A stretch of DNA of 64,000 bases, taken from the IMG/VR virus record IMGVR_UViG_3300031416_000004. The stretch is one strand, 5' to 3'. The position numbers and the translations under genes are program-made. Origin of the DNA: an uncultured virus (IMG/VR IMGVR_UViG_3300031416_000004) (Duplodnaviria > Heunggongvirae > Uroviricota > Caudoviricetes). Shown here one piece after another: positions 1 through 64,000 of this stretch (its first letter is position 1; each line of letters begins with the position of its first letter). The notes beneath the pieces were generated by a model. That model was not told the origin of the DNA. It saw nothing but the letters and a program-made list of their open reading frames with translations, and ran no database searches.

Positions 1-129
1 GGCAACAGCGGTCCCCGCTACTACGAGCCACCACCGCCGCCCCGCCCACGCTGCTGGTTCGAAGACCGCCGCGTTCCCAATTCCTATGATGGCGGCTGGC
101 ACACCGAAAGCATGCGGGTCTGCGACTGA
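1..129 (+). CDS. 3' end of a small proline-rich host protein (partial)
   Basis: Open frame GNSGPRYYEPPPPPRPRCWFEDRRVPNSYDGGWHTESMRVCD* running in from the window edge; lies outside the putative att site. Confidence 0.6.
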   Translation, partial: GNSGPRYYEPPPPPRPRCWFEDRRVPNSYDGGWHTESMRVCD

Positions 130-284
130 CCCCATAGCTGAAAATCCGTAATGAACAATCCGATCAGTCTGAATGGCTGGTCGGATTTTTTGTTGGATGA
201 GCAAAACCAAGGAATGCGCAATGATCGATGATGTGTCGACTTGCTATACGGAATCGCACCAACCCGTTCAAAATATAAGGAAAA

Positions 285-300
285 TGGTGGGCCCGGAGGA
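285..300 (-). other. Putative prophage attachment site (displaced tRNA 3' end)
   Basis: Minus strand reads TCCTCCGGGCCCACCA, a tRNA acceptor-stem 3' strand plus CCA with no tRNA body upstream; lies between host-like and phage genes. Confidence 0.6.
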
Positions 301-368
301 AACCATGGAGCATTGAAAACATTGCGTGATTTCGAATTAATGCCGATCGTTCCAACAGGATTCCAACA

Positions 369-1124
369 TCATCGTTTTGCTTTGCTGGACTGGATTACGC
401 CTTCAATATTGGTGAAGTCCACGATCTCCGGAATCTCCTTGTTACCGACGATAAGCCGATCCGCCACAAATTCGCAATCGATTTCGGTGTACTCGCCGCG
501 AACCTTGCCCTCATCGTTCATGATCGTGTCTGGCACGTTGAAGAAGCGGTAAACAGTGGGTGTGTCCGTGGGTATAACGATGATGGCCGCACCGACCTGT
601 AACGGCAGGGAGACTTTGAAAACACCTGATGAAGATCCTGGACGCGCAGCAACTGTCTTCCTTCTCCCCTTAACAATCGTGTCAAGATCGATTCCGACCC
701 CTCCTTCATCGGGAAAAGCAACGGATCCACCGGCCAATTGGATTTGTGCGGCTACCATGTTTGCGGCGCCGCTTGCGAGAATATTGCGCGATTTCTTTTC
801 GCTGACTGTGATGTTCGGCGTCGAACCGATCGCGAGCCACGCCTCATCAACACCGAGAGCACGGGCCACGAGAGACATCATTTTCGGTTTTGGTTTGGCC
901 TCACCGGCGAACCACTTACGCACCGCTTCTCTGCTAACGGGTTCATTGAATTGCGCTTCGAGCTGGTTCTTCAGCCAAATTTGGCGACCGTGGGCGGCCG
1001 GCGCCTGCGGTGAGTTTTCACAGGCAATTCCGAGCCGTTTGGCAAAGTCTTTGTGCCGGATCACCGCATGAGATTGGGTGGAATTTGTCTTACCAGTGAT
1101 GACTATCATTCGCTGCGACCTCAT
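369..1124 (-). CDS. XRE/Cro-CI-type HTH regulator, probable prophage repressor
   Basis: HTH-like VSREAVRKWFAGEAKPKPKMMSLVARALGVDEAWL; next to att; operator-like sites upstream; no obvious S24 peptidase domain. Confidence 0.75.
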   Translation of the reverse strand: MRSQRMIVITGKTNSTQSHAVIRHKDFAKRLGIACENSPQAPAAHGRQIWLKNQLEAQFNEPVSREAVRKWFAGEAKPKPKMMSLVARALGVDEAWLAIGSTPNITVSEKKSRNILASGAANMVAAQIQLAGGSVAFPDEGGVGIDLDTIVKGRRKTVAARPGSSSGVFKVSLPLQVGAAIIVIPTDTPTVYRFFNVPDTIMNDEGKVRGEYTEIDCEFVADRLIVGNKEIPEIVDFTNIEGVIQSSKAKR

Positions 1125-1218
1125 TAATCAAGAACTGGTTGATAAATGAGCGCTTACCGCGAGAAAGTCAACAAACAGTCCCGCAATCAACTAAATGGTT
1201 GTATTTCCTAGTTAATAT

Positions 1219-2823
1219 CTAAACTTTTAATCTAATTCTAACTGCATCCATAATCTCGTCTTGCGTGACCCCCTTGGTGCGCAGCGTCTCATACTGCACC
1301 TCATCCATGGTGTTTTTCGCCATGATTACATGAATGAAAACAGAAGGGTTAGGCTGGCCGGGGCGGGCCAGGCGCCGGTTGAACTGGTCCCACAATTCGA
1401 GCGACCAGGTGAGCCCGTACCACACCTGAATGAAGCCACCGTACTGCAGGTTTAGACCGTGTGCCATTGAAGCCGGATGTGAAACACCCATCTGGATCTT
1501 GCCGGTGTTCCACTTCTTGACGAAATTCGGTTCCTCATCGAAGAAAACCGCCTTGGGAAACTTTTTGCGGATTCGCTCTTTGTCGAACTTGAAGCTGTAT
1601 GCCACCAGCATGTTCTGACCGGCAGACTCTTCGACGATGCTCTCAAGTTCCTTAATCTTCGCATCATGAACGTGGATTGTTTCACGGACAGGCGGATAGA
1701 CATCTTCGTCAGTCCGATAGAGCGAGCCGTTGGCGAATTGGAGCAGCTTGTTTGTCAGCACCCCGCGGGAGACCGCTTCCACGTCGTAGCTCTCGGCAAC
1801 CAGAGTCTTCTCAAAATCCCTGTATTGTTTCATGTGCTTTGGTGCGAGGGTAACGAAACGAGGATTGAATATCTGCGGCGGCAGATCAATGTAGTCCTGT
1901 GATCGAAGGCTGATCATGCAATCCTTCATCAGACCCATGATCTTGTCCTTGGCACCCTCTTTTGGCGTTATCTTTTTCGAGAACGGGTTCTTATCGAAGA
2001 ATTTGTTCTCGAAACGGGTCTTGTTGACGCCAAGGCGCTCGCCTTGATCCATCAGGTACGCCTGCCCGCCAAGGTCATGAACTCCGTTCGGTGATGGTGT
2101 CCCGCTTAGCTCGATTACGCGCTCCATCTTTTTGCGGGCTTGCGCGAGCACGCCGAATTCCGTCAGGTTCGGTTTGACGCGGATTTTCTCACCGGTCTTG
2201 GGGTCTTTCTTTTTGCTTGGCGTGCGGAAAGTAAACCCCTTCAATCGGCTGGATTCGTCATAGACTAGGATTTGCCAGCGCCAGCCGGCATCGCCCCCGA
2301 TCGTTTCCCACAGCCATTGCAGGTTCTCACGATTGATGATCGTCAGGTCGGCGTCGACGGCCAGAGCGGCCATTCGTTGAGCAGCATCGCCGACGACGAC
2401 GGTGTATGTCATGTCCTGCAGGTGCTCCCACTCGCCGACTTCCGTGGGCCAAGTTTCCTCTGCGACCTTCAGTGGCGCGACAACCAGGCACCGCCAGTTG
2501 GTGTTCTTGCGCAGCAGACGGCGCACGCCGGTCAGCGTTGCACCGGTCTTGCCCAAGCTCATTTCGGCCGCGCCAAGAAGGTACTCGCGCTGCTCGATCT
2601 CGTCGGCCAGATACCTCTGGTACGATCGGAGCATGGACTCAGGGCGCAACCCCGTTATTGGCTTACCGATATCGGCAACTACTTCCAAAATGGAAGGGGT
2701 TTCGATCAGGCCAAACGAGCGAAGATAGAGATCGAGAGCGGCAGTCGTCTCGAATTTCCGGACAACCGGTATCGCGACGAACGATTGCCTGTAGATTTCA
2801 AATGGTGTCAGGGTCGTGAGCAT
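1219..2823 (-). CDS. SNF2-like superfamily 2 helicase
   Basis: MSLGKT (Walker A), YDESS (Walker B), SGTP, HGLNLQ, QFNRRLARPGQ motifs. Confidence 0.9.
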   Translation of the reverse strand: MLTTLTPFEIYRQSFVAIPVVRKFETTAALDLYLRSFGLIETPSILEVVADIGKPITGLRPESMLRSYQRYLADEIEQREYLLGAAEMSLGKTGATLTGVRRLLRKNTNWRCLVVAPLKVAEETWPTEVGEWEHLQDMTYTVVVGDAAQRMAALAVDADLTIINRENLQWLWETIGGDAGWRWQILVYDESSRLKGFTFRTPSKKKDPKTGEKIRVKPNLTEFGVLAQARKKMERVIELSGTPSPNGVHDLGGQAYLMDQGERLGVNKTRFENKFFDKNPFSKKITPKEGAKDKIMGLMKDCMISLRSQDYIDLPPQIFNPRFVTLAPKHMKQYRDFEKTLVAESYDVEAVSRGVLTNKLLQFANGSLYRTDEDVYPPVRETIHVHDAKIKELESIVEESAGQNMLVAYSFKFDKERIRKKFPKAVFFDEEPNFVKKWNTGKIQMGVSHPASMAHGLNLQYGGFIQVWYGLTWSLELWDQFNRRLARPGQPNPSVFIHVIMAKNTMDEVQYETLRTKGVTQDEIMDAVRIRLKV

Positions 2824-3085
2824 CGAGAACGCGCTTCCCTTCTGCCAAATTATCGACAACGTAGACGTTCGCCCCTTTTGCTCTCAGACGCTTGTGCTCG
2901 CGCTGCTGCTGAATACGGGCGTCATCACCGAGCTTCTTGGCCTCGATGAGCACCCACACCCCGCCCTTGAGAAACCAGAGGTCCGGTGAACCGCGGCGCG
3001 CCTGGTACACGACTTTGCGGACCAGCCATCCGGTGGACTTACCGTAATCAACCAGGGGGTTCTGAACGTCGGAGAATTCAGCCAA
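2798..3085 (-). CDS. VRR-NUC domain nuclease
   Basis: GSPD...IEAK...Q...H pattern; typical position upstream of the helicase; TTG start inferred after GAGGTG RBS. Confidence 0.85.
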   Translation of the reverse strand: MAEFSDVQNPLVDYGKSTGWLVRKVVYQARRGSPDLWFLKGGVWVLIEAKKLGDDARIQQQREHKRLRAKGANVYVVDNLAEGKRVLDAHDPDTI

Positions 3086-3500
3086 GGGCACGCACCTCGA
3101 CACCGGCTTCCTTGAACATCGCCGTAGACGCTTCGATTTCGTCGCCAAGCGCCTGAAAGGTTCCACCGCCGAACACAACACGTTTGATGCCGGCTTGGAT
3201 CAATGTTCGAGTGCAGGCGGCGCAAGGGTGATGGGTCGTGTAGACGGTGCAACCTTCTGTGGGGATGCCTGCTCGCGCAGCGAAAGCGACAAGGTTAGCT
3301 TCCCCATGAGATGCAAACAGGTACTTTGTCGGACGCTTACGGCGTTCATCACTCTCGTGGACGCCGATCGGTGGGCCGTTGAAACCGGTAAGGCGCACTT
3401 CGCGGTTGGGCCCGACGAGGACGGCGCCGACCTGCGTGCTGTCTTTCGATTTTTTGGCGGCGTGCTCGGCAAACCCTAGCAAATATTCATCCCAATTCAC
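3078..3500 (-). CDS. dCMP deaminase
   Basis: SKD..TQVGA, GFNG, HGEAN and PCAAC zinc-deaminase motifs. Confidence 0.9.
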   Translation of the reverse strand: MNWDEYLLGFAEHAAKKSKDSTQVGAVLVGPNREVRLTGFNGPPIGVHESDERRKRPTKYLFASHGEANLVAFAARAGIPTEGCTVYTTHHPCAACTRTLIQAGIKRVVFGGGTFQALGDEIEASTAMFKEAGVEVRALG

Positions 3501-3503
3501 TGG

Positions 3504-4532
3504 CTACTCCACAAATGGTTGATTATCCGAGAACGTCTTCAAATAGAGTTGCAGCGGCTTCGAGATCGAGCGTTTCGTGTTCGAGCGTGGCTTCGATGAA
3601 CTCCCTCGTGGCTTCCGCGTCGACCGCGTTACCATAGGCGCGCAATCGTCCCACTCGGGAGGCAGCGCCATGAGCCAGCGGGAATGTGCCGGGTTCAACT
3701 GGCCGCCACCGTCCATCCCGGCAAAAGAGCCAATCAGCATCTCGCCAGAAGCCGTTAGTCGGGCCGGTTCCGACAAATTCTGCATCAACTGTTGCGGACC
3801 CATTTCGTCCTTGCGATCCCCGCCGCGAGACCTGAAGTTGTCCGTCGTGGGTGTCTGCCATCCCGCTAGTTGAGCCTGCTCGCAGTGATAAAGAGGCACT
3901 GTCGTTTGCCCCTGTTCTTCCAAGCGTTTTTTCGCCAGCTTTTCGATAATCTCCGGACTTCTCTCCCGTTCCGCAACAGTCGGGGTCGACCAGCCCGCCA
4001 ATTTCGGATTGCCCCTTACCGGATCGAAGTAGTCTATCGCTTCCGTTGTCATGGAAACCTGAGTTCCCTTCTTCCCATTCCATCTGTTCTGGTATCCAAG
4101 TCGAGCTTCGTGCGCCATCGGTGTTGACCATCCGCTGAGACTGACGGCATCCGCCAAATTCAGACCGAACCCCTTCGCCTTGCGCGCTTCCGGCGTCTCG
4201 CCCTTGCCATGGTTCGTGACGGTCGCTGTCGGCCAGCCGGCGAGCGAGCTTACTGTCACCGAGTCCGATGTCCGCGGCGTCGGATAGCCCGCCTGAGGAA
4301 GATCGAAGATCGTAGGCGTGGAATCGGAGCCGCTGGCGGATGTGCGGTGCGCCGACGCTCGCACTGCAGGTATCAACCGCCCCGAAGGCGTAGCCCGTTC
4401 CTTCCATGTCAGTTTGTACAATATCGAGCCAAGCAAGTCCGTCCTTGCTTGCAACCTGCTCGCCATAGATTTTTGCAGGGCGGCGCTCTCGGATGAGGTG
4501 GTGGGCGTGAGGCCATAAGTGCCGCTCGTCAT
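3504..4532 (-). CDS. Nested out-of-frame ORF, probable beta subunit of the C5 methyltransferase
   Basis: Long alternative frame, ATG 4532 preceded by AAGGAG; five G[WY]xT[PA] modules; motif IX-like [16 protein letters not shown]. Confidence 0.7.
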
Positions 4533-4830
4533 CCACCCCTGCTCCTTTGCCTGCCGCGCTGAAAGGTTGGCAGGGGCACGAGAGGGACCAAAGCGCAGTA
4601 TCATCCGAGACGCCAGCGCGACGGAAGGCGTAACTCCAAACTCCGATGCCAGCGAAAAGATGAACCTGTCGAAATCCTCGATAGTCATCTGGTCGCACAT
4701 CGACGATGCTACGTCGATCGACAATGCCGTTTGCAATAAGTCCAGCGGCAATGAGGTTTTCGAGCCAGTCGGCGGCGTATTCGTCAAATTCATTATAGAC
4801 CGCCCATGGCGTTGTGTGGATGTAAGTCAT
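3523..4830 (-). CDS. C5-cytosine DNA methyltransferase, large (alpha) subunit
   Basis: Motif I LFAGIG, IV PCQPFS, VI EQV, VIII HIRQR, X RAYGNAV; motif IX not seen in this frame. Confidence 0.88.
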
Positions 4831-4837
4831 GTGCGGA

Positions 4838-6958
4838 TTATCCACAAATAGTTGATTTTGTAAACGACGAAAGATAGAGATCGAGCGCTGTTTCTCGCTT
4901 TCCCCATCCCATGTTCCTGAGAATTTCGTAGGCTTCTTCGATGTAACGGTCATGATCCACGTCCGCAGGCACAACAAGATCATCCGGCAGCGTCATGATG
5001 GGCCGACAGCCATCTGACCTTGACACCTTGGCGCGGTTCCCTGTCTTGGCGTGCGGCTTGCCGCGCATGATCGGAGCACCGTCCTTCGCCCAATAGAAGC
5101 GCACGGTTTTACCGAGATATTGACCATTCCAGTCGCCACCGCCCTTGGCTTTGATGACACGAACGAAACCACGCACGTCAGGATAATTCCTGATGAAGTC
5201 TTCAATCGGAATCCCGTCGACAAGGAACGCCAGGATCGCGTCACCGCACACCGTCATGTTGGGATTCTTTTTCATCTGCTCGAACGACGGGCTATATTCC
5301 GGCGAGTCCTTCATCAGGAATTTACTCAAGCCTTCGTGTTCGATCCTCGCCAAGAGAGGGTCGTCTTCCTTCAGTTTGTTCCGCCAGTGGTTTGCAATGT
5401 ACCCCTTGCGCTTGGCCTTACCATCGGGCTTGATCGCCAGGTAGAAATTGACATCCCGATTATAGATCGCCTTGTATTCGGCACCTTCGAGGATGAAGCT
5501 TGTCGTGTTCTCCCACCACTCGATGAGTTCTTTGAGGAACCCGCCTGCCGGCCGGTCACCCTTCATGCCTTCATACAGGTGGCGCGGGATCTTCATCACG
5601 ACACCATCAGTGTTTGCCGACACGATCCGGATGCCGGCAAGTTCTGCGCGCTCGATCAGCATCAACAATGTTAGCTGACCGGTCAGCGTCGTAGCAATCA
5701 TCAGGTGTGGAGCAAACAGAACGCTGTAACGGCTCCCGAGCTTGCCATATGGACCGTTCAGACCAACCTTTCGGCCATCCGACCGAACCTTGAAGAATAG
5801 TTCTTTCTCGCGGTCGCCGGCATCACGAGCGTCGTTTGAACGCTTCTTGTCTGCCATGCGCTCGGCTTTAATGCCGCCGTAGACAGGCTGGAATTTTGGG
5901 CCGACCGCTTTCGGGTAAAGGCCAAGCTTTAGGATGATCGAAGGGTACTGAGAGCCCACGTCGAAGTCGACAAGCTGCCAATCGTCATCCGACGCTTCGA
6001 CACGACACTTTTCCTGCGAATGCAGTCCGCCGATGCCTAGCTTGTAGGTGGACTGGCCGATCTCAATCTTGAATTTCTTGAACTCGTCAGGGAACGGCAC
6101 GGAGCCGGTATCTGTGACCTCAATATCAGTCTCTCGAATGACCTTCAAAACGTTCTGTAGCAGCGGCGTTTTGAACTCTATGAAGTCGGGAACTTCGTAT
6201 CGGAACCGATAGCCGCCTTTGAATTCACTTTTCTGGATCTGCTTTTTGATCAGACGTTCCACGCCGATCTTGATCATGCGCTCGCCGGTCTGTGCATCCG
6301 ACAGCGACCGAGCATCAATGCCGTAAATCTCGCCAATCGACTCGCGAAGTTCGAGCGCCTGCGAGCAATGCGAATAGAGGGTCGCGGTCGCAGGGCAGTC
6401 CGAATTTCGGCAATAGTCGTTCAGTACGTCCATCTCGTCGTGGGTGAGATCGGCGTCAGGGTCTACGGGAAGGTCTTGGAGCCGCTTTGCGTGCAGGCGA
6501 CCGGCAAGCGTCTTGAGGCTCGCGCTGCCGGAGGCGAAAACGTTCTCCTGCTCGTCGTCATCATCGGCACCGGTTCCCACGGAGGGGTTGGTGTCGAAAA
6601 GATCGATGTGATCCACGTAGGACGGAACGACGATGCCGAACTCGCGCTCGCAGTCCCACGGTTTCTTCCGCTTTTTGATAATCCAGTCAGAGAGTGCTTT
6701 CAGGTCCGCGTTGCTCGCGCCATTGAGCGCGTACAACAGAACCATCATGTCGTAGTCTCTCGAATTGAAGCCGACTACGGTGTATTTCTTGAGAATGCGC
6801 CTCACGCGCAGCGGATCGAAATCAGCGCGATCACTGCGTTCATAGCCGATTGACCGGCCGTCCAGCGTCAGGAATGCCACGTAGAAATAATTCCGGTAGC
6901 ATTCCAAGTCGAAGAAGGCGACTGGACGTTCGGTCTTGGTCGTGACTTCTTTGGCCAT
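4838..6958 (-). CDS. Family B-type DNA polymerase with 3'-5' exonuclease
   Basis: ExoI FDLEC, FNSRDYD, motif A DFDVGSQYPS, motif B KVGLNGPYG, motif C NTDG. Confidence 0.88.
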   Translation of the reverse strand: MAKEVTTKTERPVAFFDLECYRNYFYVAFLTLDGRSIGYERSDRADFDPLRVRRILKKYTVVGFNSRDYDMMVLLYALNGASNADLKALSDWIIKKRKKPWDCEREFGIVVPSYVDHIDLFDTNPSVGTGADDDDEQENVFASGSASLKTLAGRLHAKRLQDLPVDPDADLTHDEMDVLNDYCRNSDCPATATLYSHCSQALELRESIGEIYGIDARSLSDAQTGERMIKIGVERLIKKQIQKSEFKGGYRFRYEVPDFIEFKTPLLQNVLKVIRETDIEVTDTGSVPFPDEFKKFKIEIGQSTYKLGIGGLHSQEKCRVEASDDDWQLVDFDVGSQYPSIILKLGLYPKAVGPKFQPVYGGIKAERMADKKRSNDARDAGDREKELFFKVRSDGRKVGLNGPYGKLGSRYSVLFAPHLMIATTLTGQLTLLMLIERAELAGIRIVSANTDGVVMKIPRHLYEGMKGDRPAGGFLKELIEWWENTTSFILEGAEYKAIYNRDVNFYLAIKPDGKAKRKGYIANHWRNKLKEDDPLLARIEHEGLSKFLMKDSPEYSPSFEQMKKNPNMTVCGDAILAFLVDGIPIEDFIRNYPDVRGFVRVIKAKGGGDWNGQYLGKTVRFYWAKDGAPIMRGKPHAKTGNRAKVSRSDGCRPIMTLPDDLVVPADVDHDRYIEEAYEILRNMGWGKRETALDLYLSSFTKSTICG

Positions 6959-7023
6959 CAAGCACTCTAACATCAACAAATTGTGGATTTACAGGGCGCA
7001 GTTAAGCGCCCTGTAAGGTGACA

Positions 7024-7707
7024 TCAGATGTCTTCATCATCGTCGATAGAGGGTGCCTTCTTATTGGCTGGCTTGCCGCCGAGATCATCATCGTCATCGT
7101 CGTCGCCGAGGTTTTCAATTTCGTCGTCGTCGATGCCGCCACCGGCAAATTCCTCACCCTTCTTGAAATACTGAAGGGCATCGAGAGTGGTGAAGATGCC
7201 GTTGCCGCCCTTATCCTTCGCCTTGATGGCGTAGAGGTGGAAATAGGCGATCGCATAGTAACCCGAGCGAAAAAGGTCTTCACCTTCGTCCTCGATGTCA
7301 ATGTCCTCGCCGCGGCGATTTTTGTATTTCGGCTTCCGGTCGTTGGTCAGGCGCAGATAGCGCATGCCCTCGTATCCATCACGAACATCACCGTCGTCGG
7401 TGACATACTTGTCGCCATCGAACAGCGGCCAGCGGCCTTTCGGACCGTCGCCCATTGCACTCTTGAGATTTGCGAGCTCCTTGCCAGGCCATTCCTTGGC
7501 GCACAGGTTACGAATTGCTTCGTTGATCACCTTTACGCTGGCCTTGCCGTCTTCCGTAGTTGGATCGATCAAGCCGTTGGTGCGATATTTCAGTTTTGCA
7601 CCCTCAGTGTTCGAAGAAGCTGTCTTCGCGAAGCCCTTAAAGTAGCTGAGACGCACCATGACTTTGATGGTGCCCTTTTCTGCGTTGAATGATGGTTTGA
7701 ATCCCAT
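7024..7707 (-). CDS. ssDNA-binding protein (DUF2815/gp2.5-like)
   Basis: VRLSY, DGD, SGYY, NGIFTTLDALQYFKKGE pattern; very acidic C-terminal tail; synteny. Confidence 0.8.
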   Translation of the reverse strand: MGFKPSFNAEKGTIKVMVRLSYFKGFAKTASSNTEGAKLKYRTNGLIDPTTEDGKASVKVINEAIRNLCAKEWPGKELANLKSAMGDGPKGRWPLFDGDKYVTDDGDVRDGYEGMRYLRLTNDRKPKYKNRRGEDIDIEDEGEDLFRSGYYAIAYFHLYAIKAKDKGGNGIFTTLDALQYFKKGEEFAGGGIDDDEIENLGDDDDDDDLGGKPANKKAPSIDDDEDI

Positions 7708-7752
7708 TTGAACAGTTTCCCTTTTTGCGTCAGACGATGAAACGACTGCTAT

Positions 7753-8997
7753 TCAGTCGTCGAAATCTCCAAAATCCTCGTCGAGGTTTTCGAAGTCTGT
7801 GGTGACCAGAAGCGCTGGCCGCGCATCCTCGATCGAGACGATCGAAGGAGTGGGTTCGCCGCCGACAACAAAATCCCTGGGGAACTTCCCCTTACCAACG
7901 ATTTTGTCCAGCATTGCGGGAGTTCTCAACTTTTTGATGATTATCTGGTCGTCTTTAAAGCCGTTCTTCTTCAACCAGGCTTCCGACTGTTCTTCATCCG
8001 CGTGCTTGCGGTTCGAACGCCGGCCGGCGACAATCTTTAGCCCGTATTTCTCACCGTCGCCGGTCCGCACGTCTGCAGCGACGGAAGCTTCCACGCGGGT
8101 GAGGAACTGACGGGCGAGAGACAAATGGTCATAAATGGCCTTTTTACGGGCTGTCGTGAGACCTTCCACGTCAGGAAAGGTGATCTCCACGCCGAAGTCC
8201 TCGTACTCGTCAAGATTTTCGAACTCGATACCGGAAAATTCTAGTGCCCACGCCTCATATTCAGGACAGGCACCTTCCACCTTCGCGGCAGGACACCAGG
8301 TGCAACCGTCCTTTGAGGGTATGCACGGAGCATTAGGATCAAACGTCAGCTTGGCCCGCTCACGGATCTCGGCAGCCTTCGCCCGCAGTTCCTTGATAGA
8401 GATGACCCACTCACCGCCGCCGCGTCCGTTTCTCGGTTGATCGATGATTATCCGGACGCGCTTGATATGAGGATGGGTATCTTTGATCTGCTCCCATAGC
8501 GCATCGAAGTAGATGATCTGCTGCGTGTTCCCGACAGCTTCAACCGGAATGCCTTTTCCGTATTTCAGATCGGACTGAACAGCCTCATCACCTTCGTCCG
8601 GACCGGGAATAACAGCGCAATCGAGTGTGCCCCTTTGGGGTTCACCGTGGTCGTTAAGACCGGTGATGTGCGTTATGTCGACACGGCTTTCGATGATCAT
8701 CTTGCCGGGAAACTCGCGGATGCGATCGATCCCTGGCTGCAGGGCATCTGCCATGTCCTCGTCGCAGATATAGAGAACCCCGTTCACCTGCACTTCAGTA
8801 CCGACAAAATCATGGGCATCCAAACCGACGCTCAGTGCCAGTTCTCGTATGAGATGAGCAGCGGTGCCTTCATCGGCAGCCGTGTTAATGCGCCCGTCAT
8901 CCCTGTCCAGACCGAGCTTCTTGCAACGGTTCAATGCACCGGGACAGGTGGTCCACCGTTTGCTGTCAGATGGAGAATTTCGGGCGTGTCCTGCCAA
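7753..8997 (-). CDS. DUF2800 / Cas4-like PD-(D/E)XK nuclease
   Basis: HARNSPS..RW..CP, EGTAAH, GTLD, DLKYG, C..CP...C; TTG start inferred after AAGGA. Confidence 0.85.
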   Translation of the reverse strand: MAGHARNSPSDSKRWTTCPGALNRCKKLGLDRDDGRINTAADEGTAAHLIRELALSVGLDAHDFVGTEVQVNGVLYICDEDMADALQPGIDRIREFPGKMIIESRVDITHITGLNDHGEPQRGTLDCAVIPGPDEGDEAVQSDLKYGKGIPVEAVGNTQQIIYFDALWEQIKDTHPHIKRVRIIIDQPRNGRGGGEWVISIKELRAKAAEIRERAKLTFDPNAPCIPSKDGCTWCPAAKVEGACPEYEAWALEFSGIEFENLDEYEDFGVEITFPDVEGLTTARKKAIYDHLSLARQFLTRVEASVAADVRTGDGEKYGLKIVAGRRSNRKHADEEQSEAWLKKNGFKDDQIIIKKLRTPAMLDKIVGKGKFPRDFVVGGEPTPSIVSIEDARPALLVTTDFENLDEDFGDFDD

Positions 8998-9011
8998 TGT
9001 CTCATCCTTGT

Positions 9012-9247
9012 GAGACCGTTTTGAAGGAAGTCGATTGGGATGGCCCGACTGAACGGCTAAACCAAACCCTATTCCCCACATGGAACCGGTGATGTGGCAC
9101 TGGCCGACTTCCCTCAAAACGATCTCTTGTTATCGTGGATCATTTCAAAGGACGCTCAACGGCAGAGGTTGAACCGTTTCAGGGGAGACTGAACACCGGG
9201 GGGAAAGCGGTGGAGCGTCCTTTGAAATGATCCCGGCCCGAAGGCCG
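9012..9247 (-). ncRNA. Candidate structured RNA: two long stems each enclosing a multi-hairpin domain
   Basis: Inverted repeats 9012-9033/9105-9126 (mismatches are G-U on the minus strand) and perfect 9137-9157/9213-9233; UUCG hairpin 9234-9247. Confidence 0.6.
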
Positions 9248-9276
9248 AGACCACTTTTTCGCCTTGGGAGGCTTGA

Positions 9277-9804
9277 TCAGATTTCTTCGTCGTCAGAGCC
9301 GGCGTCGTCAGAACCAGGCACTGCGGTCAGGCGGCCCTTGCCGAAGCCAGTGTCCGTTTCCTTCTGCTTGGCAACCCAGTCAACGACACGCTGAAGGTCT
9401 TTCGCCGGAACGTCGGCCACCGTTGCGCCTTCCTTGCCGACGAGCTTCGCCAGAGCGCCCTTGATCTTGCTCTTACGTGCGGCGGTTTCCGGATCACCTT
9501 CAACGTTCGCGAATTCGCCGAGCCACGGTGCGACGATCTTCATCTTGACCGTTTCGGTGGTCAGCTTCGGCGCAGTGTCTTCTTCGCCGTCACCTTCGCC
9601 CTCGCCCGTGTCGGCGCCGGTCTCAGTTTTCGTATCTTCCTTCTTGGCGCGGGTGCGTTTCGGCTTTTCCTCGCCTTCGCCGGCCGACGCCGACTTGCCG
9701 CCCGCTGCCAGCACCGCATTCAGTTTTTCGGTATGGTCATTCTGCGCTTCGGTGAGCGCCACGACGGCGCTGGTGAGAGCTTCGATCTTCGCTTCGAGAG
9801 ACAT
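9277..9804 (-). CDS. Conserved phage replication-module protein
   Basis: MSLEAKIEALTSAV coiled N-terminus, low-complexity linker; usual position upstream of DUF2800. Confidence 0.75.
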   Translation of the reverse strand: MSLEAKIEALTSAVVALTEAQNDHTEKLNAVLAAGGKSASAGEGEEKPKRTRAKKEDTKTETGADTGEGEGDGEEDTAPKLTTETVKMKIVAPWLGEFANVEGDPETAARKSKIKGALAKLVGKEGATVADVPAKDLQRVVDWVAKQKETDTGFGKGRLTAVPGSDDAGSDDEEI

Positions 9805-9872
9805 TTCTTTCCTTTCAGGGTGACATTGAATTGGTAAGATCGTGCGTTCGCCGCTTACGATGTATTATCAAT

Positions 9873-9932
9873 TTCCACAAACAGTTGATTATGTCAACAA
9901 GTGATTGACTTCAAAATCAACAAAAAGTAGTT
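9873..9932. promoter_or_regulatory. Three tandem operator-like palindromes in the divergent promoter region
   Basis: TTCCAC-N5-GTTGAT 9873, GTCAAC-N5-ATTGAC 9893, ATCAAC-N5-GTAGTT 9916; TTGACA (minus) and TTGACT (plus) hexamers overlap them. Confidence 0.75.
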
Positions 9933-9967
9933 TCTATGGAAATCACATGTTCGAACAGGAAACGGGA

Positions 9968-10279
9968 ATGACAGCCGAGACCAAACAGAAACGACGGAAT
10001 TCCGGACCTTGCGGTCCTCTTTACGACCTTCTCGTGCAGAAGCTGCCAGATTACCACTTGATCTATGGCGGGCACATCCGCCTGGACATCTACAAGCTCT
10101 CCGAGGCAATCGGCGTGAGCCCGCAGCACATTTATCAGGTTCTGCCGAGCGGCGACAAACCTGCTGCGGCAAAGAACCTCTCTGTCCGTCTGGCACGCAA
10201 GCTCATCCAATGTTCCGAGGAACACACGACCATCGAGCCTCTGACTCTGCTCGATCTGGAACCCTTTCTTCCGTCCTGA
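9968..10279 (+). CDS. Cro-like HTH protein
   Basis: KLSEAIGVSPQHIYQ helix-turn-helix; first gene of the rightward operon. Confidence 0.65.
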   Translation: MTAETKQKRRNSGPCGPLYDLLVQKLPDYHLIYGGHIRLDIYKLSEAIGVSPQHIYQVLPSGDKPAAAKNLSVRLARKLIQCSEEHTTIEPLTLLDLEPFLPS

Positions 10280-10406
10280 TTCGTCCGCAGTCCTCCCTGA
10301 TTTCTCTCTAACTGCGGACTGTCAGAAATGTTGAAACTGAAACTCGCTGGCCGTCCATCAGACGGATACACCTTCTGCCGTCTGCGCGAAGGGTTGGGAG
10401 CCGTAT

Positions 10407-12860
10407 ATGCTCCATGAAATTGAACCATTTGCGCGAGCAGGTTTTGCGATCCACTGGCTGCACCCGAAATCCAAGCGGCCGATCGGCAACGATTGGGCTT
10501 CGAAGCCGGTAAAGACGTTGGACCAACTGCGCAACAGCTACGAGGCCGGCGTATCCGGCAAAAATGTCGGCGTGCGACTTGGAAAGTGGTCGAAGATCGG
10601 TTCTGATTTCCTTCTCGTCATCGATGTCGACATCCGCAAGCCGGAACTGGCGAAAGAAGCCTTCGCAGAACTGAAGCACCTGTTTCCTGAATACGCAACG
10701 TATCCATCCGTGATCTCGGGCTCAGGCGGCGCGAGCCGGCATTTCTACATCCTGACATCTCGTGAGTTCCCGTCGAAACAGTTAGCTCACTCTGCGCACC
10801 AATCCCTTGTTTGGGATGAGAAGCAGCAGAAGGACGTGAAAAAGTGGGATTGGGAGATCGAGCTTTTCGGCACCGGCAAACAAGTTGCCATGCCGCCATC
10901 GATCCACCCGATCACCGGGAAACCGTATATTTGGGAGCGCCCGTTCGACCTGGACGATCTCGATCTCGGCTTGGGCCCGTTCGTCGAGTCGGACTACGTT
11001 GCCTCGCTGATCGATTACGACGAGGAACGCGAGAACGCACCGGTCAATCCTGATGCCATTGAACCGCTCGGCCTGACACCGGACCAGGTTCGCGAGATGC
11101 TGTCGAAGATCCCGAATGAGGATTTCGACTACGAGGAATGGCTGAACGTCATGGCCTCTGTCCAGCATGAGGCGCAGGGACATCCTCTCTCGATCCGCAA
11201 GCAATTCTACGAGGTATTTCGCGAGTGGTCTGCGCGATCCTCCAAGCACGACGATGAAACGACCAAAGCCAAATACAAGAGTTTCAAGAACAGTCCGAAT
11301 CGGAGACAGCGCACAATGCGCTCAATTCAGGCGCAGGTCCGCGAGATCGAGCTTGATGAGCAAATGGACGACCTTGGTGACGAGATTGATGATCTCGGGC
11401 CCGAGGAAGATGAGGAAGACGGTGAATTCGATGACGTGCTCGGCAGCGACCCCGACAAGCCGTCCAAACGAGAAATCAGATTGCGCAAGGCAGAGGTCGA
11501 GCACGCCTTCGGCATAGTCCCGAAGCGTATCCAGCGTCTGAATGAAAAGCACGCTGTCACGTTTTTGAGCGGCAAGTGCGTAATTATCACCGAAAATTCT
11601 GACGGGACAACATCTTACGGAACCCCCGGTGAGCTTCATAACTGGTACGAAAACGACCGTGTGGCCGGTGAGAAGTCCACTCAACCGGTGTCGAAAGCCT
11701 GGATGCAGCACAAGGGACGGCGGCAGTATCCGAACGGCGTTGTTTTTTCCCCTGGAAAGGAACGTGACGGCTACTTCAACCACTGGAAAGGGTTCGATGT
11801 GGAGCCTGATCCCAAGGGTTCCTGTAAAATGTGGCTGGATCACCTACGCGAGATCATCTGCTGCGGAAATGAAGAGCATTATCGGTACGCGCTCGGATGG
11901 TTTGCCCACATGGTTCAGAAGCCTTGGGAGAAACCTGGCGTTGCCATGGTCCTGCGCGGCAGAAAGCGCATTGGTAAGGACACGATCGCCGACTATTTCG
12001 GCGGTATCATCAAGCGATATCACGTCACGGTCGCCAATCAGGACCAGATGGTCGGCAAGTTCAACCAGCACCAAGAACGGTGCCTGATGCTCCATGTGCA
12101 GGAAGGTTTTTGGGCCGGCAACAAGCAGGCTGAAGGTTCCCTGAAGTACCTGATCACCTCGACATCGGTGATGATCGAACCGAAGACCGTGAATGCCTTT
12201 AAGGTGGACAGCTATCTTCGCCTTTTCATCTCGTCGAACGAAGATTGGGTCGTTCCTGCCACCGCAGATGAAGGGCGTTATTTCGTTCTGGATGTCTCCG
12301 ACAAGCGGAAGGACGATCACAAGTATTTCGGCGCGATGAAGCGCGAGATGATGAACGGTGGTCTGGAAGCTCTGCTCCATTACCTGCAGAACTACGATCT
12401 CAGCAAGTTCGAAGTGCGCAAGGTGCCGGATACCAATGCGCTGGCCGACCAGAAAATCCAGGGTTTGAAGAACCTCGACAAGTGGTGGTTCTCGATGCTC
12501 GAATCAGGTGAGCCAGAGTTCGAGTTTCAGAACATCAAGGGCATAGTTGCTGACTGGAACACTGAGGCCATCGTCGTGGATCGAGACGACTTCCGCAATG
12601 TCTACTCTGCATGGATGCGGCACCAGCGCTATGACGGCAGCGAGCTTGTGAAGTTCATGATCGGCAAACGGCTCCGCGAGCTTTGCCCGCAGATCGAAGA
12701 CAGGCGGCGCCGTGATGGTAGCAAGCAGATTTGGACATATGTCATTCCGAGTTTGCCGCAGTGCCGATTGGAGTTCAGCAAGTTTATGAATTCCGAGATC
12801 AAGTGGGAGAGCACTGACGCTCCTGAAATCGTTCTGGAAGAGGATTTCGACGATTTATAA
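10407..12860 (+). CDS. Prim-Pol primase fused to PriCT-2 and SF3/DUF5906 helicase
   Basis: IDVD, SGSGG.RHFY, PPSIHP; WL....S...F.EWS PriCT pattern; GRKRIGKD, ISSN helicase motifs. Confidence 0.9.
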   Translation: MLHEIEPFARAGFAIHWLHPKSKRPIGNDWASKPVKTLDQLRNSYEAGVSGKNVGVRLGKWSKIGSDFLLVIDVDIRKPELAKEAFAELKHLFPEYATYPSVISGSGGASRHFYILTSREFPSKQLAHSAHQSLVWDEKQQKDVKKWDWEIELFGTGKQVAMPPSIHPITGKPYIWERPFDLDDLDLGLGPFVESDYVASLIDYDEERENAPVNPDAIEPLGLTPDQVREMLSKIPNEDFDYEEWLNVMASVQHEAQGHPLSIRKQFYEVFREWSARSSKHDDETTKAKYKSFKNSPNRRQRTMRSIQAQVREIELDEQMDDLGDEIDDLGPEEDEEDGEFDDVLGSDPDKPSKREIRLRKAEVEHAFGIVPKRIQRLNEKHAVTFLSGKCVIITENSDGTTSYGTPGELHNWYENDRVAGEKSTQPVSKAWMQHKGRRQYPNGVVFSPGKERDGYFNHWKGFDVEPDPKGSCKMWLDHLREIICCGNEEHYRYALGWFAHMVQKPWEKPGVAMVLRGRKRIGKDTIADYFGGIIKRYHVTVANQDQMVGKFNQHQERCLMLHVQEGFWAGNKQAEGSLKYLITSTSVMIEPKTVNAFKVDSYLRLFISSNEDWVVPATADEGRYFVLDVSDKRKDDHKYFGAMKREMMNGGLEALLHYLQNYDLSKFEVRKVPDTNALADQKIQGLKNLDKWWFSMLESGEPEFEFQNIKGIVADWNTEAIVVDRDDFRNVYSAWMRHQRYDGSELVKFMIGKRLRELCPQIEDRRRRDGSKQIWTYVIPSLPQCRLEFSKFMNSEIKWESTDAPEIVLEEDFDDL

Positions 12861-12926
12861 ATCAACAAACGGTTGATTATGTAAACTGCTTGGGGTATGG
12901 TCATCGCAGTCACAAAGGAGATTGCG

Positions 12927-14333
12927 ATGACAGTTACTGGAAAAGATTTGATTGCGGCGGGTGCCGTGCCTGGAAAATGGTTTCCGGAAGCTCTACGCCT
13001 AATAAACGACGAAGGGCTGACGATCGGGCAAGCGCTCTCAAGGTGTGAACCCGCTCCCGCGCTCCCCCTGAGCCCCGCCCATTCGAAACCGATTTACGAG
13101 AACATCCGGTCCGAGAACGAAGCTGAAGCAGCGAATGTTTTGGCCGTTAAACTCACCATGAAAGAGGTGATGCGCACCCCGGTCACCATTGCAGGCTCGA
13201 TCATGCCAGACGCTTGCCCTGCAGGTCCGCTCGGGACAATCCCTGTTGGGGGCATCGTATCTTCGACGGAAATTCACCCCGGCATGCACTCTGCCGATAT
13301 CTGCTGCTCGATGGCGATCACCATCTTCGACGCCAACGCGGATCCGAAAGAACTTCTGGATGCCGTACAAGAGGTCACCCACTTCGGACCAGGCGGCCGT
13401 CCGTTTGGCAATCATGCACTGAAAGCGGGCGAGTTCCGAGGCATCACCGACAGCGACAATCCGTTTCTTCAGGAGGCGAAAAAGTTGGCATCGTCACATT
13501 TCGCCACTCAAGGTGACGGGAATCATTTTGCCTATGTTGGGCGAATGAAGTCGAACGGCAGGGTCGCATTGGTGACGCACCACGGATCTCGCGGTCCCGG
13601 CGCCATGCTCTACAAGGCCGGCATGAGGGTAGCTGAAAAGAACACCCGCAAAATCTCACCTGAAACCCTGAAACAGAATGGCTGGATCAAAGCTGACAGC
13701 CGCGAGGGAGAACTTTATTGGGACGCCCTGCAACAGGTACGCAGGTGGACCAAAGCCAGCCATTTCCAAATCCATGACGATGCTGCCCTACTCTATCGAA
13801 TGAATGTCAGATCGACCGCCTTTCGCCCTCTGATCACCGAAGATAGATTTTGGAATGAGCACAATTTCGTCTTCAGGAAAAGCGATGGGTTGTTCTATCA
13901 CGCGAAGGGCGCAACTCCTGCCTTTAAGGGATGGGCCGATGATGCCGGTGATCGCACAATCATTCCCCTGAACATGGGTGAGCCAATCCTGATTGTCCGC
14001 GGACGCGATGCGCCGCATTCCCTCGGGTTCTCACCTCACGGCGCCGGTCGAAACTTTTCCCGCACTCAACACAAGCGTCTCATGGAGGGGCGCACCGACG
14101 AGGAAATTTTCGCCGAAGAAACGGCTCATATCGATGCGCGCTTCTTCATGGGCATCACCGATATTTCAGAGTTGCCGAGCGCCTACAAAAACGCAGCGGC
14201 GGTTAGGGAGCAGATCAGTGAGTTCGGTCTGGCCGATATTGTCGATGAGGTAATCCCGTATGGCTGCATTATGGCCGGCGATTGGGAACGTGATGCGCCA
14301 TGGAAGAAAGCCCGAAAAGGCGGTGAAGCATGA
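12927..14333 (+). CDS. rtcB: RtcB-family RNA ligase
   Basis: MPDAC, PVGG, DICCSM, GDGNHF, HHGSRG, HNF, HAKGAT, HGAGR, ELPSAYK motifs. Confidence 0.9.
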   Translation: MTVTGKDLIAAGAVPGKWFPEALRLINDEGLTIGQALSRCEPAPALPLSPAHSKPIYENIRSENEAEAANVLAVKLTMKEVMRTPVTIAGSIMPDACPAGPLGTIPVGGIVSSTEIHPGMHSADICCSMAITIFDANADPKELLDAVQEVTHFGPGGRPFGNHALKAGEFRGITDSDNPFLQEAKKLASSHFATQGDGNHFAYVGRMKSNGRVALVTHHGSRGPGAMLYKAGMRVAEKNTRKISPETLKQNGWIKADSREGELYWDALQQVRRWTKASHFQIHDDAALLYRMNVRSTAFRPLITEDRFWNEHNFVFRKSDGLFYHAKGATPAFKGWADDAGDRTIIPLNMGEPILIVRGRDAPHSLGFSPHGAGRNFSRTQHKRLMEGRTDEEIFAEETAHIDARFFMGITDISELPSAYKNAAAVREQISEFGLADIVDEVIPYGCIMAGDWERDAPWKKARKGGEA

Positions 14334-14530
14334 GTGCAGATTTCGTCACCGTTGAGCAGATCCGCGCCCAATTGGAGATCGCCCACGAACTGGCGAAATC
14401 CCATGTCGGCTTCGTCGTGATGCCGGTGCTGAACAAAGACGCCTACCGCGTGCATCTGCTGAAGCAGCAGGTCGCTTTGGAGGAAGTCGCGCAGGCCGCC
14501 GAGCGGGCGCAGGAAGGGGGTGGAGTATGA
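14330..14530 (+). CDS. Hypothetical protein
   Basis: ATGA-coupled to rtcB. Confidence 0.6.
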   Translation: MSADFVTVEQIRAQLEIAHELAKSHVGFVVMPVLNKDAYRVHLLKQQVALEEVAQAAERAQEGGGV

Positions 14531-14724
14531 TCGCCGTCTACGCAATTACATGGTTCGCCGGCTTGTTGATATCTGTCGCACTACTCCACCTCACATTCGG
14601 AAATGCGATGCTCGTTAGCATGTTTCCAGAGGGACAGCGGTGGTGGTTTTGGCCCTCTAGGATCGCAGCAATGCTTTTCTTCTCAGCAGTAGTTCACTTT
14701 CACCCATTTTCGGTAGGTGCGTAA
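14527..14724 (+). CDS. Small membrane protein
   Basis: Two hydrophobic segments; coupled start. Confidence 0.6.
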   Translation: MIAVYAITWFAGLLISVALLHLTFGNAMLVSMFPEGQRWWFWPSRIAAMLFFSAVVHFHPFSVGA

Positions 14725-14927
14725 TGGTCGGCTATCATCTCAGCCCTCGGGCACAACGGGAAATGGAACGCAAATTCGCGATCGAACATCGCGCAATCGA
14801 ACTGCTGACCATCATTGCCGGCGAATTCAAATCTGACCCTCAGTCTGTCGCGTGTTTCGATCTTCGCATCGTCGAGGAAGCCGTTGCCATCACAGACGAA
14901 TATCCGAAATATAAGGGGCTGTTCTGA
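14724..14927 (+). CDS. Hypothetical protein
   Basis: TAATG coupling. Confidence 0.6.
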   Translation: MVGYHLSPRAQREMERKFAIEHRAIELLTIIAGEFKSDPQSVACFDLRIVEEAVAITDEYPKYKGLF

Positions 14928-15454
14928 TGGACACCGACAAAATCAAGCGCCTCGTCGCAGAGGCATTCTGTCGATACCGTGGCATCAATCCTAACACATT
15001 AGAACCTGGTGATGTCTACGGTGTTGACGGCTATATGCGCAACGGCGATCCCGCGCATTTCATTTGGCGGGAGTACACCGATCACCGCGCAGTGGATGAG
15101 TTGGTATATGCCTTAAAGCAAATGCTGTCTCCGAGGAAAGTCACTGGTGATGAACTGAAGGTAGCCTTGACGCCCCAACAAATCCGCCTGAGCTCCTTCC
15201 AGACCGATGTCCTGCAACACCTGTTTGAGGACGAGAAACGCGAATTCTATTCGTCGCTCAACAGCATCGCGGTCAACCTGCAGTGCGAAAAGAACAGGGT
15301 GCGGCTCGCCTGTCGAGCCCTCAAACGGAAGGGTCTCGCCAAGCAGGTGCCGTTTCATGACGATGAGGGTTTCATCCGCGGCTCGGGTTACGGGATCACG
15401 CCGGCCGGCGTTGCCTATGCTGAGAGGCAGGGGTGGAAGGGTGGTGATGAGTGA
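14927..15454 (+). CDS. Protein with C-terminal winged-helix-like domain
   Basis: SLNSIAVNL...VRLACRALKRKGL...GYGITPAG. Confidence 0.6.
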   Translation: MDTDKIKRLVAEAFCRYRGINPNTLEPGDVYGVDGYMRNGDPAHFIWREYTDHRAVDELVYALKQMLSPRKVTGDELKVALTPQQIRLSSFQTDVLQHLFEDEKREFYSSLNSIAVNLQCEKNRVRLACRALKRKGLAKQVPFHDDEGFIRGSGYGITPAGVAYAERQGWKGGDE

Positions 15455-15657
15455 TGGTCAATAACATCAAGTTCAAAGTCATTACGCCTGACAATACAGA
15501 GCATCTCGTCACATGCGGGTGGGCCACAATTTCTGAAAATGGGACGCTTAATTTTCGAAGCACTGTTGGGCGCAACGGCAGGGAAGACATTGTCAGGTCT
15601 TTTGCCCACGGTCATTGGGCGAATGTTGAGCGGCTGACGGAGGTGGTGTTGATATGA
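15451..15657 (+). CDS. Hypothetical protein
   Basis: Coupled ORF in operon. Confidence 0.5.
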   Translation: MMVNNIKFKVITPDNTEHLVTCGWATISENGTLNFRSTVGRNGREDIVRSFAHGHWANVERLTEVVLI

Positions 15658-15884
15658 GCGATAACCAATTCATCATCAGTTGGGATGTCGCGATCAACGG
15701 TTCTGAGGCTTTCATCACCGAGATCGTCAATGGTGGGATCGGCGGCAGCGTTATGTTTGGCCCAATGCCCCGTGATGCCACCGGTCCTTTCATGGATGAG
15801 CGCAAGGAGTTCTTCGAGGATCTGGTGAAGCGCCAGCGGGAAAGGCTCGTGAACTTCCGTCCGCAGAAGTTGGGAGGTGCGTGA
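15654..15884 (+). CDS. Hypothetical protein
   Basis: GGAGG RBS, coupled ORF. Confidence 0.6.
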   Translation: MSDNQFIISWDVAINGSEAFITEIVNGGIGGSVMFGPMPRDATGPFMDERKEFFEDLVKRQRERLVNFRPQKLGGA

Positions 15885-16309
15885 TGACGCCCGCTGAAAT
15901 TCGCAATCTCATCGCAACCATTCTGCTCGAACGTGGGCAGCCAATATCCACTCCGCAGATCGTTGAACTCCTGGCGTTCAAGCACGGTGTCCACATCACC
16001 AATACGTCCGCTGGCGCCAACCTTGGCTTCCTGCGCGCTGGCGGGATCGTGGACAGGCGCTCTGCCCCTAAGTGGGGCAAGCCTTACTGGAAAAAGGGGA
16101 GTTGGCGCTTCTCATCTGAAAACTGGTGGTATCACGTTCACAGCGTTACGAAGCAAGATGCGATCTCGTTTACCAGAAAGATCCGCATTGAAGTTGAAAT
16201 GAAGGCTCGTGAAAACCAGCGTTCAAAAGGTCGTCCGGTTAGCAAACCAATTCCACCGCGGTCGGACGATATGCGTCAGATGGTCGATGACATCAGGGGG
16301 TGCCTGTGA
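15881..16309 (+). CDS. Hypothetical protein, winged-helix-like N-terminus
   Basis: GGAGG RBS; PISTPQIVELL...NLGFLRAGGIV. Confidence 0.55.
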   Translation: MMTPAEIRNLIATILLERGQPISTPQIVELLAFKHGVHITNTSAGANLGFLRAGGIVDRRSAPKWGKPYWKKGSWRFSSENWWYHVHSVTKQDAISFTRKIRIEVEMKARENQRSKGRPVSKPIPPRSDDMRQMVDDIRGCL

Positions 16310-16437
16310 TGAAAACGATCTACGAGTTTTTCGCAGAACACGGTTGCACCGATTATGAGAAAGCCTGGTTGATCGAACGTCTCGCCGAAATGCGTTATGT
16401 GAAAACCATAGAAATGTTGAAGCGCGTTCTGCGCTAA
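16309..16437 (+). CDS. 42-aa hypothetical protein
   Basis: TGATG coupling; ends just before a terminator. Confidence 0.5.
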   Translation: MKTIYEFFAEHGCTDYEKAWLIERLAEMRYVKTIEMLKRVLR

Positions 16438-16463
16438 CCACCAGAAATAACGCTTTGACAATG

Positions 16464-16491
16464 GCCCGCCTTGTGCGGGCTTTTGCTTTTT
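16464..16491 (+). terminator. Intrinsic terminator
   Basis: GCCCGC-loop-GCGGGC followed by TTTTGCTTTTT. Confidence 0.8.
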
Positions 16492-16814
16492 CAGGTGGTG
16501 TCGGAATTACCGATCCCATCTTCCCGCGGTCTCATGACCTGCTTACTGCGCTCCCAATATTCCTCGACCTTCTGCGTGGCGATCCTAGCCGTATCTACCC
16601 ACCCTGTGTTGGGCGTGGGTGGTGCGCCAGTGTATTTGCGGGAATACCAGCCGGCCCACTGCCATTTGCCCTTGGTAGGGCCCTGTAGTTCTTTCCTGAT
16701 GCGTCCGATCGGTTCTCCGTCGTCATACCCCATCCAATCGAAATCGGTCGGCGGATCTTGGTTATCGATCTGCGTGCGTTTCCACGGGAATTTGGGCTCG
16801 TAACGGTGTGTCAT
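16491..16814 (-). CDS. Trp-rich hypothetical protein
   Basis: 107-aa ORF convergent on the terminator. Confidence 0.65.
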   Translation of the reverse strand: MTHRYEPKFPWKRTQIDNQDPPTDFDWMGYDDGEPIGRIRKELQGPTKGKWQWAGWYSRKYTGAPPTPNTGWVDTARIATQKVEEYWERSKQVMRPREDGIGNSDTT

Positions 16815-16838
16815 TAGGTCTTCCGACCGGCGTCATAC

Positions 16839-17120
16839 TTAGCCAAGAACATCAGCAAAACGATCGGTGTGCCCTGCAGGGTGGTAGACCCACTTCTGAA
16901 CCCCATCAACCCTCTCCCGAATTCCGGATTTGACCCACCCACAATAGGAGATCAAAATGATGGACATTCTCACTGATACGCGCCGATCATAGTCCCGCAA
17001 GCTCTTACCAAGTGCCGCGCACCAGACCTGCTCCACATAAACGGATTCTCTGCCAGCGAGCCATACCCTTATCTTCTCAATTTGCGCAGCAAGTTCGCTT
17101 GTCATTGTCAATTGCTTCAT
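16839..17120 (-). CDS. Small winged-helix-like protein resembling VapE-type helicase C-termini
   Basis: EQVWCAALG...IIL...GW...R...QKWVY; GGAG RBS; ends FADVLG. Confidence 0.55.
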   Translation of the reverse strand: MKQLTMTSELAAQIEKIRVWLAGRESVYVEQVWCAALGKSLRDYDRRVSVRMSIILISYCGWVKSGIRERVDGVQKWVYHPAGHTDRFADVLG

Positions 17121-17207
17121 GGCGCTCTCCTGTTCAATGTGAGACAGCATAATCGTCATCACCTAACATGACAACCGTTTGTTGATCTTTGGTTTCGATT
17201 GAAAATT

Positions 17208-17517
17208 TCTCCTTATCTCACTTGGGGTTCCTTATCTCACTCCTTGTCTCAGATAATATGTTGGATTCATTGCAAAAAACCGAGGTGAGATAAGGAAGAC
17301 AAGCGAGATAAGGAGTTTTTTGCTCAGAAAAACGAAGTGATTTTTCGCACACTTTCGCCCGGATGCTGCCACGGTGGGAGGGGAAATTTCTTGTAGCCAT
17401 ACACGGAAAACTCCTTATCTCATTTATCTTCCTTGTCTCACCCTAATAATAATAAATAGAATCAATAAGTTAAGTGAGACAAGGATGAGATAAGGAAGGC
17501 CAAGTGAGATAAGGAGA
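17208..17517. repeat. Symmetric array of ten TGAGAYAAGG-type repeats (candidate origin or packaging control region)
   Basis: Copies at 17211, 17230, 17242, 17413, 17431 (reverse) and 17286, 17304, 17475, 17486, 17505 (forward); AT-rich spacer 17441-17474. Confidence 0.8.
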
Positions 17518-17625
17518 TTTCCAAAATCCGGTGTTTTCGCCGAAAAACCGCACTTTCGTAACGCTTTGAACCCTTCAGGCCAATTTCAGGGCAAAAATTT
17601 TTCCAAAAACTGGCGCGAACCGGGG

Positions 17626-17668
17626 TCTCGGCGCCCCCGCAATCCCGTTTTTCGATCGAGAGGGACCC
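17626..17668 (-). other. Predicted cos site (cosQ-like GGGTCCC plus cosN-like GGGGCGCCGAGA)
   Basis: Minus strand ACGGGTCCC-N24-GGGGCGCCGAGA mirrors the lambda cosQ/cosN layout; lambda-type head genes present. Confidence 0.65.
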
Positions 17669-17928
17669 GTAGCGCCTTGATATTACAAGCAATAACGCGA
17701 TGATAACGCAATGCGGCAAGCCCACGCTAACGCACTGTGAAGCTAACGCACTGTGAACCTCATACGTTACGATAATTAGGGTTGCGCACGCACAGTGCAA
17801 AAACGTAACGCATGGACAATTACGGTTGCGCACGCTCGTACCACCACATAGCGTTGCTATATCCACATATGGTTGACTATCTAACGCAATGCGATTATGA
17901 GAATGGATATAAACAACGGATTAGGTGC

Positions 17929-18489
17929 ATGGGTCGCAAGCCGGGAAACAGAGCTAAAGCAATAGCCAAGGGCTTGCCCACATACACGGGTGGCGCATGC
18001 CGTGAGTGCGGTCACCACATGAGACGGACGGCAGATAAGCACTGCATGCATTGCCTTGAATTGGACGACGGACGCACCAACACGCAAGCCGCTAGAACGT
18101 GGCCTCACTACAAGGCACGGCGTGCCGCCTATGAGCGTATTCGTCGAGCTATGCGGAAAGTCCGTAATGCGCCCTTGTCGATCTATCTGAGATCGTTCCA
18201 GGCCATAGAGATCAATCAACCACGAAAGGACAAAACCATGGTTGCAGCATGCCTACACAAGGCCACGGCTAAGAAGGCTGGCCGCAAGACCTATGAAGCG
18301 CCATACGCCTGCAGTGAGTGCGACACAATGCGCAGATACACGCACAGCGGCAATTGCGTTGAATGCGCCCGTCGAGCGGCAAGCGAGTATCGCAAGACTC
18401 CTGCAGCGCAAGAGGCAAACCGTGAACGGCAAGCCCGTTTCAGGGCGCGTCAACTGGCAAAGAAAATCGGCCTCCTGGATGACATTTAA
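17929..18489 (+). CDS. Double zinc-ribbon protein
   Basis: Two A.K.G..TY...C..C....R.T....C..C repeats. Confidence 0.7.
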   Translation: MGRKPGNRAKAIAKGLPTYTGGACRECGHHMRRTADKHCMHCLELDDGRTNTQAARTWPHYKARRAAYERIRRAMRKVRNAPLSIYLRSFQAIEINQPRKDKTMVAACLHKATAKKAGRKTYEAPYACSECDTMRRYTHSGNCVECARRAASEYRKTPAAQEANRERQARFRARQLAKKIGLLDDI

Positions 18490-18497
18490 CGTGATTT

Positions 18498-18542
18498 AAT
18501 AATCAACAAACGGTTGACTAATGCGTAACGCTGTGAGATAAC
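18498..18542 (+). promoter_or_regulatory. Sigma70-type early promoter with overlapping operator (copy 1)
   Basis: TTGACT-N17-GATAAC; near-identical to 20245-20289. Confidence 0.75.
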
Positions 18543-18569
18543 AGACTCATCGAAACGGAGACCACGGCA

Positions 18570-18779
18570 ATGACAGAGACACTTATTGAAACCGCCCGCG
18601 CAATCCTTGTCACGGTCTTCTTTATTGTCGTTATGCCCGCGCTGGCCTTCGGTGGCTTCGGCCTCATGATGCACGGCGTCAACATTGCATCCGATGCGGT
18701 TTGCATGGCCGGTCTCTTTGGAATGCCTATCGGCTGGATTGCTCTTTATTTCAGCTTGAAGTCTGACGCCATCCTTTAA
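18570..18779 (+). CDS. Small membrane protein
   Basis: GGAG RBS; two hydrophobic helices. Confidence 0.65.
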   Translation: MTETLIETARAILVTVFFIVVMPALAFGGFGLMMHGVNIASDAVCMAGLFGMPIGWIALYFSLKSDAIL

Positions 18780-18790
18780 GGAACACGCAA

Positions 18791-19018
18791 ATGAACCTCG
18801 AAACCGCCGCACTCATTGCCCGCATGCAAGCCCGCCCTAACACGTTGCGCGTTCTGACAACGTTCGCCAATGGCGCCACGCGTCACCATGACGTTGCCAC
18901 CATGGGGCAGGCTGAAAACTACGCCACGGGCGAACGTCGCAAGATTGGCCGCAATCTCGTTAACAGGGAAACAGGCGCAAGCGTGCGCGTGGTCTCCGTC
19001 GACATTCTGCCGCTCTAA
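18791..19018 (+). CDS. Early hypothetical protein
   Basis: AAGGA RBS. Confidence 0.7.
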   Translation: MNLETAALIARMQARPNTLRVLTTFANGATRHHDVATMGQAENYATGERRKIGRNLVNRETGASVRVVSVDILPL

Positions 19019-19044
19019 TAATCAACCTTTTAGGGATTATCACC

Positions 19045-19392
19045 ATGACAAACTACAAACCCCGCAAATGCTCTAAGCGCTGGCTTGACGGCGACTGCCC
19101 TGCAGGCATTCTCGCCATTCTTGATAACAAAGGGCAGTCTGCCGACCGATATACGGTTATCTACGCTGAGCCTATCAGCGGCACGACTTTCGCCAATATG
19201 TGGCTAGGATATCGTGCCATGTCTGAAAACCCGTTCCACCCGCAAGGCGTGGGCATGTACGGCGAGTTTCGGGCTTACGAATGCGCCGCATATCGGTATC
19301 GCTGCAAGCATCAATACGCCACATGGTCCAGCCTGCCGGAAAAGGTGAAGGAATGTGTGCGTCAAGACCTTGCCGAAACAATCGCGGCCTAA
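19045..19392 (+). CDS. Early hypothetical protein
   Basis: Operator/RBS upstream; DRYTVIY...PFHPQGVG. Confidence 0.75.
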   Translation: MTNYKPRKCSKRWLDGDCPAGILAILDNKGQSADRYTVIYAEPISGTTFANMWLGYRAMSENPFHPQGVGMYGEFRAYECAAYRYRCKHQYATWSSLPEKVKECVRQDLAETIAA

Positions 19393-19420
19393 TAATCAAC
19401 CTTTTGTGGAGTCTATCGTC

Positions 19421-19690
19421 ATGACGCATATCAGTCCTGAAATTCGCGACCATATCACGGGCACGGCACGCGGGTTTGCCGCCCTTGGATTGCTTGCCGG
19501 TATCGGCATGGCGGCAATGCTGCCGGTCGTTCTGCCGCTTGAACGTGACCGCACATATGACCTTGTGCAAGTGTCCCCAGAAGGCGAGTCCGATATCGTC
19601 GATTATAATCTGAGCGCTACCGATTGCGGGTTTATGAAAGACCGCCTGCAGCGTGTCGGTTATGACGTGCTGTGCGAACGCACGCGCTAA
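19421..19690 (+). CDS. Early membrane-anchored protein
   Basis: Operator/RBS upstream; one TM helix. Confidence 0.65.
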   Translation: MTHISPEIRDHITGTARGFAALGLLAGIGMAAMLPVVLPLERDRTYDLVQVSPEGESDIVDYNLSATDCGFMKDRLQRVGYDVLCERTR

Positions 19691-19716
19691 CAATCAACCA
19701 TTTGGGGATTAAGCCA

Positions 19717-20235
19717 ATGTTCAATGAGATCGTTCTGCATAACTTCGCCGCACCTCTTGCCAGCCGCAAGCGCACCTTTACCGCACCTCTTGCCAGCCGC
19801 AAGCGCACCTTTACCGGTCCATACCGCTGGAAACCGTCCGTAAAGGCCGAAGGGCGCGGATTCTATTGCCAGCATGACACACGGGAAATCCGTTGTGCTG
19901 ATCATGGCGCGGGCTTTGACTTGCGCCTGGAAAGCGCCAATGAGCATTTGCCAAGCTATTCGCGCTTGCGGCACATTGACGGCTATTTCTGCGACAATGA
20001 CGGTTGCGGAGACACCCTGCAGCCAATTATTGCCCGCTTGCCACGGGGTCGCGGTTTCCTTGCCGGTTGGACCATGGGCGCGGGTATGTGTGCCTCAATC
20101 GATTTCACGATCTATGATGAGGCTGCCGACGCGGCGCGGGCTGCCCACGACATGGCGGAGTCCGACGCTGAGAAAAGCAGGGAACAAGACGCGGCTGATA
20201 TGGCCGAATATGACGAGTACGAAATAGGCGGCTAA
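19717..20235 (+). CDS. Early hypothetical protein
   Basis: Operator/RBS upstream; contains a 33-bp tandem duplication. Confidence 0.7.
   Translation: MFNEIVLHNFAAPLASRKRTFTAPLASRKRTFTGPYRWKPSVKAEGRGFYCQHDTREIRCADHGAGFDLRLESANEHLPSYSRLRHIDGYFCDNDGCGDTLQPIIARLPRGRGFLAGWTMGAGMCASIDFTIYDEAADAARAAHDMAESDAEKSREQDAADMAEYDEYEIGG
19748..19813 (+). repeat. Perfect 33-bp tandem duplication
   Basis: CCGCACCTCTTGCCAGCCGCAAGCGCACCTTTA x2, in frame. Confidence 0.95.
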
Positions 20236-20244
20236 TCGTCACTC

Positions 20245-20289
20245 AATAATCAACAAACGGTTGACTACCACGTAACGCTGTGAGATAAC
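20245..20289 (+). promoter_or_regulatory. Sigma70-type early promoter with overlapping operator (copy 2)
   Basis: AATCAACAAACGGTTGACT...CGTAACGCTGTGAGATAAC. Confidence 0.75.
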
Positions 20290-20341
20290 CGGAACAACGA
20301 AACAAGAGCGCAACGCGCTGTCATACTGAGGAGTCAAGGGA

Positions 20342-20746
20342 ATGCAGACTGTAACGAAATTCCGCCCCGAGACGGACCGCCGCAATATCGAAAGCTATCG
20401 CAAGGAACGCTCTTTCTACAAGGCGATATCGCTAATTGACCTGGATAAGGGACAAGAGGTTGCCAGCGTCCGGTTTTATGGTCCCGCGTCTACCGTCTAT
20501 TGCGTGGCGTGGCTTTTCGTCGATGGATACGCCGACAATCTCACAAGCGCACGCGGATATGGTAAGGCTAGCGGCGGCGGATATCACAAGGAAAGCGCCG
20601 CCATGTCTGAGGCACTGCAGGCGGCTGGCGTCCGATTGGCAGAACCAATTGAAGGGCGCGGCGATGGCGTCATGCGGGAAGCCCTGCAGGCATTGGCCGC
20701 ACATTTGGGGATTGCCCGCCCTTACATCCACCATGCCCACGCCTAA
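20342..20746 (+). CDS. Early hypothetical protein
   Basis: GAGGAG RBS; GYGKASGGGYHKESAA. Confidence 0.75.
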   Translation: MQTVTKFRPETDRRNIESYRKERSFYKAISLIDLDKGQEVASVRFYGPASTVYCVAWLFVDGYADNLTSARGYGKASGGGYHKESAAMSEALQAAGVRLAEPIEGRGDGVMREALQALAAHLGIARPYIHHAHA

Positions 20747-20774
20747 CAAATCAACCTTTTGGGGATTAATCACT

Positions 20775-21233
20775 ATGACAAGCACTCTTGAAGCAATGCA
20801 CGCCGATAGACCCGTTTCCGGTCACAGCGCTGAATGGCAGTTTTTCCGCTCCTATGTCGGCACGGCGCTATGGTCTAGCAATGACGAGTCGGACGAAAGC
20901 GGCGGCGAACCGCTAGACGCAAATTTCGATATTAGCGATCTGGCCCCCGCCACGCTCGAATCCATGCTTGCCGATTGCGCCCGTTTCTATGACGCAAACA
21001 AAGAGTATATCCATTGCGACGGCGCGCCGCTTTCCCGCGATTTTGAAGGCTCAATCGCAGCACGGGAAGCCGCCATGGCAGGCCACGATTTTTGGCTAAC
21101 CCGTTGCGGCCATGGTGCGGGCTTTTGGGATGGTGATTGGCCGGAACCGGCTGCAAGCGCGCTCACTGAGGCAAGCAAGGAATTCGGCAATGTGGATTTG
21201 TGTGTCGGCGATGACGGGCAGATTTACGCCTGA
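20775..21233 (+). CDS. Early acidic hypothetical protein
   Basis: Operator/RBS upstream; GHDFWLTRCGHGAGFWDGDW. Confidence 0.75.
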   Translation: MTSTLEAMHADRPVSGHSAEWQFFRSYVGTALWSSNDESDESGGEPLDANFDISDLAPATLESMLADCARFYDANKEYIHCDGAPLSRDFEGSIAAREAAMAGHDFWLTRCGHGAGFWDGDWPEPAASALTEASKEFGNVDLCVGDDGQIYA

Positions 21234-21261
21234 ATAGGCAACCAAAAGGGGATTTATCAAC

Positions 21262-21528
21262 ATGCGAAAATATATGATAAAGCGTTTTGCGGTGTGCGTG
21301 CATTCCTACTCGCTGGAAAGCGGGCAAGTTGGTGCCGACGAACGGCAGGAATACGTTTCAGAGCACAAGAGCCTTGCCGCCGCGTGCCGTCGCCTAGGAT
21401 CCCTTATCAGCGGCAAGCGGCAGCGCGTCGGACGCGTAACAAGGCGCGGTGCCAAACTCAGAATATGGGATGACAAAACGGCCGAATGGCTGTCGCTCAA
21501 TGCGGCACGCGCAAGGCTGACCATGTGA
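21262..21528 (+). CDS. Early basic hypothetical protein
   Basis: Operator/RBS upstream. Confidence 0.6.
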   Translation: MRKYMIKRFAVCVHSYSLESGQVGADERQEYVSEHKSLAAACRRLGSLISGKRQRVGRVTRRGAKLRIWDDKTAEWLSLNAARARLTM

Positions 21529-21587
21529 CGTTTGGTTAGGCGCGTTCCACGGCGCGCCCTTCCTAACTTCACACGGGAGTCAGTGAT

Positions 21588-21818
21588 ATGGCCTTGCCAT
21601 GGTCGGATATGAAAATTGCCTTTCCTTGCAGCAATTCGGAACGCCTTTGGCGCGCCGTAGAAAATGGGAAATGCGCCTTTCCGTCGAATTGGGAATTGGT
21701 TGAAACCGATTGTTCGGGCGCCCGTTGCGTTGCGATATTCCGAGTCCGCTTGACAGGTGAATCGCTTGTTATCCAAGGCCGGGAAGTTGCGGCACAAATT
21801 AGACGTTGGGGGCGATAA
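21588..21818 (+). CDS. Hypothetical protein
   Basis: GGGAG RBS; TAATG-coupled to next gene. Confidence 0.55.
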   Translation: MALPWSDMKIAFPCSNSERLWRAVENGKCAFPSNWELVETDCSGARCVAIFRVRLTGESLVIQGREVAAQIRRWGR

Positions 21819-23062
21819 TGACCCACGCCATGCTCAACACGAAAACCGGAATCCCGCTCAATAAGGCGAACCGGCACGGCCTCATTACCGGCCAGACTGG
21901 CACGGGCAAAACAGTATCGCTGCAACGCCTCACTGAGCAATTCAGCAAGGCGGGCGTTCCGGTTTTTGTCTCTGACGTGAAAGGCGACATTGCCGCTCTT
22001 TCGAGATCCTGCCCTACTCAGTTTCTTGACGTTTTCGGGCAAACCGGCAAGCCGCTAACTGTCTCAATCGCTTCTATGGGTGCGGAGCTCATGAGCCGCG
22101 CCCTGGAATTGACGGACACTCAATCGGGCGTACTCGAAATAGCGTTTGCCTATGCCCACGATAGCGGCGCACCACTGGCGACGATTGCCGACATGCGCAA
22201 TCTGCTAAGCGCCATGGCCGAAGATTCGGACTATGTAAATCGGCAATACGGGCAAGTCAGTAAAGCATCGATCGCGGTTATCATGCGCGGCCTTTTGCGT
22301 ATCGAGCAACAAGGCGGCAACCGGTTTTTCGGCAATGCACAATTCGACGTGGCGCGCCTCTTGCCTGAAGCATCCTCCGATTTAAGCACGTCACCATTTG
22401 AGGGCCAATTCGTTGCGCCTGTTTCCATTCTGCAGGCCGAACGCCTCATTAACTCGCCACGGGTTTATGCTGCCTTCCTGCTATGGCTCCTAACTGAGCT
22501 ATGGGACCGCCTGCCGGAAATTGGCGATATGGATAAGCCGCGACTCGTCATGTTTTTTGATGAAGCGCACTTACTTTTCAGTGAGATTAACCCCGCCCTG
22601 TTACGGCGTATCGAGCAAACCGTGCGTCTTATCCGCTCCAAGGGCGTGGGCGTCTATTTCGTCACGCAATCCCCTGATGACGTGCCACACGCAATTCGTG
22701 AACAACTGGCGTTCCAGGTGGTGCATGATCGCGCCTATCGTATCGGGCAAGCACACGTTTCCGGCCTCACACAAGACGGCAGGCCGGTTAATCATGGCCT
22801 GGTTCAAATCGACTTGCCGGAATGCCCGCTAGGCGCGTTGACGGACGACGAGAAACCCGCCGCGCCGGTCACGGTTGAACCCATGGCGGAAAAACCGCAA
22901 TGGGCGCGCATGGGCAAGCCTGAGATTGCGCTATTGCTGGCGATCCTGATAGCAGGCGGCTTTGTGTCCTATGGGCTTGTGTGGGCATGGGCGGCCGGTA
23001 CAATCGGCAAGCTTGCAGCAATTGGCTTTGCCGTGGCAGTCGCTGGCGTTTTGAGAGGGTAA
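21818..23062 (+). CDS. HerA/FtsK-like ATPase (DUF853/YjgR-like) with C-terminal TM helices
   Basis: NRHGLITGQTGTGKT, SDVKGD, FFDEAHLLF, RLIRSKGVGVYFVTQ. Confidence 0.85.
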   Translation: MTHAMLNTKTGIPLNKANRHGLITGQTGTGKTVSLQRLTEQFSKAGVPVFVSDVKGDIAALSRSCPTQFLDVFGQTGKPLTVSIASMGAELMSRALELTDTQSGVLEIAFAYAHDSGAPLATIADMRNLLSAMAEDSDYVNRQYGQVSKASIAVIMRGLLRIEQQGGNRFFGNAQFDVARLLPEASSDLSTSPFEGQFVAPVSILQAERLINSPRVYAAFLLWLLTELWDRLPEIGDMDKPRLVMFFDEAHLLFSEINPALLRRIEQTVRLIRSKGVGVYFVTQSPDDVPHAIREQLAFQVVHDRAYRIGQAHVSGLTQDGRPVNHGLVQIDLPECPLGALTDDEKPAAPVTVEPMAEKPQWARMGKPEIALLLAILIAGGFVSYGLVWAWAAGTIGKLAAIGFAVAVAGVLRG

Positions 23063-23067
23063 GGGAA

Positions 23068-23250
23068 ATGACAAAAACTGTTTCGGAAAAACTGGCAATA
23101 GCGATGCAAGCGCTTATGGATATATCGGCTATCGGCAAGATGGATGCTGTCAGCATTCACGATATGCAGGTGCAACGATATTCAAAGAAAGCTGTTGATT
23201 TGGCTGATAAGGCAATCCATGCGCTAGGGGAGTCACTTGACGATATCTAA
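23068..23250 (+). CDS. Hypothetical protein
   Basis: Last ORF before a terminator. Confidence 0.5.
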   Translation: MTKTVSEKLAIAMQALMDISAIGKMDAVSIHDMQVQRYSKKAVDLADKAIHALGESLDDI

Positions 23251-23273
23251 CGCCAATCACCTGCAGCACAATG

Positions 23274-23299
23274 GCCCGCCTTAGAGCGGGCTTTTTGTT
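23274..23299 (+). terminator. Intrinsic terminator
   Basis: GCCCGC-loop-GCGGGC-TTTTT; near copy of the 16464 terminator. Confidence 0.8.
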
Positions 23300-23306
23300 G
23301 TCCGGT

Positions 23307-23717
23307 CTATCGCTGCAATGCTGTCAACCGCCGCACAGCTGTATCGTTCTCTACACACGCTTGCGCCATTTCAAAATCCCCTGGATGAGCGGCACGGCAC
23401 GCCGTATGTGCTCGATACTCTTTTGCGAACAATCCATTTTTGTTGAGATGCTTATAGCGAACCTGATTTGAAACGTAACGTCGCACCACGGGCGTTTGCG
23501 TTTCTTCACAGTAGGCAATCATCGATGGATCGCCACGCCATTGGGACATGCAGTGTGCCCGCATTGCCGCCATAGCCACCTGCCGTTGTTGGTAGTCCTC
23601 AGAAAGTTGCGCCCGCAATTTAGGATCGCTGATAGATCCCGAAATATCCTTGTCAGTCGTGCCCGATTGGCAACCGGCCAAAAGCCCGACCGCGACCATC
23701 ATCAGAATTCGGTTCAT
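23307..23717 (-). CDS. Lipoprotein (moron-like)
   Basis: Signal peptide with LLAGC lipobox; GAGG RBS; opposite strand to neighbours. Confidence 0.75.
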   Translation of the reverse strand: MNRILMMVAVGLLAGCQSGTTDKDISGSISDPKLRAQLSEDYQQRQVAMAAMRAHCMSQWRGDPSMIAYCEETQTPVVRRYVSNQVRYKHLNKNGLFAKEYRAHTACRAAHPGDFEMAQACVENDTAVRRLTALQR

Positions 23718-24061
23718 GAACACCCCTCGCCAAAATTGCAATCGATGTTATCTGAACCATTGCCGGCCGGCGAGCCAGAAATTTCTTCACGACTTCATAG
23801 ATTCAAAATCATCCGCGGACCTGAAATTTCGAAAATAAATTCTGGCTACGAAACTTCCAAACGAAAACCCCGCACCGGGGAGTCAAGATCCGGTACGGGG
23901 TGAACAACGAGATATCCAGACGGCGGGTTACCTTCCGAGACAGGACCACCATACCAAAAACTCGATCAGACGCAACAACTGTTTGTGGATTTTGGATTGA
24001 CTTTATCAACAAAATGTTGATTATCGGGTCAACGGTGAAACAAACGGCTGAGGAGTCGGTA

Positions 24062-25435
24062 ATGAGCGAGTTGGGAATTTACGAGGGTTGCTATGTCGAG
24101 CTTAGGAACGGGGACGTGGTTGGTCCGCTGAACCAAGATCTCCCGTACTTCCGGAGAATCTGGAAACTCCAAGGCCAAAAGCGCTGGTGGAATTCGGACG
24201 GAACGCCTCACGGCACCGTAGACGAAGGCGTCAACATCATCCGCGTGATGCAGAAAGACTCAATCAAGTTGACCATGTCCAAGACCTATGGCGACTTCTC
24301 CAAACTCGGCAAAGCCGCCATCCCGCCCCACGTCACCAAGGCTGCCATGGTCGCCGGCATCAAGGCCGACCCTGCCTACGAGGAGTTCGTCAATGCGATC
24401 CTGACGGCCGCCTTCAAGGCGCAGTATGAGATCGAGTTCGTGCCGGTGGCTGAACAGGCGCCGATCGCTGTAACCGACGAATTGCTCGAACAGATGGCCA
24501 GCGTTTTCGGCGATAAGGGTTTTTACGAATGGAGCGATACGGCGCAGCAGAAACTTCGCGGAGCGGCGGAGTGCGCAGTGACATTCTTCGGCGGGAAACA
24601 GGTTCCCAAAAACGAATCTGAAAATAGGATTCCGGATTCCGAGAAACCCAAAGGGGGTCTGAGCGACTTCACACCGTTCTACGAACCAGGTTTGGCGGAA
24701 AAAGTCACCGACACCGCCCGTGAAGTTTTAAGATCGTTGTTGCCACTCGAAGGCGTGACCATCTGCTTCACCGGCAGCATGAAGATCCCTGTCGACAGCC
24801 ACAAAGGTATCGCTGAATCTCTCGGCGCCAAGGTTTCAGGCAGCGTTCATTCGAACACCACGCTGGTCGTCTTCGGAATTGGCGCCCAATCGAAACTCGA
24901 CAAGGCCACTGAACACGATTTGCCGCGCATGAGCGAGAGCGGGTGGCTGTGGATTGCCGCCCTGCTCGGATACGGTAAGTCGGAACATGTGAGCCCATAT
25001 GGGAAATTCAGCAAAGGTGGATCGAGCTCGACAATACCCGGAATAACCCTCAGAAGTTACATTGCCTGTGCGCTCGACGATTGGGCGAACAACCACAGCA
25101 AAATGCCTCGTGTCGAATATCTGGCAAGGGTCATGGAAAGTCTTATCTCTCGATATCTTAACCCCACAAATGAATCTGAAAATAGGATTCCCGATTCCGA
25201 AAAAGCCAAAGGGGGTCTAAGCGCCATCCCCGTCATACCGACGCTCCGCGAGATCCACGATCAGGTTCTGGCCGAAGTGACGGACTGGCGCGCCAAGTAT
25301 GGCCGTGAATCAATGCCGTCCACATACGCCATTGCACAAGCCTTTCACAGGATGCTCACGCCAACGGTTTCCGAAGAAACAAAAAATCCGTTCGACGCGC
25401 TCAAAACCATGGAATACAAATCAACAAAAGAGTGA
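24062..25435 (+). CDS. Mosaic protein containing a BRCT domain
   Basis: LEGVTICFTG...ESLGAKVSGSVHSNTTLVVFG...SKLDKA ligase-type BRCT; 18-aa repeat on both sides. Confidence 0.75.
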   Translation: MSELGIYEGCYVELRNGDVVGPLNQDLPYFRRIWKLQGQKRWWNSDGTPHGTVDEGVNIIRVMQKDSIKLTMSKTYGDFSKLGKAAIPPHVTKAAMVAGIKADPAYEEFVNAILTAAFKAQYEIEFVPVAEQAPIAVTDELLEQMASVFGDKGFYEWSDTAQQKLRGAAECAVTFFGGKQVPKNESENRIPDSEKPKGGLSDFTPFYEPGLAEKVTDTAREVLRSLLPLEGVTICFTGSMKIPVDSHKGIAESLGAKVSGSVHSNTTLVVFGIGAQSKLDKATEHDLPRMSESGWLWIAALLGYGKSEHVSPYGKFSKGGSSSTIPGITLRSYIACALDDWANNHSKMPRVEYLARVMESLISRYLNPTNESENRIPDSEKAKGGLSAIPVIPTLREIHDQVLAEVTDWRAKYGRESMPSTYAIAQAFHRMLTPTVSEETKNPFDALKTMEYKSTKE

Positions 25436-25785
25436 CTTTCATGTCGAGATTGTGCCCGCATTGCCAGAGACCGCTGAGTTCGAGCCTTCCGATGGACGTG
25501 ATCAACGAGCTCGATGCACTAGAATTGCAGCGAAAGCAGCGGGCGGTTCTTGACGCATTGGTCTCGTCATATCCCCGCTTTGTCACGGCGGCCGATCTGG
25601 AACAGTGGTTGTGGGAAGATGTCGGTGAGGCTGTCCCGCAGAGCTCCACCGCCATCTCAACCCACGTCTCGAAACTGAGGAAGAACCTTCGCAAGCTTGG
25701 CTTCGGGATCGAGACAAAACGGTTCTTCGGCAATCGGCTGACCTTAAAATCAACAAACGGTGGACAGCAATATGCTTCCCGATGA
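25432..25785 (+). CDS. Stand-alone OmpR/CtrA-type winged-helix regulator
   Basis: AISTHVSKLRKNL...IETKRFFG; N-terminal CPHC; no receiver domain. Confidence 0.75.
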   Translation: MTFMSRLCPHCQRPLSSSLPMDVINELDALELQRKQRAVLDALVSSYPRFVTAADLEQWLWEDVGEAVPQSSTAISTHVSKLRKNLRKLGFGIETKRFFGNRLTLKSTNGGQQYASR

Positions 25786-26038
25786 GATCGTCAAAGCCAG
25801 GGAACTCGACGAGGTGCCAGCCGGCTATCGTGGTCTCGGGCAATGCCTTCACGAGACGCATCGAGCTTACCTTTTTCAGTATTACGGCCACGAGGTCTGG
25901 ATTCCGAAAAAGGTGCTCGTGAAGGCGGAAGGTGGGTTTTGGGCGCCAGCGTGGTCGATCGAGAGCAGCAAGAAACATCAATCAGGATCAATGGTGGACT
26001 ATGACAAACAGAGACGAAATTCCAGAAGACGTGATTGA
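25772..26038 (+). CDS. Hypothetical protein
   Basis: ETHRAYL...EVWIPK; operator/RBS upstream. Confidence 0.6.
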   Translation: MLPDEIVKARELDEVPAGYRGLGQCLHETHRAYLFQYYGHEVWIPKKVLVKAEGGFWAPAWSIESSKKHQSGSMVDYDKQRRNSRRRD

Positions 26039-26585
26039 AGCCGCCCGCGTGCTGAATATGCGTCTGCACAGCGCAACAGAGCTTGGCCAGAAAACGCAAT
26101 GGATCGCTGAAGCCTTGATGGAAGCACGCAAAGCCGCCCTGTGCGCTGCGGAGCAGGTGAAGCCCTACGGCTATGTCTACGAAAGCACAGTGAGGTATTG
26201 CGATGGGCGGGGGACACATCGCAAAGTGGACTTCTCCTGCACCAAAAAGAACATTTCCGACGATGATATCGAAGAATTCGAAATCTCGGAAACCGCCCTT
26301 TACGACCGCCCGCAGCAACCCACGCCATCCGTCGCCGTGAAGGCAATAAGCGAAGAGTGGTTTAACCCTGCGAACGCTGTATTCCGTAAACCTATGGCCG
26401 ATGACGCCCTCTCCGCAAAGGTGCAGGACGTGGCGGTCGCAGAGATCGTCTCGAAACACGGCGACCCGGAAGCTTTTGGAGAACGCGAATTGGTCGCGCT
26501 GGTTGATATCCAGAAGTTTCCGTACCGCACCAAGCTTTATGCGGCGGCCGCAGCACCCTCAAAGCAGGAAACACCTAGTGAGTGA
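26001..26585 (+). CDS. Hypothetical protein
   Basis: GGTGGA RBS; in operon. Confidence 0.6.
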   Translation: MTNRDEIPEDVIEAARVLNMRLHSATELGQKTQWIAEALMEARKAALCAAEQVKPYGYVYESTVRYCDGRGTHRKVDFSCTKKNISDDDIEEFEISETALYDRPQQPTPSVAVKAISEEWFNPANAVFRKPMADDALSAKVQDVAVAEIVSKHGDPEAFGERELVALVDIQKFPYRTKLYAAAAAPSKQETPSE

Positions 26586-26814
26586 ATTCCAGCGGCGCCG
26601 ACGCCGGATGAATGCAGTCTACCGAAAAGGAATCTACGAGGGTTATCAGCTTGCCCTCGTAGCCGCAGAGCGTGAAGCCCGCATGTGCGCTCTGTCGTGG
26701 GATGGTACTGCCGCCATCAGTGCCGGCGTGGTCGCAGATCAGATCGCGAAACTGGAAGTGTCTGAAGATGCTGTGGACCAAAAGGTTATGCAACGAGAGG
26801 ATTCAGACACCTAG
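26578..26814 (+). CDS. Hypothetical protein
   Basis: GTG start overlapping upstream stop. Confidence 0.5.
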   Translation: MSEFQRRRRRMNAVYRKGIYEGYQLALVAAEREARMCALSWDGTAAISAGVVADQIAKLEVSEDAVDQKVMQREDSDT

Positions 26815-27098
26815 TCTCTTGCCAGTTTCCCGAGGATCCAGTTGTTGTTCCCCTTGTTGCCGCACTTCATGCAGCGAAGCTTCGGCCGCAACTGGTTCAG
26901 GAAGACATTGGTGCCAAAGCGCCGGATCAGCTGGTGGCGGTCCAACCACCCCTCCCGTTCACATCGAGAGCATCTGCCACCGAAAACATACCACTCCGGA
27001 TACGCATTCAGCGTCGGATACAGGTCGCGGCTAACCGTCCCTTCGTAAATCACGCGAAAGGAATCCGGAACGAGATTTATGCCGCGACGGTGGTTCAT
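26811..27098 (-). CDS. Zinc-ribbon protein with LexA box at its start
   Basis: CSRC...CMKC; GAAC-N7-GAAC immediately upstream. Confidence 0.7.
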   Translation of the reverse strand: MNHRRGINLVPDSFRVIYEGTVSRDLYPTLNAYPEWYVFGGRCSRCEREGWLDRHQLIRRFGTNVFLNQLRPKLRCMKCGNKGNNNWILGKLARD

Positions 27099-27113
27099 GT
27101 TCTTATTTTGTTC
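27099..27113. promoter_or_regulatory. Alphaproteobacterial LexA (SOS) box
   Basis: GTTCTTATTTTGTTC = GTTC-N7-GTTC. Confidence 0.75.
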
Positions 27114-27206
27114 GCATGAGCGAGCGAGAGTCAAGAGGTGTCGAACCATCTTGACAATATCAACAAAAAGTTGATTATCTGGTTAACGCAAAAACAGGAA
27201 CAGAAG

Positions 27207-27824
27207 ATGACCAAGGGTCAGCGAGTCCAATGGAATGAAGGAAACATAGCCACGGCCAGTAAGCTGTGGGCAGGCGGGAAGTCCATAACCGACCTGGCAA
27301 CGTATTTCCATGTCAGCCGCAGCACAGTCTCCGGAATGATCATGCGCAACCGGGACAAGTTTGATAACCGCTCAAGATCGAGACACCCTCGTATCAAGTG
27401 GAGCGAGGAACAGATCGAACGGGCTTCCGCGCTCTGGAAAGAAGGTCTGTCGGTCAGAGAGATCGCCGAAGACCTGGGTGTTCCCGTCACCACGGCGAAC
27501 TCGGTTGTCTATCGTAATCACAAAGACCGTTTCCCGGCCAGATCGATTACGCGCAAGCCTCCTAAACCTGTGGGAGCGCCTTCCGTTGCGACAGCGTTCA
27601 TCAATACCCAGGCGTCCGACCGTTACGACTTGACGCGCTACCAGATCGAGGGCACCGAACCGGTCTCGTTTTGGAAGCTATCAGGTAGCCAGTGTCACTT
27701 CCCGCTCGAACGTTTTGAGGCTGTGAGCGGACCCGAGACGCCGTGTTGCGGCCAGCGCTCGGAAGACGGCGCCGCCTATTGCAGCACTCACCGGAAGCTC
27801 ATGCACGAGGTGCGGGTGCGATGA
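27207..27824 (+). CDS. gcrA: GcrA-family regulator with duplicated N-terminal HTH
   Basis: Two W....(L)W..G.S...[LI]A repeats; C-terminal L...QCHFP...CG......YC.TH. Confidence 0.8.
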   Translation: MTKGQRVQWNEGNIATASKLWAGGKSITDLATYFHVSRSTVSGMIMRNRDKFDNRSRSRHPRIKWSEEQIERASALWKEGLSVREIAEDLGVPVTTANSVVYRNHKDRFPARSITRKPPKPVGAPSVATAFINTQASDRYDLTRYQIEGTEPVSFWKLSGSQCHFPLERFEAVSGPETPCCGQRSEDGAAYCSTHRKLMHEVRVR

Positions 27825-28216
27825 CCCAACCGTTCAGTCTTGTGGAGTATATGCGCGATATGACCGAACAGGTCGGAAGATGCATGGGGATCAGCTACGA
27901 TATGCTTTCCAGTGAAATCGAGCGATCGACAGCCAGTGCTACTTTCATCTGTCGGGAGCAACAGCGTGCGAGGGTTTTCAGCCAACGGCGGGAGATACAG
28001 CCGGTGATCCATAGGATTTTCGGCAACTATCTCGACGAAATGGCCTCTCCGCGGCAGCCTCATACAGGCGACATGCAGACAATGCTCGATGACATCGATC
28101 GAGTTGAATCCTTGCCAGCGATCCGGACGGCAGAAATCATTGGGAAGGCGAAACGCCGTATCGCCAAAACCTTTCAGGATGATTTTGATCGCATGCTATT
28201 GGGGGCTTTCCGATGA
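27821..28216 (+). CDS. Hypothetical protein with portal-like segment
   Basis: GISYDMLS resembles GVSYEQLS of the phage portal. Confidence 0.6.
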   Translation: MTQPFSLVEYMRDMTEQVGRCMGISYDMLSSEIERSTASATFICREQQRARVFSQRREIQPVIHRIFGNYLDEMASPRQPHTGDMQTMLDDIDRVESLPAIRTAEIIGKAKRRIAKTFQDDFDRMLLGAFR

Positions 28217-28467
28217 ACCTCCCGATCACAAGCGGTAGAGAGCGCCTGCCATTGGAAATGCAAGCCTACTACGTGTGGTGCGGCGCCAGTTCGGGCCGGA
28301 ACTACGCTCGGTCGGACGACCCTGACACCAGACTAAGGGCATACGCTCGACTGGAACACCTTGCTCGCGTTGAGAGCGAGAAGTTCCCTTCACTCACACG
28401 GGTGGCGCAAGATGCTGCCCGCGATATCAACCGTTTGTTGTCGATGCATGAGAGAGGTATCGGATGA
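28213..28467 (+). CDS. Hypothetical protein
   Basis: ATGA-coupled. Confidence 0.55.
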   Translation: MNLPITSGRERLPLEMQAYYVWCGASSGRNYARSDDPDTRLRAYARLEHLARVESEKFPSLTRVAQDAARDINRLLSMHERGIG

Positions 28468-28628
28468 AGATCACCTACGAAGATCGGGGCAGTAACGTGT
28501 TCACCAACGTCTCCTACGCCGACGAAAATGGTGTGCCCATGTACAGCCGGTTCGGAGAATACATGACCAAGGGTCAGGTGGAAAATTACCTGACATGGGC
28601 TCGAAAGAACGATCGGAATGCCAAATGA
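28464..28628 (+). CDS. 54-aa hypothetical protein
   Basis: GAGG RBS; coupled on both sides. Confidence 0.55.
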   Translation: MKITYEDRGSNVFTNVSYADENGVPMYSRFGEYMTKGQVENYLTWARKNDRNAK

Positions 28629-29032
28629 TCGCCTGGATCGTCAAACTGCTCACCGGCTCCGTGGTCGATCGGCTGACCGGTCTCTACGAAAAGAAGCTGC
28701 AGGCCGATGGCGCCGCGCAGAAGCTGGCCGCCGAATTCGCCGTCAAGCAGATCGAAGCCGATCTCGAAGTGCGGCAGAACGCCAAGGAAATCCGACTGGC
28801 GACCGCAGGGTTTTGGGAAATGCGCACCATCACGTTCCTCATCGCCCTCCCCTTCGTCATCCATCTGTGGGCGGTCGGACTTGATACGATCTTCATGTTC
28901 GGCTGGCGGATTCCGGCTTACCCAAAACCTTTCGATGAATGGCAGGGTGTTATCCTGCTTTCGTTCTTCGGTGTGCAGGTGGCCGGCAAGGCGATGGACA
29001 CGCTGGCTTTCATATTCCGCGGCAAAAAATAA
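28625..29032 (+). CDS. Holin-like membrane protein
   Basis: Amphipathic N-terminus, coiled segment, TM helices, LSFFG, basic tail. Confidence 0.55.
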   Translation: MIAWIVKLLTGSVVDRLTGLYEKKLQADGAAQKLAAEFAVKQIEADLEVRQNAKEIRLATAGFWEMRTITFLIALPFVIHLWAVGLDTIFMFGWRIPAYPKPFDEWQGVILLSFFGVQVAGKAMDTLAFIFRGKK

Positions 29033-29106
29033 CCATTGACCGCATTTTAATAATCAACTATTTGTTGATTTAACCAATCAAACCCTGACCTGAAAGGAAA
29101 TACAAA

Positions 29107-29505
29107 ATGAGCATTTTCGACAAACTCGCGGGTGGCGATTTCGTCAGCACTTTCCGCTTCGGCGCACCACTTGGTGATGCTGCCTCTATCGACCGCCGCC
29201 TTACCACCATCGCGCAGATCACACGCGGCAAAGGCTTCCGGCTTTACCCCGGTAAACCGGTTCGCACTGTCGGCGGCAAGACGCGGTCCGAGCGTAAGGG
29301 AAAACGGACCGAGCGCGCAAACGCAGCGACCGCCACCTACCACGCCAATCTGCATAAGGCTCGCGATCTCGGTCTGATCGGCATCGCCTACGTTTCGCCT
29401 GATCGCGTGGCAAAGCTTCTTTCCGAACATGCAGGTGTTCCCGCGAAGGTCAAAAAGCCTCGCGCCAAGAAGGTTACGGCAGGTGTCGACGTCGTTTCCG
29501 CTTAA
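29107..29505 (+). CDS. Basic hypothetical protein
   Basis: AAGGA RBS; operator upstream. Confidence 0.7.
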   Translation: MSIFDKLAGGDFVSTFRFGAPLGDAASIDRRLTTIAQITRGKGFRLYPGKPVRTVGGKTRSERKGKRTERANAATATYHANLHKARDLGLIGIAYVSPDRVAKLLSEHAGVPAKVKKPRAKKVTAGVDVVSA

Positions 29506-29538
29506 CTAGCAAATCAACCATTTGTGGATACCCTGATC

Positions 29539-30072
29539 ATGAATCGCAAAACTCTGACCATCGTCGCAATCGCATCGTCGGTTTTCCTCGCGGCCTGCGA
29601 GCCCGCCAAGCCGACATCCACGCAGATCAACGCCAAAAGCGTGGAAGCCAACCAGCAGCGGCTCATGACCGCTATTCCCGCGCCAGTGCTCGACACCTCA
29701 CTCGAACGCCAGAATCTCGTCGAGCGTCTGAAGCGTATCAACCAACAGAACATGAGCGGCTACATCTATCTGCTCAGCTATGGTCGCGTAGTCGCCTCTT
29801 ACCCGATCCGCGGGAAGGTAACCTCCCTCAATGCTTATCTCATGGCCGGCGAAGCGCCGCAGAACGATCCTGTCGGTACGTTGGACGGCCGCCAGTCGCT
29901 CATGATCGAGCAGCCGGATTACGACGGGGCTTACGGCAAGAACGCCGATGGCATTTTCTTTTTCACGGCTGACTCCAACGCCTACGTCGAATGGGCAGGA
30001 CAATACCTGTTCAGCGATCAGCCGCTCCGTCTCAACCAGGAACCCCTGATGGTTCGCAGCGTCGACAAGTAG
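29539..30072 (+). CDS. Lipoprotein
   Basis: Signal peptide with FLAAC lipobox. Confidence 0.8.
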   Translation: MNRKTLTIVAIASSVFLAACEPAKPTSTQINAKSVEANQQRLMTAIPAPVLDTSLERQNLVERLKRINQQNMSGYIYLLSYGRVVASYPIRGKVTSLNAYLMAGEAPQNDPVGTLDGRQSLMIEQPDYDGAYGKNADGIFFFTADSNAYVEWAGQYLFSDQPLRLNQEPLMVRSVDK

Positions 30073-30095
30073 GCGCCAGTAGAAAGGAAAGTTCC

Positions 30096-30551
30096 ATGTC
30101 TTGGGAAGAACGTTTTGAGAAGAAACCGCGCCGAACCGCCTTCAATGTCGGCGCCTCCATCATCTTGGTGTGCACCGCGCTCGGTCTCGTGGGTATGGTT
30201 GCGTCCATTTTGACCGCTCCCGCACGATCGGTAACCGGGATCGTCAATCGCACGCTCGATTCCGATAACGTGATAGCTAATTACGAGTGGTTCAAGCGTC
30301 AGAAGCAGGACGTGAAGGCGATCGATGTCAGGCTCGAAGCATCCCGCAATGCGGTGAAGTCTTTCGAAACAAGCGCTGGTCCGCGCACAGCATGGACGTT
30401 CGAAGACAAGCAGGAATCTAGCCGACTGAACAGCATCGTCCTCGGTTTAGAAGGCCAGCGCGCCTCCATGGTGGCCGAATACAACGCTCGAACGCAGATG
30501 ATGAACCGTGATCTCTTCCGCACCAGCGATCTCCCCGCAGAACTTCGTTGA
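30096..30551 (+). CDS. Membrane-anchored coiled-coil protein
   Basis: AAGGA RBS; one TM helix. Confidence 0.7.
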   Translation: MSWEERFEKKPRRTAFNVGASIILVCTALGLVGMVASILTAPARSVTGIVNRTLDSDNVIANYEWFKRQKQDVKAIDVRLEASRNAVKSFETSAGPRTAWTFEDKQESSRLNSIVLGLEGQRASMVAEYNARTQMMNRDLFRTSDLPAELR

Positions 30552-30615
30552 CGGCTTCGGTCACCGGCAGGTCAGAGATGCCGGATTCCCAACCCGCCAC
30601 CAAGGAACCCTGACC

Positions 30616-31191
30616 ATGGATGAGCAACGCATTCAGATGATCATCGACAATAGCTTCAAAAACTTCCACGCGAAGGGACTGGACTATATCTGCCTGAAAC
30701 GAACGCCGGAGCACACACGGAAGGCGTACTTCCTGAACGGTGATGTGACGAAGCTACCCGACGTGGTTAACCCGCACGATCATCGCTACCACTTCGATAC
30801 GACCGTTATTTGTGGGACGATGTCGAACTCCCGATACCTTGAGAGTGACAATGGTGTTCTCTACCAACAATTCGAATGGCGCACGCCTCTAAACGGTGGT
30901 GACGGCTTCACTTGGGTCAAGGAAGCACGACTCGAAGAAATCACTCGTGCCACTCACATGTCAGGTCAAAAATACCGCATGATGGCCGACGAATTTCACA
31001 CCATCCGCATGCACTCGGATCAGGTGATCATCATCCTCGATCAGTATGAAGACGTGGTGGCTGTTGATCAGCCCACGCTCACTTTCATGCAATCCGATAA
31101 GGCGCCAGACCTCAACGGCCTGTACGAGCGCTTCACTGCGGACGATGTCTTCGATCGCCTGGCCGTTCTTCGCGATTTCGGTATCGAGTAA
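30616..31191 (+). CDS. Hypothetical protein, cupin-like His motifs
   Basis: PHDHRYHF...FHTI. Confidence 0.6.
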   Translation: MDEQRIQMIIDNSFKNFHAKGLDYICLKRTPEHTRKAYFLNGDVTKLPDVVNPHDHRYHFDTTVICGTMSNSRYLESDNGVLYQQFEWRTPLNGGDGFTWVKEARLEEITRATHMSGQKYRMMADEFHTIRMHSDQVIIILDQYEDVVAVDQPTLTFMQSDKAPDLNGLYERFTADDVFDRLAVLRDFGIE

Positions 31192-31221
31192 AATCAACCA
31201 TTTGTAGAGAAAGCCCTGACC

Positions 31222-31788
31222 ATGATCTCCCACATCCGAGAAATGCAGAAACGCATCCATACCCTGAACCACCGCTGGTGGCACGACGAGGCCGGCAATC
31301 GGCTCGATCGCAACAAGGGTGAGCTCATTTGTCTGTTTCATTCTGAGGTGTCCGAAGCCACCGAAGGCGCCCTCACCAACGCCATGGACGACAAGCTTCC
31401 GCATCGCCGGATGGACGAAGTGGAGATGGCTGACACCTACATCCGCGTTCTGGATTACGCGGAAGGGTTTGGGCACGATCTGGAATCGGCCGAGATTACG
31501 GTATTTCCGGGCTGCCGCGGCTATTTCTACAATAGCTCCGATGAAGGCAAGCTCTCGCAGCACGCAATCATCCACATGCATCTCAGCAAGGCGATGGAGT
31601 GCGAGCGGAAGGGTAACACCGCTGATGTCGCTAGATGGCTCAATGGCGCACTTCATCTCATTGAGCAGTATTGCACCATTCACCGTCACGACCTGTTCGT
31701 CGCCATCGGCGAAAAGCTTGTATTCAACCAGCAGCGCCAGGACCACACCTATGAAGCCCGTGCGCAGACCAACGGCAAGAAGTGGTGA
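31222..31788 (+). CDS. MazG-like nucleoside triphosphate pyrophosphohydrolase
   Basis: HSEVSEATE...EVEMADTYIRVLD. Confidence 0.8.
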   Translation: MISHIREMQKRIHTLNHRWWHDEAGNRLDRNKGELICLFHSEVSEATEGALTNAMDDKLPHRRMDEVEMADTYIRVLDYAEGFGHDLESAEITVFPGCRGYFYNSSDEGKLSQHAIIHMHLSKAMECERKGNTADVARWLNGALHLIEQYCTIHRHDLFVAIGEKLVFNQQRQDHTYEARAQTNGKKW

Positions 31789-32378
31789 CGGTGATGGAGA
31801 CCGCAGATTTCAAAATGGTCAGTGGGACCGGCGACTGGATCCAGACTTTCAGCGGCAGACAGTTCTGGCCGCTCGATCCAAAGCCCGAACACGTCCATAT
31901 CGTCGATGTAGCGCATGCGCTCTCACATCTCTGCCGGTATGCAGGCCACTGCACGAAGTTTTATAGCGTGGCCGAGCATTCTCTTTTGCTCACGTGGGCT
32001 CTCAGACGTGATGGCTACTCCGACGATGTGCAAAGGTGGGCACTAATGCACGACGCGCCGGAAGCCTACGTTGTCGATATGCCGCGTCCTATCAAGCGCA
32101 GGATGAGGGAATACAAAGCGATCGAAAACATGGTGGAAACCGCCGTGGCAGTGCGGTTCGGCCTACCCTTGGTCATTCCAGATATCGTTCATGAATACGA
32201 TTCTCGCATCTGCAACGACGAGCGGAGATACATGATGAACCCATGTGTTGTTGATTGGGGTGACATGGGAGCGCCATTGGACGTGCGGCCGTTTTTCTTC
32301 GATTCAAAATCGGTCAAAACGCACTTCCTCACTGAGTTCGACATCCTCTTTCCGTCTGTAAAATCCACTTTTTGTTGA
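31782..32378 (+). CDS. HD-domain 5'-deoxynucleotidase (YfbR-like)
   Basis: AHALS..CRY.GH...YSVAEHS...[10 protein letters not shown]. Confidence 0.85.
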
Positions 32379-32391
32379 AGGATTAACCCTG

Positions 32392-33216
32392 ATGAATAAC
32401 GTCGACAACCAATACATCGACACGCTGCGAAATCTATTGGTCAATGGTGTCTATCGTGAAGGCCGGAATGGCGGCACTTACGGTCTGTTCGGTCACCAGA
32501 TGCGCTTCAATCTGGCTGATGGCTTTCCGCTGCTGACCACGAAGAAGGTTCACTTCCGCTCGATCCTCGTTGAACTTCTCTGGTTCCTCCGTGGCGACAC
32601 CAACGTCAAATTCTTGCACGATCACGGCGTCACTATTTGGGATGAATGGGCTGACGAAAAAGGCGAACTCGGGCCGGTGTACGGGGCACAGTGGCGTGCC
32701 TGGCAAACATACAGTGCTGTAGGTGACCTGTCGATTATCGACCAGATCGCCAATCTCGTAGAGGGCATTAAGAAAGACCCTCACGGTCGCCGGCATATCG
32801 TGACTGCATGGAATCCGGCCGAAATCGAAAACATGGCATTGCCCCCATGTCACTGTCTGTTTCAGTTCCATGTCGCCAAGGGTAAACTCTCCTGCCAACT
32901 TTATCAGCGGTCCGCCGACTGGTTCTTGGGTGTGCCTTTCAACATCGCCAGTTACGCACTGTTGACCCATCTGGTGGCGCGAGAAACAGGGCTTGAAGTC
33001 GGTGACTTCGTCCACACGTTCGGTGATTTTCACCTCTACGCCAACCACGTTGATCAGGCGTGGGAGCAGGTCGATAGAGAGCCGCGTCGTCTCCCAACCC
33101 TAAAGATCATGGATTTCGGTCAATCGATCCTGGTGAAGGACGACTATGGGGTTGATGATTTTGTGCTGGAAAACTACGACCCGCACCCTGCCATCAGGGC
33201 CGCAGTGTCGAAATGA
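32392..33216 (+). CDS. thyA: Thymidylate synthase
   Basis: [38 protein letters not shown]. Confidence 0.95.
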
Positions 33217-33500
33217 CCTACGACCGCAACTCCACCTTGACCAATGCGCAGCCGGATCAACCATGGACGGCAGACCGGCTGCTGAACCTCATTGGGTCCA
33301 TACCGCCTGATCCCCCTGATCCCCTTAACGGCGCCACCACGCTCTACGTGCATCCAGATCGTATCAGTGACGCAGACCGGATCAACGAGGCTGCCGGTGG
33401 TCGCCTTCACATTCAAACCAGCAAACTCGCATCGCCAAAAGTCATTGCCGGATTCAAGGGTGACGACTGTGTGGTGATCATCGGAACGGAGAAACCATGA
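33213..33500 (+). CDS. Hypothetical protein
   Basis: Coupled ORF. Confidence 0.55.
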
Positions 33501-34048
33501 AGATCATTTTTATCAATGGCAAGAAGCGAGCGGGCAAGGACACGTTCGTCGGATACCTGGAGTCCTCCGCTCGCTTCCACAAAATCCGTGTTCAGGCTGT
33601 TTCATCTATCGACCCTGTGCGCGAGGCACTGGCCTCCATGGGTATCGACATCAAACAGAAAACACCTGAGTTGCGCGCCGCCATGGCAGAGATTGGAGAT
33701 GTTCTTCAAAACAGGTTCCAGTTTCGATCGAAGTGGGTTTGCATGCGCGCCCTCGATGCCGATTTGGATGCCACTCACATTTTCGTCGTCCATATGCGCG
33801 AGCCGGAAATCATTGATCAAACGATCGCTCTGCTGGCGCAATTCGATTTCCACGACATAACGAAAATCTTCATCGAATCTGATCGCGGTGACGTTGAGGA
33901 AAACAGCAACGCATCGGATCGGGATGTGTGGCGTGAGGGCTTCTATGACGAGGTGTTCCCTAACAACGGCACCGTCCAGGAATTATCGCATAAGGCCGGC
34001 GCTTTTCTGAAAAAGCTGTTTCCTGGGCGCACAGGCGTATTGCTTTAG
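33497..34048 (+). CDS. Deoxynucleoside monophosphate kinase-like P-loop protein
   Basis: IFINGKKRAGKDT; MREP; NNGT. Confidence 0.75.
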   Translation: MKIIFINGKKRAGKDTFVGYLESSARFHKIRVQAVSSIDPVREALASMGIDIKQKTPELRAAMAEIGDVLQNRFQFRSKWVCMRALDADLDATHIFVVHMREPEIIDQTIALLAQFDFHDITKIFIESDRGDVEENSNASDRDVWREGFYDEVFPNNGTVQELSHKAGAFLKKLFPGRTGVLL

Positions 34049-34097
34049 CCAAATAATCAACATATAGTTGATTAACACCACAAAAAGGAGTCGGGCC

Positions 34098-34268
34098 ATG
34101 GATGAGCCCATGTACCAGCGCATCGTGACGGAAAGTCATTTGGATGCGGAATGCCAGAAGTTCGTCGAGCGCGAGTTTCCGAAAGCCGTGCGCGCCGTGA
34201 ACCGGTTCAGCGGCAAGGTCAATCCGCCTGTCGTCAAGCCCACGGAGGGTCGTCGCGATGGCCGATAA
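34098..34268 (+). CDS. Small hypothetical protein
   Basis: AAGGAG RBS after operator. Confidence 0.55.
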   Translation: MDEPMYQRIVTESHLDAECQKFVEREFPKAVRAVNRFSGKVNPPVVKPTEGRRDGR

Positions 34269-34503
34269 CAAGGTTTTCGAACGCATCAAGAACACGATGG
34301 TCAACTGCCAGCAGTTCCCTGCCGACCTGATCACGCCGGATGCGTCGATCGACAGTCTCGGCGGCGACAGCCTGGACGACATCGAGCTCATGATCCTGCT
34401 CGAAGAAGAATTCAACATCGAGATCAACGACGGCGCGTTCAACGTGAACACGCCGATCTCGCAGATCGTAACAGCAATCGAAGGGATCATTGCCAATGGC
34501 TAA
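34258..34503 (+). CDS. acpP: Acyl carrier protein
   Basis: [24 protein letters not shown] phosphopantetheine site; 81 aa, acidic. Confidence 0.85.
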
Positions 34504-34783
34504 GATCGGTCACAACAGCGGCGATGAAGATGACATCATGGGCACCACCGAGACCGTGGCTGCCGCCGAACTGCGCCAGTTCATAGAGCGGGTCGAAAGG
34601 CTCGAAGAGGAAAAGGCGGCCATCCAGGGCGACATCAAGGATGTGCTCGGAGAAGCCAAAGGCCGTGGCTACGACACGAAGGCGATCCGCAAAATCATCG
34701 CGCTTCGCAAGAAAGATGCGAACGAGCGGATCGAGGAAGAAACCATTCTGCAGACCTACATGGCTGCACTCGGGATGGAGTGA
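34496..34783 (+). CDS. gapR: GapR (DUF2312) DNA-binding protein
   Basis: [16 protein letters not shown]...[18 protein letters not shown]. Confidence 0.92.
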
Positions 34784-34786
34784 CCG

Positions 34787-34999
34787 ATGACCATCCGTCT
34801 TTCCCAACCGCAGGCCACCCTGCTCACCGAACTCCGCTCGGCCGGCAGCAAGGGGGTCTTCAAATCCACCGCTTACTCGCCGGCCGACAACCTCGTGACC
34901 ATCGGATATGCGAGGTGGCTGCGAAAGTACGATAACGGACGTTCCGGCTGTCTCGTTATCACGCAGAAGGGTATCGAATTCAAGGAAGGGCGCCTGTGA
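34787..34999 (+). CDS. Hypothetical protein
   Basis: GGAG RBS. Confidence 0.6.
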   Translation: MTIRLSQPQATLLTELRSAGSKGVFKSTAYSPADNLVTIGYARWLRKYDNGRSGCLVITQKGIEFKEGRL

Positions 35000-35211
35000 T
35001 GGCACAGCCGTTCTGGAAACGGGCACTTTTCGTCGCTCTCGACATCGGGTCACTCGTGGCATTGATTCTGCTTATCTCGGCTATGATCGCCGTGATTTTC
35101 ACCATCTCATCGCCAGTTCATGAGGACTATCTTTCTGTATTGCGACGGGTCACGCTTCTGAATTTGGCGTTTGTAGCAGCAAAACTGTTCTTTGGTTGGG
35201 TGCAGAAATGA
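34996..35211 (+). CDS. Small membrane protein
   Basis: Two TM helices. Confidence 0.55.
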   Translation: MMAQPFWKRALFVALDIGSLVALILLISAMIAVIFTISSPVHEDYLSVLRRVTLLNLAFVAAKLFFGWVQK

Positions 35212-35414
35212 CCCCGTCCTTCGTCGAGCGTTTGAGAGCCAGCGGGTTTACCCACATTTCGTTCGACCTGTCGAAGGCTGTCACGATCACGGCTTGGCGG
35301 AAGACGGAGCGGAAGACGTACAGCGCCAACATGGCGCCGAGCTTGGCTGCCGCGGAAGCGCATGTTCTCGCTCAACTGAAACCTGAACCTGATTTTTCGG
35401 ATGTACTCGGATGA
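35208..35414 (+). CDS. Hypothetical protein ending FSDVLG
   Basis: ATGA-coupled. Confidence 0.65.
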   Translation: MTPSFVERLRASGFTHISFDLSKAVTITAWRKTERKTYSANMAPSLAAAEAHVLAQLKPEPDFSDVLG

Positions 35415-35650
35415 GCATTGATTTTCAAAAGTCCATCACGTTCGCAATTGTGTCGGCCAAGATCGAACTCTTGGAAGAAGCGGTGCGTGCCATCCGTGAT
35501 GCACGTCAAGGATTTCTGGAAGGCGCGCTCGGCGGTGAGGACATCGACGAGCGCATTGACAGCGCGATCGAGTTGCTGCCTGAAACCGTGAAGGTCGATC
35601 GTCGAAAGAAACCCAAACCCACGGAGCCGTTCGATGACGTTCTCGGCTGA
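35411..35650 (+). CDS. Hypothetical protein ending FDDVLG
   Basis: ATGA-coupled. Confidence 0.65.
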   Translation: MSIDFQKSITFAIVSAKIELLEEAVRAIRDARQGFLEGALGGEDIDERIDSAIELLPETVKVDRRKKPKPTEPFDDVLG

Positions 35651-35918
35651 AGAACTTGTCGCCCTGCTCGATGAGGCCATGACGAACGGCGACTGGCACT
35701 CCGTGCGCATCTTCAACGGCGCGGCTGTCGGCAGTCCCGGCATTCTGGTGAGTATGGGGCGCGATCACAGTTCTTTCACTGTCGACCAGCTTTCCACCGA
35801 AGCACGGCCATCCGAGAAGCTGCTTTGGTTGCTGAGAGACAATCTGCGCCGCGGGAGTGCCGGCGCACCCGAACCAACACCGAGCGATCCTATGGCTGAT
35901 CTGCTCGAAGACATTTAG
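35634..35918 (+). CDS. Hypothetical protein ending LLEDI
   Basis: GGAG RBS. Confidence 0.6.
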   Translation: MTFSAEELVALLDEAMTNGDWHSVRIFNGAAVGSPGILVSMGRDHSSFTVDQLSTEARPSEKLLWLLRDNLRRGSAGAPEPTPSDPMADLLEDI

Positions 35919-35926
35919 GATCTGTA

Positions 35927-36607
35927 ATGCTGATAAAGAGCGGCCCGTTTAAAGACTTCCCTAAGAATGCCGCTGGTCTAATCCTCGCCGATCCAGCGTG
36001 GTCGTTTCTGACCTACAGCGGGGAATCTGTCCCGCAGCGCGCCGAGAAGCAGCATTACGAAGTGATGTCGCTGGACGATTTGAAGGCAATGCCTGTAACC
36101 GACCTTGCTGCCAAGGATTGCGCTCTGATTATGTGGGTCATCGGCTCACATCTCGACCAAGCCATTGAGCTCGGGCGCCATTGGGGTTTCACCTACAAAA
36201 CAGACCTATTCACATGGGTGAAGGTTGGCAAGAATGACCCGAAGGTTCGCCCAATCAGCCTTGGCAAATGGACGCGAAAGCAGACAGAGCAAGCCCTGAT
36301 TTTTACTAGGGGCAAGCCGAAGCGTCTCGATGCAGGTATTCGCCAACTGTTCGAAACCGATGATCATGTAATTTTTGCTGCGAAACGTGAACACAGTCGT
36401 AAGCCCGATGAACAGTATGATCGCATTGAGCGTCTTGTTGGTGGCCCATACGTTGAGTTGTTTGCGCGTCACCATCGCCCTGGCTGGATGTCTTGGGGCA
36501 ACGAAAGCGGAAAATTCGACGACCCCTTCGACGACATCCTCGGCGAAGCCATGCCCATCAAATCAACAAATAGTGGATACCAGTTCGAGGACGTTTTAGG
36601 TGGGTAG
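35927..36607 (+). CDS. MT-A70 family N6-adenine methyltransferase
   Basis: ILADPAW (DPPW variant), HY.VMS, WGF.Y, EHSRKP, ELFAR, GW.SWGNE. Confidence 0.9.
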   Translation: MLIKSGPFKDFPKNAAGLILADPAWSFLTYSGESVPQRAEKQHYEVMSLDDLKAMPVTDLAAKDCALIMWVIGSHLDQAIELGRHWGFTYKTDLFTWVKVGKNDPKVRPISLGKWTRKQTEQALIFTRGKPKRLDAGIRQLFETDDHVIFAAKREHSRKPDEQYDRIERLVGGPYVELFARHHRPGWMSWGNESGKFDDPFDDILGEAMPIKSTNSGYQFEDVLGG

Positions 36608-36608
36608 G

Positions 36609-37268
36609 ATGGTTGTTTATATGGCGACTCTTCCTTGCGGAAGATCCTATGTCGGCAAAACCCGTAGGTTGAAAAGGAGGATTGGCGAGCATTTAAGTTC
36701 GGCGAAGAAGGCAACTCGTACTACGAGGTTTGCTAACGCACTGGCTGAAGTCGACCCCTCGCAGGTTAAGTGGGAGATCATCGGACAATTTGACTTTCTA
36801 GAAGGCGATCAATCTGAGTTGCTGGCCGTTGAAAAGGCCGCGAGCTTGGAAATCGCGGCAATGGAATTCCATGGGACCGTTGATCCGGAATTCGGCTTTA
36901 ACTGTAAGTTTCACACCGACAAAGTGATCAAGCAATTTGGCTTGTCGGAAGACGAGCGGAAAGCCGCGCATACTGCAAGATGTCGCGCATACTACCTCTC
37001 AAGAAAAGATGATCCCGATTTTGTCGCCCGCAGATACAAGAACAATGACCTCTATAGGCTTAAAAATAAAGAATTTATACAAACTCTTTCAAAGAAGTGG
37101 CATCGAGAAAACGCAGAGCGAGAGAGTTTACGAAGTACAATACGGGCAAGACGCAAGAGACAGGATCTAACTTACTACGAGAACTTTTTGTTAAACGTAG
37201 TTTACGATTTACTTGTCAGAAAAAGACCTAAACTTTCTAAAAATCAAAACGGAGGCTACTCGAAATGA
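36609..37268 (+). CDS. GIY-YIG homing endonuclease
   Basis: VVYMAT...SYVGKT...R..EH; lower GC. Confidence 0.75.
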   Translation: MVVYMATLPCGRSYVGKTRRLKRRIGEHLSSAKKATRTTRFANALAEVDPSQVKWEIIGQFDFLEGDQSELLAVEKAASLEIAAMEFHGTVDPEFGFNCKFHTDKVIKQFGLSEDERKAAHTARCRAYYLSRKDDPDFVARRYKNNDLYRLKNKEFIQTLSKKWHRENAERESLRSTIRARRKRQDLTYYENFLLNVVYDLLVRKRPKLSKNQNGGYSK

Positions 37269-37564
37269 CATTCTCGGTTCTTGAAGACGGCAACAAGCTG
37301 AACGACATCGCCACTGATCTGTCGGCCCAACTGAAGGCATTGACGGACGCCCTGGTAGCGCAAGGCAAACACGTGACTATCCTCGTCACCGAGCAGGACG
37401 ACGAAGGTGAATTCGCCTATGCGGTCGTCAGCACGATCGATGATCACGAAGAACTGATGACGATGGTCGACGACGTTTCCAGTGACCTGCTCGCACCGTA
37501 TGCTGAAGGTTTGGATGAGGACGACCAGCCGGATCTTCCCTTCAAGGCTGAGACAATTCAATGA
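37265..37564 (+). CDS. Highly acidic small protein
   Basis: GGAGG RBS; D/E-rich; QPDLPF near C-terminus. Confidence 0.7.
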   Translation: MTFSVLEDGNKLNDIATDLSAQLKALTDALVAQGKHVTILVTEQDDEGEFAYAVVSTIDDHEELMTMVDDVSSDLLAPYAEGLDEDDQPDLPFKAETIQ

Positions 37565-37797
37565 GGAAGATCGAGGCCACACCAGCGGCTAACTGGCCTG
37601 TAGGCCGTAAGATTGTTCTGCTGGATGCTTATCTGCAGAACCCCGTCACTGTGAAGATCACGCGTCATCCCAACGCTGATCACCTGATCTGCGAAGATGA
37701 GCGAGGCGTGGTTTACTACGCACGCACTGACCGAGTTGAAGGCTTCGTGACCGAGCCCGTCGATTCAATTGATGACTTCTCGGACATTCTCGGTTAA
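37561..37797 (+). CDS. Hypothetical protein ending FSDILG
   Basis: ATGA-coupled. Confidence 0.65.
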   Translation: MRKIEATPAANWPVGRKIVLLDAYLQNPVTVKITRHPNADHLICEDERGVVYYARTDRVEGFVTEPVDSIDDFSDILG

Positions 37798-37813
37798 GGA
37801 AAACGCAACTTTT

Positions 37814-37828
37814 GTTCTTGCTCTGTTC
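37814..37828. promoter_or_regulatory. Alphaproteobacterial LexA (SOS) box
   Basis: GTTCTTGCTCTGTTC = GTTC-N7-GTTC in an AT-rich promoter-like gap. Confidence 0.75.
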
Positions 37829-37881
37829 TCGTTTATATGAATATAATCCTAATTAGCAATTACGCAAAAAGGAGTGAGTGC

Positions 37882-38148
37882 ATGTATCGAGTAAAAATGA
37901 CGCAAGCCCTTGATTTCGTGAAAGTTCGTGACGGTGAGATCGACTACTGGCACGACACCGAAGACAGAGGGGAATGGGGAGAGGGATGCGCGGAAGGACG
38001 TAAGCGCGCTGGCGACCTGGTTGGTTTCATGCAAGACCAGAACGACCCCTCTTTACTAAATCGCGTCGGGAAGGCGATCGTCGGATCAGGGAGATACGGG
38101 GCGGTCGAAACAGGGTTTTTTCAGGAGATCGGGAACAACCTGATCTAA
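37882..38148 (+). CDS. Hypothetical protein downstream of LexA box
   Basis: AAGGAG RBS. Confidence 0.7.
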   Translation: MYRVKMTQALDFVKVRDGEIDYWHDTEDRGEWGEGCAEGRKRAGDLVGFMQDQNDPSLLNRVGKAIVGSGRYGAVETGFFQEIGNNLI

Positions 38149-38164
38149 TCAGTGCCAGCCGGCG

Positions 38165-38674
38165 TCACAGTCCCGATAGTGATAGCGTGATCATGACGCC
38201 GGCAGCAAACGATCCTAAAGCCACTGATGCCACCAGCCAGAAGATATTACCTTTCGGAACAATCCCGCGCTCAGTGCCAGGAGCGAGAACCACGAGCGCT
38301 CCTGCGATCATCAAACACCACACGACGAAGGCCGTCACAGGCGATTCAACAGCCCACGTTGGGCGTATGACCTTCACTCCGTCGTAAGTGGAAGACCATC
38401 TGACAATGTTAGTCCAGAGCCGCCAGCAAACAGTCGCCGCTCCGATTCCGAAGATTGCCATCGAGAGGAAATTAGGACCGGCCTGCCCACCGTCCTTTAC
38501 GGCGTCGTACGCTGGCACAGCCCACCGGACCATAATAGCGAAAAACACCCCAAGCATCAGGTTCGAGGCAATTTCCAGCATCTGGACCGGTCCAAACACC
38601 GGCAGAATGACCCAGAAACTCAGTACGCCCATGAGAGCGATCATGGCCGCGGTATTGTTGGTGATGCGCTTCAC
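38165..38674 (-). CDS. Multi-pass membrane protein (lysis-region candidate)
   Basis: Five hydrophobic helices; end of late operon. Confidence 0.7.
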   Translation of the reverse strand: MKRITNNTAAMIALMGVLSFWVILPVFGPVQMLEIASNLMLGVFFAIMVRWAVPAYDAVKDGGQAGPNFLSMAIFGIGAATVCWRLWTNIVRWSSTYDGVKVIRPTWAVESPVTAFVVWCLMIAGALVVLAPGTERGIVPKGNIFWLVASVALGSFAAGVMITLSLSGL

Positions 38675-38919
38675 GAGCGGCCTCCGTTAAAATTTTGGAT
38701 GGTGAGTTTGGCCAGGGTCGTGTTGAGTTGTGCGGCTTTGCGCTCCATGTGGAGCAACGCCTGGATGAAGTTCACTTGCTCGCGCTTTGTTTCGGCAGCC
38801 AGATTGGCGTCAGGCGGCTCGGCGGCCTTGGTTTCACTTACGATCACCACATCACGCGTACGCCCTCTGACGGGCTTGTGCGGAGAGGGCTTGCGGGTAA
38901 ACCAGTCTCGCATTGCCAT
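38671..38919 (-). CDS. Hypothetical protein
   Basis: Coupled on both sides. Confidence 0.6.
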   Translation of the reverse strand: MAMRDWFTRKPSPHKPVRGRTRDVVIVSETKAAEPPDANLAAETKREQVNFIQALLHMERKAAQLNTTLAKLTIQNFNGGRS

Positions 38920-39275
38920 CATTTGACATTCCTCTGCAGGATCGCCAGCGTAGTGTTCACGGCGTCCGTTGCATTCTGGATGGTTACAGTGACCTTCTGG
39001 ATCGCTTCCATAGCGGCGCGAGTTTCCAGAAGGCGTGCGGACTGCAAGTCGGCATTGAGCTTACGTTCTGCGGCGATCTCGACAGCATGGCGGGAACGCT
39101 CTGCCACCATGTCTTCATCAAATTGGTCACGTAGTGCGTCTATCGCCTGGCTTCGGGCATTAAGCGCTCGCCACGTGACGATCAAAGCGCTGACGAGAAA
39201 AAGGACCAAGACGATAGTGGCAACGTGGACACCCTGTTTATCGGCAAGATCGATGAGTTTGTCAGCGCTTTCCAT
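38919..39275 (-). CDS. Single-TM coiled-coil protein (holin candidate)
   Basis: One TM helix then coiled coil; follows the tail fibre. Confidence 0.6.
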   Translation of the reverse strand: MESADKLIDLADKQGVHVATIVLVLFLVSALIVTWRALNARSQAIDALRDQFDEDMVAERSRHAVEIAAERKLNADLQSARLLETRAAMEAIQKVTVTIQNATDAVNTTLAILQRNVK

Positions 39276-39328
39276 ATTCAGATAATCACCTTTTGGTTGA
39301 CTATTAGGATAACGAAAATATCGAAATC

Positions 39329-41164
39329 CTAACGATCAACCCTGTAGCTGGCACCCTCAAGGAAAATGTAAGAGAGCGAGGTGGATGATGCGAAAGGTAT
39401 CACCAGCCGCGTTGTTCCCGGCTCGATTTGGCATACGGCAGTCCCGTTATTTATCGCCGCGCCAAGCACCATGAATTTTCCACTCACCGGAGCAAACGCC
39501 CCTACGGATGGATGGGAAATATCAGCCAGCACATAAGGCAGCGCAATGCCATTTGGAACCTGAATGTAACCCGAAAGAGATACTGTCTTGTCCTTCAGTG
39601 TCGCTCGTGCCGTGAACGATGTAGCGCCGGCACCGGGGGTGAGAACCCCAACCAGCGGCGGGACAGAGATATTGGCAAGCCCGAGCTCTGAGAAGATGTG
39701 GTCGGCGATCGCATTGTAACCGAACTGGCTCGGATGGATCGTGTCGGAAAGCATGGCGCCACCCGATGTCAACATACCGATATCGTTCAGGTCAATTATC
39801 TGAATACCGAGTTGGTTAGCGACCTCGTATGCAGCAACCTGATAGTTGAGGAACGGCTCGACAACTTCCGCGATGTTCAGCTTGTAGGGGAACACGATCA
39901 CAACGTTGGATTTACCCGAATGTCCCGCGAGCAGCGCATTGCACGCGGACAGAAGTTGGGTCTTGTACACCGCAGCAGTGGTGGCTCGTGCACTGTAAAT
40001 GTTGTTGATTCCGACCGCCATTACATATGTCGGGTAGGTGTTCGTTTTATAGAACGTCTGAGCCAGAACAGAACTCATGTCCCAATCCGCCAGGATAGTG
40101 CCCGACCGGCTGAACACCTGCGGGAGGATACCCTGATCGGCTGTCTGGCAGGCAACAAAGATCCCCGTCAGTTCGATCGGGTTCGCGCCTGTATTCTGGA
40201 TTTTGACGGTCGTAACGTCAGGGCAGTAGCGAAGTGTGGTGTTGCCGGCGAGAACGTTCTTGCCCGATCCGGTAGTGGTAGAAACAGTTTCAACGACAGA
40301 CGTTTTGTTGTCGCTGATGGAGATCGTCGTAGTAGTGGACTTCTGAGCGTAGTAGACCGCGAGGAAGTTGGCGTTGTCCGTGTTGAACGTCAGAAAGGCG
40401 CCAGGTGCCAAGACAAGACTTCTTCCGGCCGGTCCTGATACGTCAAAAGCCGTCGACCCACTTAGCGTCACATAGTCCCAATCGCAAAACGACATTTGCG
40501 AAGACAAATGGAGATTCTGTTTGTTCTGGATTCGCTTCGCGATCTGCGCTGGAAAGCCATTGTTGTAGCCAACCGGCAATCCGTAGGTGATGCTATCGCC
40601 GATGAAGCACAGGCTGCGTGCAAACCTTTCGATCCCTACCGTTGGAGACATGTAGGGGAGCTTCGAAGGTTTGCGCCTTATAGCCGCCTTCAACCCGAGG
40701 CTTGAGACAGGCGCGCTGTCGTCGGTGCCTGCGAAGATTTGAGAGGTGGTTGCAGAGGGTTTTGCGCCGCCTGCAACTTCAGCCCACTCCTTTGCAGATT
40801 TCGTTCCTGCGCCTCCCGGCAGAGTTCCTTCCGCCCATGCCTGCGCCAGGCTTTTAGCGGTGTCAGCGCCGTTCTTTGACGTAAGAGCGTTAGATGCGTT
40901 CGTTGCGCTCTGAGTCCTGGCGGTCTCTGCGGCGGTCTTGGCCGTAACGGCGTCAGTCTTTGCCTGGTTCGCGCCAGCCAGAATCCCATCAGCGGCAGTG
41001 TTGATCTCAGTATTTTTGTCTTTCAGGAATTTCCGAACGGACGGACTGACCGACCCGTCAGAATGGGTCACTGTCTGAGTATCGGACCCATTGGTGAAGC
41101 GGTCGAAACGATCTTCATTCTGCTTGAACCGGTCAATGCCTTGAGAAAGCGGAAGTTCAGCCAT
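39329..41164 (-). CDS. Tail fibre/spike with SGNH hydrolase domain
   Basis: N-terminal adaptor and Ala-rich coil; FIGDSIT, SG, GINN, DTIHP catalytic blocks. Confidence 0.8.
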   Translation of the reverse strand: MAELPLSQGIDRFKQNEDRFDRFTNGSDTQTVTHSDGSVSPSVRKFLKDKNTEINTAADGILAGANQAKTDAVTAKTAAETARTQSATNASNALTSKNGADTAKSLAQAWAEGTLPGGAGTKSAKEWAEVAGGAKPSATTSQIFAGTDDSAPVSSLGLKAAIRRKPSKLPYMSPTVGIERFARSLCFIGDSITYGLPVGYNNGFPAQIAKRIQNKQNLHLSSQMSFCDWDYVTLSGSTAFDVSGPAGRSLVLAPGAFLTFNTDNANFLAVYYAQKSTTTTISISDNKTSVVETVSTTTGSGKNVLAGNTTLRYCPDVTTVKIQNTGANPIELTGIFVACQTADQGILPQVFSRSGTILADWDMSSVLAQTFYKTNTYPTYVMAVGINNIYSARATTAAVYKTQLLSACNALLAGHSGKSNVVIVFPYKLNIAEVVEPFLNYQVAAYEVANQLGIQIIDLNDIGMLTSGGAMLSDTIHPSQFGYNAIADHIFSELGLANISVPPLVGVLTPGAGATSFTARATLKDKTVSLSGYIQVPNGIALPYVLADISHPSVGAFAPVSGKFMVLGAAINNGTAVCQIEPGTTRLVIPFASSTSLSYIFLEGASYRVDR

Positions 41165-41173
41165 GGTAACTCC

Positions 41174-42094
41174 TTACGGGAATGTGATCACCTGGCCGTA
41201 GTCGGCTGCAGGCATATAAACATTGATGATTTCGTTGAGGCGATCTTCCCAATAGGGGAATTCATCCAGTGTCATCGGCCCGCGATCGATGATGGCTTGT
41301 TCATCACCCGTGAGTAGCGGACCGGAGATTTTTCTGACGTAGATGAAATTGGTCACAGGGTTCAGTTTTCGAATTTCTACGTCGAATGAGAAATCGAGCC
41401 ACTGATCGGACTTCAGGTCGATCTGAGATTTTGGCTTCAGACGGACATATGGAAAGAAGTACCCAATCTGGTCGCCAGTCGGGTTTTTCGGGATGTAACG
41501 CAACGAACCCACGACTTCGTCGGTGTTGCTGGTCACTTCACTGGAGTCAGATCGACGCCATTGAAATGTGACAGAAATCGTGTCGCCTTCAGCGATGTCC
41601 GGAGCGTCGTCAACGACATAGAATCGCCCCTCCACTCTATCAACGATCAGGTTCCCCGCGACCACAAGGGCTGCGCCGTCCAAAACGAACTCGATGTCAG
41701 GCTCGACATGGCGGACGCCAAACGGTTCAACACTCGTTCCGAGTTGATACCAGCGCCCTTTTTTCAACCTGAATGTCTCGGTAACATCGGTGAGAGCCGT
41801 TTGCCCCCCGTAATCTACGGGAGACCCGAACCACAGAGAAAGATTCTCCATGGAAATGTTGTCCGTGGTTATTTCAGCAGTATGTTCTTCACGTGTGATG
41901 ATGCTATCGATCTGGATCTGCTGACCCGCATATGACGTGAAGCGTTGAATTTCCTCAAAGGTCCTTGAGACGGTGAAACCAGGCGTGTTGCCTAGATAAA
42001 GCTCACCTTCACCTTTGAGAGTTCCTGTTGGGAAGCGATCAAAGAACAGTTCGCCTCGACCTAGTATCAACGAGGCGTTTGACGTGGTTGTCAC
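41174..42094 (-). CDS. Second tail-tube-like protein (paralog of 55063-55845)
   Basis: LGRGELFF...GEG..YLGN.P.F, GR.YQLG, GSL.YI..N.TG, LK.D.W shared with the major tail protein. Confidence 0.8.
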   Translation of the reverse strand: MTTTSNASLILGRGELFFDRFPTGTLKGEGELYLGNTPGFTVSRTFEEIQRFTSYAGQQIQIDSIITREEHTAEITTDNISMENLSLWFGSPVDYGGQTALTDVTETFRLKKGRWYQLGTSVEPFGVRHVEPDIEFVLDGAALVVAGNLIVDRVEGRFYVVDDAPDIAEGDTISVTFQWRRSDSSEVTSNTDEVVGSLRYIPKNPTGDQIGYFFPYVRLKPKSQIDLKSDQWLDFSFDVEIRKLNPVTNFIYVRKISGPLLTGDEQAIIDRGPMTLDEFPYWEDRLNEIINVYMPAADYGQVITFP

Positions 42095-43305
42095 AGTGCT
42101 CGTCCCTCGCGGTATGCCTCAACATACTTGTTGACCGCCCTGCGTCCGAAAACGAAGACAGCCGCGCCGGCTCCTGCCATCAGCACCCAAGGCAAGATCG
42201 GCTGTACGGTCTCAAACAGGTTGCGGACCTGCAAAACGCCGTTTGAGACATCATCCAGTGTGCCCTTGCCTTCTGAGAGACCACCTAGTCCGCTCATGCC
42301 CAAGATCGTCAGACCGATCTTCTTGAGCCAAGAGCCCTCCTTGATTACCGGTTCGGCTTTAAGGTCCTTCGCGGTGGCGTCTTGGCGGGCATCAGCCATC
42401 TCACGCTTCGGCGCCTTGATCAGCTGAGCCAGAAGGTCGTCGGTAATCTCGCCGGTTAGCGGCAGATTGTTATCGGCCTGGAATGCGAGGATGGCGTTGC
42501 GGGTGCGCTTTCCGAACTTGTTGTCGGATTCACCGACTTCCGGATAACCTTTGTCCCACAGAAGGTCCTGAACCTGCTCGACAAGCTTCTCGTTCTGCAC
42601 GGCCGGTTTCGGCGTCGGCAGAGGGACGTTCACTGGCGCTGCCACGGACGAAGGCTTTTTTACCGAAGCAGGTCTTTTACCGTCTTTGAAGATCGTTTTC
42701 GCTTTCGCGAGGTAATCCTGCGCTTCCTTGAGACCATTGGAACCGCCGTTGATCTTCTTGCGAACAGCAACAACATCGTCCTTGTCGGCCAGTTCATTGC
42801 AACCGCGATTACGCCATTCACGCACTGCGGTTTTAAAGGCCGTCGCAGGATCGCGAAGTTCTTCAGGGTTGCTCTCGTAACCCATCTTGCGATAATTCTC
42901 GCGGCCGGTGGTTTGCATCATTCCGCCGCCCCGGTATCGCCAGCCGTCGTCGGTTTCAACATTGCCAAGGTTCTTCTTACCCCACGCGCCGCCATAGACC
43001 GTGTTGGCAATCGCTCTCTGATCAGCTTTCCTATTGCCGGAGCGGCCAAGCTTTTGGGCAGCAGCCTCGCTGATACGGTGGCGTCCAAACGTCGACAGCA
43101 GTCCCGCAACCGTGTAGTTGAGGTTTTCTTCTACCGCCTTCAGGCCGCCTGTTTCTGTGGCAATTTCAGAGAAGAAATGCTGAATGCGAAGTGGGGTAAC
43201 AATGTCACCTTCGAGTTCAGCATAATCCCAATTTTTAACGATCGCATCGACCAGGGTTGCGTTGGCTGAGGGGCAAAATTTCTTGATCTGAGCAGCGGTA
43301 ACCAC
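42091..43305 (-). CDS. Endolysin: GH19-like domain, peptidoglycan-binding domain, C-terminal TM helices
   Basis: HF....TETGG...EENLNY, YRGGGMMQTTGRENY, INGG.NG; D.KFG..T..AI.AFQ...L..TG. Confidence 0.88.
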   Translation of the reverse strand: MVTAAQIKKFCPSANATLVDAIVKNWDYAELEGDIVTPLRIQHFFSEIATETGGLKAVEENLNYTVAGLLSTFGRHRISEAAAQKLGRSGNRKADQRAIANTVYGGAWGKKNLGNVETDDGWRYRGGGMMQTTGRENYRKMGYESNPEELRDPATAFKTAVREWRNRGCNELADKDDVVAVRKKINGGSNGLKEAQDYLAKAKTIFKDGKRPASVKKPSSVAAPVNVPLPTPKPAVQNEKLVEQVQDLLWDKGYPEVGESDNKFGKRTRNAILAFQADNNLPLTGEITDDLLAQLIKAPKREMADARQDATAKDLKAEPVIKEGSWLKKIGLTILGMSGLGGLSEGKGTLDDVSNGVLQVRNLFETVQPILPWVLMAGAGAAVFVFGRRAVNKYVEAYREGRAL

Positions 43306-43359
43306 GGCAAACTCCTACAGGTTTGCCATTAAATACCACAATTTGTTGATTTATCCACA

Positions 43360-45561
43360 TCAAAGTGATCTTGTCATCGCAAAACGGTATCGCTGGAACG
43401 ACCCTAGACCACCCCTCACCGCCTCAAGTTCAACAAACATCGCACCCGTGAGCGTATTATCGGCTGACGTGAAGGCGCGGAAGTTGTCTGTGATCCCCGA
43501 GATCGTTCGTATCAAAGCGTTGCTGGAACTGAAGAAACGCAAGGTGTAGGTTGTACCAGGCTCTGGCCCAACGTTGGCGTCCCAATGGCTGACGATCTGG
43601 TCGGACTGCATTTTGCGGTCGCGGTGCGCCCAATCAATTCTAAAATTAGAAGTCACCGCGACGTTGTTGAACGCGGGCGTTCCATTAATGGTCACCGCCC
43701 CAGGGACGTAAGGTCTGCCTTGACGGCCAACAACCGACAAGGTGTCGGTGGGTGCCAAAACGGGATCAAGTGTTGCCGATGAACTGCTCGAAAGCAATTT
43801 CACCTCGACAACATCACTCGTGACATACTCACGTGAATCCGTCCCTGCGTACTCCCCGAGGAAAATGATATAGGTGGCGTCTGCGTGCGGGGTCGGCACG
43901 GTGTCAACACAGCCTCGTCTTACGGTGAAGGTTCCGGCAATACCGGTTGAATCAAGGTTGATATTGACGATCTGCAAAATCTCGGTCCCGACTTGAACCA
44001 AGCTGCCCGCATTCATCAGACCAACGTCCACGCCATTTTTGAAAGCAACAGACGTATCATAGTATCCAATAGCGCCGTCGCACACGCACCCAGGGGCAAA
44101 CGCCTCACTGCCTCTAACAGCAAAGTTCTCACTGCCAATGCGTGTCGCAATAGAGTAGTTCAGCAACATTTGCGAAACTCTCAATCCTGCGGTCACCAAT
44201 GCGGAAGCGTTCACATCCAAAATCGCCAAGTCTGCAGGACTTAGCTGTCCGATCAATTCCTGATAAGTCGCTTCCCTGATCAACCGAACGGGGATCACCT
44301 GCGGTGTGGAAACTGGCGGAACCCATGCCGGGTTTTCCGACGACACAAATGCTGTGGAAGAAAGCCCGAAAACATCGAGCGCAGCCTCAACGGTAATGGT
44401 CCCGCTCGTAAGTGTTCCGTCCTTGATCTTGCCGGCCCGAAGTACGAGATTCTGGATCCCCATGTCCGGATCAGAAACGCGAAACACTTGGCCTGGATGG
44501 ATGCGCCAAGCTCTCCTGTCGAGCTTCACCGTGTAACGATTGGTGCTGGCTGACAAAGTACGAAGATCGCGCTGCGCAACACGAGCGGCCAGTGATACAA
44601 TCGGGATGCCGTCATAGGTATTAGTCTTGGAGCTCGTGCCCTCATTCGACTGAATAAGCGCCAGATTTTGCGCACGGATCTCTTGGGTCCCGTTAGCCAA
44701 GATGTCTCTATATTTTACGATAACTTCGCTGATCGCATCAGCCTGAGTTGCGGCTTCAGACTGGTCTACGGACAAGAGACCCGAGTTTCGATCGAAAAGA
44801 GGTAGATCGTTGACGTTGTAGTCGTCGCGGATCAGATCAAGATCCAGAAGTCCTGTTTCGCGATTGACGTAGAGGGCTCCACCAATATGATCGAGCACTT
44901 CCTGAATAAAACTTTCAAGGGAGTCCTGCCGCGACCATCGCATACACAGACCGAACCCTTCAGTGTACAAAGTCGATGCCGCTGCATTCCACGAGACGTC
45001 CCCGATACGAGATCGGTCATAACCCCTACCCCATGCTCTATTCGTGATGCACTCGTAGAGGATATGCGCGGGGTTCATCGCTTTGATCTGACCGCCCGCC
45101 AGCCATATTGTGGCAAGATCAGGCCGCCAAACAGGTCCGTCCCATCCCGACGTGGTTCGTCGTAAGCGGAAAGACCACTTCTTGGGGTACGGGTTCAGTG
45201 CGCAAATCATTCCGTCGAAAATGACGCTTACCACGCCACGAAAGTCAGGTACGTCTCCACCGAGCAAGCCTTTGAACCAGTCGGGATATATTTGCGAGGC
45301 AGTGCCCATCAAAGCTGACATGGAACCTTGAATTCCGCCCTCGGCCTTCTCCCCACCGAACAACTCCGGCGCGTCTATAGAGGTTACGCGATCACCGGTG
45401 ATCGTGGAGTCGTAATAATTCCCCCCTTCCCTATAGGGCCAGGCCGATTTATCAGCGGCCTTGATTTGAACAATCTCATCCACGGGACCGCGGCAAAGGC
45501 CGTACTGCACCGTCATGAAATAACGGTAGCCGATCGTTTGGCTTTTGCCTTTACCGCCCAT
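43360..45561 (-). CDS. Tail tip / central tail hub protein
   Basis: YFMTVQYGLCRGPVD, LFGGEK.EGG, NPYPK.W, MNPAHILYE; synteny. Confidence 0.85.
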   Translation of the reverse strand: MGGKGKSQTIGYRYFMTVQYGLCRGPVDEIVQIKAADKSAWPYREGGNYYDSTITGDRVTSIDAPELFGGEKAEGGIQGSMSALMGTASQIYPDWFKGLLGGDVPDFRGVVSVIFDGMICALNPYPKKWSFRLRRTTSGWDGPVWRPDLATIWLAGGQIKAMNPAHILYECITNRAWGRGYDRSRIGDVSWNAAASTLYTEGFGLCMRWSRQDSLESFIQEVLDHIGGALYVNRETGLLDLDLIRDDYNVNDLPLFDRNSGLLSVDQSEAATQADAISEVIVKYRDILANGTQEIRAQNLALIQSNEGTSSKTNTYDGIPIVSLAARVAQRDLRTLSASTNRYTVKLDRRAWRIHPGQVFRVSDPDMGIQNLVLRAGKIKDGTLTSGTITVEAALDVFGLSSTAFVSSENPAWVPPVSTPQVIPVRLIREATYQELIGQLSPADLAILDVNASALVTAGLRVSQMLLNYSIATRIGSENFAVRGSEAFAPGCVCDGAIGYYDTSVAFKNGVDVGLMNAGSLVQVGTEILQIVNINLDSTGIAGTFTVRRGCVDTVPTPHADATYIIFLGEYAGTDSREYVTSDVVEVKLLSSSSSATLDPVLAPTDTLSVVGRQGRPYVPGAVTINGTPAFNNVAVTSNFRIDWAHRDRKMQSDQIVSHWDANVGPEPGTTYTLRFFSSSNALIRTISGITDNFRAFTSADNTLTGAMFVELEAVRGGLGSFQRYRFAMTRSL

Positions 45562-45757
45562 CCTCAAACTCCTTTCGTGCCTGTGCAGTTACTCGCAGCG
45601 CGAGAGGGTCGCCGGTCGCTTCCATCTTCTCGATCGGAATTCCGTTGATGATGAAATCCGACCAGTCGAACCCATGTCTGGCAAACCATTCGCGGGTGCC
45701 GCCTGCACAGAGGTCCGCTGCTCGAATGTGTCTCATGAAGACTGTGATGCCGCTCAT
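45551..45757 (-). CDS. Small tail assembly protein
   Basis: C..G.R.WF.RHG.DW..F...GI. Confidence 0.75.
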   Translation of the reverse strand: MSGITVFMRHIRAADLCAGGTREWFARHGFDWSDFIINGIPIEKMEATGDPLALRVTAQARKEFEDGR

Positions 45758-46059
45758 TTCTTGCCACCACCTGATTTAATTGCCGAATTTCGCAGATTGC
45801 CGTACCAGAGGATGAAAGGGTCTTCGCTCCACACGTCTCCGAACACCACAGGCTGTGGAGTCCCTTCGTCAAACTGCGGGAAATCGAATTCCTCAAGTGA
45901 CGCCGGCTTCTGTGCTTCGGTTTTGGGGGTCGTGAGAACCTGGATCGCGTATGACGCAATCAAGAGACCCAACCCCCAAAGGAAATTGATGAATGCGTAG
46001 ACAGGCTTGATTTCACCGGTCGCAATCATTTCAACGGAAAGTGTTTTAAGGTCACTCAT
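45754..46059 (-). CDS. Small tail assembly protein
   Basis: FDFPQ..EGTPQPVVFG.VW...WYG. Confidence 0.75.
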   Translation of the reverse strand: MSDLKTLSVEMIATGEIKPVYAFINFLWGLGLLIASYAIQVLTTPKTEAQKPASLEEFDFPQFDEGTPQPVVFGDVWSEDPFILWYGNLRNSAIKSGGGKK

Positions 46060-46874
46060 CAGAACACCGGATCTCCTTGGAATGGGGATCTTCCCGGCAT
46101 GTGCGGGATGCCGCCAAAGTTCGAGAGGTTATTGAACTTGTTTTTGCAGTCTTCACGAGTGCGCGAACAACCGGGGTAAGCGGTGATCAAATCACCTGGC
46201 TTCAGTCCGACGCGTGTTCCAAATATGGTGAAGCCGGTCCCAAAATGGTTCTCGATCCCACGTCTCTCTATCGCCCCTGGGAAGCGCGGCCACTCGAAAA
46301 AACCATTGGCAAAATATGTGAAAGGCAATCCGGCAATGTCAGATGACCAGATTGTGTTTCCGTCGATATTATCGATCTGAAACGTCACCCCATACGACGC
46401 CTTTGGAACTCTGCAACTGATGTCGTAAAGTGCATGAGGGCACTGCCTGCCCCAACTCAGACGCAAGCCGTTTCTATTGAAGCCCGAGGTCAACATTTTC
46501 ATGGATATTTCGACCGCCGCGGTGTCGATCTGCTTGCAACTCACGGCATACCCGACCCATACGATAGGGGCTTCGGTTTCCCCACGGTGAATGCGTCTGA
46601 TCTGTAGCCAGACCTTCTCGCTCGGCGGCTGACCGTTGAGCATCATTGCGACTGGTAGGTTTTTTGAAAGTTTTACTGTCATCTCGTCCGACGACGCATC
46701 GCCTGACTGTTCAACACCTGAATCGCTGATCGGGGTGGCGATATACCGTTCTTCGCCGAGAAAAGTATCTTCATCATCGGATGAATATTTCCAACTCGCC
46801 GTCCCAAAGGTGAACTCGTACAGAGCGACAGGTTCACCGTGTTCGTTTGATCGCTCAATACTGTCGTAGCTCAT
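46059..46874 (-). CDS. Tail protein, DUF2163/BR0599-like
   Basis: CPHALYD..C, PGC.....C..KF.N..NFGG.P. Confidence 0.85.
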   Translation of the reverse strand: MSYDSIERSNEHGEPVALYEFTFGTASWKYSSDDEDTFLGEERYIATPISDSGVEQSGDASSDEMTVKLSKNLPVAMMLNGQPPSEKVWLQIRRIHRGETEAPIVWVGYAVSCKQIDTAAVEISMKMLTSGFNRNGLRLSWGRQCPHALYDISCRVPKASYGVTFQIDNIDGNTIWSSDIAGLPFTYFANGFFEWPRFPGAIERRGIENHFGTGFTIFGTRVGLKPGDLITAYPGCSRTREDCKNKFNNLSNFGGIPHMPGRSPFQGDPVF

Positions 46875-46875
46875 G

Positions 46876-48717
46876 TCAGAACCCTGCCTGTGCAATTCGT
46901 AAAGGGGGTGCCGCCTTGAAGGTGGCAGAGCAACGAGAGACACCTTGAGTGTCCGTCACGTGAAGGATCTCAACCCTGTCCTGATCAAGGCGAGAGAGCC
47001 GCATGAAGCTGACACGCAGGACATCGGCCGGCAGCAAGCCTTCAGGGAAAGGTTGATCAACACCGATCACCTCAACATCGTTACCTAAAACGGCGCTGCT
47101 GGTGATGCGTCTGTACGCACGTCGGCCGTCACAGAATAATATCGCGATATGATCCTGGCCGATTTGGATGCCACCGGATTGGGTGAACCCGAAATTCTCG
47201 ACAAGAAGATACTGATCTCCGATCGGTGTCGGACTCATCAACCGCATGTCATTGCAGAATGACGGGAGCCAAATGCTCCCCCACCGGCCGCGCAACCTGA
47301 AAAGAAGCTTTTTCAATTGGGCGTACTCTGGCCTTCCTGCCTGAACCCAATTGTGTTTCTGGCTCGGAAAAGGAATGCCGGCGATGTCAAAAAAGTGAGG
47401 CAGCGACGTTTCGTTATCGAGTTGGTCGATTATTCGAGAGAAGGCGAAATCAATATTTTCACCCTCGTCAGGCGGCAAATCGATAACATTGTAACCGTCG
47501 TAAACGTCCAGGAAGTCCAATGTGTCGACATCTGCAGCCTGATCGTCGTTTCTCTCCATTATCCGGAAAGCGGTAGTGAAAGTGATGGCGTTATCGGTCA
47601 CTTTCCGGACGGTTGGCTGATCCTCCAACCTGGCTACCCTAACAGGATGAATTTTCGAAAAAGCTTCCCAATTTTGCTCAAGGGGAAGTCTCAACGTAAG
47701 TCCTGAAGTCGAGACGCCAGTAATTTCGGCGAGCTCATACTGGCGAACTTTCGTACCGCCTATGAAGATTACGTCACCTACACGGATGCCATCATTGTCC
47801 GCCTGCAGGCACGGGATAAAATCGGTCCCGCTCAACACCGGTTGGGTGGAACGGTAGGACTCGTGCCACTGTGGAAGATAAAAATGTCTGCCCCCATGCA
47901 CTTCTATAAAATGTCGGAGAACGTTCATTTCGTGTTCTGCGACGGCGCAAGAGAATTCAACAGTCTTGCGGGGATATTTGCGGAGCGATCGCCGTTGTTC
48001 CGCACCGGTCGGAGAGGCCAGAACATCAGTCAACCACTCCAAGGCTTCGGTGTAGGAACCAGACCAGTTGGGTTCGAAAGGCCACGTTGGGATGTTGAGG
48101 ATATCGCCCCTGGCATAGAATGGATTGTTCGCTACGGCCGAAGTAGTGATGCTGAAAGTGGTTTCGCTTTCAAGATCAACCGCAACCTTGGAAACAATCG
48201 CGCTCGAAATTGTGAAGAAACTATCAATTGAGGCAGCAGCAATCGGGTCAATCACACCGTTGTGTTCAACAGTAAATTCCGCGCTGTGATTAACAACGAT
48301 AAAGCTTTCTACCACTGCGTCAGAATTTACATCGAAGACCACAGCCAGATTGGCATCAATGACGCTCGCAGAACCGGATTCCGAACTAATTTCAAAACCG
48401 GAATCCGACAGCAGTTCAACTATCGCGTCGACCGCGGTCTCCACATTGATCGTAAAGTCAGATGACGCGGCGAGTGTTATGTCGACAGCAAGCGTGGAAG
48501 AATGGATAAGCGAGAAGGTCTGCGAGTAGTCAATGACAATCCCACTCTCGGCGGATGTCGCGCTATCTACCGAAAAGGTAGTCAGATCCTGAATAAGCGA
48601 AAGACCAGCAACCGGAAGATACTGGTTCACAATATAGTCAAGATCGCGTTCGAGAGAGGGGAAATCCCCTAACGCAATCCCTTCATCGATAATGGCTTGC
48701 TCATCGGCGGTCGCCAT
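46876..48717 (-). CDS. Distal tail-like protein with Ser/Val-rich N-terminal extension
   Basis: PNW....E.LEWLTDVL.S.TGAEQR..LR..PR; RLDQD.VEI.H. Confidence 0.75.
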   Translation of the reverse strand: MATADEQAIIDEGIALGDFPSLERDLDYIVNQYLPVAGLSLIQDLTTFSVDSATSAESGIVIDYSQTFSLIHSSTLAVDITLAASSDFTINVETAVDAIVELLSDSGFEISSESGSASVIDANLAVVFDVNSDAVVESFIVVNHSAEFTVEHNGVIDPIAAASIDSFFTISSAIVSKVAVDLESETTFSITTSAVANNPFYARGDILNIPTWPFEPNWSGSYTEALEWLTDVLASPTGAEQRRSLRKYPRKTVEFSCAVAEHEMNVLRHFIEVHGGRHFYLPQWHESYRSTQPVLSGTDFIPCLQADNDGIRVGDVIFIGGTKVRQYELAEITGVSTSGLTLRLPLEQNWEAFSKIHPVRVARLEDQPTVRKVTDNAITFTTAFRIMERNDDQAADVDTLDFLDVYDGYNVIDLPPDEGENIDFAFSRIIDQLDNETSLPHFFDIAGIPFPSQKHNWVQAGRPEYAQLKKLLFRLRGRWGSIWLPSFCNDMRLMSPTPIGDQYLLVENFGFTQSGGIQIGQDHIAILFCDGRRAYRRITSSAVLGNDVEVIGVDQPFPEGLLPADVLRVSFMRLSRLDQDRVEILHVTDTQGVSRCSATFKAAPPLRIAQAGF

Positions 48718-48740
48718 CAAGCGATCCCTCGCTTACTGGT

Positions 48741-49139
48741 TTAGGGATTGCCGGCAGTCTTCGAGAACGTGGTGACGGTTACGGTCTGACCCACCGCAAT
48801 ATCGGTGTTATTGATGGTCATATCACCGCCACTCATTGCCACCGTACCTTGCTCGTGGACCGTCGTGCCGGCTGTATTCAGAATGCGAAAATATCCGGCA
48901 TCGCCAGCGGCAACCCCTGCCCCACTCCAAGTGCCGGCTTTCGCGATGATGCCGTTCGATGCAGTTGCCATCCAGTCAGACGGCAGAGCCATTTCGACCA
49001 ACAGAGTTCCTGTCGCTGCGTCTGTTATGTTCGTCGGCGGTGCCCCGGTGTAGATACGCAACTTGGCAGCAGTGCCGATCGTGGCCTCGTATGCGTTCAT
49101 CATCGCGTTGCGAACCGCAGCCGACATCCTTATAACCAT
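48741..49139 (-). CDS. Small virion structural protein
   Basis: LRIYTG.PP...A.GTLL...AG.AGYFRI; own promoter upstream. Confidence 0.7.
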   Translation of the reverse strand: MVIRMSAAVRNAMMNAYEATIGTAAKLRIYTGAPPTNITDAATGTLLVEMALPSDWMATASNGIIAKAGTWSGAGVAAGDAGYFRILNTAGTTVHEQGTVAMSGGDMTINNTDIAVGQTVTVTTFSKTAGNP

Positions 49140-49205
49140 TTCCGTCCACCTCACTAAAAGGTTGAGTTTAAGTTGCCAGTCGGCCTCTCAACAGGGATTA
49201 CCCAT

Positions 49206-49234
49206 CCGTATAATCCACCTTTTGTTGATTTGCA
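49206..49234 (-). promoter_or_regulatory. Late-region promoter with operator as spacer (copy 1)
   Basis: TTGCAA-ATCAACAAAAGGTGGAT-TATACG; near-identical to 63754-63782. Confidence 0.65.
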
Positions 49235-49247
49235 ATCAAACAGTTGA

Positions 49248-52200
49248 TTATGAGCCGAGCAAACTGCGAAGCTTCCCTTTGTTGCGACCGAGCACGCCCA
49301 TAATAACTTTCTCGCCGGAAGAACTATCCATCCAGTTCGACGCACTCGCTTCATCGAGCACAACGATGTTTCGGATCGCGGTCGGGCCGCCATTGGACGA
49401 ACCACGTTCTGCCGCGGCCATCCGCTCTGTCAGGGCGCTTTCCTGTGCTTCCGTCCGGATCGTCTCACCACGTTCGAGAATGGTCGGCACCTCGTTGGAC
49501 TTCAGGCCCGCAACACCGCCGCTGTGATAATAGGATGCGACACTGAAGACGCCGGGGTCAACCTTGCGAGATCGAGTGGTTGAACCGATCGTGCCACCGC
49601 CATGGGCAACGGCTCCACCGAGTGCCGACGCAGCCTTGCCGATCGGACCGCCAAATCCGGCGAGGGCGTTCAGGATGGTCTGCTTGAGAATCATCATTGC
49701 GATTTCGCGCAGGAAGTTCGCCGCGAACTGCAAGAAGGCTGTCCCGAGCGCTTTGAATGCGTTCTCACCGTTGGCAACCGCCTGAGCAAAGGAGTCGAAC
49801 ACTCCGAGAAGCCCATCCGCAAAGGAACCAACGAGTTGCTGTGTCTGCTGTGATGTCAAGCCAAGGGTATTCACGGCGCGACCGACGTTCGCGATCGTGC
49901 CGGCTGCGGTTTGTGTTTTCGTGATAAGGGCATCGATCACAGGCAACTTTGCAGCCGCTTCCGGACCACCAATAGCTTCCCACATGGAACGAGCATTTTC
50001 AGCGGCGGATACAATCTGTGTGTTGAGATCGAGGATCTGCTGCGACAACGACTCTGCTGTCCCAACATCACCTGTCTGCATGGCCTGTTTGTATTGCTGC
50101 ATGAGGGCATTGCGCTGCTGCTCAAGTGCCTGAGCCTGTTGAAGAGCGGTGTTCGCCTCCTGAATGGAAGTCTTCTGGTCGCGCTTTTCCTGGCTGATCT
50201 TGTATTCTTCAGTAGCAAGCTGCCGTATTTTGGCAATCTGCTCATCGGTGAGCGTGACACCGGCTTCCTTCGCCTTCTTCTGTTCCTCGGAAAGCTTCTT
50301 TTGAACGAACGCTTCCTGGGTCAGGCGACCGGCATTACCGTTCTCTGCTTCCTGAAGAGCAATCCGCTCATTGAGGCCGACGTTATACTCTTTCTGTGTC
50401 GCAAGGCGCTTCCGTTCGACCTCGAACTGCTTTTCGGTGAAGTCTCCCCCGCCTTCAAAAAGAGTGGCTTCCTGATTGCGTCGATTGGTGTTGATGCCAC
50501 CGTTGTGACTGGCAAGGGAGCGGATGGCTTCGGCGATCTGGTCAACCGTTCCTTGCTGGATTGTATCCAGGATACCAGTGCTTTTCAGATCGCCATAATT
50601 GTAAGCGATCGATGTCAGGACACCTTGCTGCTGCGGAGAGAATGCATCGAACCTATTGCCGCCCACCTGATCGCGAGCAATCTTTCCGAACTCATCCACG
50701 CGCCGAGTCAGATCGCGCACGGCGTCCGACATCGGCACTGTCATGCCCTGAGTGATCTTCTGGATCGATCCGTCTGCGAGGGTCACCGTGTCTGAACCAA
50801 AGCCAGCGCGGTAAGCATTCACATCGTAGTATGGTTTTTCGCTGTAGCCTTCAAACTTCTTGATGATGTTGAATGCGGCAGAACCGCCATCCGAACCAAG
50901 ATTGCCGAAGTTCACGGCAGTCATTCCAGCCTGATAACGCTTTTGGGCTTCCACCAACTGGTCGAACGAACCGGCAAACTTGATCGCCTGATTGTACTGT
51001 TCTTCCAAGCCTTTGATGGTCTCAAGCTTTTTCAGTTCTTCGGCCACGGATGGAATGAGCTTGCCCATTTCCCCCATGGCTTCGTTAAACTTTTTCGCCT
51101 TTTCCTCTGCCAGTTTAGTCGAGTCGGCATAACTGTCGGTCGCTGCCTTCGTCCCGATCAGCGCCTTGTCGGCCTCGGTGGCAGTTCCGTTGAAAGCCTT
51201 CACTACGGCATCGGCCTGCTGCATGGCATCGTAAAGTTCAAGCAGGCTCTTGGTCGTACCGTCGCCACTGTTGACGAGATTAAGCAGTTCGAGGGCAATG
51301 TCCTTGAACATCTGCTCGGATGGATTGAGTGCTATGTCATTCAGCACCTTCTCAAAATCGCGCAGTGTTTTGGTGCCGTCTCGAACCCCGTTGATCGCTT
51401 CCTCGATCTGACGGAACTGCTTAATCTGCGGCGAGTTAGAGGCGAGGTCGGCCGAGCCGGCATAGAGGACGCGAGACAGGCTTTGAGCGTCCTTCAGGCT
51501 CGCCTGAAAGGTACTCCGCAGTTTCTCAGCACTGGCAAGCGCCTGTGCGAGCGTCGCGCCTTTGATATTGTCGGCAACCTTCTTGGTTGTCCCTTCGATG
51601 GAATCGTATGCCGTCTGAACGGCCTGCAGAATTCTCTCGTGCTCGCTGACAGCAGTAACGGTCTTGTCGACTTCCGTTGCCCACGAGCTAACAGCGAGCG
51701 TTACACCTGTCAGGATGATGCCTGGAAGGCCGCCGACCGCCGACCAAAGCAGCCGGAAGGCGCCGGCCGCAACACCTGCGAGGCGGGTAAGCCCACCAAC
51801 AGCCACCTGCAGCGCCAGAAAGCGTGAACCGGCTGTGCCGCCAACGACGGTTGCCACCCGCAACTGTGCGTTCATCGCAGCAATGATACCGGTGCCACGG
51901 GTCAGCGATCCGGCTAGTGCATTCCATTTGGCTTGCGTGGCGGTGACCGTACCAGCCCACGTGAACATCTCCCGGTTCAGCGTTCCGGTGGCAACCGCGT
52001 TGGCCTTGATAGCGGAAAACCAGTTGCCGAGACTGCCTGCAACCTTCAGCGCGACCAGCACGCCGGCAATGCGGGCGAAGTCGTCCATGTATGGCAACAG
52101 CGCGACCAGCCCTCTGGTCACATTACCGAGAGCCGCGCCGAGCGACAGGAAGAACTCACGGCCTTCGGTGCTTTGGAAGTAGGTGTTGAGCGTCCGCAGC

Positions 52201-54281
52201 CCATCGGTGAAGGCGTCAATGAAGCCACCCTCGCCGATCCGCAATTGCGCCTGGAAAATGTTGTTCTGGAAACGTCCGAGTTCGGCAGTCGTCGAAGCGA
52301 GCGCGGCACCAAGCTGCGGGCCAAAACGGCGCTTCAACTCTTCTGCGAATTTCAGAAGCGTGGTCTGGTCAGCCAGAACCTCACCCTTCTTCATCATCTC
52401 GTCGAGCTCGGACGCACTGACGCCGATCGCCTCTGCGAAGATATTGAAGGCACCGGCCAGACGGTCGCCCAACTGCCGGCGAAGTTCTTCCGACGATACC
52501 TTGCCCTTCGAGATCATCTGTTCGAGAGCGAGGAAGACACCGTTCAACTGGTCGATCGACAGCTTGTTGACACGGCCGGCCTCGGCAACCGACAGGAAGA
52601 TGTCTCGGGTGGCACCGGCAGAAAAGTTAGCGGCATTGGCTGCCACGGCGAATTTCGAATATTGGTCAGCCAGAACGCCGAATTCGATACCAAGTCGAGC
52701 AGCATTACGTTCGAGGAAATCGAGTTCCTTGCTGACCTTTCCGGTATCCTGATTGAAGACCACGCCAAGTCGGCTTTGCGCCGCTTCAAGCGTCTGATAA
52801 GCCTTCAGCACACCACCGATCTGCCCGATCGCGGCATTCAGTCCGATGTAGCTGGCGGTGAGCGAAAGGATCTCGCCACGGATGCGCTGAAAGAGTGAGA
52901 GCGCGTCACGGCCGCCGCGAGTGCTGCTGCGCAGTGCGCTGTCCAGGTTCTTCGCACCAGAGGCACCAGATTCCATGGCAGAACCGGCTGCCTGTGCGCC
53001 CTGCCCCATTGCGCGGATCGGTGGAAGCGCGGCATTGGCGCTGTTCCCAAGCTGCCGGTTTGCCGCCGCACTGGAAGTCGCGGCCTGTGCAACGCGAGCA
53101 AGTCCGGAAACTGGAAGACCGGCCGCGGCACGGAGCTTGTCCAGCGCATCAACCTGGGAGAAGTATTCCGTTTTGGCCTTGCGTGCCGCATCCGTGACGC
53201 GCTTGAACGCATCGACCTGTTGCGTTGCATTGCCACTGACCGTTTGCAGGCCGGTGGCAAGCCGTTTGGCTTCCCCTTCGAGTGCTTTCCAGTCGTCGCG
53301 CAATTCATTGATCGCAGCAATCTGCTTTTGGAGTGCAGCAGCCTGTTTAGGATCTACGACCTCCGCGCCGCCGCTGCTGAACTTGTTGAGGGCTTCGATA
53401 GCACGACGCGTCCGGTCGATTTCAGCAGCATTCTTCGCAGCCGCCGCAGCAACCTCATTTTGACGAAGTGCGAGCCCGCCCATGGCAGTGCTGGCCTGAT
53501 CAGCAACGGACTTTATTTTTGATTGCTCGGCGGTAACCGCGGAAAGCGCAGTCTCATTGCGCTTCATCTCGGCAGTTGCCTTTGCCGTTTCGCGACCAAG
53601 CTCTCTTTCGTACTTCGCAGCAGCATCGAGTTTGGGGTTTAGACGTGCCAGTTCTGCTTCCGTCGCAGCGATCGTACGGCTCTGGTCAGTAAGCTGTTGC
53701 TGAATCTGCGCCTGAAGACCACGGGCAGACTGTGCGTCACGGAAAACGGAAGTGTCGCCAGTTGGCGCCACCGGTCCCGGCGCTTGACGTGGTGTGCGGG
53801 CAAGTTCCTTGTTGTAGCGGTTCTGCGCTCGCTCTGTCTCTTTGACGAGCTTGTTAACTTCGGCGAGATCCTTCTTATAGGCGTCTCGCGTAGCCTTGGC
53901 GCGGTTCAGGACAGATGTCTGCTGCTCGACTTCATCCCGAAATTTCTTGGCGTTTGCAGCGGCTTCGGCTTGAAGCGCTGACCATTCTTTGGTTTCCTGA
54001 GAACTCTTGTTCAGGGCGCTGGCGGCCTCACCGGCTGCCTTGTCAACGCGATCAAGGTTATCTGCTATCGCACCGAGCGCGGAAAGACCCTTGGCTTGCT
54101 GCATGAGCGAACCAAGGGCATTACCGAGTTGTCCGAGTGAGTTGTTTGCCTTGCCGGCTTCGGTGCTGCCGGTCTTGACCGCAGTTTGAAACTCTTTCCA
54201 GGATTCGGTGATGACATCGAGGTTCTTGGACGCTTCGTTTCTGGCCTTGATCACCAGGTCGACGACGTTCTTATCAGCCAT
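49248..54281 (-). CDS. Tape measure protein with embedded lysozyme-like domain
   Basis: 1677 aa helical; QMISKGKVSSEELRRQLGDRL; IKKFEGY...YYD...AGFG GH24-like motif. Confidence 0.93.
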   Translation of the reverse strand: MADKNVVDLVIKARNEASKNLDVITESWKEFQTAVKTGSTEAGKANNSLGQLGNALGSLMQQAKGLSALGAIADNLDRVDKAAGEAASALNKSSQETKEWSALQAEAAANAKKFRDEVEQQTSVLNRAKATRDAYKKDLAEVNKLVKETERAQNRYNKELARTPRQAPGPVAPTGDTSVFRDAQSARGLQAQIQQQLTDQSRTIAATEAELARLNPKLDAAAKYERELGRETAKATAEMKRNETALSAVTAEQSKIKSVADQASTAMGGLALRQNEVAAAAAKNAAEIDRTRRAIEALNKFSSGGAEVVDPKQAAALQKQIAAINELRDDWKALEGEAKRLATGLQTVSGNATQQVDAFKRVTDAARKAKTEYFSQVDALDKLRAAAGLPVSGLARVAQAATSSAAANRQLGNSANAALPPIRAMGQGAQAAGSAMESGASGAKNLDSALRSSTRGGRDALSLFQRIRGEILSLTASYIGLNAAIGQIGGVLKAYQTLEAAQSRLGVVFNQDTGKVSKELDFLERNAARLGIEFGVLADQYSKFAVAANAANFSAGATRDIFLSVAEAGRVNKLSIDQLNGVFLALEQMISKGKVSSEELRRQLGDRLAGAFNIFAEAIGVSASELDEMMKKGEVLADQTTLLKFAEELKRRFGPQLGAALASTTAELGRFQNNIFQAQLRIGEGGFIDAFTDGLRTLNTYFQSTEGREFFLSLGAALGNVTRGLVALLPYMDDFARIAGVLVALKVAGSLGNWFSAIKANAVATGTLNREMFTWAGTVTATQAKWNALAGSLTRGTGIIAAMNAQLRVATVVGGTAGSRFLALQVAVGGLTRLAGVAAGAFRLLWSAVGGLPGIILTGVTLAVSSWATEVDKTVTAVSEHERILQAVQTAYDSIEGTTKKVADNIKGATLAQALASAEKLRSTFQASLKDAQSLSRVLYAGSADLASNSPQIKQFRQIEEAINGVRDGTKTLRDFEKVLNDIALNPSEQMFKDIALELLNLVNSGDGTTKSLLELYDAMQQADAVVKAFNGTATEADKALIGTKAATDSYADSTKLAEEKAKKFNEAMGEMGKLIPSVAEELKKLETIKGLEEQYNQAIKFAGSFDQLVEAQKRYQAGMTAVNFGNLGSDGGSAAFNIIKKFEGYSEKPYYDVNAYRAGFGSDTVTLADGSIQKITQGMTVPMSDAVRDLTRRVDEFGKIARDQVGGNRFDAFSPQQQGVLTSIAYNYGDLKSTGILDTIQQGTVDQIAEAIRSLASHNGGINTNRRNQEATLFEGGGDFTEKQFEVERKRLATQKEYNVGLNERIALQEAENGNAGRLTQEAFVQKKLSEEQKKAKEAGVTLTDEQIAKIRQLATEEYKISQEKRDQKTSIQEANTALQQAQALEQQRNALMQQYKQAMQTGDVGTAESLSQQILDLNTQIVSAAENARSMWEAIGGPEAAAKLPVIDALITKTQTAAGTIANVGRAVNTLGLTSQQTQQLVGSFADGLLGVFDSFAQAVANGENAFKALGTAFLQFAANFLREIAMMILKQTILNALAGFGGPIGKAASALGGAVAHGGGTIGSTTRSRKVDPGVFSVASYYHSGGVAGLKSNEVPTILERGETIRTEAQESALTERMAAAERGSSNGGPTAIRNIVVLDEASASNWMDSSSGEKVIMGVLGRNKGKLRSLLGS

Positions 54282-54628
54282 CAGCCGTTCCTTTTCAGCA
54301 GTTCGCTTATGTCCTTGGTTCGCGTTGGAGCCTGCTCGTCATCTTCACGGAGATTCCCGTTCAGGTTTTCAACCAGTTCCGTCAGGGCTTTTCCGGCTTT
54401 TCTCGCGTCTTCCTTCTTGCCGAACGCAGCTACTGCCGATGTCATGACTGCGCTCAGGATCGTCGCTGTGGTTGCGTGATGACGGTTGATCCTCTCCACA
54501 ACCAGTTGATTTTCTTCCCAAACCCTTCCAACGTAATAGCGCTCGGCGTCCTTGTGGCCTTCAGCCAATAGTTGGCTGACCTGTCCTCGCAGACCCCAAA
54601 CCCACTCATCTAGGCTTGGGGTTTTTTG
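54281..54628 (-). CDS. Tail assembly chaperone -1 frameshift extension
   Basis: -1 frame open from CAAAAAAC (54621-54628) to 54281. Confidence 0.7.
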   Translation of the reverse strand, partial: QKTPSLDEWVWGLRGQVSQLLAEGHKDAERYYVGRVWEENQLVVERINRHHATTATILSAVMTSAVAAFGKKEDARKAGKALTELVENLNGNLREDDEQAPTRTKDISELLKRNG

Positions 54629-55047
54629 AGTTCCTTGCTGAGACCGCTCGCGCTCGCCGTGATTCGCACGACGGTCTCTACGAAGTTTTTTAGGCCACCC
54701 TGCATAGCGAAAGTGAGGGTCGCTATCTTTTCGAGTGCTGCAGCCTGAACGTCCACGGGCAAGGTTGCGTAAACCTCGATAAGAGCTTCGGGTTCACGTT
54801 CGGCGTCACAGAGGTACAGAAGGTGTGCGATCGCAGCAGGGAACTTTCCAAGCAGTTCGAGCGCGACAGACTCCACCGTCTGTTCACTCAACGCTGCGGC
54901 ATCCTTGCCGCTGAATTTTTCGTAGATTGCTGTCGCGCTTTCCTGATGGACCTGCACGATTTGCGTGATGTCCGGAACGGTGAGACCGCGAACTACGATC
55001 TCACCGCCATCGAAAGTAACCGGTTCAGTTTTCAGGGTGTACTTCAA
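54610..55047 (-). CDS. Tail assembly chaperone
   Basis: Between tail tube and tape measure; VRGL motif; slippery run at the end. Confidence 0.8.
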   Translation of the reverse strand: MKYTLKTEPVTFDGGEIVVRGLTVPDITQIVQVHQESATAIYEKFSGKDAAALSEQTVESVALELLGKFPAAIAHLLYLCDAEREPEALIEVYATLPVDVQAAALEKIATLTFAMQGGLKNFVETVVRITASASGLSKELKKPQA

Positions 55048-55062
55048 AACGGGGACTCCGTG

Positions 55063-55845
55063 TTATGCCGTCTTCGGCAGGCCGGCGATGTAGATGGCTT
55101 CAAGCGCGCCCTTCCGGAGCACTTCCACCGTGAACGGGATCTGCTGCCAGTCATCACCCTTGAGGTTGTAGTCGCCGTTCGGAGCGAGCGTGACATACGG
55201 CATGTTGATCACGCGGTCGGGGCCGGTGGCGTTGCGCGTGATGTATTTCAGCGAACCTTCCACCTTCTCGGAACCGGAAATCACGCGGTCGTACGTGGAT
55301 GCCAGAGTGGTGTAGTCAACGGTAATATCGTCACCCGCAACGATGGCACCGCCGACAACGATGGTGATGATGCCGCGTTCATAATCGATGAGGTAATCAT
55401 CGAGAATGTCGTACGTGGTGGCGCCCTTCTTGACGCTGAGACCAGTGGTGCTGATCTTCACATCGCCGATCGCATCAGATGCTGTTTCACCAAGCTGGTA
55501 GGAACGGCCGGGAATAACATCAGCGATTGCGAAACCGGTGACAGCACCGCCCGCTTCCGTGACGGTCTCCTTGCCGGCAGCCGAGAAGAAGTAATAGGCA
55601 AGGTTATCTTCATCGATTTCATCGAGAACGATATTGCCGGAGCGCGACACTTCGAGCGTGATCGACTTGTCCTTTTCGCGGATACCGCGGTCACTGTTGA
55701 AGTGATCAAGGGTTTCCGTTTCCAGTGTCAGTGCGAATTCCGGCGAGTTGCCGAGATAGCGATAGCCTTCGCCGATCTGTGTACCAGGCTTGAACCGCGA
55801 GAAGTGAAGTTCTCCGCGACCAAGTGTGTAGTTTTCACTTCCCAT
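55063..55845 (-). CDS. Major tail (tube) protein
   Basis: NYTLGRGELHF...YLGNSPEF; synteny. Confidence 0.88.
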   Translation of the reverse strand: MGSENYTLGRGELHFSRFKPGTQIGEGYRYLGNSPEFALTLETETLDHFNSDRGIREKDKSITLEVSRSGNIVLDEIDEDNLAYYFFSAAGKETVTEAGGAVTGFAIADVIPGRSYQLGETASDAIGDVKISTTGLSVKKGATTYDILDDYLIDYERGIITIVVGGAIVAGDDITVDYTTLASTYDRVISGSEKVEGSLKYITRNATGPDRVINMPYVTLAPNGDYNLKGDDWQQIPFTVEVLRKGALEAIYIAGLPKTA

Positions 55846-55892
55846 TATAAGTCACTCCTTTGTTGCCAAATCGCCAAATGGTTGATTTTCTT

Positions 55893-56432
55893 TTAACCGA
55901 AAGGATCGTTGTTGTCCTCAACGATTTTCAGCCGCAAGGTGAGCCAGAAATACGCCTTCGTGGACACGGCTTCTTCCGGAGGGCGCACTACCCCGGCACC
56001 GATCTTGAACTGCTCGACGTTGTTCTTACGCAGGTTCCCCATGTCATCGAAATTGACACCGAAGGGGTCGGGCTGCCGCATGTTCGGACCGGTGCCCTTG
56101 CGTTTGATTTCCTGCGCCAACCGCTTCTTTACGTCGGCCATGGCGACGTGTGCTGGATCTGTGGGGTTCTCGCGATCATCAGGAACGAAGCCCTGCACGA
56201 TGATATCCCACCAGCCGTCTTCCGCGGTCGAAGCCAGTGGCGACGGTCGCATCTCATTTGGTAACGGAGGCTCAATAATGCTGATCATGGGAATCGGATC
56301 GTTGACGCCGAAGACAAGCCGACCGCGGAACACGTTTCCTGTCAGGTTCACGTTATAACCACCGGCCTCGTTGATCTGAGAAAGTGCTGCCGCGATAGCT
56401 TTCTGAACTCGCAACCGGAAAGGATCGGTCAT
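55893..56432 (-). CDS. Tail completion/terminator protein
   Basis: VFRGR..FG..DP.P..SI.E, NPTDPAH; synteny. Confidence 0.75.
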   Translation of the reverse strand: MTDPFRLRVQKAIAAALSQINEAGGYNVNLTGNVFRGRLVFGVNDPIPMISIIEPPLPNEMRPSPLASTAEDGWWDIIVQGFVPDDRENPTDPAHVAMADVKKRLAQEIKRKGTGPNMRQPDPFGVNFDDMGNLRKNNVEQFKIGAGVVRPPEEAVSTKAYFWLTLRLKIVEDNNDPFG

Positions 56433-57058
56433 TTCATCACCAATTGTTTGTTACGCCACAAATCAACTTCTTGTTTAGAATACTCTAAAGAGTTGAATTT
56501 GCATCCCTTCAAACGGTTTTCTTCCTTCGGCAGATATTGAAGGTTGGATAGGATATGAAGGCCGCAGACATTCTTGCCGCGTAACGGTGCTACGTGATCA
56601 ACTTCATACCCCTCAGGGCAATCTTCATAGAACCACTGGATGCCCTTGAGGTCTGCCCAGGGCGGGGTTCGCTGGATCTTCGCCGTTTGGCGTCTACGCA
56701 CCTCAGCATTTTTTCGTTCCGGGTGACGTTGACGCTTCAACCTGCCGTGCTTGCGCTCAAGCGCACGAATGGGTTCCGGGTTTCTCAACCTGCGCTGTCG
56801 CTGCTGACGAGCACCTTTTTCAAGATAAGCTGCACGTTCTTCATCGGTCATCGCAGCACGCTTTTCCGCAATTTTTCTCCGACTATATTCCCGTAAGTAG
56901 GTGTCTCGCTGAACTTGACGGCACTCAATGCAACTGCAATCCGCTGTATTGCGTTCAGACATATGACCGTGCTTGCAAGGGCGACCTGTAAAATAGGTTT
57001 TTTCACCCCGTTTTTTAGCAATTTCGCGCTCAGGGTACGCTTTCTGAATTGTTCTCAT
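56429..57058 (-). CDS. HNH homing endonuclease
   Basis: EVDHVAPL.G..VCGLH..SNLQ.L...EN; N-terminal Zn ribbon; lower GC. Confidence 0.88.
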   Translation of the reverse strand: MRTIQKAYPEREIAKKRGEKTYFTGRPCKHGHMSERNTADCSCIECRQVQRDTYLREYSRRKIAEKRAAMTDEERAAYLEKGARQQRQRRLRNPEPIRALERKHGRLKRQRHPERKNAEVRRRQTAKIQRTPPWADLKGIQWFYEDCPEGYEVDHVAPLRGKNVCGLHILSNLQYLPKEENRLKGCKFNSLEYSKQEVDLWRNKQLVMK

Positions 57059-57633
57059 TTTTGTGCCTCAAATAGTCGGTCGAATTTGTCGCGCAGCAAT
57101 TGCTCCAATTCCGGCTTCAATTCTTCACGGGTTTCGTCAAACACCTGATCCACAGAGGGCGCGAACAAAAGCCAGAGCCCCTTCCCTATCTGCTTGGCAC
57201 CACGGCTAGGCGCCTTACCGTTTTTTGTTCGGTAGGCGAGACCGATGTTGTTATTGCGCAGCTTGATGAGGAAGGCGCTCGGCATGGACTCGGACTTACC
57301 GGGATCAACCGTGACACTGACACCCTTTGTGCCGATTTTCGGGCTACCTTGAACGAACCGAGCCAACGATGTTGGGCGGTCCCTGCCACGGACAATGGCT
57401 GTCAGATCCCCTTTGGTCGCGTACTTCGCAATACCCAATCGATTGGCTTGACCAGTCAGATATCCACGGGGGAAATTGACTTGCTTCTCCATCGAACGCG
57501 CAGCGCGCCGCCGACCTTCTTGCGTGGTTTCGTTGACAGCCTGGCGCAGAATGTTCGCTATCTTCGGATCGAGAGTTTCGATCTCATCGAACGACGTGAT
57601 GCCCTGAATAACGACGTCAACCGGATTGACCAT
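57055..57633 (-). CDS. Neck/minor tail protein
   Basis: QVNFPRGYL, PTSLARF, PSVDQVF; TGATG-coupled start. Confidence 0.75.
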   Translation of the reverse strand: MVNPVDVVIQGITSFDEIETLDPKIANILRQAVNETTQEGRRRAARSMEKQVNFPRGYLTGQANRLGIAKYATKGDLTAIVRGRDRPTSLARFVQGSPKIGTKGVSVTVDPGKSESMPSAFLIKLRNNNIGLAYRTKNGKAPSRGAKQIGKGLWLLFAPSVDQVFDETREELKPELEQLLRDKFDRLFEAQK

Positions 57634-57953
57634 CAGGCACTCTCCCAATCGGGAAGATCGACCGTTTGGCCGGCAAGCGCGTGAGTGCAGTCGGATAGAA
57701 ACTGGATCCGACCGTCCGTCACGAACGAATGGCAAATTGCAGGCGGTGCACCATCCTTGCCGGCGTCGGGACCATTGTATGTGACCAGAACTGATGGCGT
57801 GAATGTCGGAGCATCCGGATTCCCGTTGTAACCCCACCGCGGTCCAGAGCCTTCGCCGACACTGACCTGATGAGCCCCATCGCAACCGGGACACCAGAAC
57901 ATCAATCGACCGCCTTCGAGGCTGCGGAGTTTGGGAGAAATGAGCGCCATCAC
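57633..57953 (-). CDS. Small Cys/His protein (DUF6527-like)
   Basis: FWCPGC...H, W.YNG...PTFTPS, CHSFV.DG.IQFL.DCTH. Confidence 0.75.
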   Translation of the reverse strand: MMALISPKLRSLEGGRLMFWCPGCDGAHQVSVGEGSGPRWGYNGNPDAPTFTPSVLVTYNGPDAGKDGAPPAICHSFVTDGRIQFLSDCTHALAGQTVDLPDWESA

Positions 57954-58351
57954 GGAATCTCCGGTGCAACATACGTTGCCGGCACCGGCAAAGTAGCCAG
58001 TATCGGATCATCGGCATCCAACTGCAGAACCATGGCGGTGATCGTCAGATCGTCAGGAGGCTGGATGTTGTCGAGATAGTAAGCTTCACCCGCTTCGACC
58101 GAGATGATCGCATTACGCATAGGCTGCGGGATTTCTTCGCGCCAGATGATAATGCGAGGGGTGATGTCTTCACGTTCTGCGTAATTGAAATTGGTGCCCT
58201 TCATATCTCCAAGGGCTTGGAACTTGGTGTGCACGCGCACAAAGCACTGCACTGGCACCGCGTCGATCGATGCAAGATATAATGCAGGGACGCGCAAATG
58301 GAGTTGCACGTCCCTGCGGGCTCTCCGCTTAATGTCGCGGAAAGATGCCAT
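57950..58351 (-). CDS. Head-tail joining protein
   Basis: KRRARRDV.....VPA.Y, VRVH; synteny. Confidence 0.7.
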   Translation of the reverse strand: MASFRDIKRRARRDVQLHLRVPALYLASIDAVPVQCFVRVHTKFQALGDMKGTNFNYAEREDITPRIIIWREEIPQPMRNAIISVEAGEAYYLDNIQPPDDLTITAMVLQLDADDPILATLPVPATYVAPEIP

Positions 58352-58683
58352 CAGATTTCTTCGTCCTTGGAAGCAGCCTTTGCGGCGCCTTTCGGTTTTC
58401 CCTGGGGGTCACCTTCCGCGCCGGAAGCAGGTTTCGCTTCTTCAGCACCAAGCTGCTTTTCGACGTTGGTTGGTGCATCAGCTTCACCGGACTGAGATTT
58501 CGCGAGAATGACTTCGTCCTTCGTGGCCTTGCGGACGGCGTGGGCCGCTTCAAGCCTGTCAAATTCTTCCTGCTCCATCTCGACAACGCTGACACGCTGC
58601 GACGTAGATGCCGGGACGTATACCTTTTTGCCGTCTTCGCGACGGACGATCGTGTTAATGGCGTAAGCCTGTACCTTCGACAT
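58351..58683 (-). CDS. Head-associated hypothetical protein
   Basis: Follows capsid gene; AAGGA RBS. Confidence 0.7.
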   Translation of the reverse strand: MSKVQAYAINTIVRREDGKKVYVPASTSQRVSVVEMEQEEFDRLEAAHAVRKATKDEVILAKSQSGEADAPTNVEKQLGAEEAKPASGAEGDPQGKPKGAAKAASKDEEI

Positions 58684-58764
58684 TTCGGAGTTCCTTTCAG
58701 GAGGCTAAAACTCAATAAATGGTTGATTATATGGGCGACTGACTAGAGCCGCCCAATCAGTGGT

Positions 58765-59859
58765 TTACGCGAGGACGCGGGCTTTCAACGTGCGGTTCGG
58801 ATAGAGAACGAACGGCAGCGGCGAGGATTGATGCATCACATAGACTTCGCCTGGGTCTTTCTCCGTCCACATCTTCGGGAAGACATCAACGGAAACAGCA
58901 TCCGCCATCATGGCGTCAGCATCCCAAATCGCGCCGTAGGCGATGACACCCTGATTGCCGGGGGCCAGCATCAGAATGTCACGAGGATCGAGAATATCGA
59001 CCATATCCCCGTTCGGAGCTTCCACCACGTCCTTGTAAGTCCAGATTTCCAAGGACTGCCCAATGCCGCCGAGCGTCATGACGTATGTCAGCGGCTCATC
59101 GATGTTGAGCATGCCACGCTGGATCGTGGTGCCCTCACCGCCGCGGATCTGCGTGCTGAGCAGTTCCTTGATTGCGGTATTGTTCTGGAAGCACGGAACC
59201 ACGTCGGCGCCGACGATGACACGGTTTGGCCGGCCGCCGAATTTCGCCTTATACACCAAGTTCGACCAAGTGGTCAGATCGCCGATGATGTCGGCTGAAG
59301 GGTCGTCCCAATGGTCGGTGGAAAGCGTGATCGTGTGGCCGGGGTCACGGCCAAAGTCAACAGTCACTTCCGGATGGGCCTGACCCTGATCGGCCGCATA
59401 TGTGATGGTGTATTTGCCATCAATTACGGCTCGTGCACAGAGCCATGCGATGGTCATGTCGATGGCACGCAAGTGGAACTGAATAACCTCCTGAACACGC
59501 TGATCGAAGCGCTCCTGAACGGTCGGCAGGCCGCCGTTGCGGAAAATCTGACTCGGCAGAACGTTCGCCGCTTCCTGCGGACGAACCGCATCCTTCGGCT
59601 TGATGTAAGGCGGCGTGACCGACTTGACGGTTTCGCCGCGGCGCTTGAAGATCGGCTTGCCCTGGCTAGAAGGCATTACGAACGGCGCCATCACCCGGTA
59701 CGGAGTCGGAAGCTCAGAGATCAGGATCTCCTGCGTCTTGGACAGGTGCGGCGTGCTGCTGAAAAAGTTCTGGCGGAACCAGTCAGGGGTTGGGAGAAGA
59801 CGGAGATCCTGCCGCTCCATATAGAGGTCGGCAGATGTCCAGTATTCGAACTTATCCAT
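58765..59859 (-). CDS. Major capsid protein (lambda gpE-like)
   Basis: MAPFV.P...G, PPYIKPK, VDFGR, MHQSSPLP. Confidence 0.92.
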   Translation of the reverse strand: MDKFEYWTSADLYMERQDLRLLPTPDWFRQNFFSSTPHLSKTQEILISELPTPYRVMAPFVMPSSQGKPIFKRRGETVKSVTPPYIKPKDAVRPQEAANVLPSQIFRNGGLPTVQERFDQRVQEVIQFHLRAIDMTIAWLCARAVIDGKYTITYAADQGQAHPEVTVDFGRDPGHTITLSTDHWDDPSADIIGDLTTWSNLVYKAKFGGRPNRVIVGADVVPCFQNNTAIKELLSTQIRGGEGTTIQRGMLNIDEPLTYVMTLGGIGQSLEIWTYKDVVEAPNGDMVDILDPRDILMLAPGNQGVIAYGAIWDADAMMADAVSVDVFPKMWTEKDPGEVYVMHQSSPLPFVLYPNRTLKARVLA

Positions 59860-59889
59860 TGCTTAGTTTCCTTGTTTCTGGATCTGCGT

Positions 59890-60324
59890 TTAGGGCAGGA
59901 TCGGAGTGAACGATGCCAGCTTGCGCATGATGATTTGCGTCGGCGACGGAGCACCTTCGAACGCGTTCATCTTCAAAGCGTCGGTGTTGTAGGCGGCGTT
60001 CCAGACCAACAGGTCAGGATTAAAGCAGCCGGAGCGATAGACGCGGCCAACCTTGTAGTTGGTCGAAGCGTCGGTCGTGATCGGGTAGGCGAGAATGCCG
60101 ATGGCCTTGATCGTGCCTGTTGCGGCAACGATACGGCCGTTTGCGTCAAGGCCGACGACCGTCAGAGCGGCCAGTGTCTGGCTCGCAGCAACGGGATGGT
60201 CCATGACGAACTGCTCTGGCTGGCTTCCCGTGATGAGACCTTCGGGAGTTACCCCGAAGTCCTGGGACCACTGCTGCGGCACGCCAACGGTCTCGGCGTA
60301 GTTCGGAGGTGTAATGGTAGGCAT
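59890..60324 (-). CDS. Head decoration protein (lambda gpD-like)
   Basis: AIGIL...VYRSGCFNPDLLVW; between protease and capsid. Confidence 0.85.
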   Translation of the reverse strand: MPTITPPNYAETVGVPQQWSQDFGVTPEGLITGSQPEQFVMDHPVAASQTLAALTVVGLDANGRIVAATGTIKAIGILAYPITTDASTNYKVGRVYRSGCFNPDLLVWNAAYNTDALKMNAFEGAPSPTQIIMRKLASFTPILP

Positions 60325-60387
60325 TTTGTTGACCTTTCACCAAATGGTTGATTTTCCGAGACGGCGGCGGACCGCCTTCGAGTTAAC

Positions 60388-61716
60388 TTACGCGGCGGGT
60401 TTCTGCAGGCCGGCTGCGGCACGGACCCGCTGACGACGAAGCTGAGACTCGCTCATTTCGTTGTTGTCACCTTCACCGGGAGCACCAACGTCGGCGTTCT
60501 TGGTGCCATTCATGGCGTCCTGAAAGTTCCTGCCGGTGGCATTGGTCTTTGTGTTAGCCGCAGCGGCCTTTTCTTCCGGCATGTCCGCTAGCATCTCCGT
60601 GACCGTTTCGGCATCGAGCGATGCGAACTTGTCACCGGTCGCCATCTTGAGTGCCATGGAGGGCCGCTTCTTGCCTTCCTCGGAATTGACAATTGCCGAG
60701 ATGCGGGTGCGTTCGGCGGTAGCGCCCTCGATCTTGCCGGCCTTCACACCTTCAGCGTGGCCTTCGGCGCGAGCGGTATCGACAGCAGCCTGATCGACTG
60801 CCGCGTCATTTTTCGTCTGTCCAGACATGGTTTCGTCTCCTTCATCTGAGGACAGTTCTGCCGCAAATGCGGCGACGGAGTCGTCAAGCGTACCGATCGC
60901 ATCGGCCAGCCCGTTCGACGTTGCTTGCGAAGCCGTGAATGTGAGAGCTTCGGTGTCCCGAACAGCTTTTTCATCCATGCCTCTATTCCGTGCCACGGTG
61001 GACACGAAAACTGCGCCAAGCTCGTCGATGCGAGCCTGGATGCGTTCTTTGACTTCTGGTTTCAGCGCCTCGTAGGGATTGCCATCAACCTTGTGGGCGC
61101 CGAAGTGAATGAAGGTGACCTTGTATCCGCGCTGCTCCATTGCGGCCGAGATATCGATGTGCGCTGTGACCACGCCGATCGAGCCGACGCCGCCAGTGCG
61201 CGACACCGTGATGGAATCTGCAACAGACGCGATCGAATATGCTGCGGAATAGGCGCTTTCCATCGCATAGGCGCGGACAGGTTTGGTTCCACGAGCCGCG
61301 AACATCTTGTCGACGAGATCGAAATTGCCGGCTACCTCGCCACCGGGGGAGTCGATGATGAGCGCGATACCACGGACGCTTCCGTCTTCCAGTCCGCGTT
61401 CGAAGGCTTTCTGGATGTAGGCGTAACCGGTTGCCCACGATCCGAAGGCATAGGGGAAGTCGTGCAGGAGAACACCCTTAACCGGAATCATCAATACGCC
61501 GTCCTTGACGACATACGGGCGCAACATCGAACGGAACGAACCAGGTTCGCCCCACCAGTTTTCGTCGACAGACGCCATCTCAGCCTTATATTCCGGCGAG
61601 TTCATCTGTGCGGCAACCATGTGCAGCGAAGCTTCGAAGATGCCTTGCATTTCCGGCGCAACGATCGAGGGCTTCTGGTCGAAACGGGCGAGAAGCGGGT
61701 TCATGTTATTCGGCAT
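60388..61716 (-). CDS. S49 prohead protease with scaffold C-terminus
   Basis: IDSPGG, AYSAAY.IAS, GSIGV. Confidence 0.92.
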   Translation of the reverse strand: MPNNMNPLLARFDQKPSIVAPEMQGIFEASLHMVAAQMNSPEYKAEMASVDENWWGEPGSFRSMLRPYVVKDGVLMIPVKGVLLHDFPYAFGSWATGYAYIQKAFERGLEDGSVRGIALIIDSPGGEVAGNFDLVDKMFAARGTKPVRAYAMESAYSAAYSIASVADSITVSRTGGVGSIGVVTAHIDISAAMEQRGYKVTFIHFGAHKVDGNPYEALKPEVKERIQARIDELGAVFVSTVARNRGMDEKAVRDTEALTFTASQATSNGLADAIGTLDDSVAAFAAELSSDEGDETMSGQTKNDAAVDQAAVDTARAEGHAEGVKAGKIEGATAERTRISAIVNSEEGKKRPSMALKMATGDKFASLDAETVTEMLADMPEEKAAAANTKTNATGRNFQDAMNGTKNADVGAPGEGDNNEMSESQLRRQRVRAAAGLQKPAA

Positions 61717-63514
61717 CGAGGCCTCGCTTGTCTGGATTTGGATGGCGGGCATCCATGAAGTTGTTCGCGAGGGTTCCGTTCTCGCTACCGAGGATGTCTG
61801 AGAAATCGTGCTTTGCGGCTTCGCTGACGTTCTTTTCACCGGAAGCGGCGTTCACGGTATTGTCCTGAACATCATCGATGTAAGTGAGATCGTAGTGCTC
61901 GAACTCCTTCTTCTCGCGTGCGACCTGACGCAGTTCACGGCGCCAGTCGCTACCGTGGATGCGTGCAAGTTCACGTTCGTAGGTCGAGAGCTTGTGCTTG
62001 ATGAGAAGAACCGAAGACTGAGTTTCTTTGAGGGGGTCAATCTGGCCGCGTGCCGCACCGATCCACTCGCAAGCGGTAATTGCTTCCATAGCGAGCGGCG
62101 CGTAAAGCCATGCGCTGTCGGAACCCATGCGCTTCGGCAGGGACTTGATAACGCCTTTGTTGATCGCTTCTTCGAGCCACAGGCGATAGACGATGTTGGC
62201 GAACCGATCGGCGACAACCTTTTTGCGGCCGACCATGAACTTCCATGTCTCGGTCATCGCGGCGCGGGCGGAGGAATAATTCGTCTCGGTGTAATCCTTG
62301 GAAAGCTGTTCGTAAGATACGCCGAGCAGCGCCGCGATATTGCGCAGAATGGATTGCTCGAACTCCATACCAAGCGGTGCACCCTGACCGGGAGTCTGCA
62401 TCTTGAGTTTCGAGCCGAGCGGCAGTGCCGGAATGCGGACGCCGTTGAGCTTCAACTGATCAGCGCCGGCCATGAAGTCCGACATGACTTCAAGGTGTTG
62501 GCCGAGACCCTGCTTGATTGCCGTGTCAGCATCCGTGTCAGACGCCATCAGGCGAGCGAAGATATCCTGCGCGGGCAGATCGGATTCAACGACGGCGGCG
62601 TATGTAGCCTGGACCACGGCGTTCTGAAGCGCCACGTCGCGGAACTGGCGAGCCATGTGCGTTTCGCGAATGCCGGCAGCCATGTCAGACATGCCACGGG
62701 TCTGGTTCGGACGCATCTGCTCGAACAGGTGAATAAACTGAGGACGACCCCACCAGAGTTTCGCCGGCAGGCGCTCCCACTGATAGGCTTGTGTCAGATA
62801 GACATCGCGAGGATTGGCCTTGCGGATGTGATAGTGGGTCGGAACGTGATCCTGATTGACCTCGACGCCGCCGATGATGAAGGCGTTCGCTAGCCTGTCC
62901 ATCGGAGTGGAGAGACGGTCTACATCGATCATTCGAATCGATGTGCTGAACGGGCGATCGGACTTCGCAGACCGGTCCCAATCGACAGCGGCAAGCACTT
63001 CACCGCACATCAGGTAGGTGCCAACGGCCTGGCGAACCAGCATTGTGAAGGAGTTACGGCGGGTGGAGTCGATGTAATTCGCATCGGACTCGGCCCACAG
63101 GCCGAACTTTTCTTCGACTTCTTCCTGAAACTCGTCTTCCCATGTCTCGTCGAGCTTGCCCATCAGCACTTGGCTGTTCGGCTTGGCGTTCAGAAGGAAC
63201 TGGCTGCCAACGATGTTGTCCTGGTGAAGGCGCTGGCCGTTCTGCGCGTAGGCGTCGTTCTGCAGGATGTTGCGAATACGGGCGTCGGAAAGGCGCTTCG
63301 CCGGCATGATGTCCTGATCGGCCGTGCGGTTTCCCGGCTGCCAGAGCGCCAGTTCACGTGAAAACCGGCTCGCGCCTTCGTAGGCTTCGCCTGCAATGGC
63401 CGTTTCTTTACCCGCGCCTGACGCCACCCTGATAACGTCAGGCGCGGGAGTGCTCGAAACACCTTGGGAGGAGTCGGGACCGAGCACATCTGTGAAATCT
63501 TTGGGAGATGCCAT
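61706..63514 (-). CDS. Portal protein, lambda family
   Basis: RP.QTRG, GVSYEQLS.DY...NYSSAR, IDPLKE. Confidence 0.93.
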   Translation of the reverse strand: MASPKDFTDVLGPDSSQGVSSTPAPDVIRVASGAGKETAIAGEAYEGASRFSRELALWQPGNRTADQDIMPAKRLSDARIRNILQNDAYAQNGQRLHQDNIVGSQFLLNAKPNSQVLMGKLDETWEDEFQEEVEEKFGLWAESDANYIDSTRRNSFTMLVRQAVGTYLMCGEVLAAVDWDRSAKSDRPFSTSIRMIDVDRLSTPMDRLANAFIIGGVEVNQDHVPTHYHIRKANPRDVYLTQAYQWERLPAKLWWGRPQFIHLFEQMRPNQTRGMSDMAAGIRETHMARQFRDVALQNAVVQATYAAVVESDLPAQDIFARLMASDTDADTAIKQGLGQHLEVMSDFMAGADQLKLNGVRIPALPLGSKLKMQTPGQGAPLGMEFEQSILRNIAALLGVSYEQLSKDYTETNYSSARAAMTETWKFMVGRKKVVADRFANIVYRLWLEEAINKGVIKSLPKRMGSDSAWLYAPLAMEAITACEWIGAARGQIDPLKETQSSVLLIKHKLSTYERELARIHGSDWRRELRQVAREKKEFEHYDLTYIDDVQDNTVNAASGEKNVSEAAKHDFSDILGSENGTLANNFMDARHPNPDKRGLDAE

Positions 63515-63723
63515 CAAAACCATGGGCGCATCGCCCCAACGGCTTTAGTTCTTGGAGAAAGCTCTGCTTCGAGCATGGCGATGTACGCACTTAGGTCGGC
63601 TCGGTTTGCTGCGGAGTATTCGACACGCTCACCGTTTTGATCGACCACCACGCGAACTCGCCTCCCGGTCATCAGATCGTGGAGGGCGGCTTTTGCGTCA
63701 GCGATACGTTCTTGCAGCGTCAT
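63514..63723 (-). CDS. gpW head-to-tail joining protein
   Basis: ALHDLMTG.....DQNGERVEY..AN..DL.AYI..LE. Confidence 0.88.
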   Translation of the reverse strand: MTLQERIADAKAALHDLMTGRRVRVVVDQNGERVEYSAANRADLSAYIAMLEAELSPRTKAVGAMRPWF

Positions 63724-63753
63724 TCAAAAGGCCGATCTACAGAGTTGTTATCT

Positions 63754-63782
63754 CCGTATAATCGACCTTTTGTTGATTTGCA
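63754..63782 (-). promoter_or_regulatory. Late-region promoter with operator as spacer (copy 2)
   Basis: TTGCAA-ATCAACAAAAGGTCGAT-TATACG upstream of gpW. Confidence 0.65.
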
Positions 63783-63857
63783 AACTGTTAGTTGATTTTC
63801 AATATTTCCGATCACTATGGAACGACCGATTTACAAAGTCAACTATTTGTTGATTAT

Positions 63858-64000
63858 TCAGGCAAGAGTTTTCGCCAGTGCACCGAAGTCGTAGGACTTC
63901 TTCTGCGGTGTATGAAAGGCGGGTTCTTCCGTGTCACCAAAAACCAGGATGTTCTCATCCCATGTCTCTGCCCACTTGGGCGGACTGTCCCAAAAGCCAA
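63858..64000 (-). CDS. 3' end of probable terminase large subunit (partial)
   Basis: Open frame ...WDSPPKWAETWDEN...ALAKTLA*; position directly upstream of gpW and portal. Confidence 0.7.
   Translation of the reverse strand, partial: GFWDSPPKWAETWDENILVFGDTEEPAFHTPQKKSYDFGALAKTLA

Follow-up and report, generated by a model that had tools for sequence, protein, structure and literature searches.

The window analysed here, a 64,000-nucleotide stretch of DNA (IMG/VR record IMGVR_UViG_3300031416_000004), belongs to a Casjensviridae (Chi-like) temperate siphophage with a rhizobial host. A six-frame scan of the window returned exactly ten matches to the peptide F-x-D-[VI]-L-G in eight proteins, and all ten are in frame with plausible genes (Table 1). 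A stop codon directly follows five of the ten copies, and the second MT-A70 copy is followed by G-stop. The remaining four lie well inside their proteins (the prim-pol/helicase, the first MT-A70 copy and both portal copies). The original prediction of ten copies in eight proteins, five of them exactly C-terminal, is borne out; the places it gave are right, except that 35208, 35411, 37561 and 16839 are starts or ends of open reading frames and not motif positions.

Table 1. Copies of F-x-D-[VI]-L-G and related acidic endings in the window
Feature	Peptide	Position	Strand	Details
C5 DNA methyltransferase, C-terminus	FEDVLG-stop	3526..3543	-	gene 3523-4983; PF00145, phrog_363
Enc34/T7-type SSB	DDDEDI-stop	7027..7044	-	gene 7024-7707; PF10991
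DUF2800 nuclease	FGDFDD-stop	7756..7773	-	gene 7753-8934
175-aa acidic protein	SDDEEI-stop	9280..9297	-	gene 9277-9804
Prim-pol/helicase, inter-domain linker	MDDLG, IDDLG, then FDDVLG	11364..11444	+	
FDDVLG of this linker	FDDVLG	11427..11444	+	residues 341-346 of 817; prim-pol/DUF5906
Prim-pol/helicase, C-terminus	EDFDDL-stop	12840..12857	+	
107-aa protein	FADVLG-stop	16842..16859	-	gene 16839-17162
Gene 17812-18489	GLLDDI-stop	18469..18486	+	
60-aa protein	ESLDDI-stop	23230..23247	+	gene 23068-23250
68-aa protein	FSDVLG-stop	35394..35411	+	gene 35208-35414; G002 retains tag
79-aa protein	FDDVLG-stop	35630..35647	+	gene 35411-35650; G002 retains tag
94-aa protein	DLLEDI-stop	35898..35915	+	gene 35634-35918
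MT-A70 methyltransferase, tail	FDDILG (36527-36544), KSTNSG-containing spacer, FEDVLGG-stop (36584-36601)	36527..36601	+	PF05063; first copy, residues 201-206
78-aa protein	FSDILG-stop	37777..37794	+	gene 37561-37797
110-aa protein encoded after major capsid gene	SKDEEI-stop	58354..58371	-	gene 58351-58683
Portal, C-terminal tail	FSDILG	61787..61804	-	residues 574-579; 26 residues from end
Portal, N-terminal leader	FTDVLG	63479..63496	-	residues 10-15 of 605; PF05136, lambda-family portal

Against the 10 observed matches, 200 codon shuffles of the window give an expectation of 0.075 (maximum 1) and 500 residue shuffles of the 91 curated proteins give 0.042 (maximum 2), an excess of ~100-fold or more (10 versus 0.04–0.08). 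C-termini of the form [VIL]LG(G)-stop number 6 in the curated proteins, versus 0.107 expected (maximum 3 in 3000 shuffles). The codons of the tag vary (TTT/TTC, GAT/GAC, GTT/GTG/GTA, ATC/ATT and GGA/GGC/GGT), with synonymous variation at five of the six positions, as expected of the peptide-level conservation originally proposed; Leu is encoded by CTC in eight of the ten copies. The carriers are also unrelated, as had been suggested: all-against-all blastp detects no similarity outside the tag, and the sole pair below E 0.01 consists of the tails of the 16839 and 37561 proteins. A literature search found no published description of the F-x-D-[VI]-L-G tag.

The weaker endings LLDDI, LLEDI and FDDL, which had been noticed earlier, are present and group with DDDEDI (SSB), SDDEEI, SKDEEI and SLDDI. 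In the curated set, [DE][DE][ILV]-stop occurs 7 times, versus 0.34 expected (maximum 4 in 3000 shuffles). The SSB ends in DDLLG-stop in G005 and DSS3-P1 and in WEDEV-stop in Chi, and the positional counterpart of the 110-aa post-capsid protein ends in EDLLG-stop in DSS3-P1, DNLLG-stop in G005 and AEDEV-stop in Chi.

Homologues in related phages carry the tag at similar places. Based on gene calls from a crude in-house caller, the close relatives X2_30, G002 and G003 contain 11, 11 and 10 strict copies, respectively, at both portal ends, in the primase linker, twice in MT-A70 and at the ends of small proteins. In the primase linker, a tag occupies the equivalent place (residues 327-342) in X2_30, G002, G003 and G006. 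The G002 homologue of the 16839 protein (54% identity over 84 aa) ends in FEDVLGA-stop, and homologues of the 37561 protein (53–91% identity) end in FADILG in X2_30, FSDILG in G002 and FGDILG in G003; orthologues diverged to 53–59% identity retain the tag. The small-terminase (TerS) N-terminus bears a strict copy in G002 and G003 and the variant FDDIFG in X2_30, in all three adjoining an RGRP AT-hook-like stretch. In more distant relatives, a comparable set of proteins carries a flavour specific to each phage: ...[DE]LLG in G005 (integrase, AlpA-like protein, TerS N-terminus, portal N-terminus, methyltransferase twice, primase, nuclease and SSB), DL[ST]DL[LF] and ...LLV-stop in Rhodobacter phage RcMcDreamy, DDLLG-stop in DSS3-P1 and DDEV-stop in Chi. 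In RcMcDreamy, the single-frame homologue of the C5 methyltransferase (aligned over residues 52-223 and 306-479) closes with the flavour typical of that phage, ...LDGLIV-stop. Among MT-A70 homologues, 91 of 120 end in Phi-x-x-Phi-Phi, in the form [DEP]-F-[EDA]-[DAE]-L-[LF]-G after a spacer of variable length. F-x-D-[VI]-L-G is no isolated novelty of one phage but represents, in the rhizobial clade, one flavour of a putative address-tag habit across the Chi-like family.

A tag-like C-terminal pattern, tested as [DE][DE]-Phi-[LF]-G-stop only, is not enriched in four host genomes of 4.7–8.8 Mb. In G009, five of the 11 matches cluster within 25 kb on the contig that matches the prophage. In five unrelated phages that infect the same host groups, there are no C-terminal tags, and F-x-[DE]-Phi-[LF]-G gives 3 matches versus 5 for the control. 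The host protease adaptor once listed as a hub is weakened by this non-enrichment in hosts and unrelated phages. A pocket on a host protein could conceivably still read the tag if the host's own ligands do not engage it in this manner.

The portal leader copy is the most widespread copy of the family-wide tag. [LIV][LIF]G stands at its place in 19 of 33 aligned portal relatives; the portal C-terminal tag occurs only in a close clade (L016-L019, L021 and X2_30). The putative leader corresponds to that of lambda gpB, which contains IPTLLGP within an annotated removed 22-aa leader: the two proteins share the family PF05136, the position and a similar Phi-L-G-P core (IPTLLGP versus FTDVLGP). In contrast to the eight carriers here, lambda shows no such motif on any other protein end among 21 checked. 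Removal of the lambda portal leader precedes packaging, so that a prohead-internal partner fits better than terminase. PMC3224144 states that no function is known for this leader in lambda.

The three tag copies modelled with AlphaFold are short helices in low-confidence tails. The AF2 model of MT-A70 has a confident core to ~residue 200, tail blocks with pLDDT of 61, 41 and 47, and a helix (200-203) at the first tag. In the portal, helices 7-14 and 570-577 coincide with the N- and C-terminal tags, both within stretches of pLDDT<50. Neither tag is docked onto the modelled portal monomer itself (pLDDT 38–39), a point against the docking explanation.

The statistics, the conservation, the phage-specific shared flavours and the low-confidence tails argue for the docking or address motif on flexible tails that was originally predicted, although no single protein has emerged as the hub. 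With middling confidence, we infer that F-x-D-[VI]-L-G is a docking peptide for one common, probably phage-encoded socket, with the packaging machinery as the best guess. The tag would form a small acidic amphipathic helix with hydrophobic residues at -5, -2 and -1, Asp at -3 and a Gly cap. Carried by disordered segments (tails, leaders and linkers), this helix would allow every carrier to plug into a single socket, probably of the phage rather than a host protein. Within the packaging machinery at the portal vertex, the large terminase (TerL) would be the first candidate, with either the S49 prohead protease/scaffold or the portal next in line. This guess is favored because TerS, the portal and the post-capsid protein are tagged, because TerL is orthologous in all nine relatives, because lambda A is listed as binding Nu1, B and FI (Table 2, PMC3224144), and because the tails of T4 gp43, gp55 and gp33 give a precedent. 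The T4 tails are described as interchangeable, short hydrophobic-acidic peptides that end unrelated phage proteins on flexible linkers and are read by one protein, which links replication to late functions (PMC2988020). Unlike these clamp epitopes, the copies here are also N-terminal and on the portal, and Pfam scans covering 90 of the 91 curated proteins detected no clamp family (the tape measure was compared with PHROGs only).

A competing socket is suggested by the acidic C-terminal tails of T7 gp2.5 (SSB) and gp4 (primase-helicase), which dock on the DNA polymerase gp5. The SSB here is of the T7/Enc34 type, and it, the primase and the nuclease each terminate in an acidic tail with a hydrophobic cap; by this analogy, the SSB and primase tails should bind DNA polymerase, against the packaging guess. 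However, F-x-D-[VI]-L-G is located on methyltransferases, the portal, small proteins and, in relatives, TerS, but not on the SSB, and half of the copies are non-C-terminal. DSS3-P1 and G005 have non-matching polymerase types with the same DDLLG tails, which argues against the polymerase as the socket. The different acidic-Ile/Leu ending of the SSB, nuclease and primase C-termini here possibly indicates two sockets. The DDLLG flavour is nearly identical in pattern to the acidic LxxLL(G) helices of E6AP (ELTLQELLGEE) and MAML1 (WMSDLDDLLGS), short helices in disordered regions that are bound by papillomavirus E6 (PMC5760104); the organisms and readers are unrelated, and the likeness is one of chemistry only.

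It is unlikely that the tag directs proteins to the S49 (lambda gpC-like) prohead protease/scaffold, either through a cleavage exosite, as for the portal leader, or as an entry ticket to the prohead, like the T4 capsid-targeting sequence (CTS). Such a role would suit the fact that the portal leader, removed according to annotation in lambda, holds the most widespread copy of the tag, and Nu3 is named as a requirement for the incorporation of gpB (Table 2, PMC3224144). The S49 peptidase gene adjoins the portal gene in the window, and the post-capsid protein bears tags in relatives and was detected in AchV4 virions by mass spectrometry. That same AchV4 virion analysis recovered structural-module proteins only, yet the AchV4 non-structural proteins have no tag; moreover, TerS is tagged but not expected within the prohead, and most copies are C-terminal, unlike CTS leaders. 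Quite unlikely, too, is an unusual host beta sliding clamp motif that would hold DNA enzymes, as well as terminase, on the clamps remaining along replicating DNA. The clamp motif QL[SD]LF/QLxLxL and the SSB tip DDDIPF are likewise end peptides joining many DNA enzymes to one hub, and the SSB-tail and clamp-motif analogy originally drawn is apt as a working model. The set of carriers, with methyltransferases, primase, nuclease, integrase and SSB, is reminiscent of a clamp 'toolbelt'; clamp motifs likewise stand at extreme ends and in linkers, and D-Phi-Phi fits the last three places of QL[SD]LF. Precedents are described in the T4 tails that bind gp45 (PMC2988020) and in phage Mu MuC, which uses the host clamp. 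The tag nevertheless belongs to neither family: it ends in Gly, none of the ten copies has the leading Gln, and the Rhizobium/Bradyrhizobium DinB proteins end in canonical QLRLAL, QLLLML, QLTFGI and QLDFSL. Its absence from the five unrelated phages also speaks against a host clamp motif. The SSB tip requires a free C-terminal Phe, unlike the four copies well inside proteins here.

An intramolecular acidic latch, in which each tail mimics DNA on the DNA-binding surface of its own protein, as in T7 gp2.5, and no common hub exists, is quite improbable. Almost every carrier is a DNA-binding protein, the SSB belongs to the Enc34/T7 type (PF10991), and the TerS tag of X2_30, G002 and G003 stands beside the AT-hook-like stretch. 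In the Enc34 crystal, the acidic C-terminus is described as occupying the groove of an adjacent molecule, and DNA specificity as changing once this C-terminus is removed (PMC5686142). However, unrelated DNA-binding folds need not share a hydrophobic register and a Gly cap, and a flavour that is common within a phage and differs between phages points to one shared reader. We consider it very improbable that conservation acts on the DNA, with the tag as a by-product of a gene-end element (such as translational coupling, an upstream segment belonging to the intergenic ATCAAC...GTGGA motif, or a linker through which gene cassettes are swapped by recombination). Six copies are at gene ends, the ATG of gene 35634 falls within the FDDVLG codons of the 79-aa protein, the C5 methyltransferase tag directly adjoins the intergenic DNA motif, a different gene occupies the corresponding G002 slot and shares both the tag and the DNA downstream of it, and the CTC bias would also fit. 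The synonymous variation, the copies at N-termini and in linkers (portal, primase and TerS), the peptide pattern kept among MT-A70 homologues and the codon-shuffle expectation all speak against it.

If the tag is instead a docking peptide for the packaging machinery, the DNA methyltransferases, the primase and small early proteins would be brought to the DNA during packaging.

A six-frame scan of the window recovers ten copies of the peptide tag F-x-D-[VI]-L-G, each in frame with a plausible gene, at the ten places named in the original prediction. The stop codon follows directly in five copies, which had been placed at the extreme C-terminus, and after one further Gly in a sixth; the other four are internal: one is in the linker of the primase, one stands 20 residues short of the end of the MT-A70 methyltransferase, and two occupy residues 10–15 and 574–579 of the portal. 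The supposed excess over shuffled sequence is borne out, with 0.075 copies expected from 200 codon shuffles (maximum 1) and 0.042 when the residues of the 91 curated proteins are shuffled 500 times (at most 2). The carriers, which had been called unrelated, share no similarity beyond the tag, and synonymous codon differences at every defined position agree with conservation of the peptide itself; the Leu codon is CTC in eight of the ten copies. The same hydrophobic-acidic peptide is displayed on unrelated proteins through flexible linkers, as in the clamp-binding epitope system of T4. The weaker acidic endings noted earlier form a second enriched class, with [DE][DE][ILV]-stop found seven times versus 0.34 expected: it closes the SSB, the primase, a 175-aa acidic protein, three small proteins and the product of the gene that follows the capsid gene.

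The window covers the greater part of a temperate Chi-like siphophage (family Casjensviridae). It joins a lambda-type head module to a Chi/T7-like replication module (SNF2 helicase, VRR-NUC, DNA polymerase, Enc34/T7-type SSB, DUF2800 nuclease and the prim-pol/DUF5906 helicase, here called the primase), and its accessory set (GcrA-like, GapR-like, MT-A70, C5 methyltransferase, ThyA, dCMP deaminase, RtcB and HerA-like ATPase) is the typical kit of alphaproteobacterial phages. Rhizobium phage RHph_X2_30 (X2_30; host Sinorhizobium americanum) is the closest named phage, with a portal 69.5% identical; closer proviruses exist in IMG/VR, and their portals are 98% (G002) and 68% (G003) identical to that of the window. 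A megablast search of the primase region against phages returned no matches. The head module is mosaic: identity to G002 is only 48% for the capsid protein and 44% for the decoration protein, but 91–98% for the adjoining portal, protease and neck genes. The GapR-like DNA-binding protein and the GcrA-like regulator are both borrowed from the chromosome biology of alphaproteobacteria. The gene for the former occurs in seven of eight relatives, being absent only from the betaproteobacterial phage AchV4, and the C-terminus of its product, ...YMAALGME, is similar to the tag. Three likely homing endonucleases are wedged between conserved genes: a GIY-YIG protein directly after MT-A70 and an endonuclease VII/HNH-like protein amid the head-tail genes, both found in none of the eight relatives, and a third, akin to the latter and with a Cys-rich repeat, found in two.

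Features of the window, with coordinates, strand and family assignment
Feature	Coordinates	Strand	Family
gpW, lambda-type head module			PF02831
Portal, lambda family	61706-63523	-	PF05136
S49 protease, head module	60388-61716	-	
Decoration protein D, head module			PF02924
Capsid protein E, head module			PF03864
Mosaic part of head module	58765-60324	-	
GapR-like protein	34496-34783	+	PF10073 (E 2e-32)
GcrA-like regulator	27138-27824	+	
HerA-like ATPase	21818-23062	+	
GIY-YIG protein	36600-37268	+	
Endonuclease VII/HNH-like protein	56429-57058	-	
Third likely homing endonuclease	17812-18489	+	
C5 methyltransferase region	3508-4856	-	
C5 methyltransferase frame	3523-4983	-	
Second open frame in that gene	3504-4793		phrog_1008, phrog_31772
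Intergenic DNA motif, flanking C5 methyltransferase	3508-3523	-	
Intergenic DNA motif, flanking C5 methyltransferase	4841-4856		
Intergenic DNA motif	6972-6987	+	
Intergenic DNA motif	19395-19410	+	
Intergenic DNA motif	29513-29528	+	
Intergenic DNA motif	36562-36577	+	

Related phages keep the tag, with 11 strict copies in X2_30, 11 in G002 and 10 in G003. The shared places are both portal ends, the same spot in the primase linker, a methyltransferase tail (two copies) and the ends of small proteins, which retain the tag though their bodies fall to 53–59% identity. The N-terminus of the small terminase, whose gene, like that of the large one, lies outside the window, carries a strict copy in G002 and G003 and the variant FDDIFG in X2_30. 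An ORF of X2_30 that ends in ...FDDVLG-stop (1507–1524; about 88 codons open) between the annotated genes 1044–1271 and 1601–1948 is probably an unannotated gene. The HerA-like ATPase has an internal C-P-x-x-F-L-D-V-F-G that is kept in X2_30, G002 and G003; it is a look-alike of the tag within a folded domain rather than a tail copy.

The exact F.D[VI]LG pattern was not found in more distant members of the family, each of which has a flavour of its own on a similar set of proteins. G005, a Bradyrhizobium-type provirus whose genes, like those of the other relatives, were called by a crude in-house caller, has ...[DE]LLG on twelve protein ends or leaders, including the integrase, an AlpA-like protein, the N-termini of the small terminase and portal, the methyltransferase (two copies), the primase, the nuclease and the SSB. 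The flavour is DDLLG-stop in Ruegeria phage DSS3-P1, internal DL[ST]DL[LF] and terminal ...LLV-stop in Rhodobacter phage RcMcDreamy, and ...DDEV-stop in Salmonella phage Chi, where it marks the primase, nuclease, SSB, small terminase, post-capsid-gene protein, a NinC-like protein and others.

Among 120 MT-A70 homologues (55–95% identical), the catalytic core closes at ...WGNExxKF and is followed by a variable tail. The strict window pattern is present in nine of them, and Phi-x-x-Phi-Phi (Phi, hydrophobic residue) lies no more than two residues from the stop in 91, with the consensus [DEP]-F-[EDA]-[DAE]-L-[LF]-G. AlphaFold2, given the MT-A70 alignment, predicts a confident core, tail blocks with pLDDT of 61, 41 and 47, and, over the first tag, a helix four residues long. 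For the portal, residues 1–73 and 553–605 have pLDDT below 50, and predicted helices 7–14 and 570–577 span both tags. Because helices coincide with low pLDDT, the three modelled tags appear as short helical stretches of flexible segments; hydrophobic residues occupy positions -5, -2 and -1, and in these models the tag is built like an amphipathic docking motif. It bears a close likeness to acidic LxxLL(G) motifs such as the peptides of E6AP and MAML1 that bind E6 (PMC5760104).

The portal motif (residues 10–15) lies in an N-terminal segment ahead of the conserved domain, which begins at residue 55. Of 33 aligned portal relatives, 19 have an [LIV][LIF]G core after acidic or hydrophobic residues among their first 25 positions, and three more have a variant; in about five, the start-codon rule had clipped the N-terminus. 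Lambda gpB begins MKTPTIPTLLGPDG, and its record annotates the first 22 residues as a leader that is missing from the mature portal. IPTLLGP lies within this leader, so that lambda and the window portal have in common a Phi-L-G-P core and its position before the domain. The leader reads FTDVLG in the window, DLSDLLG in RcMcDreamy and EIDALLG in G005; since each phage's leader has that phage's own flavour, the portal leader and the other tags form one system. In lambda, the leader motif was found at no other protein end (21 proteins checked). The function of the leader is called unknown in the passages on it in a lambda interaction paper (PMC3224144).

The tag may instead be part of a DNA-level element in which tag plus junction helps gene cassettes to swap. 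Six copies lie at gene ends, one overlapping the start codon of the next gene, and directly beside the C5 methyltransferase tag lies a conserved intergenic DNA motif, ATCAAC-M-A-W-T-W-GTGGA, a near-palindrome of ATCAAC-N5-GTTGAT. This motif has 28 matches in the window at up to two mismatches versus 0.18 expected, most of them on the coding strand and 8–30 nt ahead of a start codon, where GTGGA or GGGGA serves as the ribosome-binding site; fully palindromic copies stand at operon borders, and copies over gene ends read as K-S-T-I-C-G or K-S-T-N-S-G. It occurs 27 times in G002, 14 in G003 and 13 in X2_30, and was not found in DSS3-P1 or RcMcDreamy. Two copies flank the C5 methyltransferase gene, whose neighbours on either side, the DNA polymerase and dCMP deaminase genes, adjoin each other in X2_30. 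In G002, the slot holds a different 277-codon ORF with the same tag at its end and the same downstream DNA, and it looks like an exchangeable cassette site. However, the N-terminal and linker copies, the synonymous variation and the 120 MT-A70 tails demonstrate that selection acts on the peptide. The C5 methyltransferase gene also contains a second open frame of 429 aa, which matches two PHROGs families (DNA methyltransferase) and has G-W-[ST]-T-P repeats; both frames retrieve the RcMcDreamy homologue, itself a single ORF in the first frame, and the second may represent overprinting or a mere shadow of homology at the DNA level.

The tag could possibly mark cargo or a degron for the prohead protease. 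Virion mass spectrometry of AchV4 names no non-structural proteins, which speaks against encapsidated cargo, although AchV4 is a poor test of it; and, compared with the T4 capsid-targeting sequence (CTS), the portal copy is the only N-terminal leader among the ten, the rest being C-terminal or internal. Binding to the host clamp is also possible. The beta-clamp consensus QL[SD]LF or QLxLxL is matched by none of the ten copies, all of which lack the leading Gln, and the tag is unlike the canonical ends of host DinB proteins (QLRLAL, QLLLML, QLTFGI and QLDFSL). Intramolecular acidic latches are a further possibility. Docking tails of hydrophobic and acidic residues, common to several proteins, have precedents in T4 (PMC2988020) and T7 (PMC5686142). 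An acidic C-terminus capped by a hydrophobic residue, like that of T7 gp2.5 and gp4, occurs in the DDDEDI/SDDEEI/FDDL class of seven window proteins, and five of the ten F-x-D-[VI]-L-G copies stand at the extreme end. The window SSB has an acidic-Ile ending and no F-x-D-[VI]-L-G flavour; in the primase the tag is in the linker, and the C-terminus reads FDDL-stop.

The C-terminal pattern GANGANNTNYTNGGNTRR has 6, 5, 11 and 3 matches in four host genomes versus 18, 14, 26 and 12 for a reversed control; the matches bunch in two short prophage-matching regions, with no enrichment elsewhere. The tag is also absent from 16-3, PBC5, RcapMu, RcapNL and 7-7-1, five phages that share these host groups but are unrelated. 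Together with the differing DinB ends, these sequence comparisons make it improbable that the tag is read by a host protein that host ligands use in the same way. Among 90 of the 91 curated proteins, Pfam scans found no clamp family that could supply a T4-type phage clamp; the tape measure was scanned in PHROGs alone. The major capsid protein is an unlikely socket, given that the window and G002 share tags, yet their capsids are 48% identical versus 98% for the portal and 93% for the protease. DNA polymerase is weakened by DSS3-P1, which has a Chi-type enzyme that does not match the window type and differs from that of G005, yet shares DDLLG with G005. The HerA/DUF853 ATPase has no homologue in tail-bearing DSS3-P1 or AchV4, and the GapR-like protein, absent from AchV4, fails to explain the portal leader of AchV4 or lambda. 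Docking of the portal to its own tags was set aside, the helices at the tags in the AlphaFold2 monomer having pLDDT below 50.

The large terminase, portal, S49 protease (the lambda gpC-like prohead protease/scaffold), SNF2 and VRR-NUC are orthologous across all relatives; the small terminase, portal and post-capsid protein bear tags; and lambda Nu1, B and FI each interact with the large terminase (Table 2 of PMC3224144). On these grounds, the socket is assigned to the machinery of packaging and head assembly, where the terminase is a tentative first choice and the protease/scaffold and the portal are both less probable. Against the terminase stand two points: the leader, removed before packaging, is absent from the mature lambda portal, and the T7 precedent directs the SSB and primase tails at the polymerase.

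We consider it conceivable, if rather unlikely, that the tag descends from a cleavable leader of the portal and addresses the packaging vertex. The methyltransferases, primase and small terminase, and in relatives the integrase, SSB, nuclease and GapR-like protein, would then dock on one socket of the assembly of terminase, portal and prohead protease, and packaging would be accompanied by modification of the phage DNA, its clearance of proteins or its handover. Cutting off the portal leader would free the socket and license mature proheads.

A search of open-access papers and preprints found no publication describing the tag. New here are the helical Phi-x-D-Phi-L-G flavour, used at N-termini and in linkers as well; the pattern on most MT-A70 tails and its apparent absence from the tested hosts and unrelated phages; and the putative tie between the tag and the removed lambda portal leader.

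Shared docking peptides connect the parts of the replisome in T4 and T7. Here the same principle reaches replication, DNA modification, integration and head assembly over a large phage family, which implies an undescribed hub linking them. Because the tag is short, portable and lineage-variable, this hub should be findable by peptide pull-down. The lambda portal leader gains a testable role, and the tag provides a sequence signature for spotting proteins of the same network among unknown small phage proteins.

Follow-up and report, generated by a model that had tools for sequence, protein, structure and literature searches.

Small structured RNAs and long paired stems are already described from several mobile genomes. 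The P1 C4 and P4 CI RNAs are small structured immunity RNAs processed from a phage operon transcript. Phage T7 reportedly has many RNase III sites, those of its early region being said to have a stem with an internal loop, and in lambda sib retroregulation the longer stem is said to form only when transcription runs past a terminator. In alpha-rhizobia, the ar14/NfeR1 small RNAs form three hairpins, each with the anti-Shine-Dalgarno motif CCUCCUCCC unpaired, according to the accessible part of the source (PMC10746234). At the DNA level, the closest described arrangement is the origin of the archaeal plasmid pRN1, which, in the accessible sections of Berkner et al. 2014 (PMC4234260), needs a stem-loop of ~100 nt (21-nt stem, 58-nt loop, the loop being essential) behind a dispensable terminator hairpin. 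The same sections describe pRN plasmids as having conserved flanks broken by a stem-loop whose structure is highly and whose sequence is poorly conserved, place a winged helix in the C-terminus of the pRN1 Rep, ascribe nearly the same domain layout to the Rep of BIP-1, BPP-1 and BMP-1, and propose a stem-loop for BIP-1 at ~27.1 kb.

The locus studied here lies in a provirus region of the window, by which we mean the whole 64,000-nt stretch analysed (IMG/VR record IMGVR_UViG_3300031416_000004, Caudoviricetes). One IMG/VR provirus record is 100% identical to it across 501 nt, and the closest named phage is Rhizobium phage RHph_X2_30 (Casjensviridae). Two minus-strand genes of the replication operon flank a non-coding gap of 279 nt (8998-9276), in agreement with the ~280 nt originally noted. 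The features of the region are as follows.

4838-6979, minus strand: DNA polymerase gene (PHROG 1252), downstream of the ssDNA-binding protein gene
7024-7707, minus strand: gene for an Enc34-type ssDNA-binding protein (SSB; Pfam), downstream of the DUF2800 gene
7753-8997, minus strand: DUF2800 nuclease gene, Cas4-like PD-(D/E)XK (Pfam)
8995-9009, minus strand: Shine-Dalgarno AAGGA (9005-9009) and TTG start (8995-8997) of the DUF2800 gene, from the sequence and the conservation of frame and N-terminus
9012-9126, minus strand: element B, a 22-bp stem (arms 9105-9126 and 9012-9033) around a 71-nt multibranch interior
9127-9136, minus strand: A-B spacer of 10 nt, ACGAUAACAA in RNA
9137-9233, minus strand: element A, stem arms 9213-9233 and 9137-9157, 21 bp perfect, extendable to 27
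9234-9247, minus strand: GC hairpin CGGCC-UUCG-GGCCG (fold), abutting stem A
9261-9272, minus strand: small hairpin GCCU-CCCA-AGGC (MFE fold), directly past the gene X stop codon
9277-9804, minus strand: gene X (ORF list), upstream of the gap, encoding 175 aa with an acidic C-terminus ending in SDDEEI
10407-12860, plus strand: divergent gene for a Prim-Pol/PriCT_2/DUF5906 replication protein (Pfam)

The extent of the gap depends on the start of the DUF2800 frame, which we place at TTG 8997 because the LAGHARN N-terminus encoded there is conserved in relatives and the Pfam match begins only at residue 44 of the frame opened at 9117. The mechanical ORF from TTG 9117 would cross element B, and an ATG at 9003 is out of frame and gives a frame of only 24 codons. 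The AAGGA and TTG of the nuclease gene lie 3-15 nt past stem B, and the gene X stop codon lies ~30 nt ahead of the GC hairpin. The gene X product has no Pfam or PHROG match; homologues of the gene are found upstream of the element in four relatives (L006, L007, L012 and L291). No promoter-like site was found in the gap, so the downstream genes depend on read-through. ARAGORN found no tRNA in the window, and a tRNA-like reading of the gap was dropped. Of four sequencing runs compared with the locus, one yielded a 204-nt contig piece within the nuclease gene and the three raw RNA runs yielded nothing, which is too little to serve as a test of expression.

Both long inverted repeats of the original prediction were recovered. 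The A arms extend to 27 nt (9137-9163/9207-9233) at 93% complementarity with the outer 21 bp perfect, and the B arms are 91% complementary, their two mismatches being C.A/A.C on the plus strand and, as had been pointed out, G.U/U.G on the minus strand only. The two stems, which had been said to resemble each other, are alike at 12 of 17 positions. On the minus strand, the RNA of the gap folds at -126.7 kcal/mol (z = -7.2, none of 200 shuffles as good) into the small hairpin, the cUUCGg hairpin, A, the spacer and B, in that order; the plus strand folds well too (z = -5.1). The minus-strand fold also reproduced the proposed four-way junction behind the UUCG hairpin, in which the A stem encloses three hairpins (at ~9194-9212, 9178-9193 and 9158-9178 in the MFE fold) whose loops in minus-strand RNA are CUUUCCCCC, UCUCCC and UCAACCUCU. 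Element B has no GC hairpin of its own, and its loops are not CU-rich. It is flanked on both sides by ACAA, too short to count as a target-site duplication.

The GC hairpin appears terminator-like or 3'-protective, with no proper U tract. The terminator scan did not call it in the window, where its tail is GAUCAUUUC; in relatives it is followed by U5 (L024 and L066) or U4 (L036 and L071). The small hairpin next to gene X covaries, reading GCGC...GCGC in L012 and RHph_X2_30 and GCCUU...AAGGC in L007.

Comparison with close relatives indicates that these folds are maintained. Four variants of A are available, namely those of the window, of L006/L010 (nuclease 94% identical), of L007/L011 (83%) and of the metagenome contig L291. 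The consensus fold is kept in all four, with 40 pairs, 6 of which carry compensatory double changes, including changes in the interior hairpins, and with 7 G.U against 2 A.C cells. The B fold is kept in its two variants (window and L291), with 32 pairs, 3 of them with double changes. Element B has been seen only in these two and is a lineage-specific second copy: L291 has A then B, as in the window, L007/L011 lack B so that A runs straight into the nuclease gene, and L006/L010 carry a NUMOD4-HNH endonuclease gene at the position of B. The folding and covariance analysis proposed for the locus therefore bore out structures that lie, conserved and in transcribed orientation, inside the replication operon.

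More distant relatives retain the frame and exchange the content. L012 and RHph_X2_30 (nuclease ~65% identical) have one element each, with the same GC hairpin, a stem that starts GGGGTCATTT and an interior that differs from that of the window; by reading, the B stem is nearer to the L012 stem than to A. The two palindrome-pattern scans gave 11 metagenome matches, among them one new relative (L291), and 6 viral matches, which added only known relatives, the other matches being unrelated palindromes. A 14-mer scan of viral contigs was unspecific, with more than 120 single chance matches. Two side observations concern the gene order. In L291 (445-459 onward, minus strand), B is followed by a small AT-rich ORF (MSRFICVMHRW...) and not by the DUF2800 nuclease gene. 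In L014, whose nuclease is 36% identical, the equivalent gap holds tandem tRNA genes (1637-1708 and 1730-1802) behind a GC hairpin.

A search for long inverted repeats in 160 loci around DUF2800 homologues places element A in a much wider context. The recurrent layout consists of a GC-rich hairpin, often cUUCGg, an abutting stem of ~20 bp, an interior ranging from a loop of 7-11 nt to ~110 nt of branches, and then, after ~15 nt, the ribosome site of the next gene, whose start codon lies ~13-25 nt past the 3' arm. The stem starts CGCTTTG or CRYTTTG and finishes CAAAGCG. A covariance model, R1, was built from 8 BPP-1-like sequences only, with the window left out; it matches A at 9138-9251 on the minus strand with 39 bits (E 9e-5 in 450 kb), and also matches L010, L011, L024 and L026. 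It gives no match on B at E<=1 and does not detect the elements of L012 and RHph_X2_30. Sense matches at E<0.01 were obtained in 27 of 81 sources plus 5 of 82 further ones, 8 of them the seeds. All of these sense matches are on the strand of the DUF2800 gene, antisense matches being weaker echoes of the same place, and scanning of whole records (n=38) found exactly one site in each of the 9 positive records.

The element is intercistronic in every case. It occupies the SSB-polymerase gap in BPP-1-like phages, lying between bbp40 and bbp41/42 in Bordetella phage BPP-1 itself, and sits upstream of DUF2800 in the window lineage and in L026. Among 33 hand-curated elements, 30 have a GC hairpin directly against the stem, and 15 of these 30 hairpins carry, in sense orientation, a UNCG-type loop (cUUCGg, uUUCGg or cUGCGg). 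The UNCG tetraloop is an RNA-specific stability motif. Judged by these matches, element A is a member of a widespread, previously uncatalogued family common to alpha- and beta-proteobacterial phages, including BPP-1. Rfam 15 offered no family for the window, its only matches being chance-level miRNA and sRNA hits (E 3-9), and in the loci of 40 relatives nothing reached the gathering score except the two tRNAs of L014; our literature search found no description of the element.

Several other assignments were discarded. A "DUF2800 RNA motif" had no match in the literature searched, and no Rfam match was found upstream of DUF2800 in 20 Firmicutes loci. A protelomerase site was rejected because the interior of the palindrome is non-palindromic. 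A boxA/nut-like reading of CGCUUUG was dropped, since the motif takes part in pairing and the window lineage does not conserve it.

We consider A and B, with a probability of roughly 40%, to be a cis-acting intercistronic RNA module composed of a 3'-protective or attenuator hairpin and an RNase III-type duplex. Transcription would exit gene X and cross the cUUCGg hairpin, which has only a short U run and would therefore attenuate at most. In the read-through RNA, the U-containing 5' arm would pair with the A-containing 3' arm, giving regular duplexes that span about two turns of the helix, 21-27 bp in A and 22 bp in B, the size of a host RNase III substrate. Staggered cleavage of the stems would then part the transcript into a gene X message and a nuclease-SSB-polymerase message; the former would end beside the GC hairpin, with its 3' end thereby protected, and the latter would start a few nucleotides ahead of its Shine-Dalgarno sequence. 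The interior domains would be freed as structured RNAs of ~55-75 nt, probably by-products, and the interiors of A and B may represent lineage-specific cargo. RNase III cleavage, the stabilising role of the GC hairpin and the effect on expression ratios are what we infer here; the two tRNA genes in the equivalent gap of L014 might offer a parallel, with another kind of processed RNA in the same place.

Several properties fit an RNA-level role: the fixed orientation, the intercistronic site, the UNCG loops in the sense strand, the length of the stems, the dispensable interior and the excess of G.U in the window lineage. Both A and B are regular, transcribed, intercistronic duplexes of at least about 20 bp, as is sought in an RNase III site, and the range of interiors seen in the family, from a loop of 7-11 nt upwards, fits a recognition that needs the duplex only. 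Like the T7 and lambda sib sites, the elements have a double-stranded stem of about two turns in an intercistronic or 3'-proximal position within an operon transcript, with a hairpin that would remain at the 3' end of the upstream message. Unlike those of T7, the stems are near-perfect and have no internal loop, and their cleavage by RNase III is putative. They further differ from both systems in that there is one site per genome, a separate abutting cUUCGg hairpin and a stem that is hypervariable among close relatives.

The original prediction went further and proposed that RNase III-type stems release small RNAs that repress translation or confer immunity. The first half agrees with the stem length, which has a median of 20 bp over the 33 elements; a discrete small RNA found no support. 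If the interior domains were freed as trans-acting RNAs, their CU-rich loops would pair with Shine-Dalgarno sequences or phage targets. The four A variants do have three C/U-rich hairpin loops, with CCCC in loop 1 of all four, CUCC in loop 2 of three and CCUC in loop 3 of two, and hypervariable stems and interiors would suit a specificity determinant. With ar14/NfeR1 and AbcR (PMC10746234), element A shares the rhizobial context and a set of three hairpins whose unpaired loops are rich in C and U, ar14/NfeR1 having three anti-Shine-Dalgarno hairpins as well. Beyond these loops, which are conserved in the four close variants only, the anti-Shine-Dalgarno function is unsupported: CCUCCUCCC, the motif given in that part of the source, occurs in none of the loops of A, and the hairpins are closed by a 21-bp stem inside an mRNA.

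For such an RNA, the scans showed neither a promoter-like site nor a dedicated terminator, and the search of Rfam for C4, ar14, Y RNA or any other small-RNA family gave no match at E<=10. Against the remainder of the window, target prediction gave no complementary stretch of 14 nt or longer, and matches of 11-13 nt in the number expected by chance. Across the broader family the loops vary, the interior being reduced to a loop of 7-11 nt or exchanged, and in some members an interior domain is missing altogether; the loops of B, as noted, are of another composition. The proposed likeness to P1 C4 and P4 CI would be that of a small structured RNA from a phage operon transcript, but the search of the window found no target repeats, and the element belongs to the replication operon rather than to the immunity region. 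We rank a trans-acting RNA as the least probable of the four readings weighed, behind the RNA processing module, a stem-loop origin and a selfish element, in that order.

The evolution of the stems bears on all of these. In the 33 curated elements, 613 of 661 stem positions are Watson-Crick pairs, yet positions 8-16 comprise 30 distinct 9-mers, and the complementarity of these positions is 0.92 within an element's own arms vs 0.37 across elements. On the sequences compared, then, the stems differ almost completely among phages, and it is the pairing, not the sequence, that is kept. Nine BPP-1-like elements (36 pairs) allow the surroundings to be compared, and mean identity is 0.75 in the upstream 150 nt, 0.88 in the GC hairpin and stem base, 0.36 at stem positions 8-16 and 0.77 in the downstream 150 nt, so that in these phages the stem is a hypervariable cassette between conserved flanks. 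Exchange can be abrupt. L030 and L083 are 100% identical in the upstream 150 nt, 44% at stem positions 8-16 and 60% downstream; L030 (element 3153-3247) and L055 are 100% identical downstream and 80% upstream. Since L030 matches L083 upstream and L055 downstream, at 100% each, the element is an exact mosaic junction.

Three of these observations argue against an RNA processing module. Selection on RNA alone should tolerate G.U far above A.C, and the strand argument of the original prediction, which is valid for B and within the window lineage (7 vs 2), does not extend to the family as a whole, where 16 G.U stand against 10 A.C (p = 0.33) and folding energy favours the sense strand in no more than 11 of 25 elements. 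A plain processing site has no obvious need for wholesale replacement of its stem between nearly or fully identical flanks. The restriction to one copy per genome, in the replication module only, counts against it too.

The same lack of a family-wide wobble bias keeps alive a second reading, in which the palindrome is a DNA origin, or a loading or priming hairpin, for the Prim-Pol/SF3-helicase protein in the manner of pRN1, and the GC hairpin merely terminates the gene upstream. Stems that are near-perfect Watson-Crick palindromes free of strand bias would suit this role, as would the single occurrence per phage record, invariably within the replication module. A Prim-Pol and PriCT_2 replication protein is encoded by both the window and BPP-1, and that of the window is 23% identical to Bbp29 of BPP-1 (E 1e-9) over the N-terminal 300 residues. 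The pRN1 layout, as given in the accessible sections of PMC4234260, recurs in A and its family: a terminator hairpin followed by a stem-loop of ~100 nt with a stem of ~21 nt, conserved flanks with a variable stem, and structure conserved above sequence; the window and BPP-1 also encode a Rep that combines Prim-Pol with an SF3-type helicase. The Reps of four BPP-1-like phages (L317-L320, L170 3181-5742) are 82-89% identical overall, and in 5 of 6 pairs identity is lowest over the C-terminal ~55-80 residues (0.72-0.77 vs 0.81-0.97 centrally), which is only suggestive of co-variation with the stem.

Other evidence makes an origin unlikely. Prim-Pol (PF09250) is found in 6 of 9 R1-positive and 15 of 29 R1-negative records, a difference that is not significant, so there is no clear association between the element and this protein, and one R1-positive record that is 93% complete is devoid of it. 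The element is placed mid-operon, 13-25 nt ahead of the next start codon, and shifts among different intergenic sites; in pRN1, as the available text has it, the stem-loop follows the rep gene. Its loop shrinks to 7-11 nt and is thus dispensable in relatives, unlike the pRN1 loop reported as essential in that text. The stem-loop proposed there for BIP-1, at ~27.1 kb, is not in the SSB-polymerase gap. A tandem pair such as A and B would be odd for an origin. More conventional origin candidates exist elsewhere: in the window, the array at 17209-17522, where TCCTTATCTCAC occurs at least 10 times, and, in BPP-1 (L170 2608-2711), GCCTCGTTT repeats inverted about an AT-rich centre.

A third reading takes the element mainly for a by-product or target of selfish elements, either a palindromic recombination hot spot or a site of NUMOD4-HNH cleavage and insertion, with pairing kept by template-switch correction and with no dedicated phage function. 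It draws on the mosaic junction of L030, L083 and L055, on the position of B, where L006 has its endonuclease gene, and on NUMOD4+HNH_3 endonuclease genes, which in six of the 33 elements, drawn from several lineages, begin 10-22 nt past the 3' arm (L006 1971-2504, the same as in L010; L012 1471-1998; L024 2558-2959; L033 2299-2775; L046 2444-2842; L063 4136-4534). Against it, 27 of the 33 elements have no endonuclease gene, the architecture, the orientation and the hairpin with the stem base (0.88 identity) are conserved across alpha- and beta-proteobacterial phages, and the interior hairpins show compensatory changes; together these argue for a function of the element's own, and we hold a mainly selfish origin to be improbable, more so than a replication origin.

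Nor is the element a dispersed repeat. A MITE or dispersed palindrome, the host element against which the original prediction asked to be checked, is rejected, since each phage record has a single copy and the bacterial genomes searched have none: R1 had no match in 151 genomes of the order, a weak test with 22 candidates scored per genome, and BLAST against 401 genomes returned only pieces of 20-43 nt, in 8 genomes.

The variability of the stem could also be its purpose. The stem might be a fast-evolving specificity determinant that separates phages, a doubtful idea that we place between the origin and the selfish readings. A conserved frame, consisting of the cUUCGg hairpin and the CRYTTTG...CAAARYG base, would hold a hypervariable self-complementary cassette. 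On one branch of this idea, the variable C-terminus of the Prim-Pol/SF3 replicase would read an origin defined by structure; on the other, the stem would be a homing-endonuclease battleground, where escape from cleavage would drive stem turnover and create the mosaic junction. Were it true, it would establish a new class of element in phage replication modules, with the model phage BPP-1 among its carriers.

Whichever reading holds, a wide range of temperate alpha- and beta-proteobacterial phages, the well-studied BPP-1 among them, carry a conserved structure in their replication operon. As an RNA processing and stabilising module, our preferred reading, it would show how these phages set the ratio of SSB and accessory proteins to nuclease and polymerase. 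As a stem-loop origin, it would bring to bacteriophages a way of starting replication for which an archaeal plasmid has so far provided the only tests. The combination of hypervariable paired stems, exact junctions and adjacent homing endonucleases makes it a tractable site for the study of endonuclease-shaped phage mosaicism.

Finally, two other repeat-rich stretches deserve mention. In BPP-1, L170 2608-2711 (~26.6 kb) is a 48-nt inverted repeat, 83% complementary with an 8-nt centre, in the bbp27-bbp28 gap. It consists of doubled GCCTCGTTT units and is a more conventional candidate for an origin or operator than the stem-loop placed at ~27.1 kb in the literature. In the window, 17209-17522 is a non-coding stretch of ~320 bp with at least 10 copies of the 12-13-nt motif TCCTTATCTCAC in both orientations and nested inverted repeats of up to 36 nt. 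This iteron- or operator-like array might serve as phage origin, as partition site or as immunity operators.
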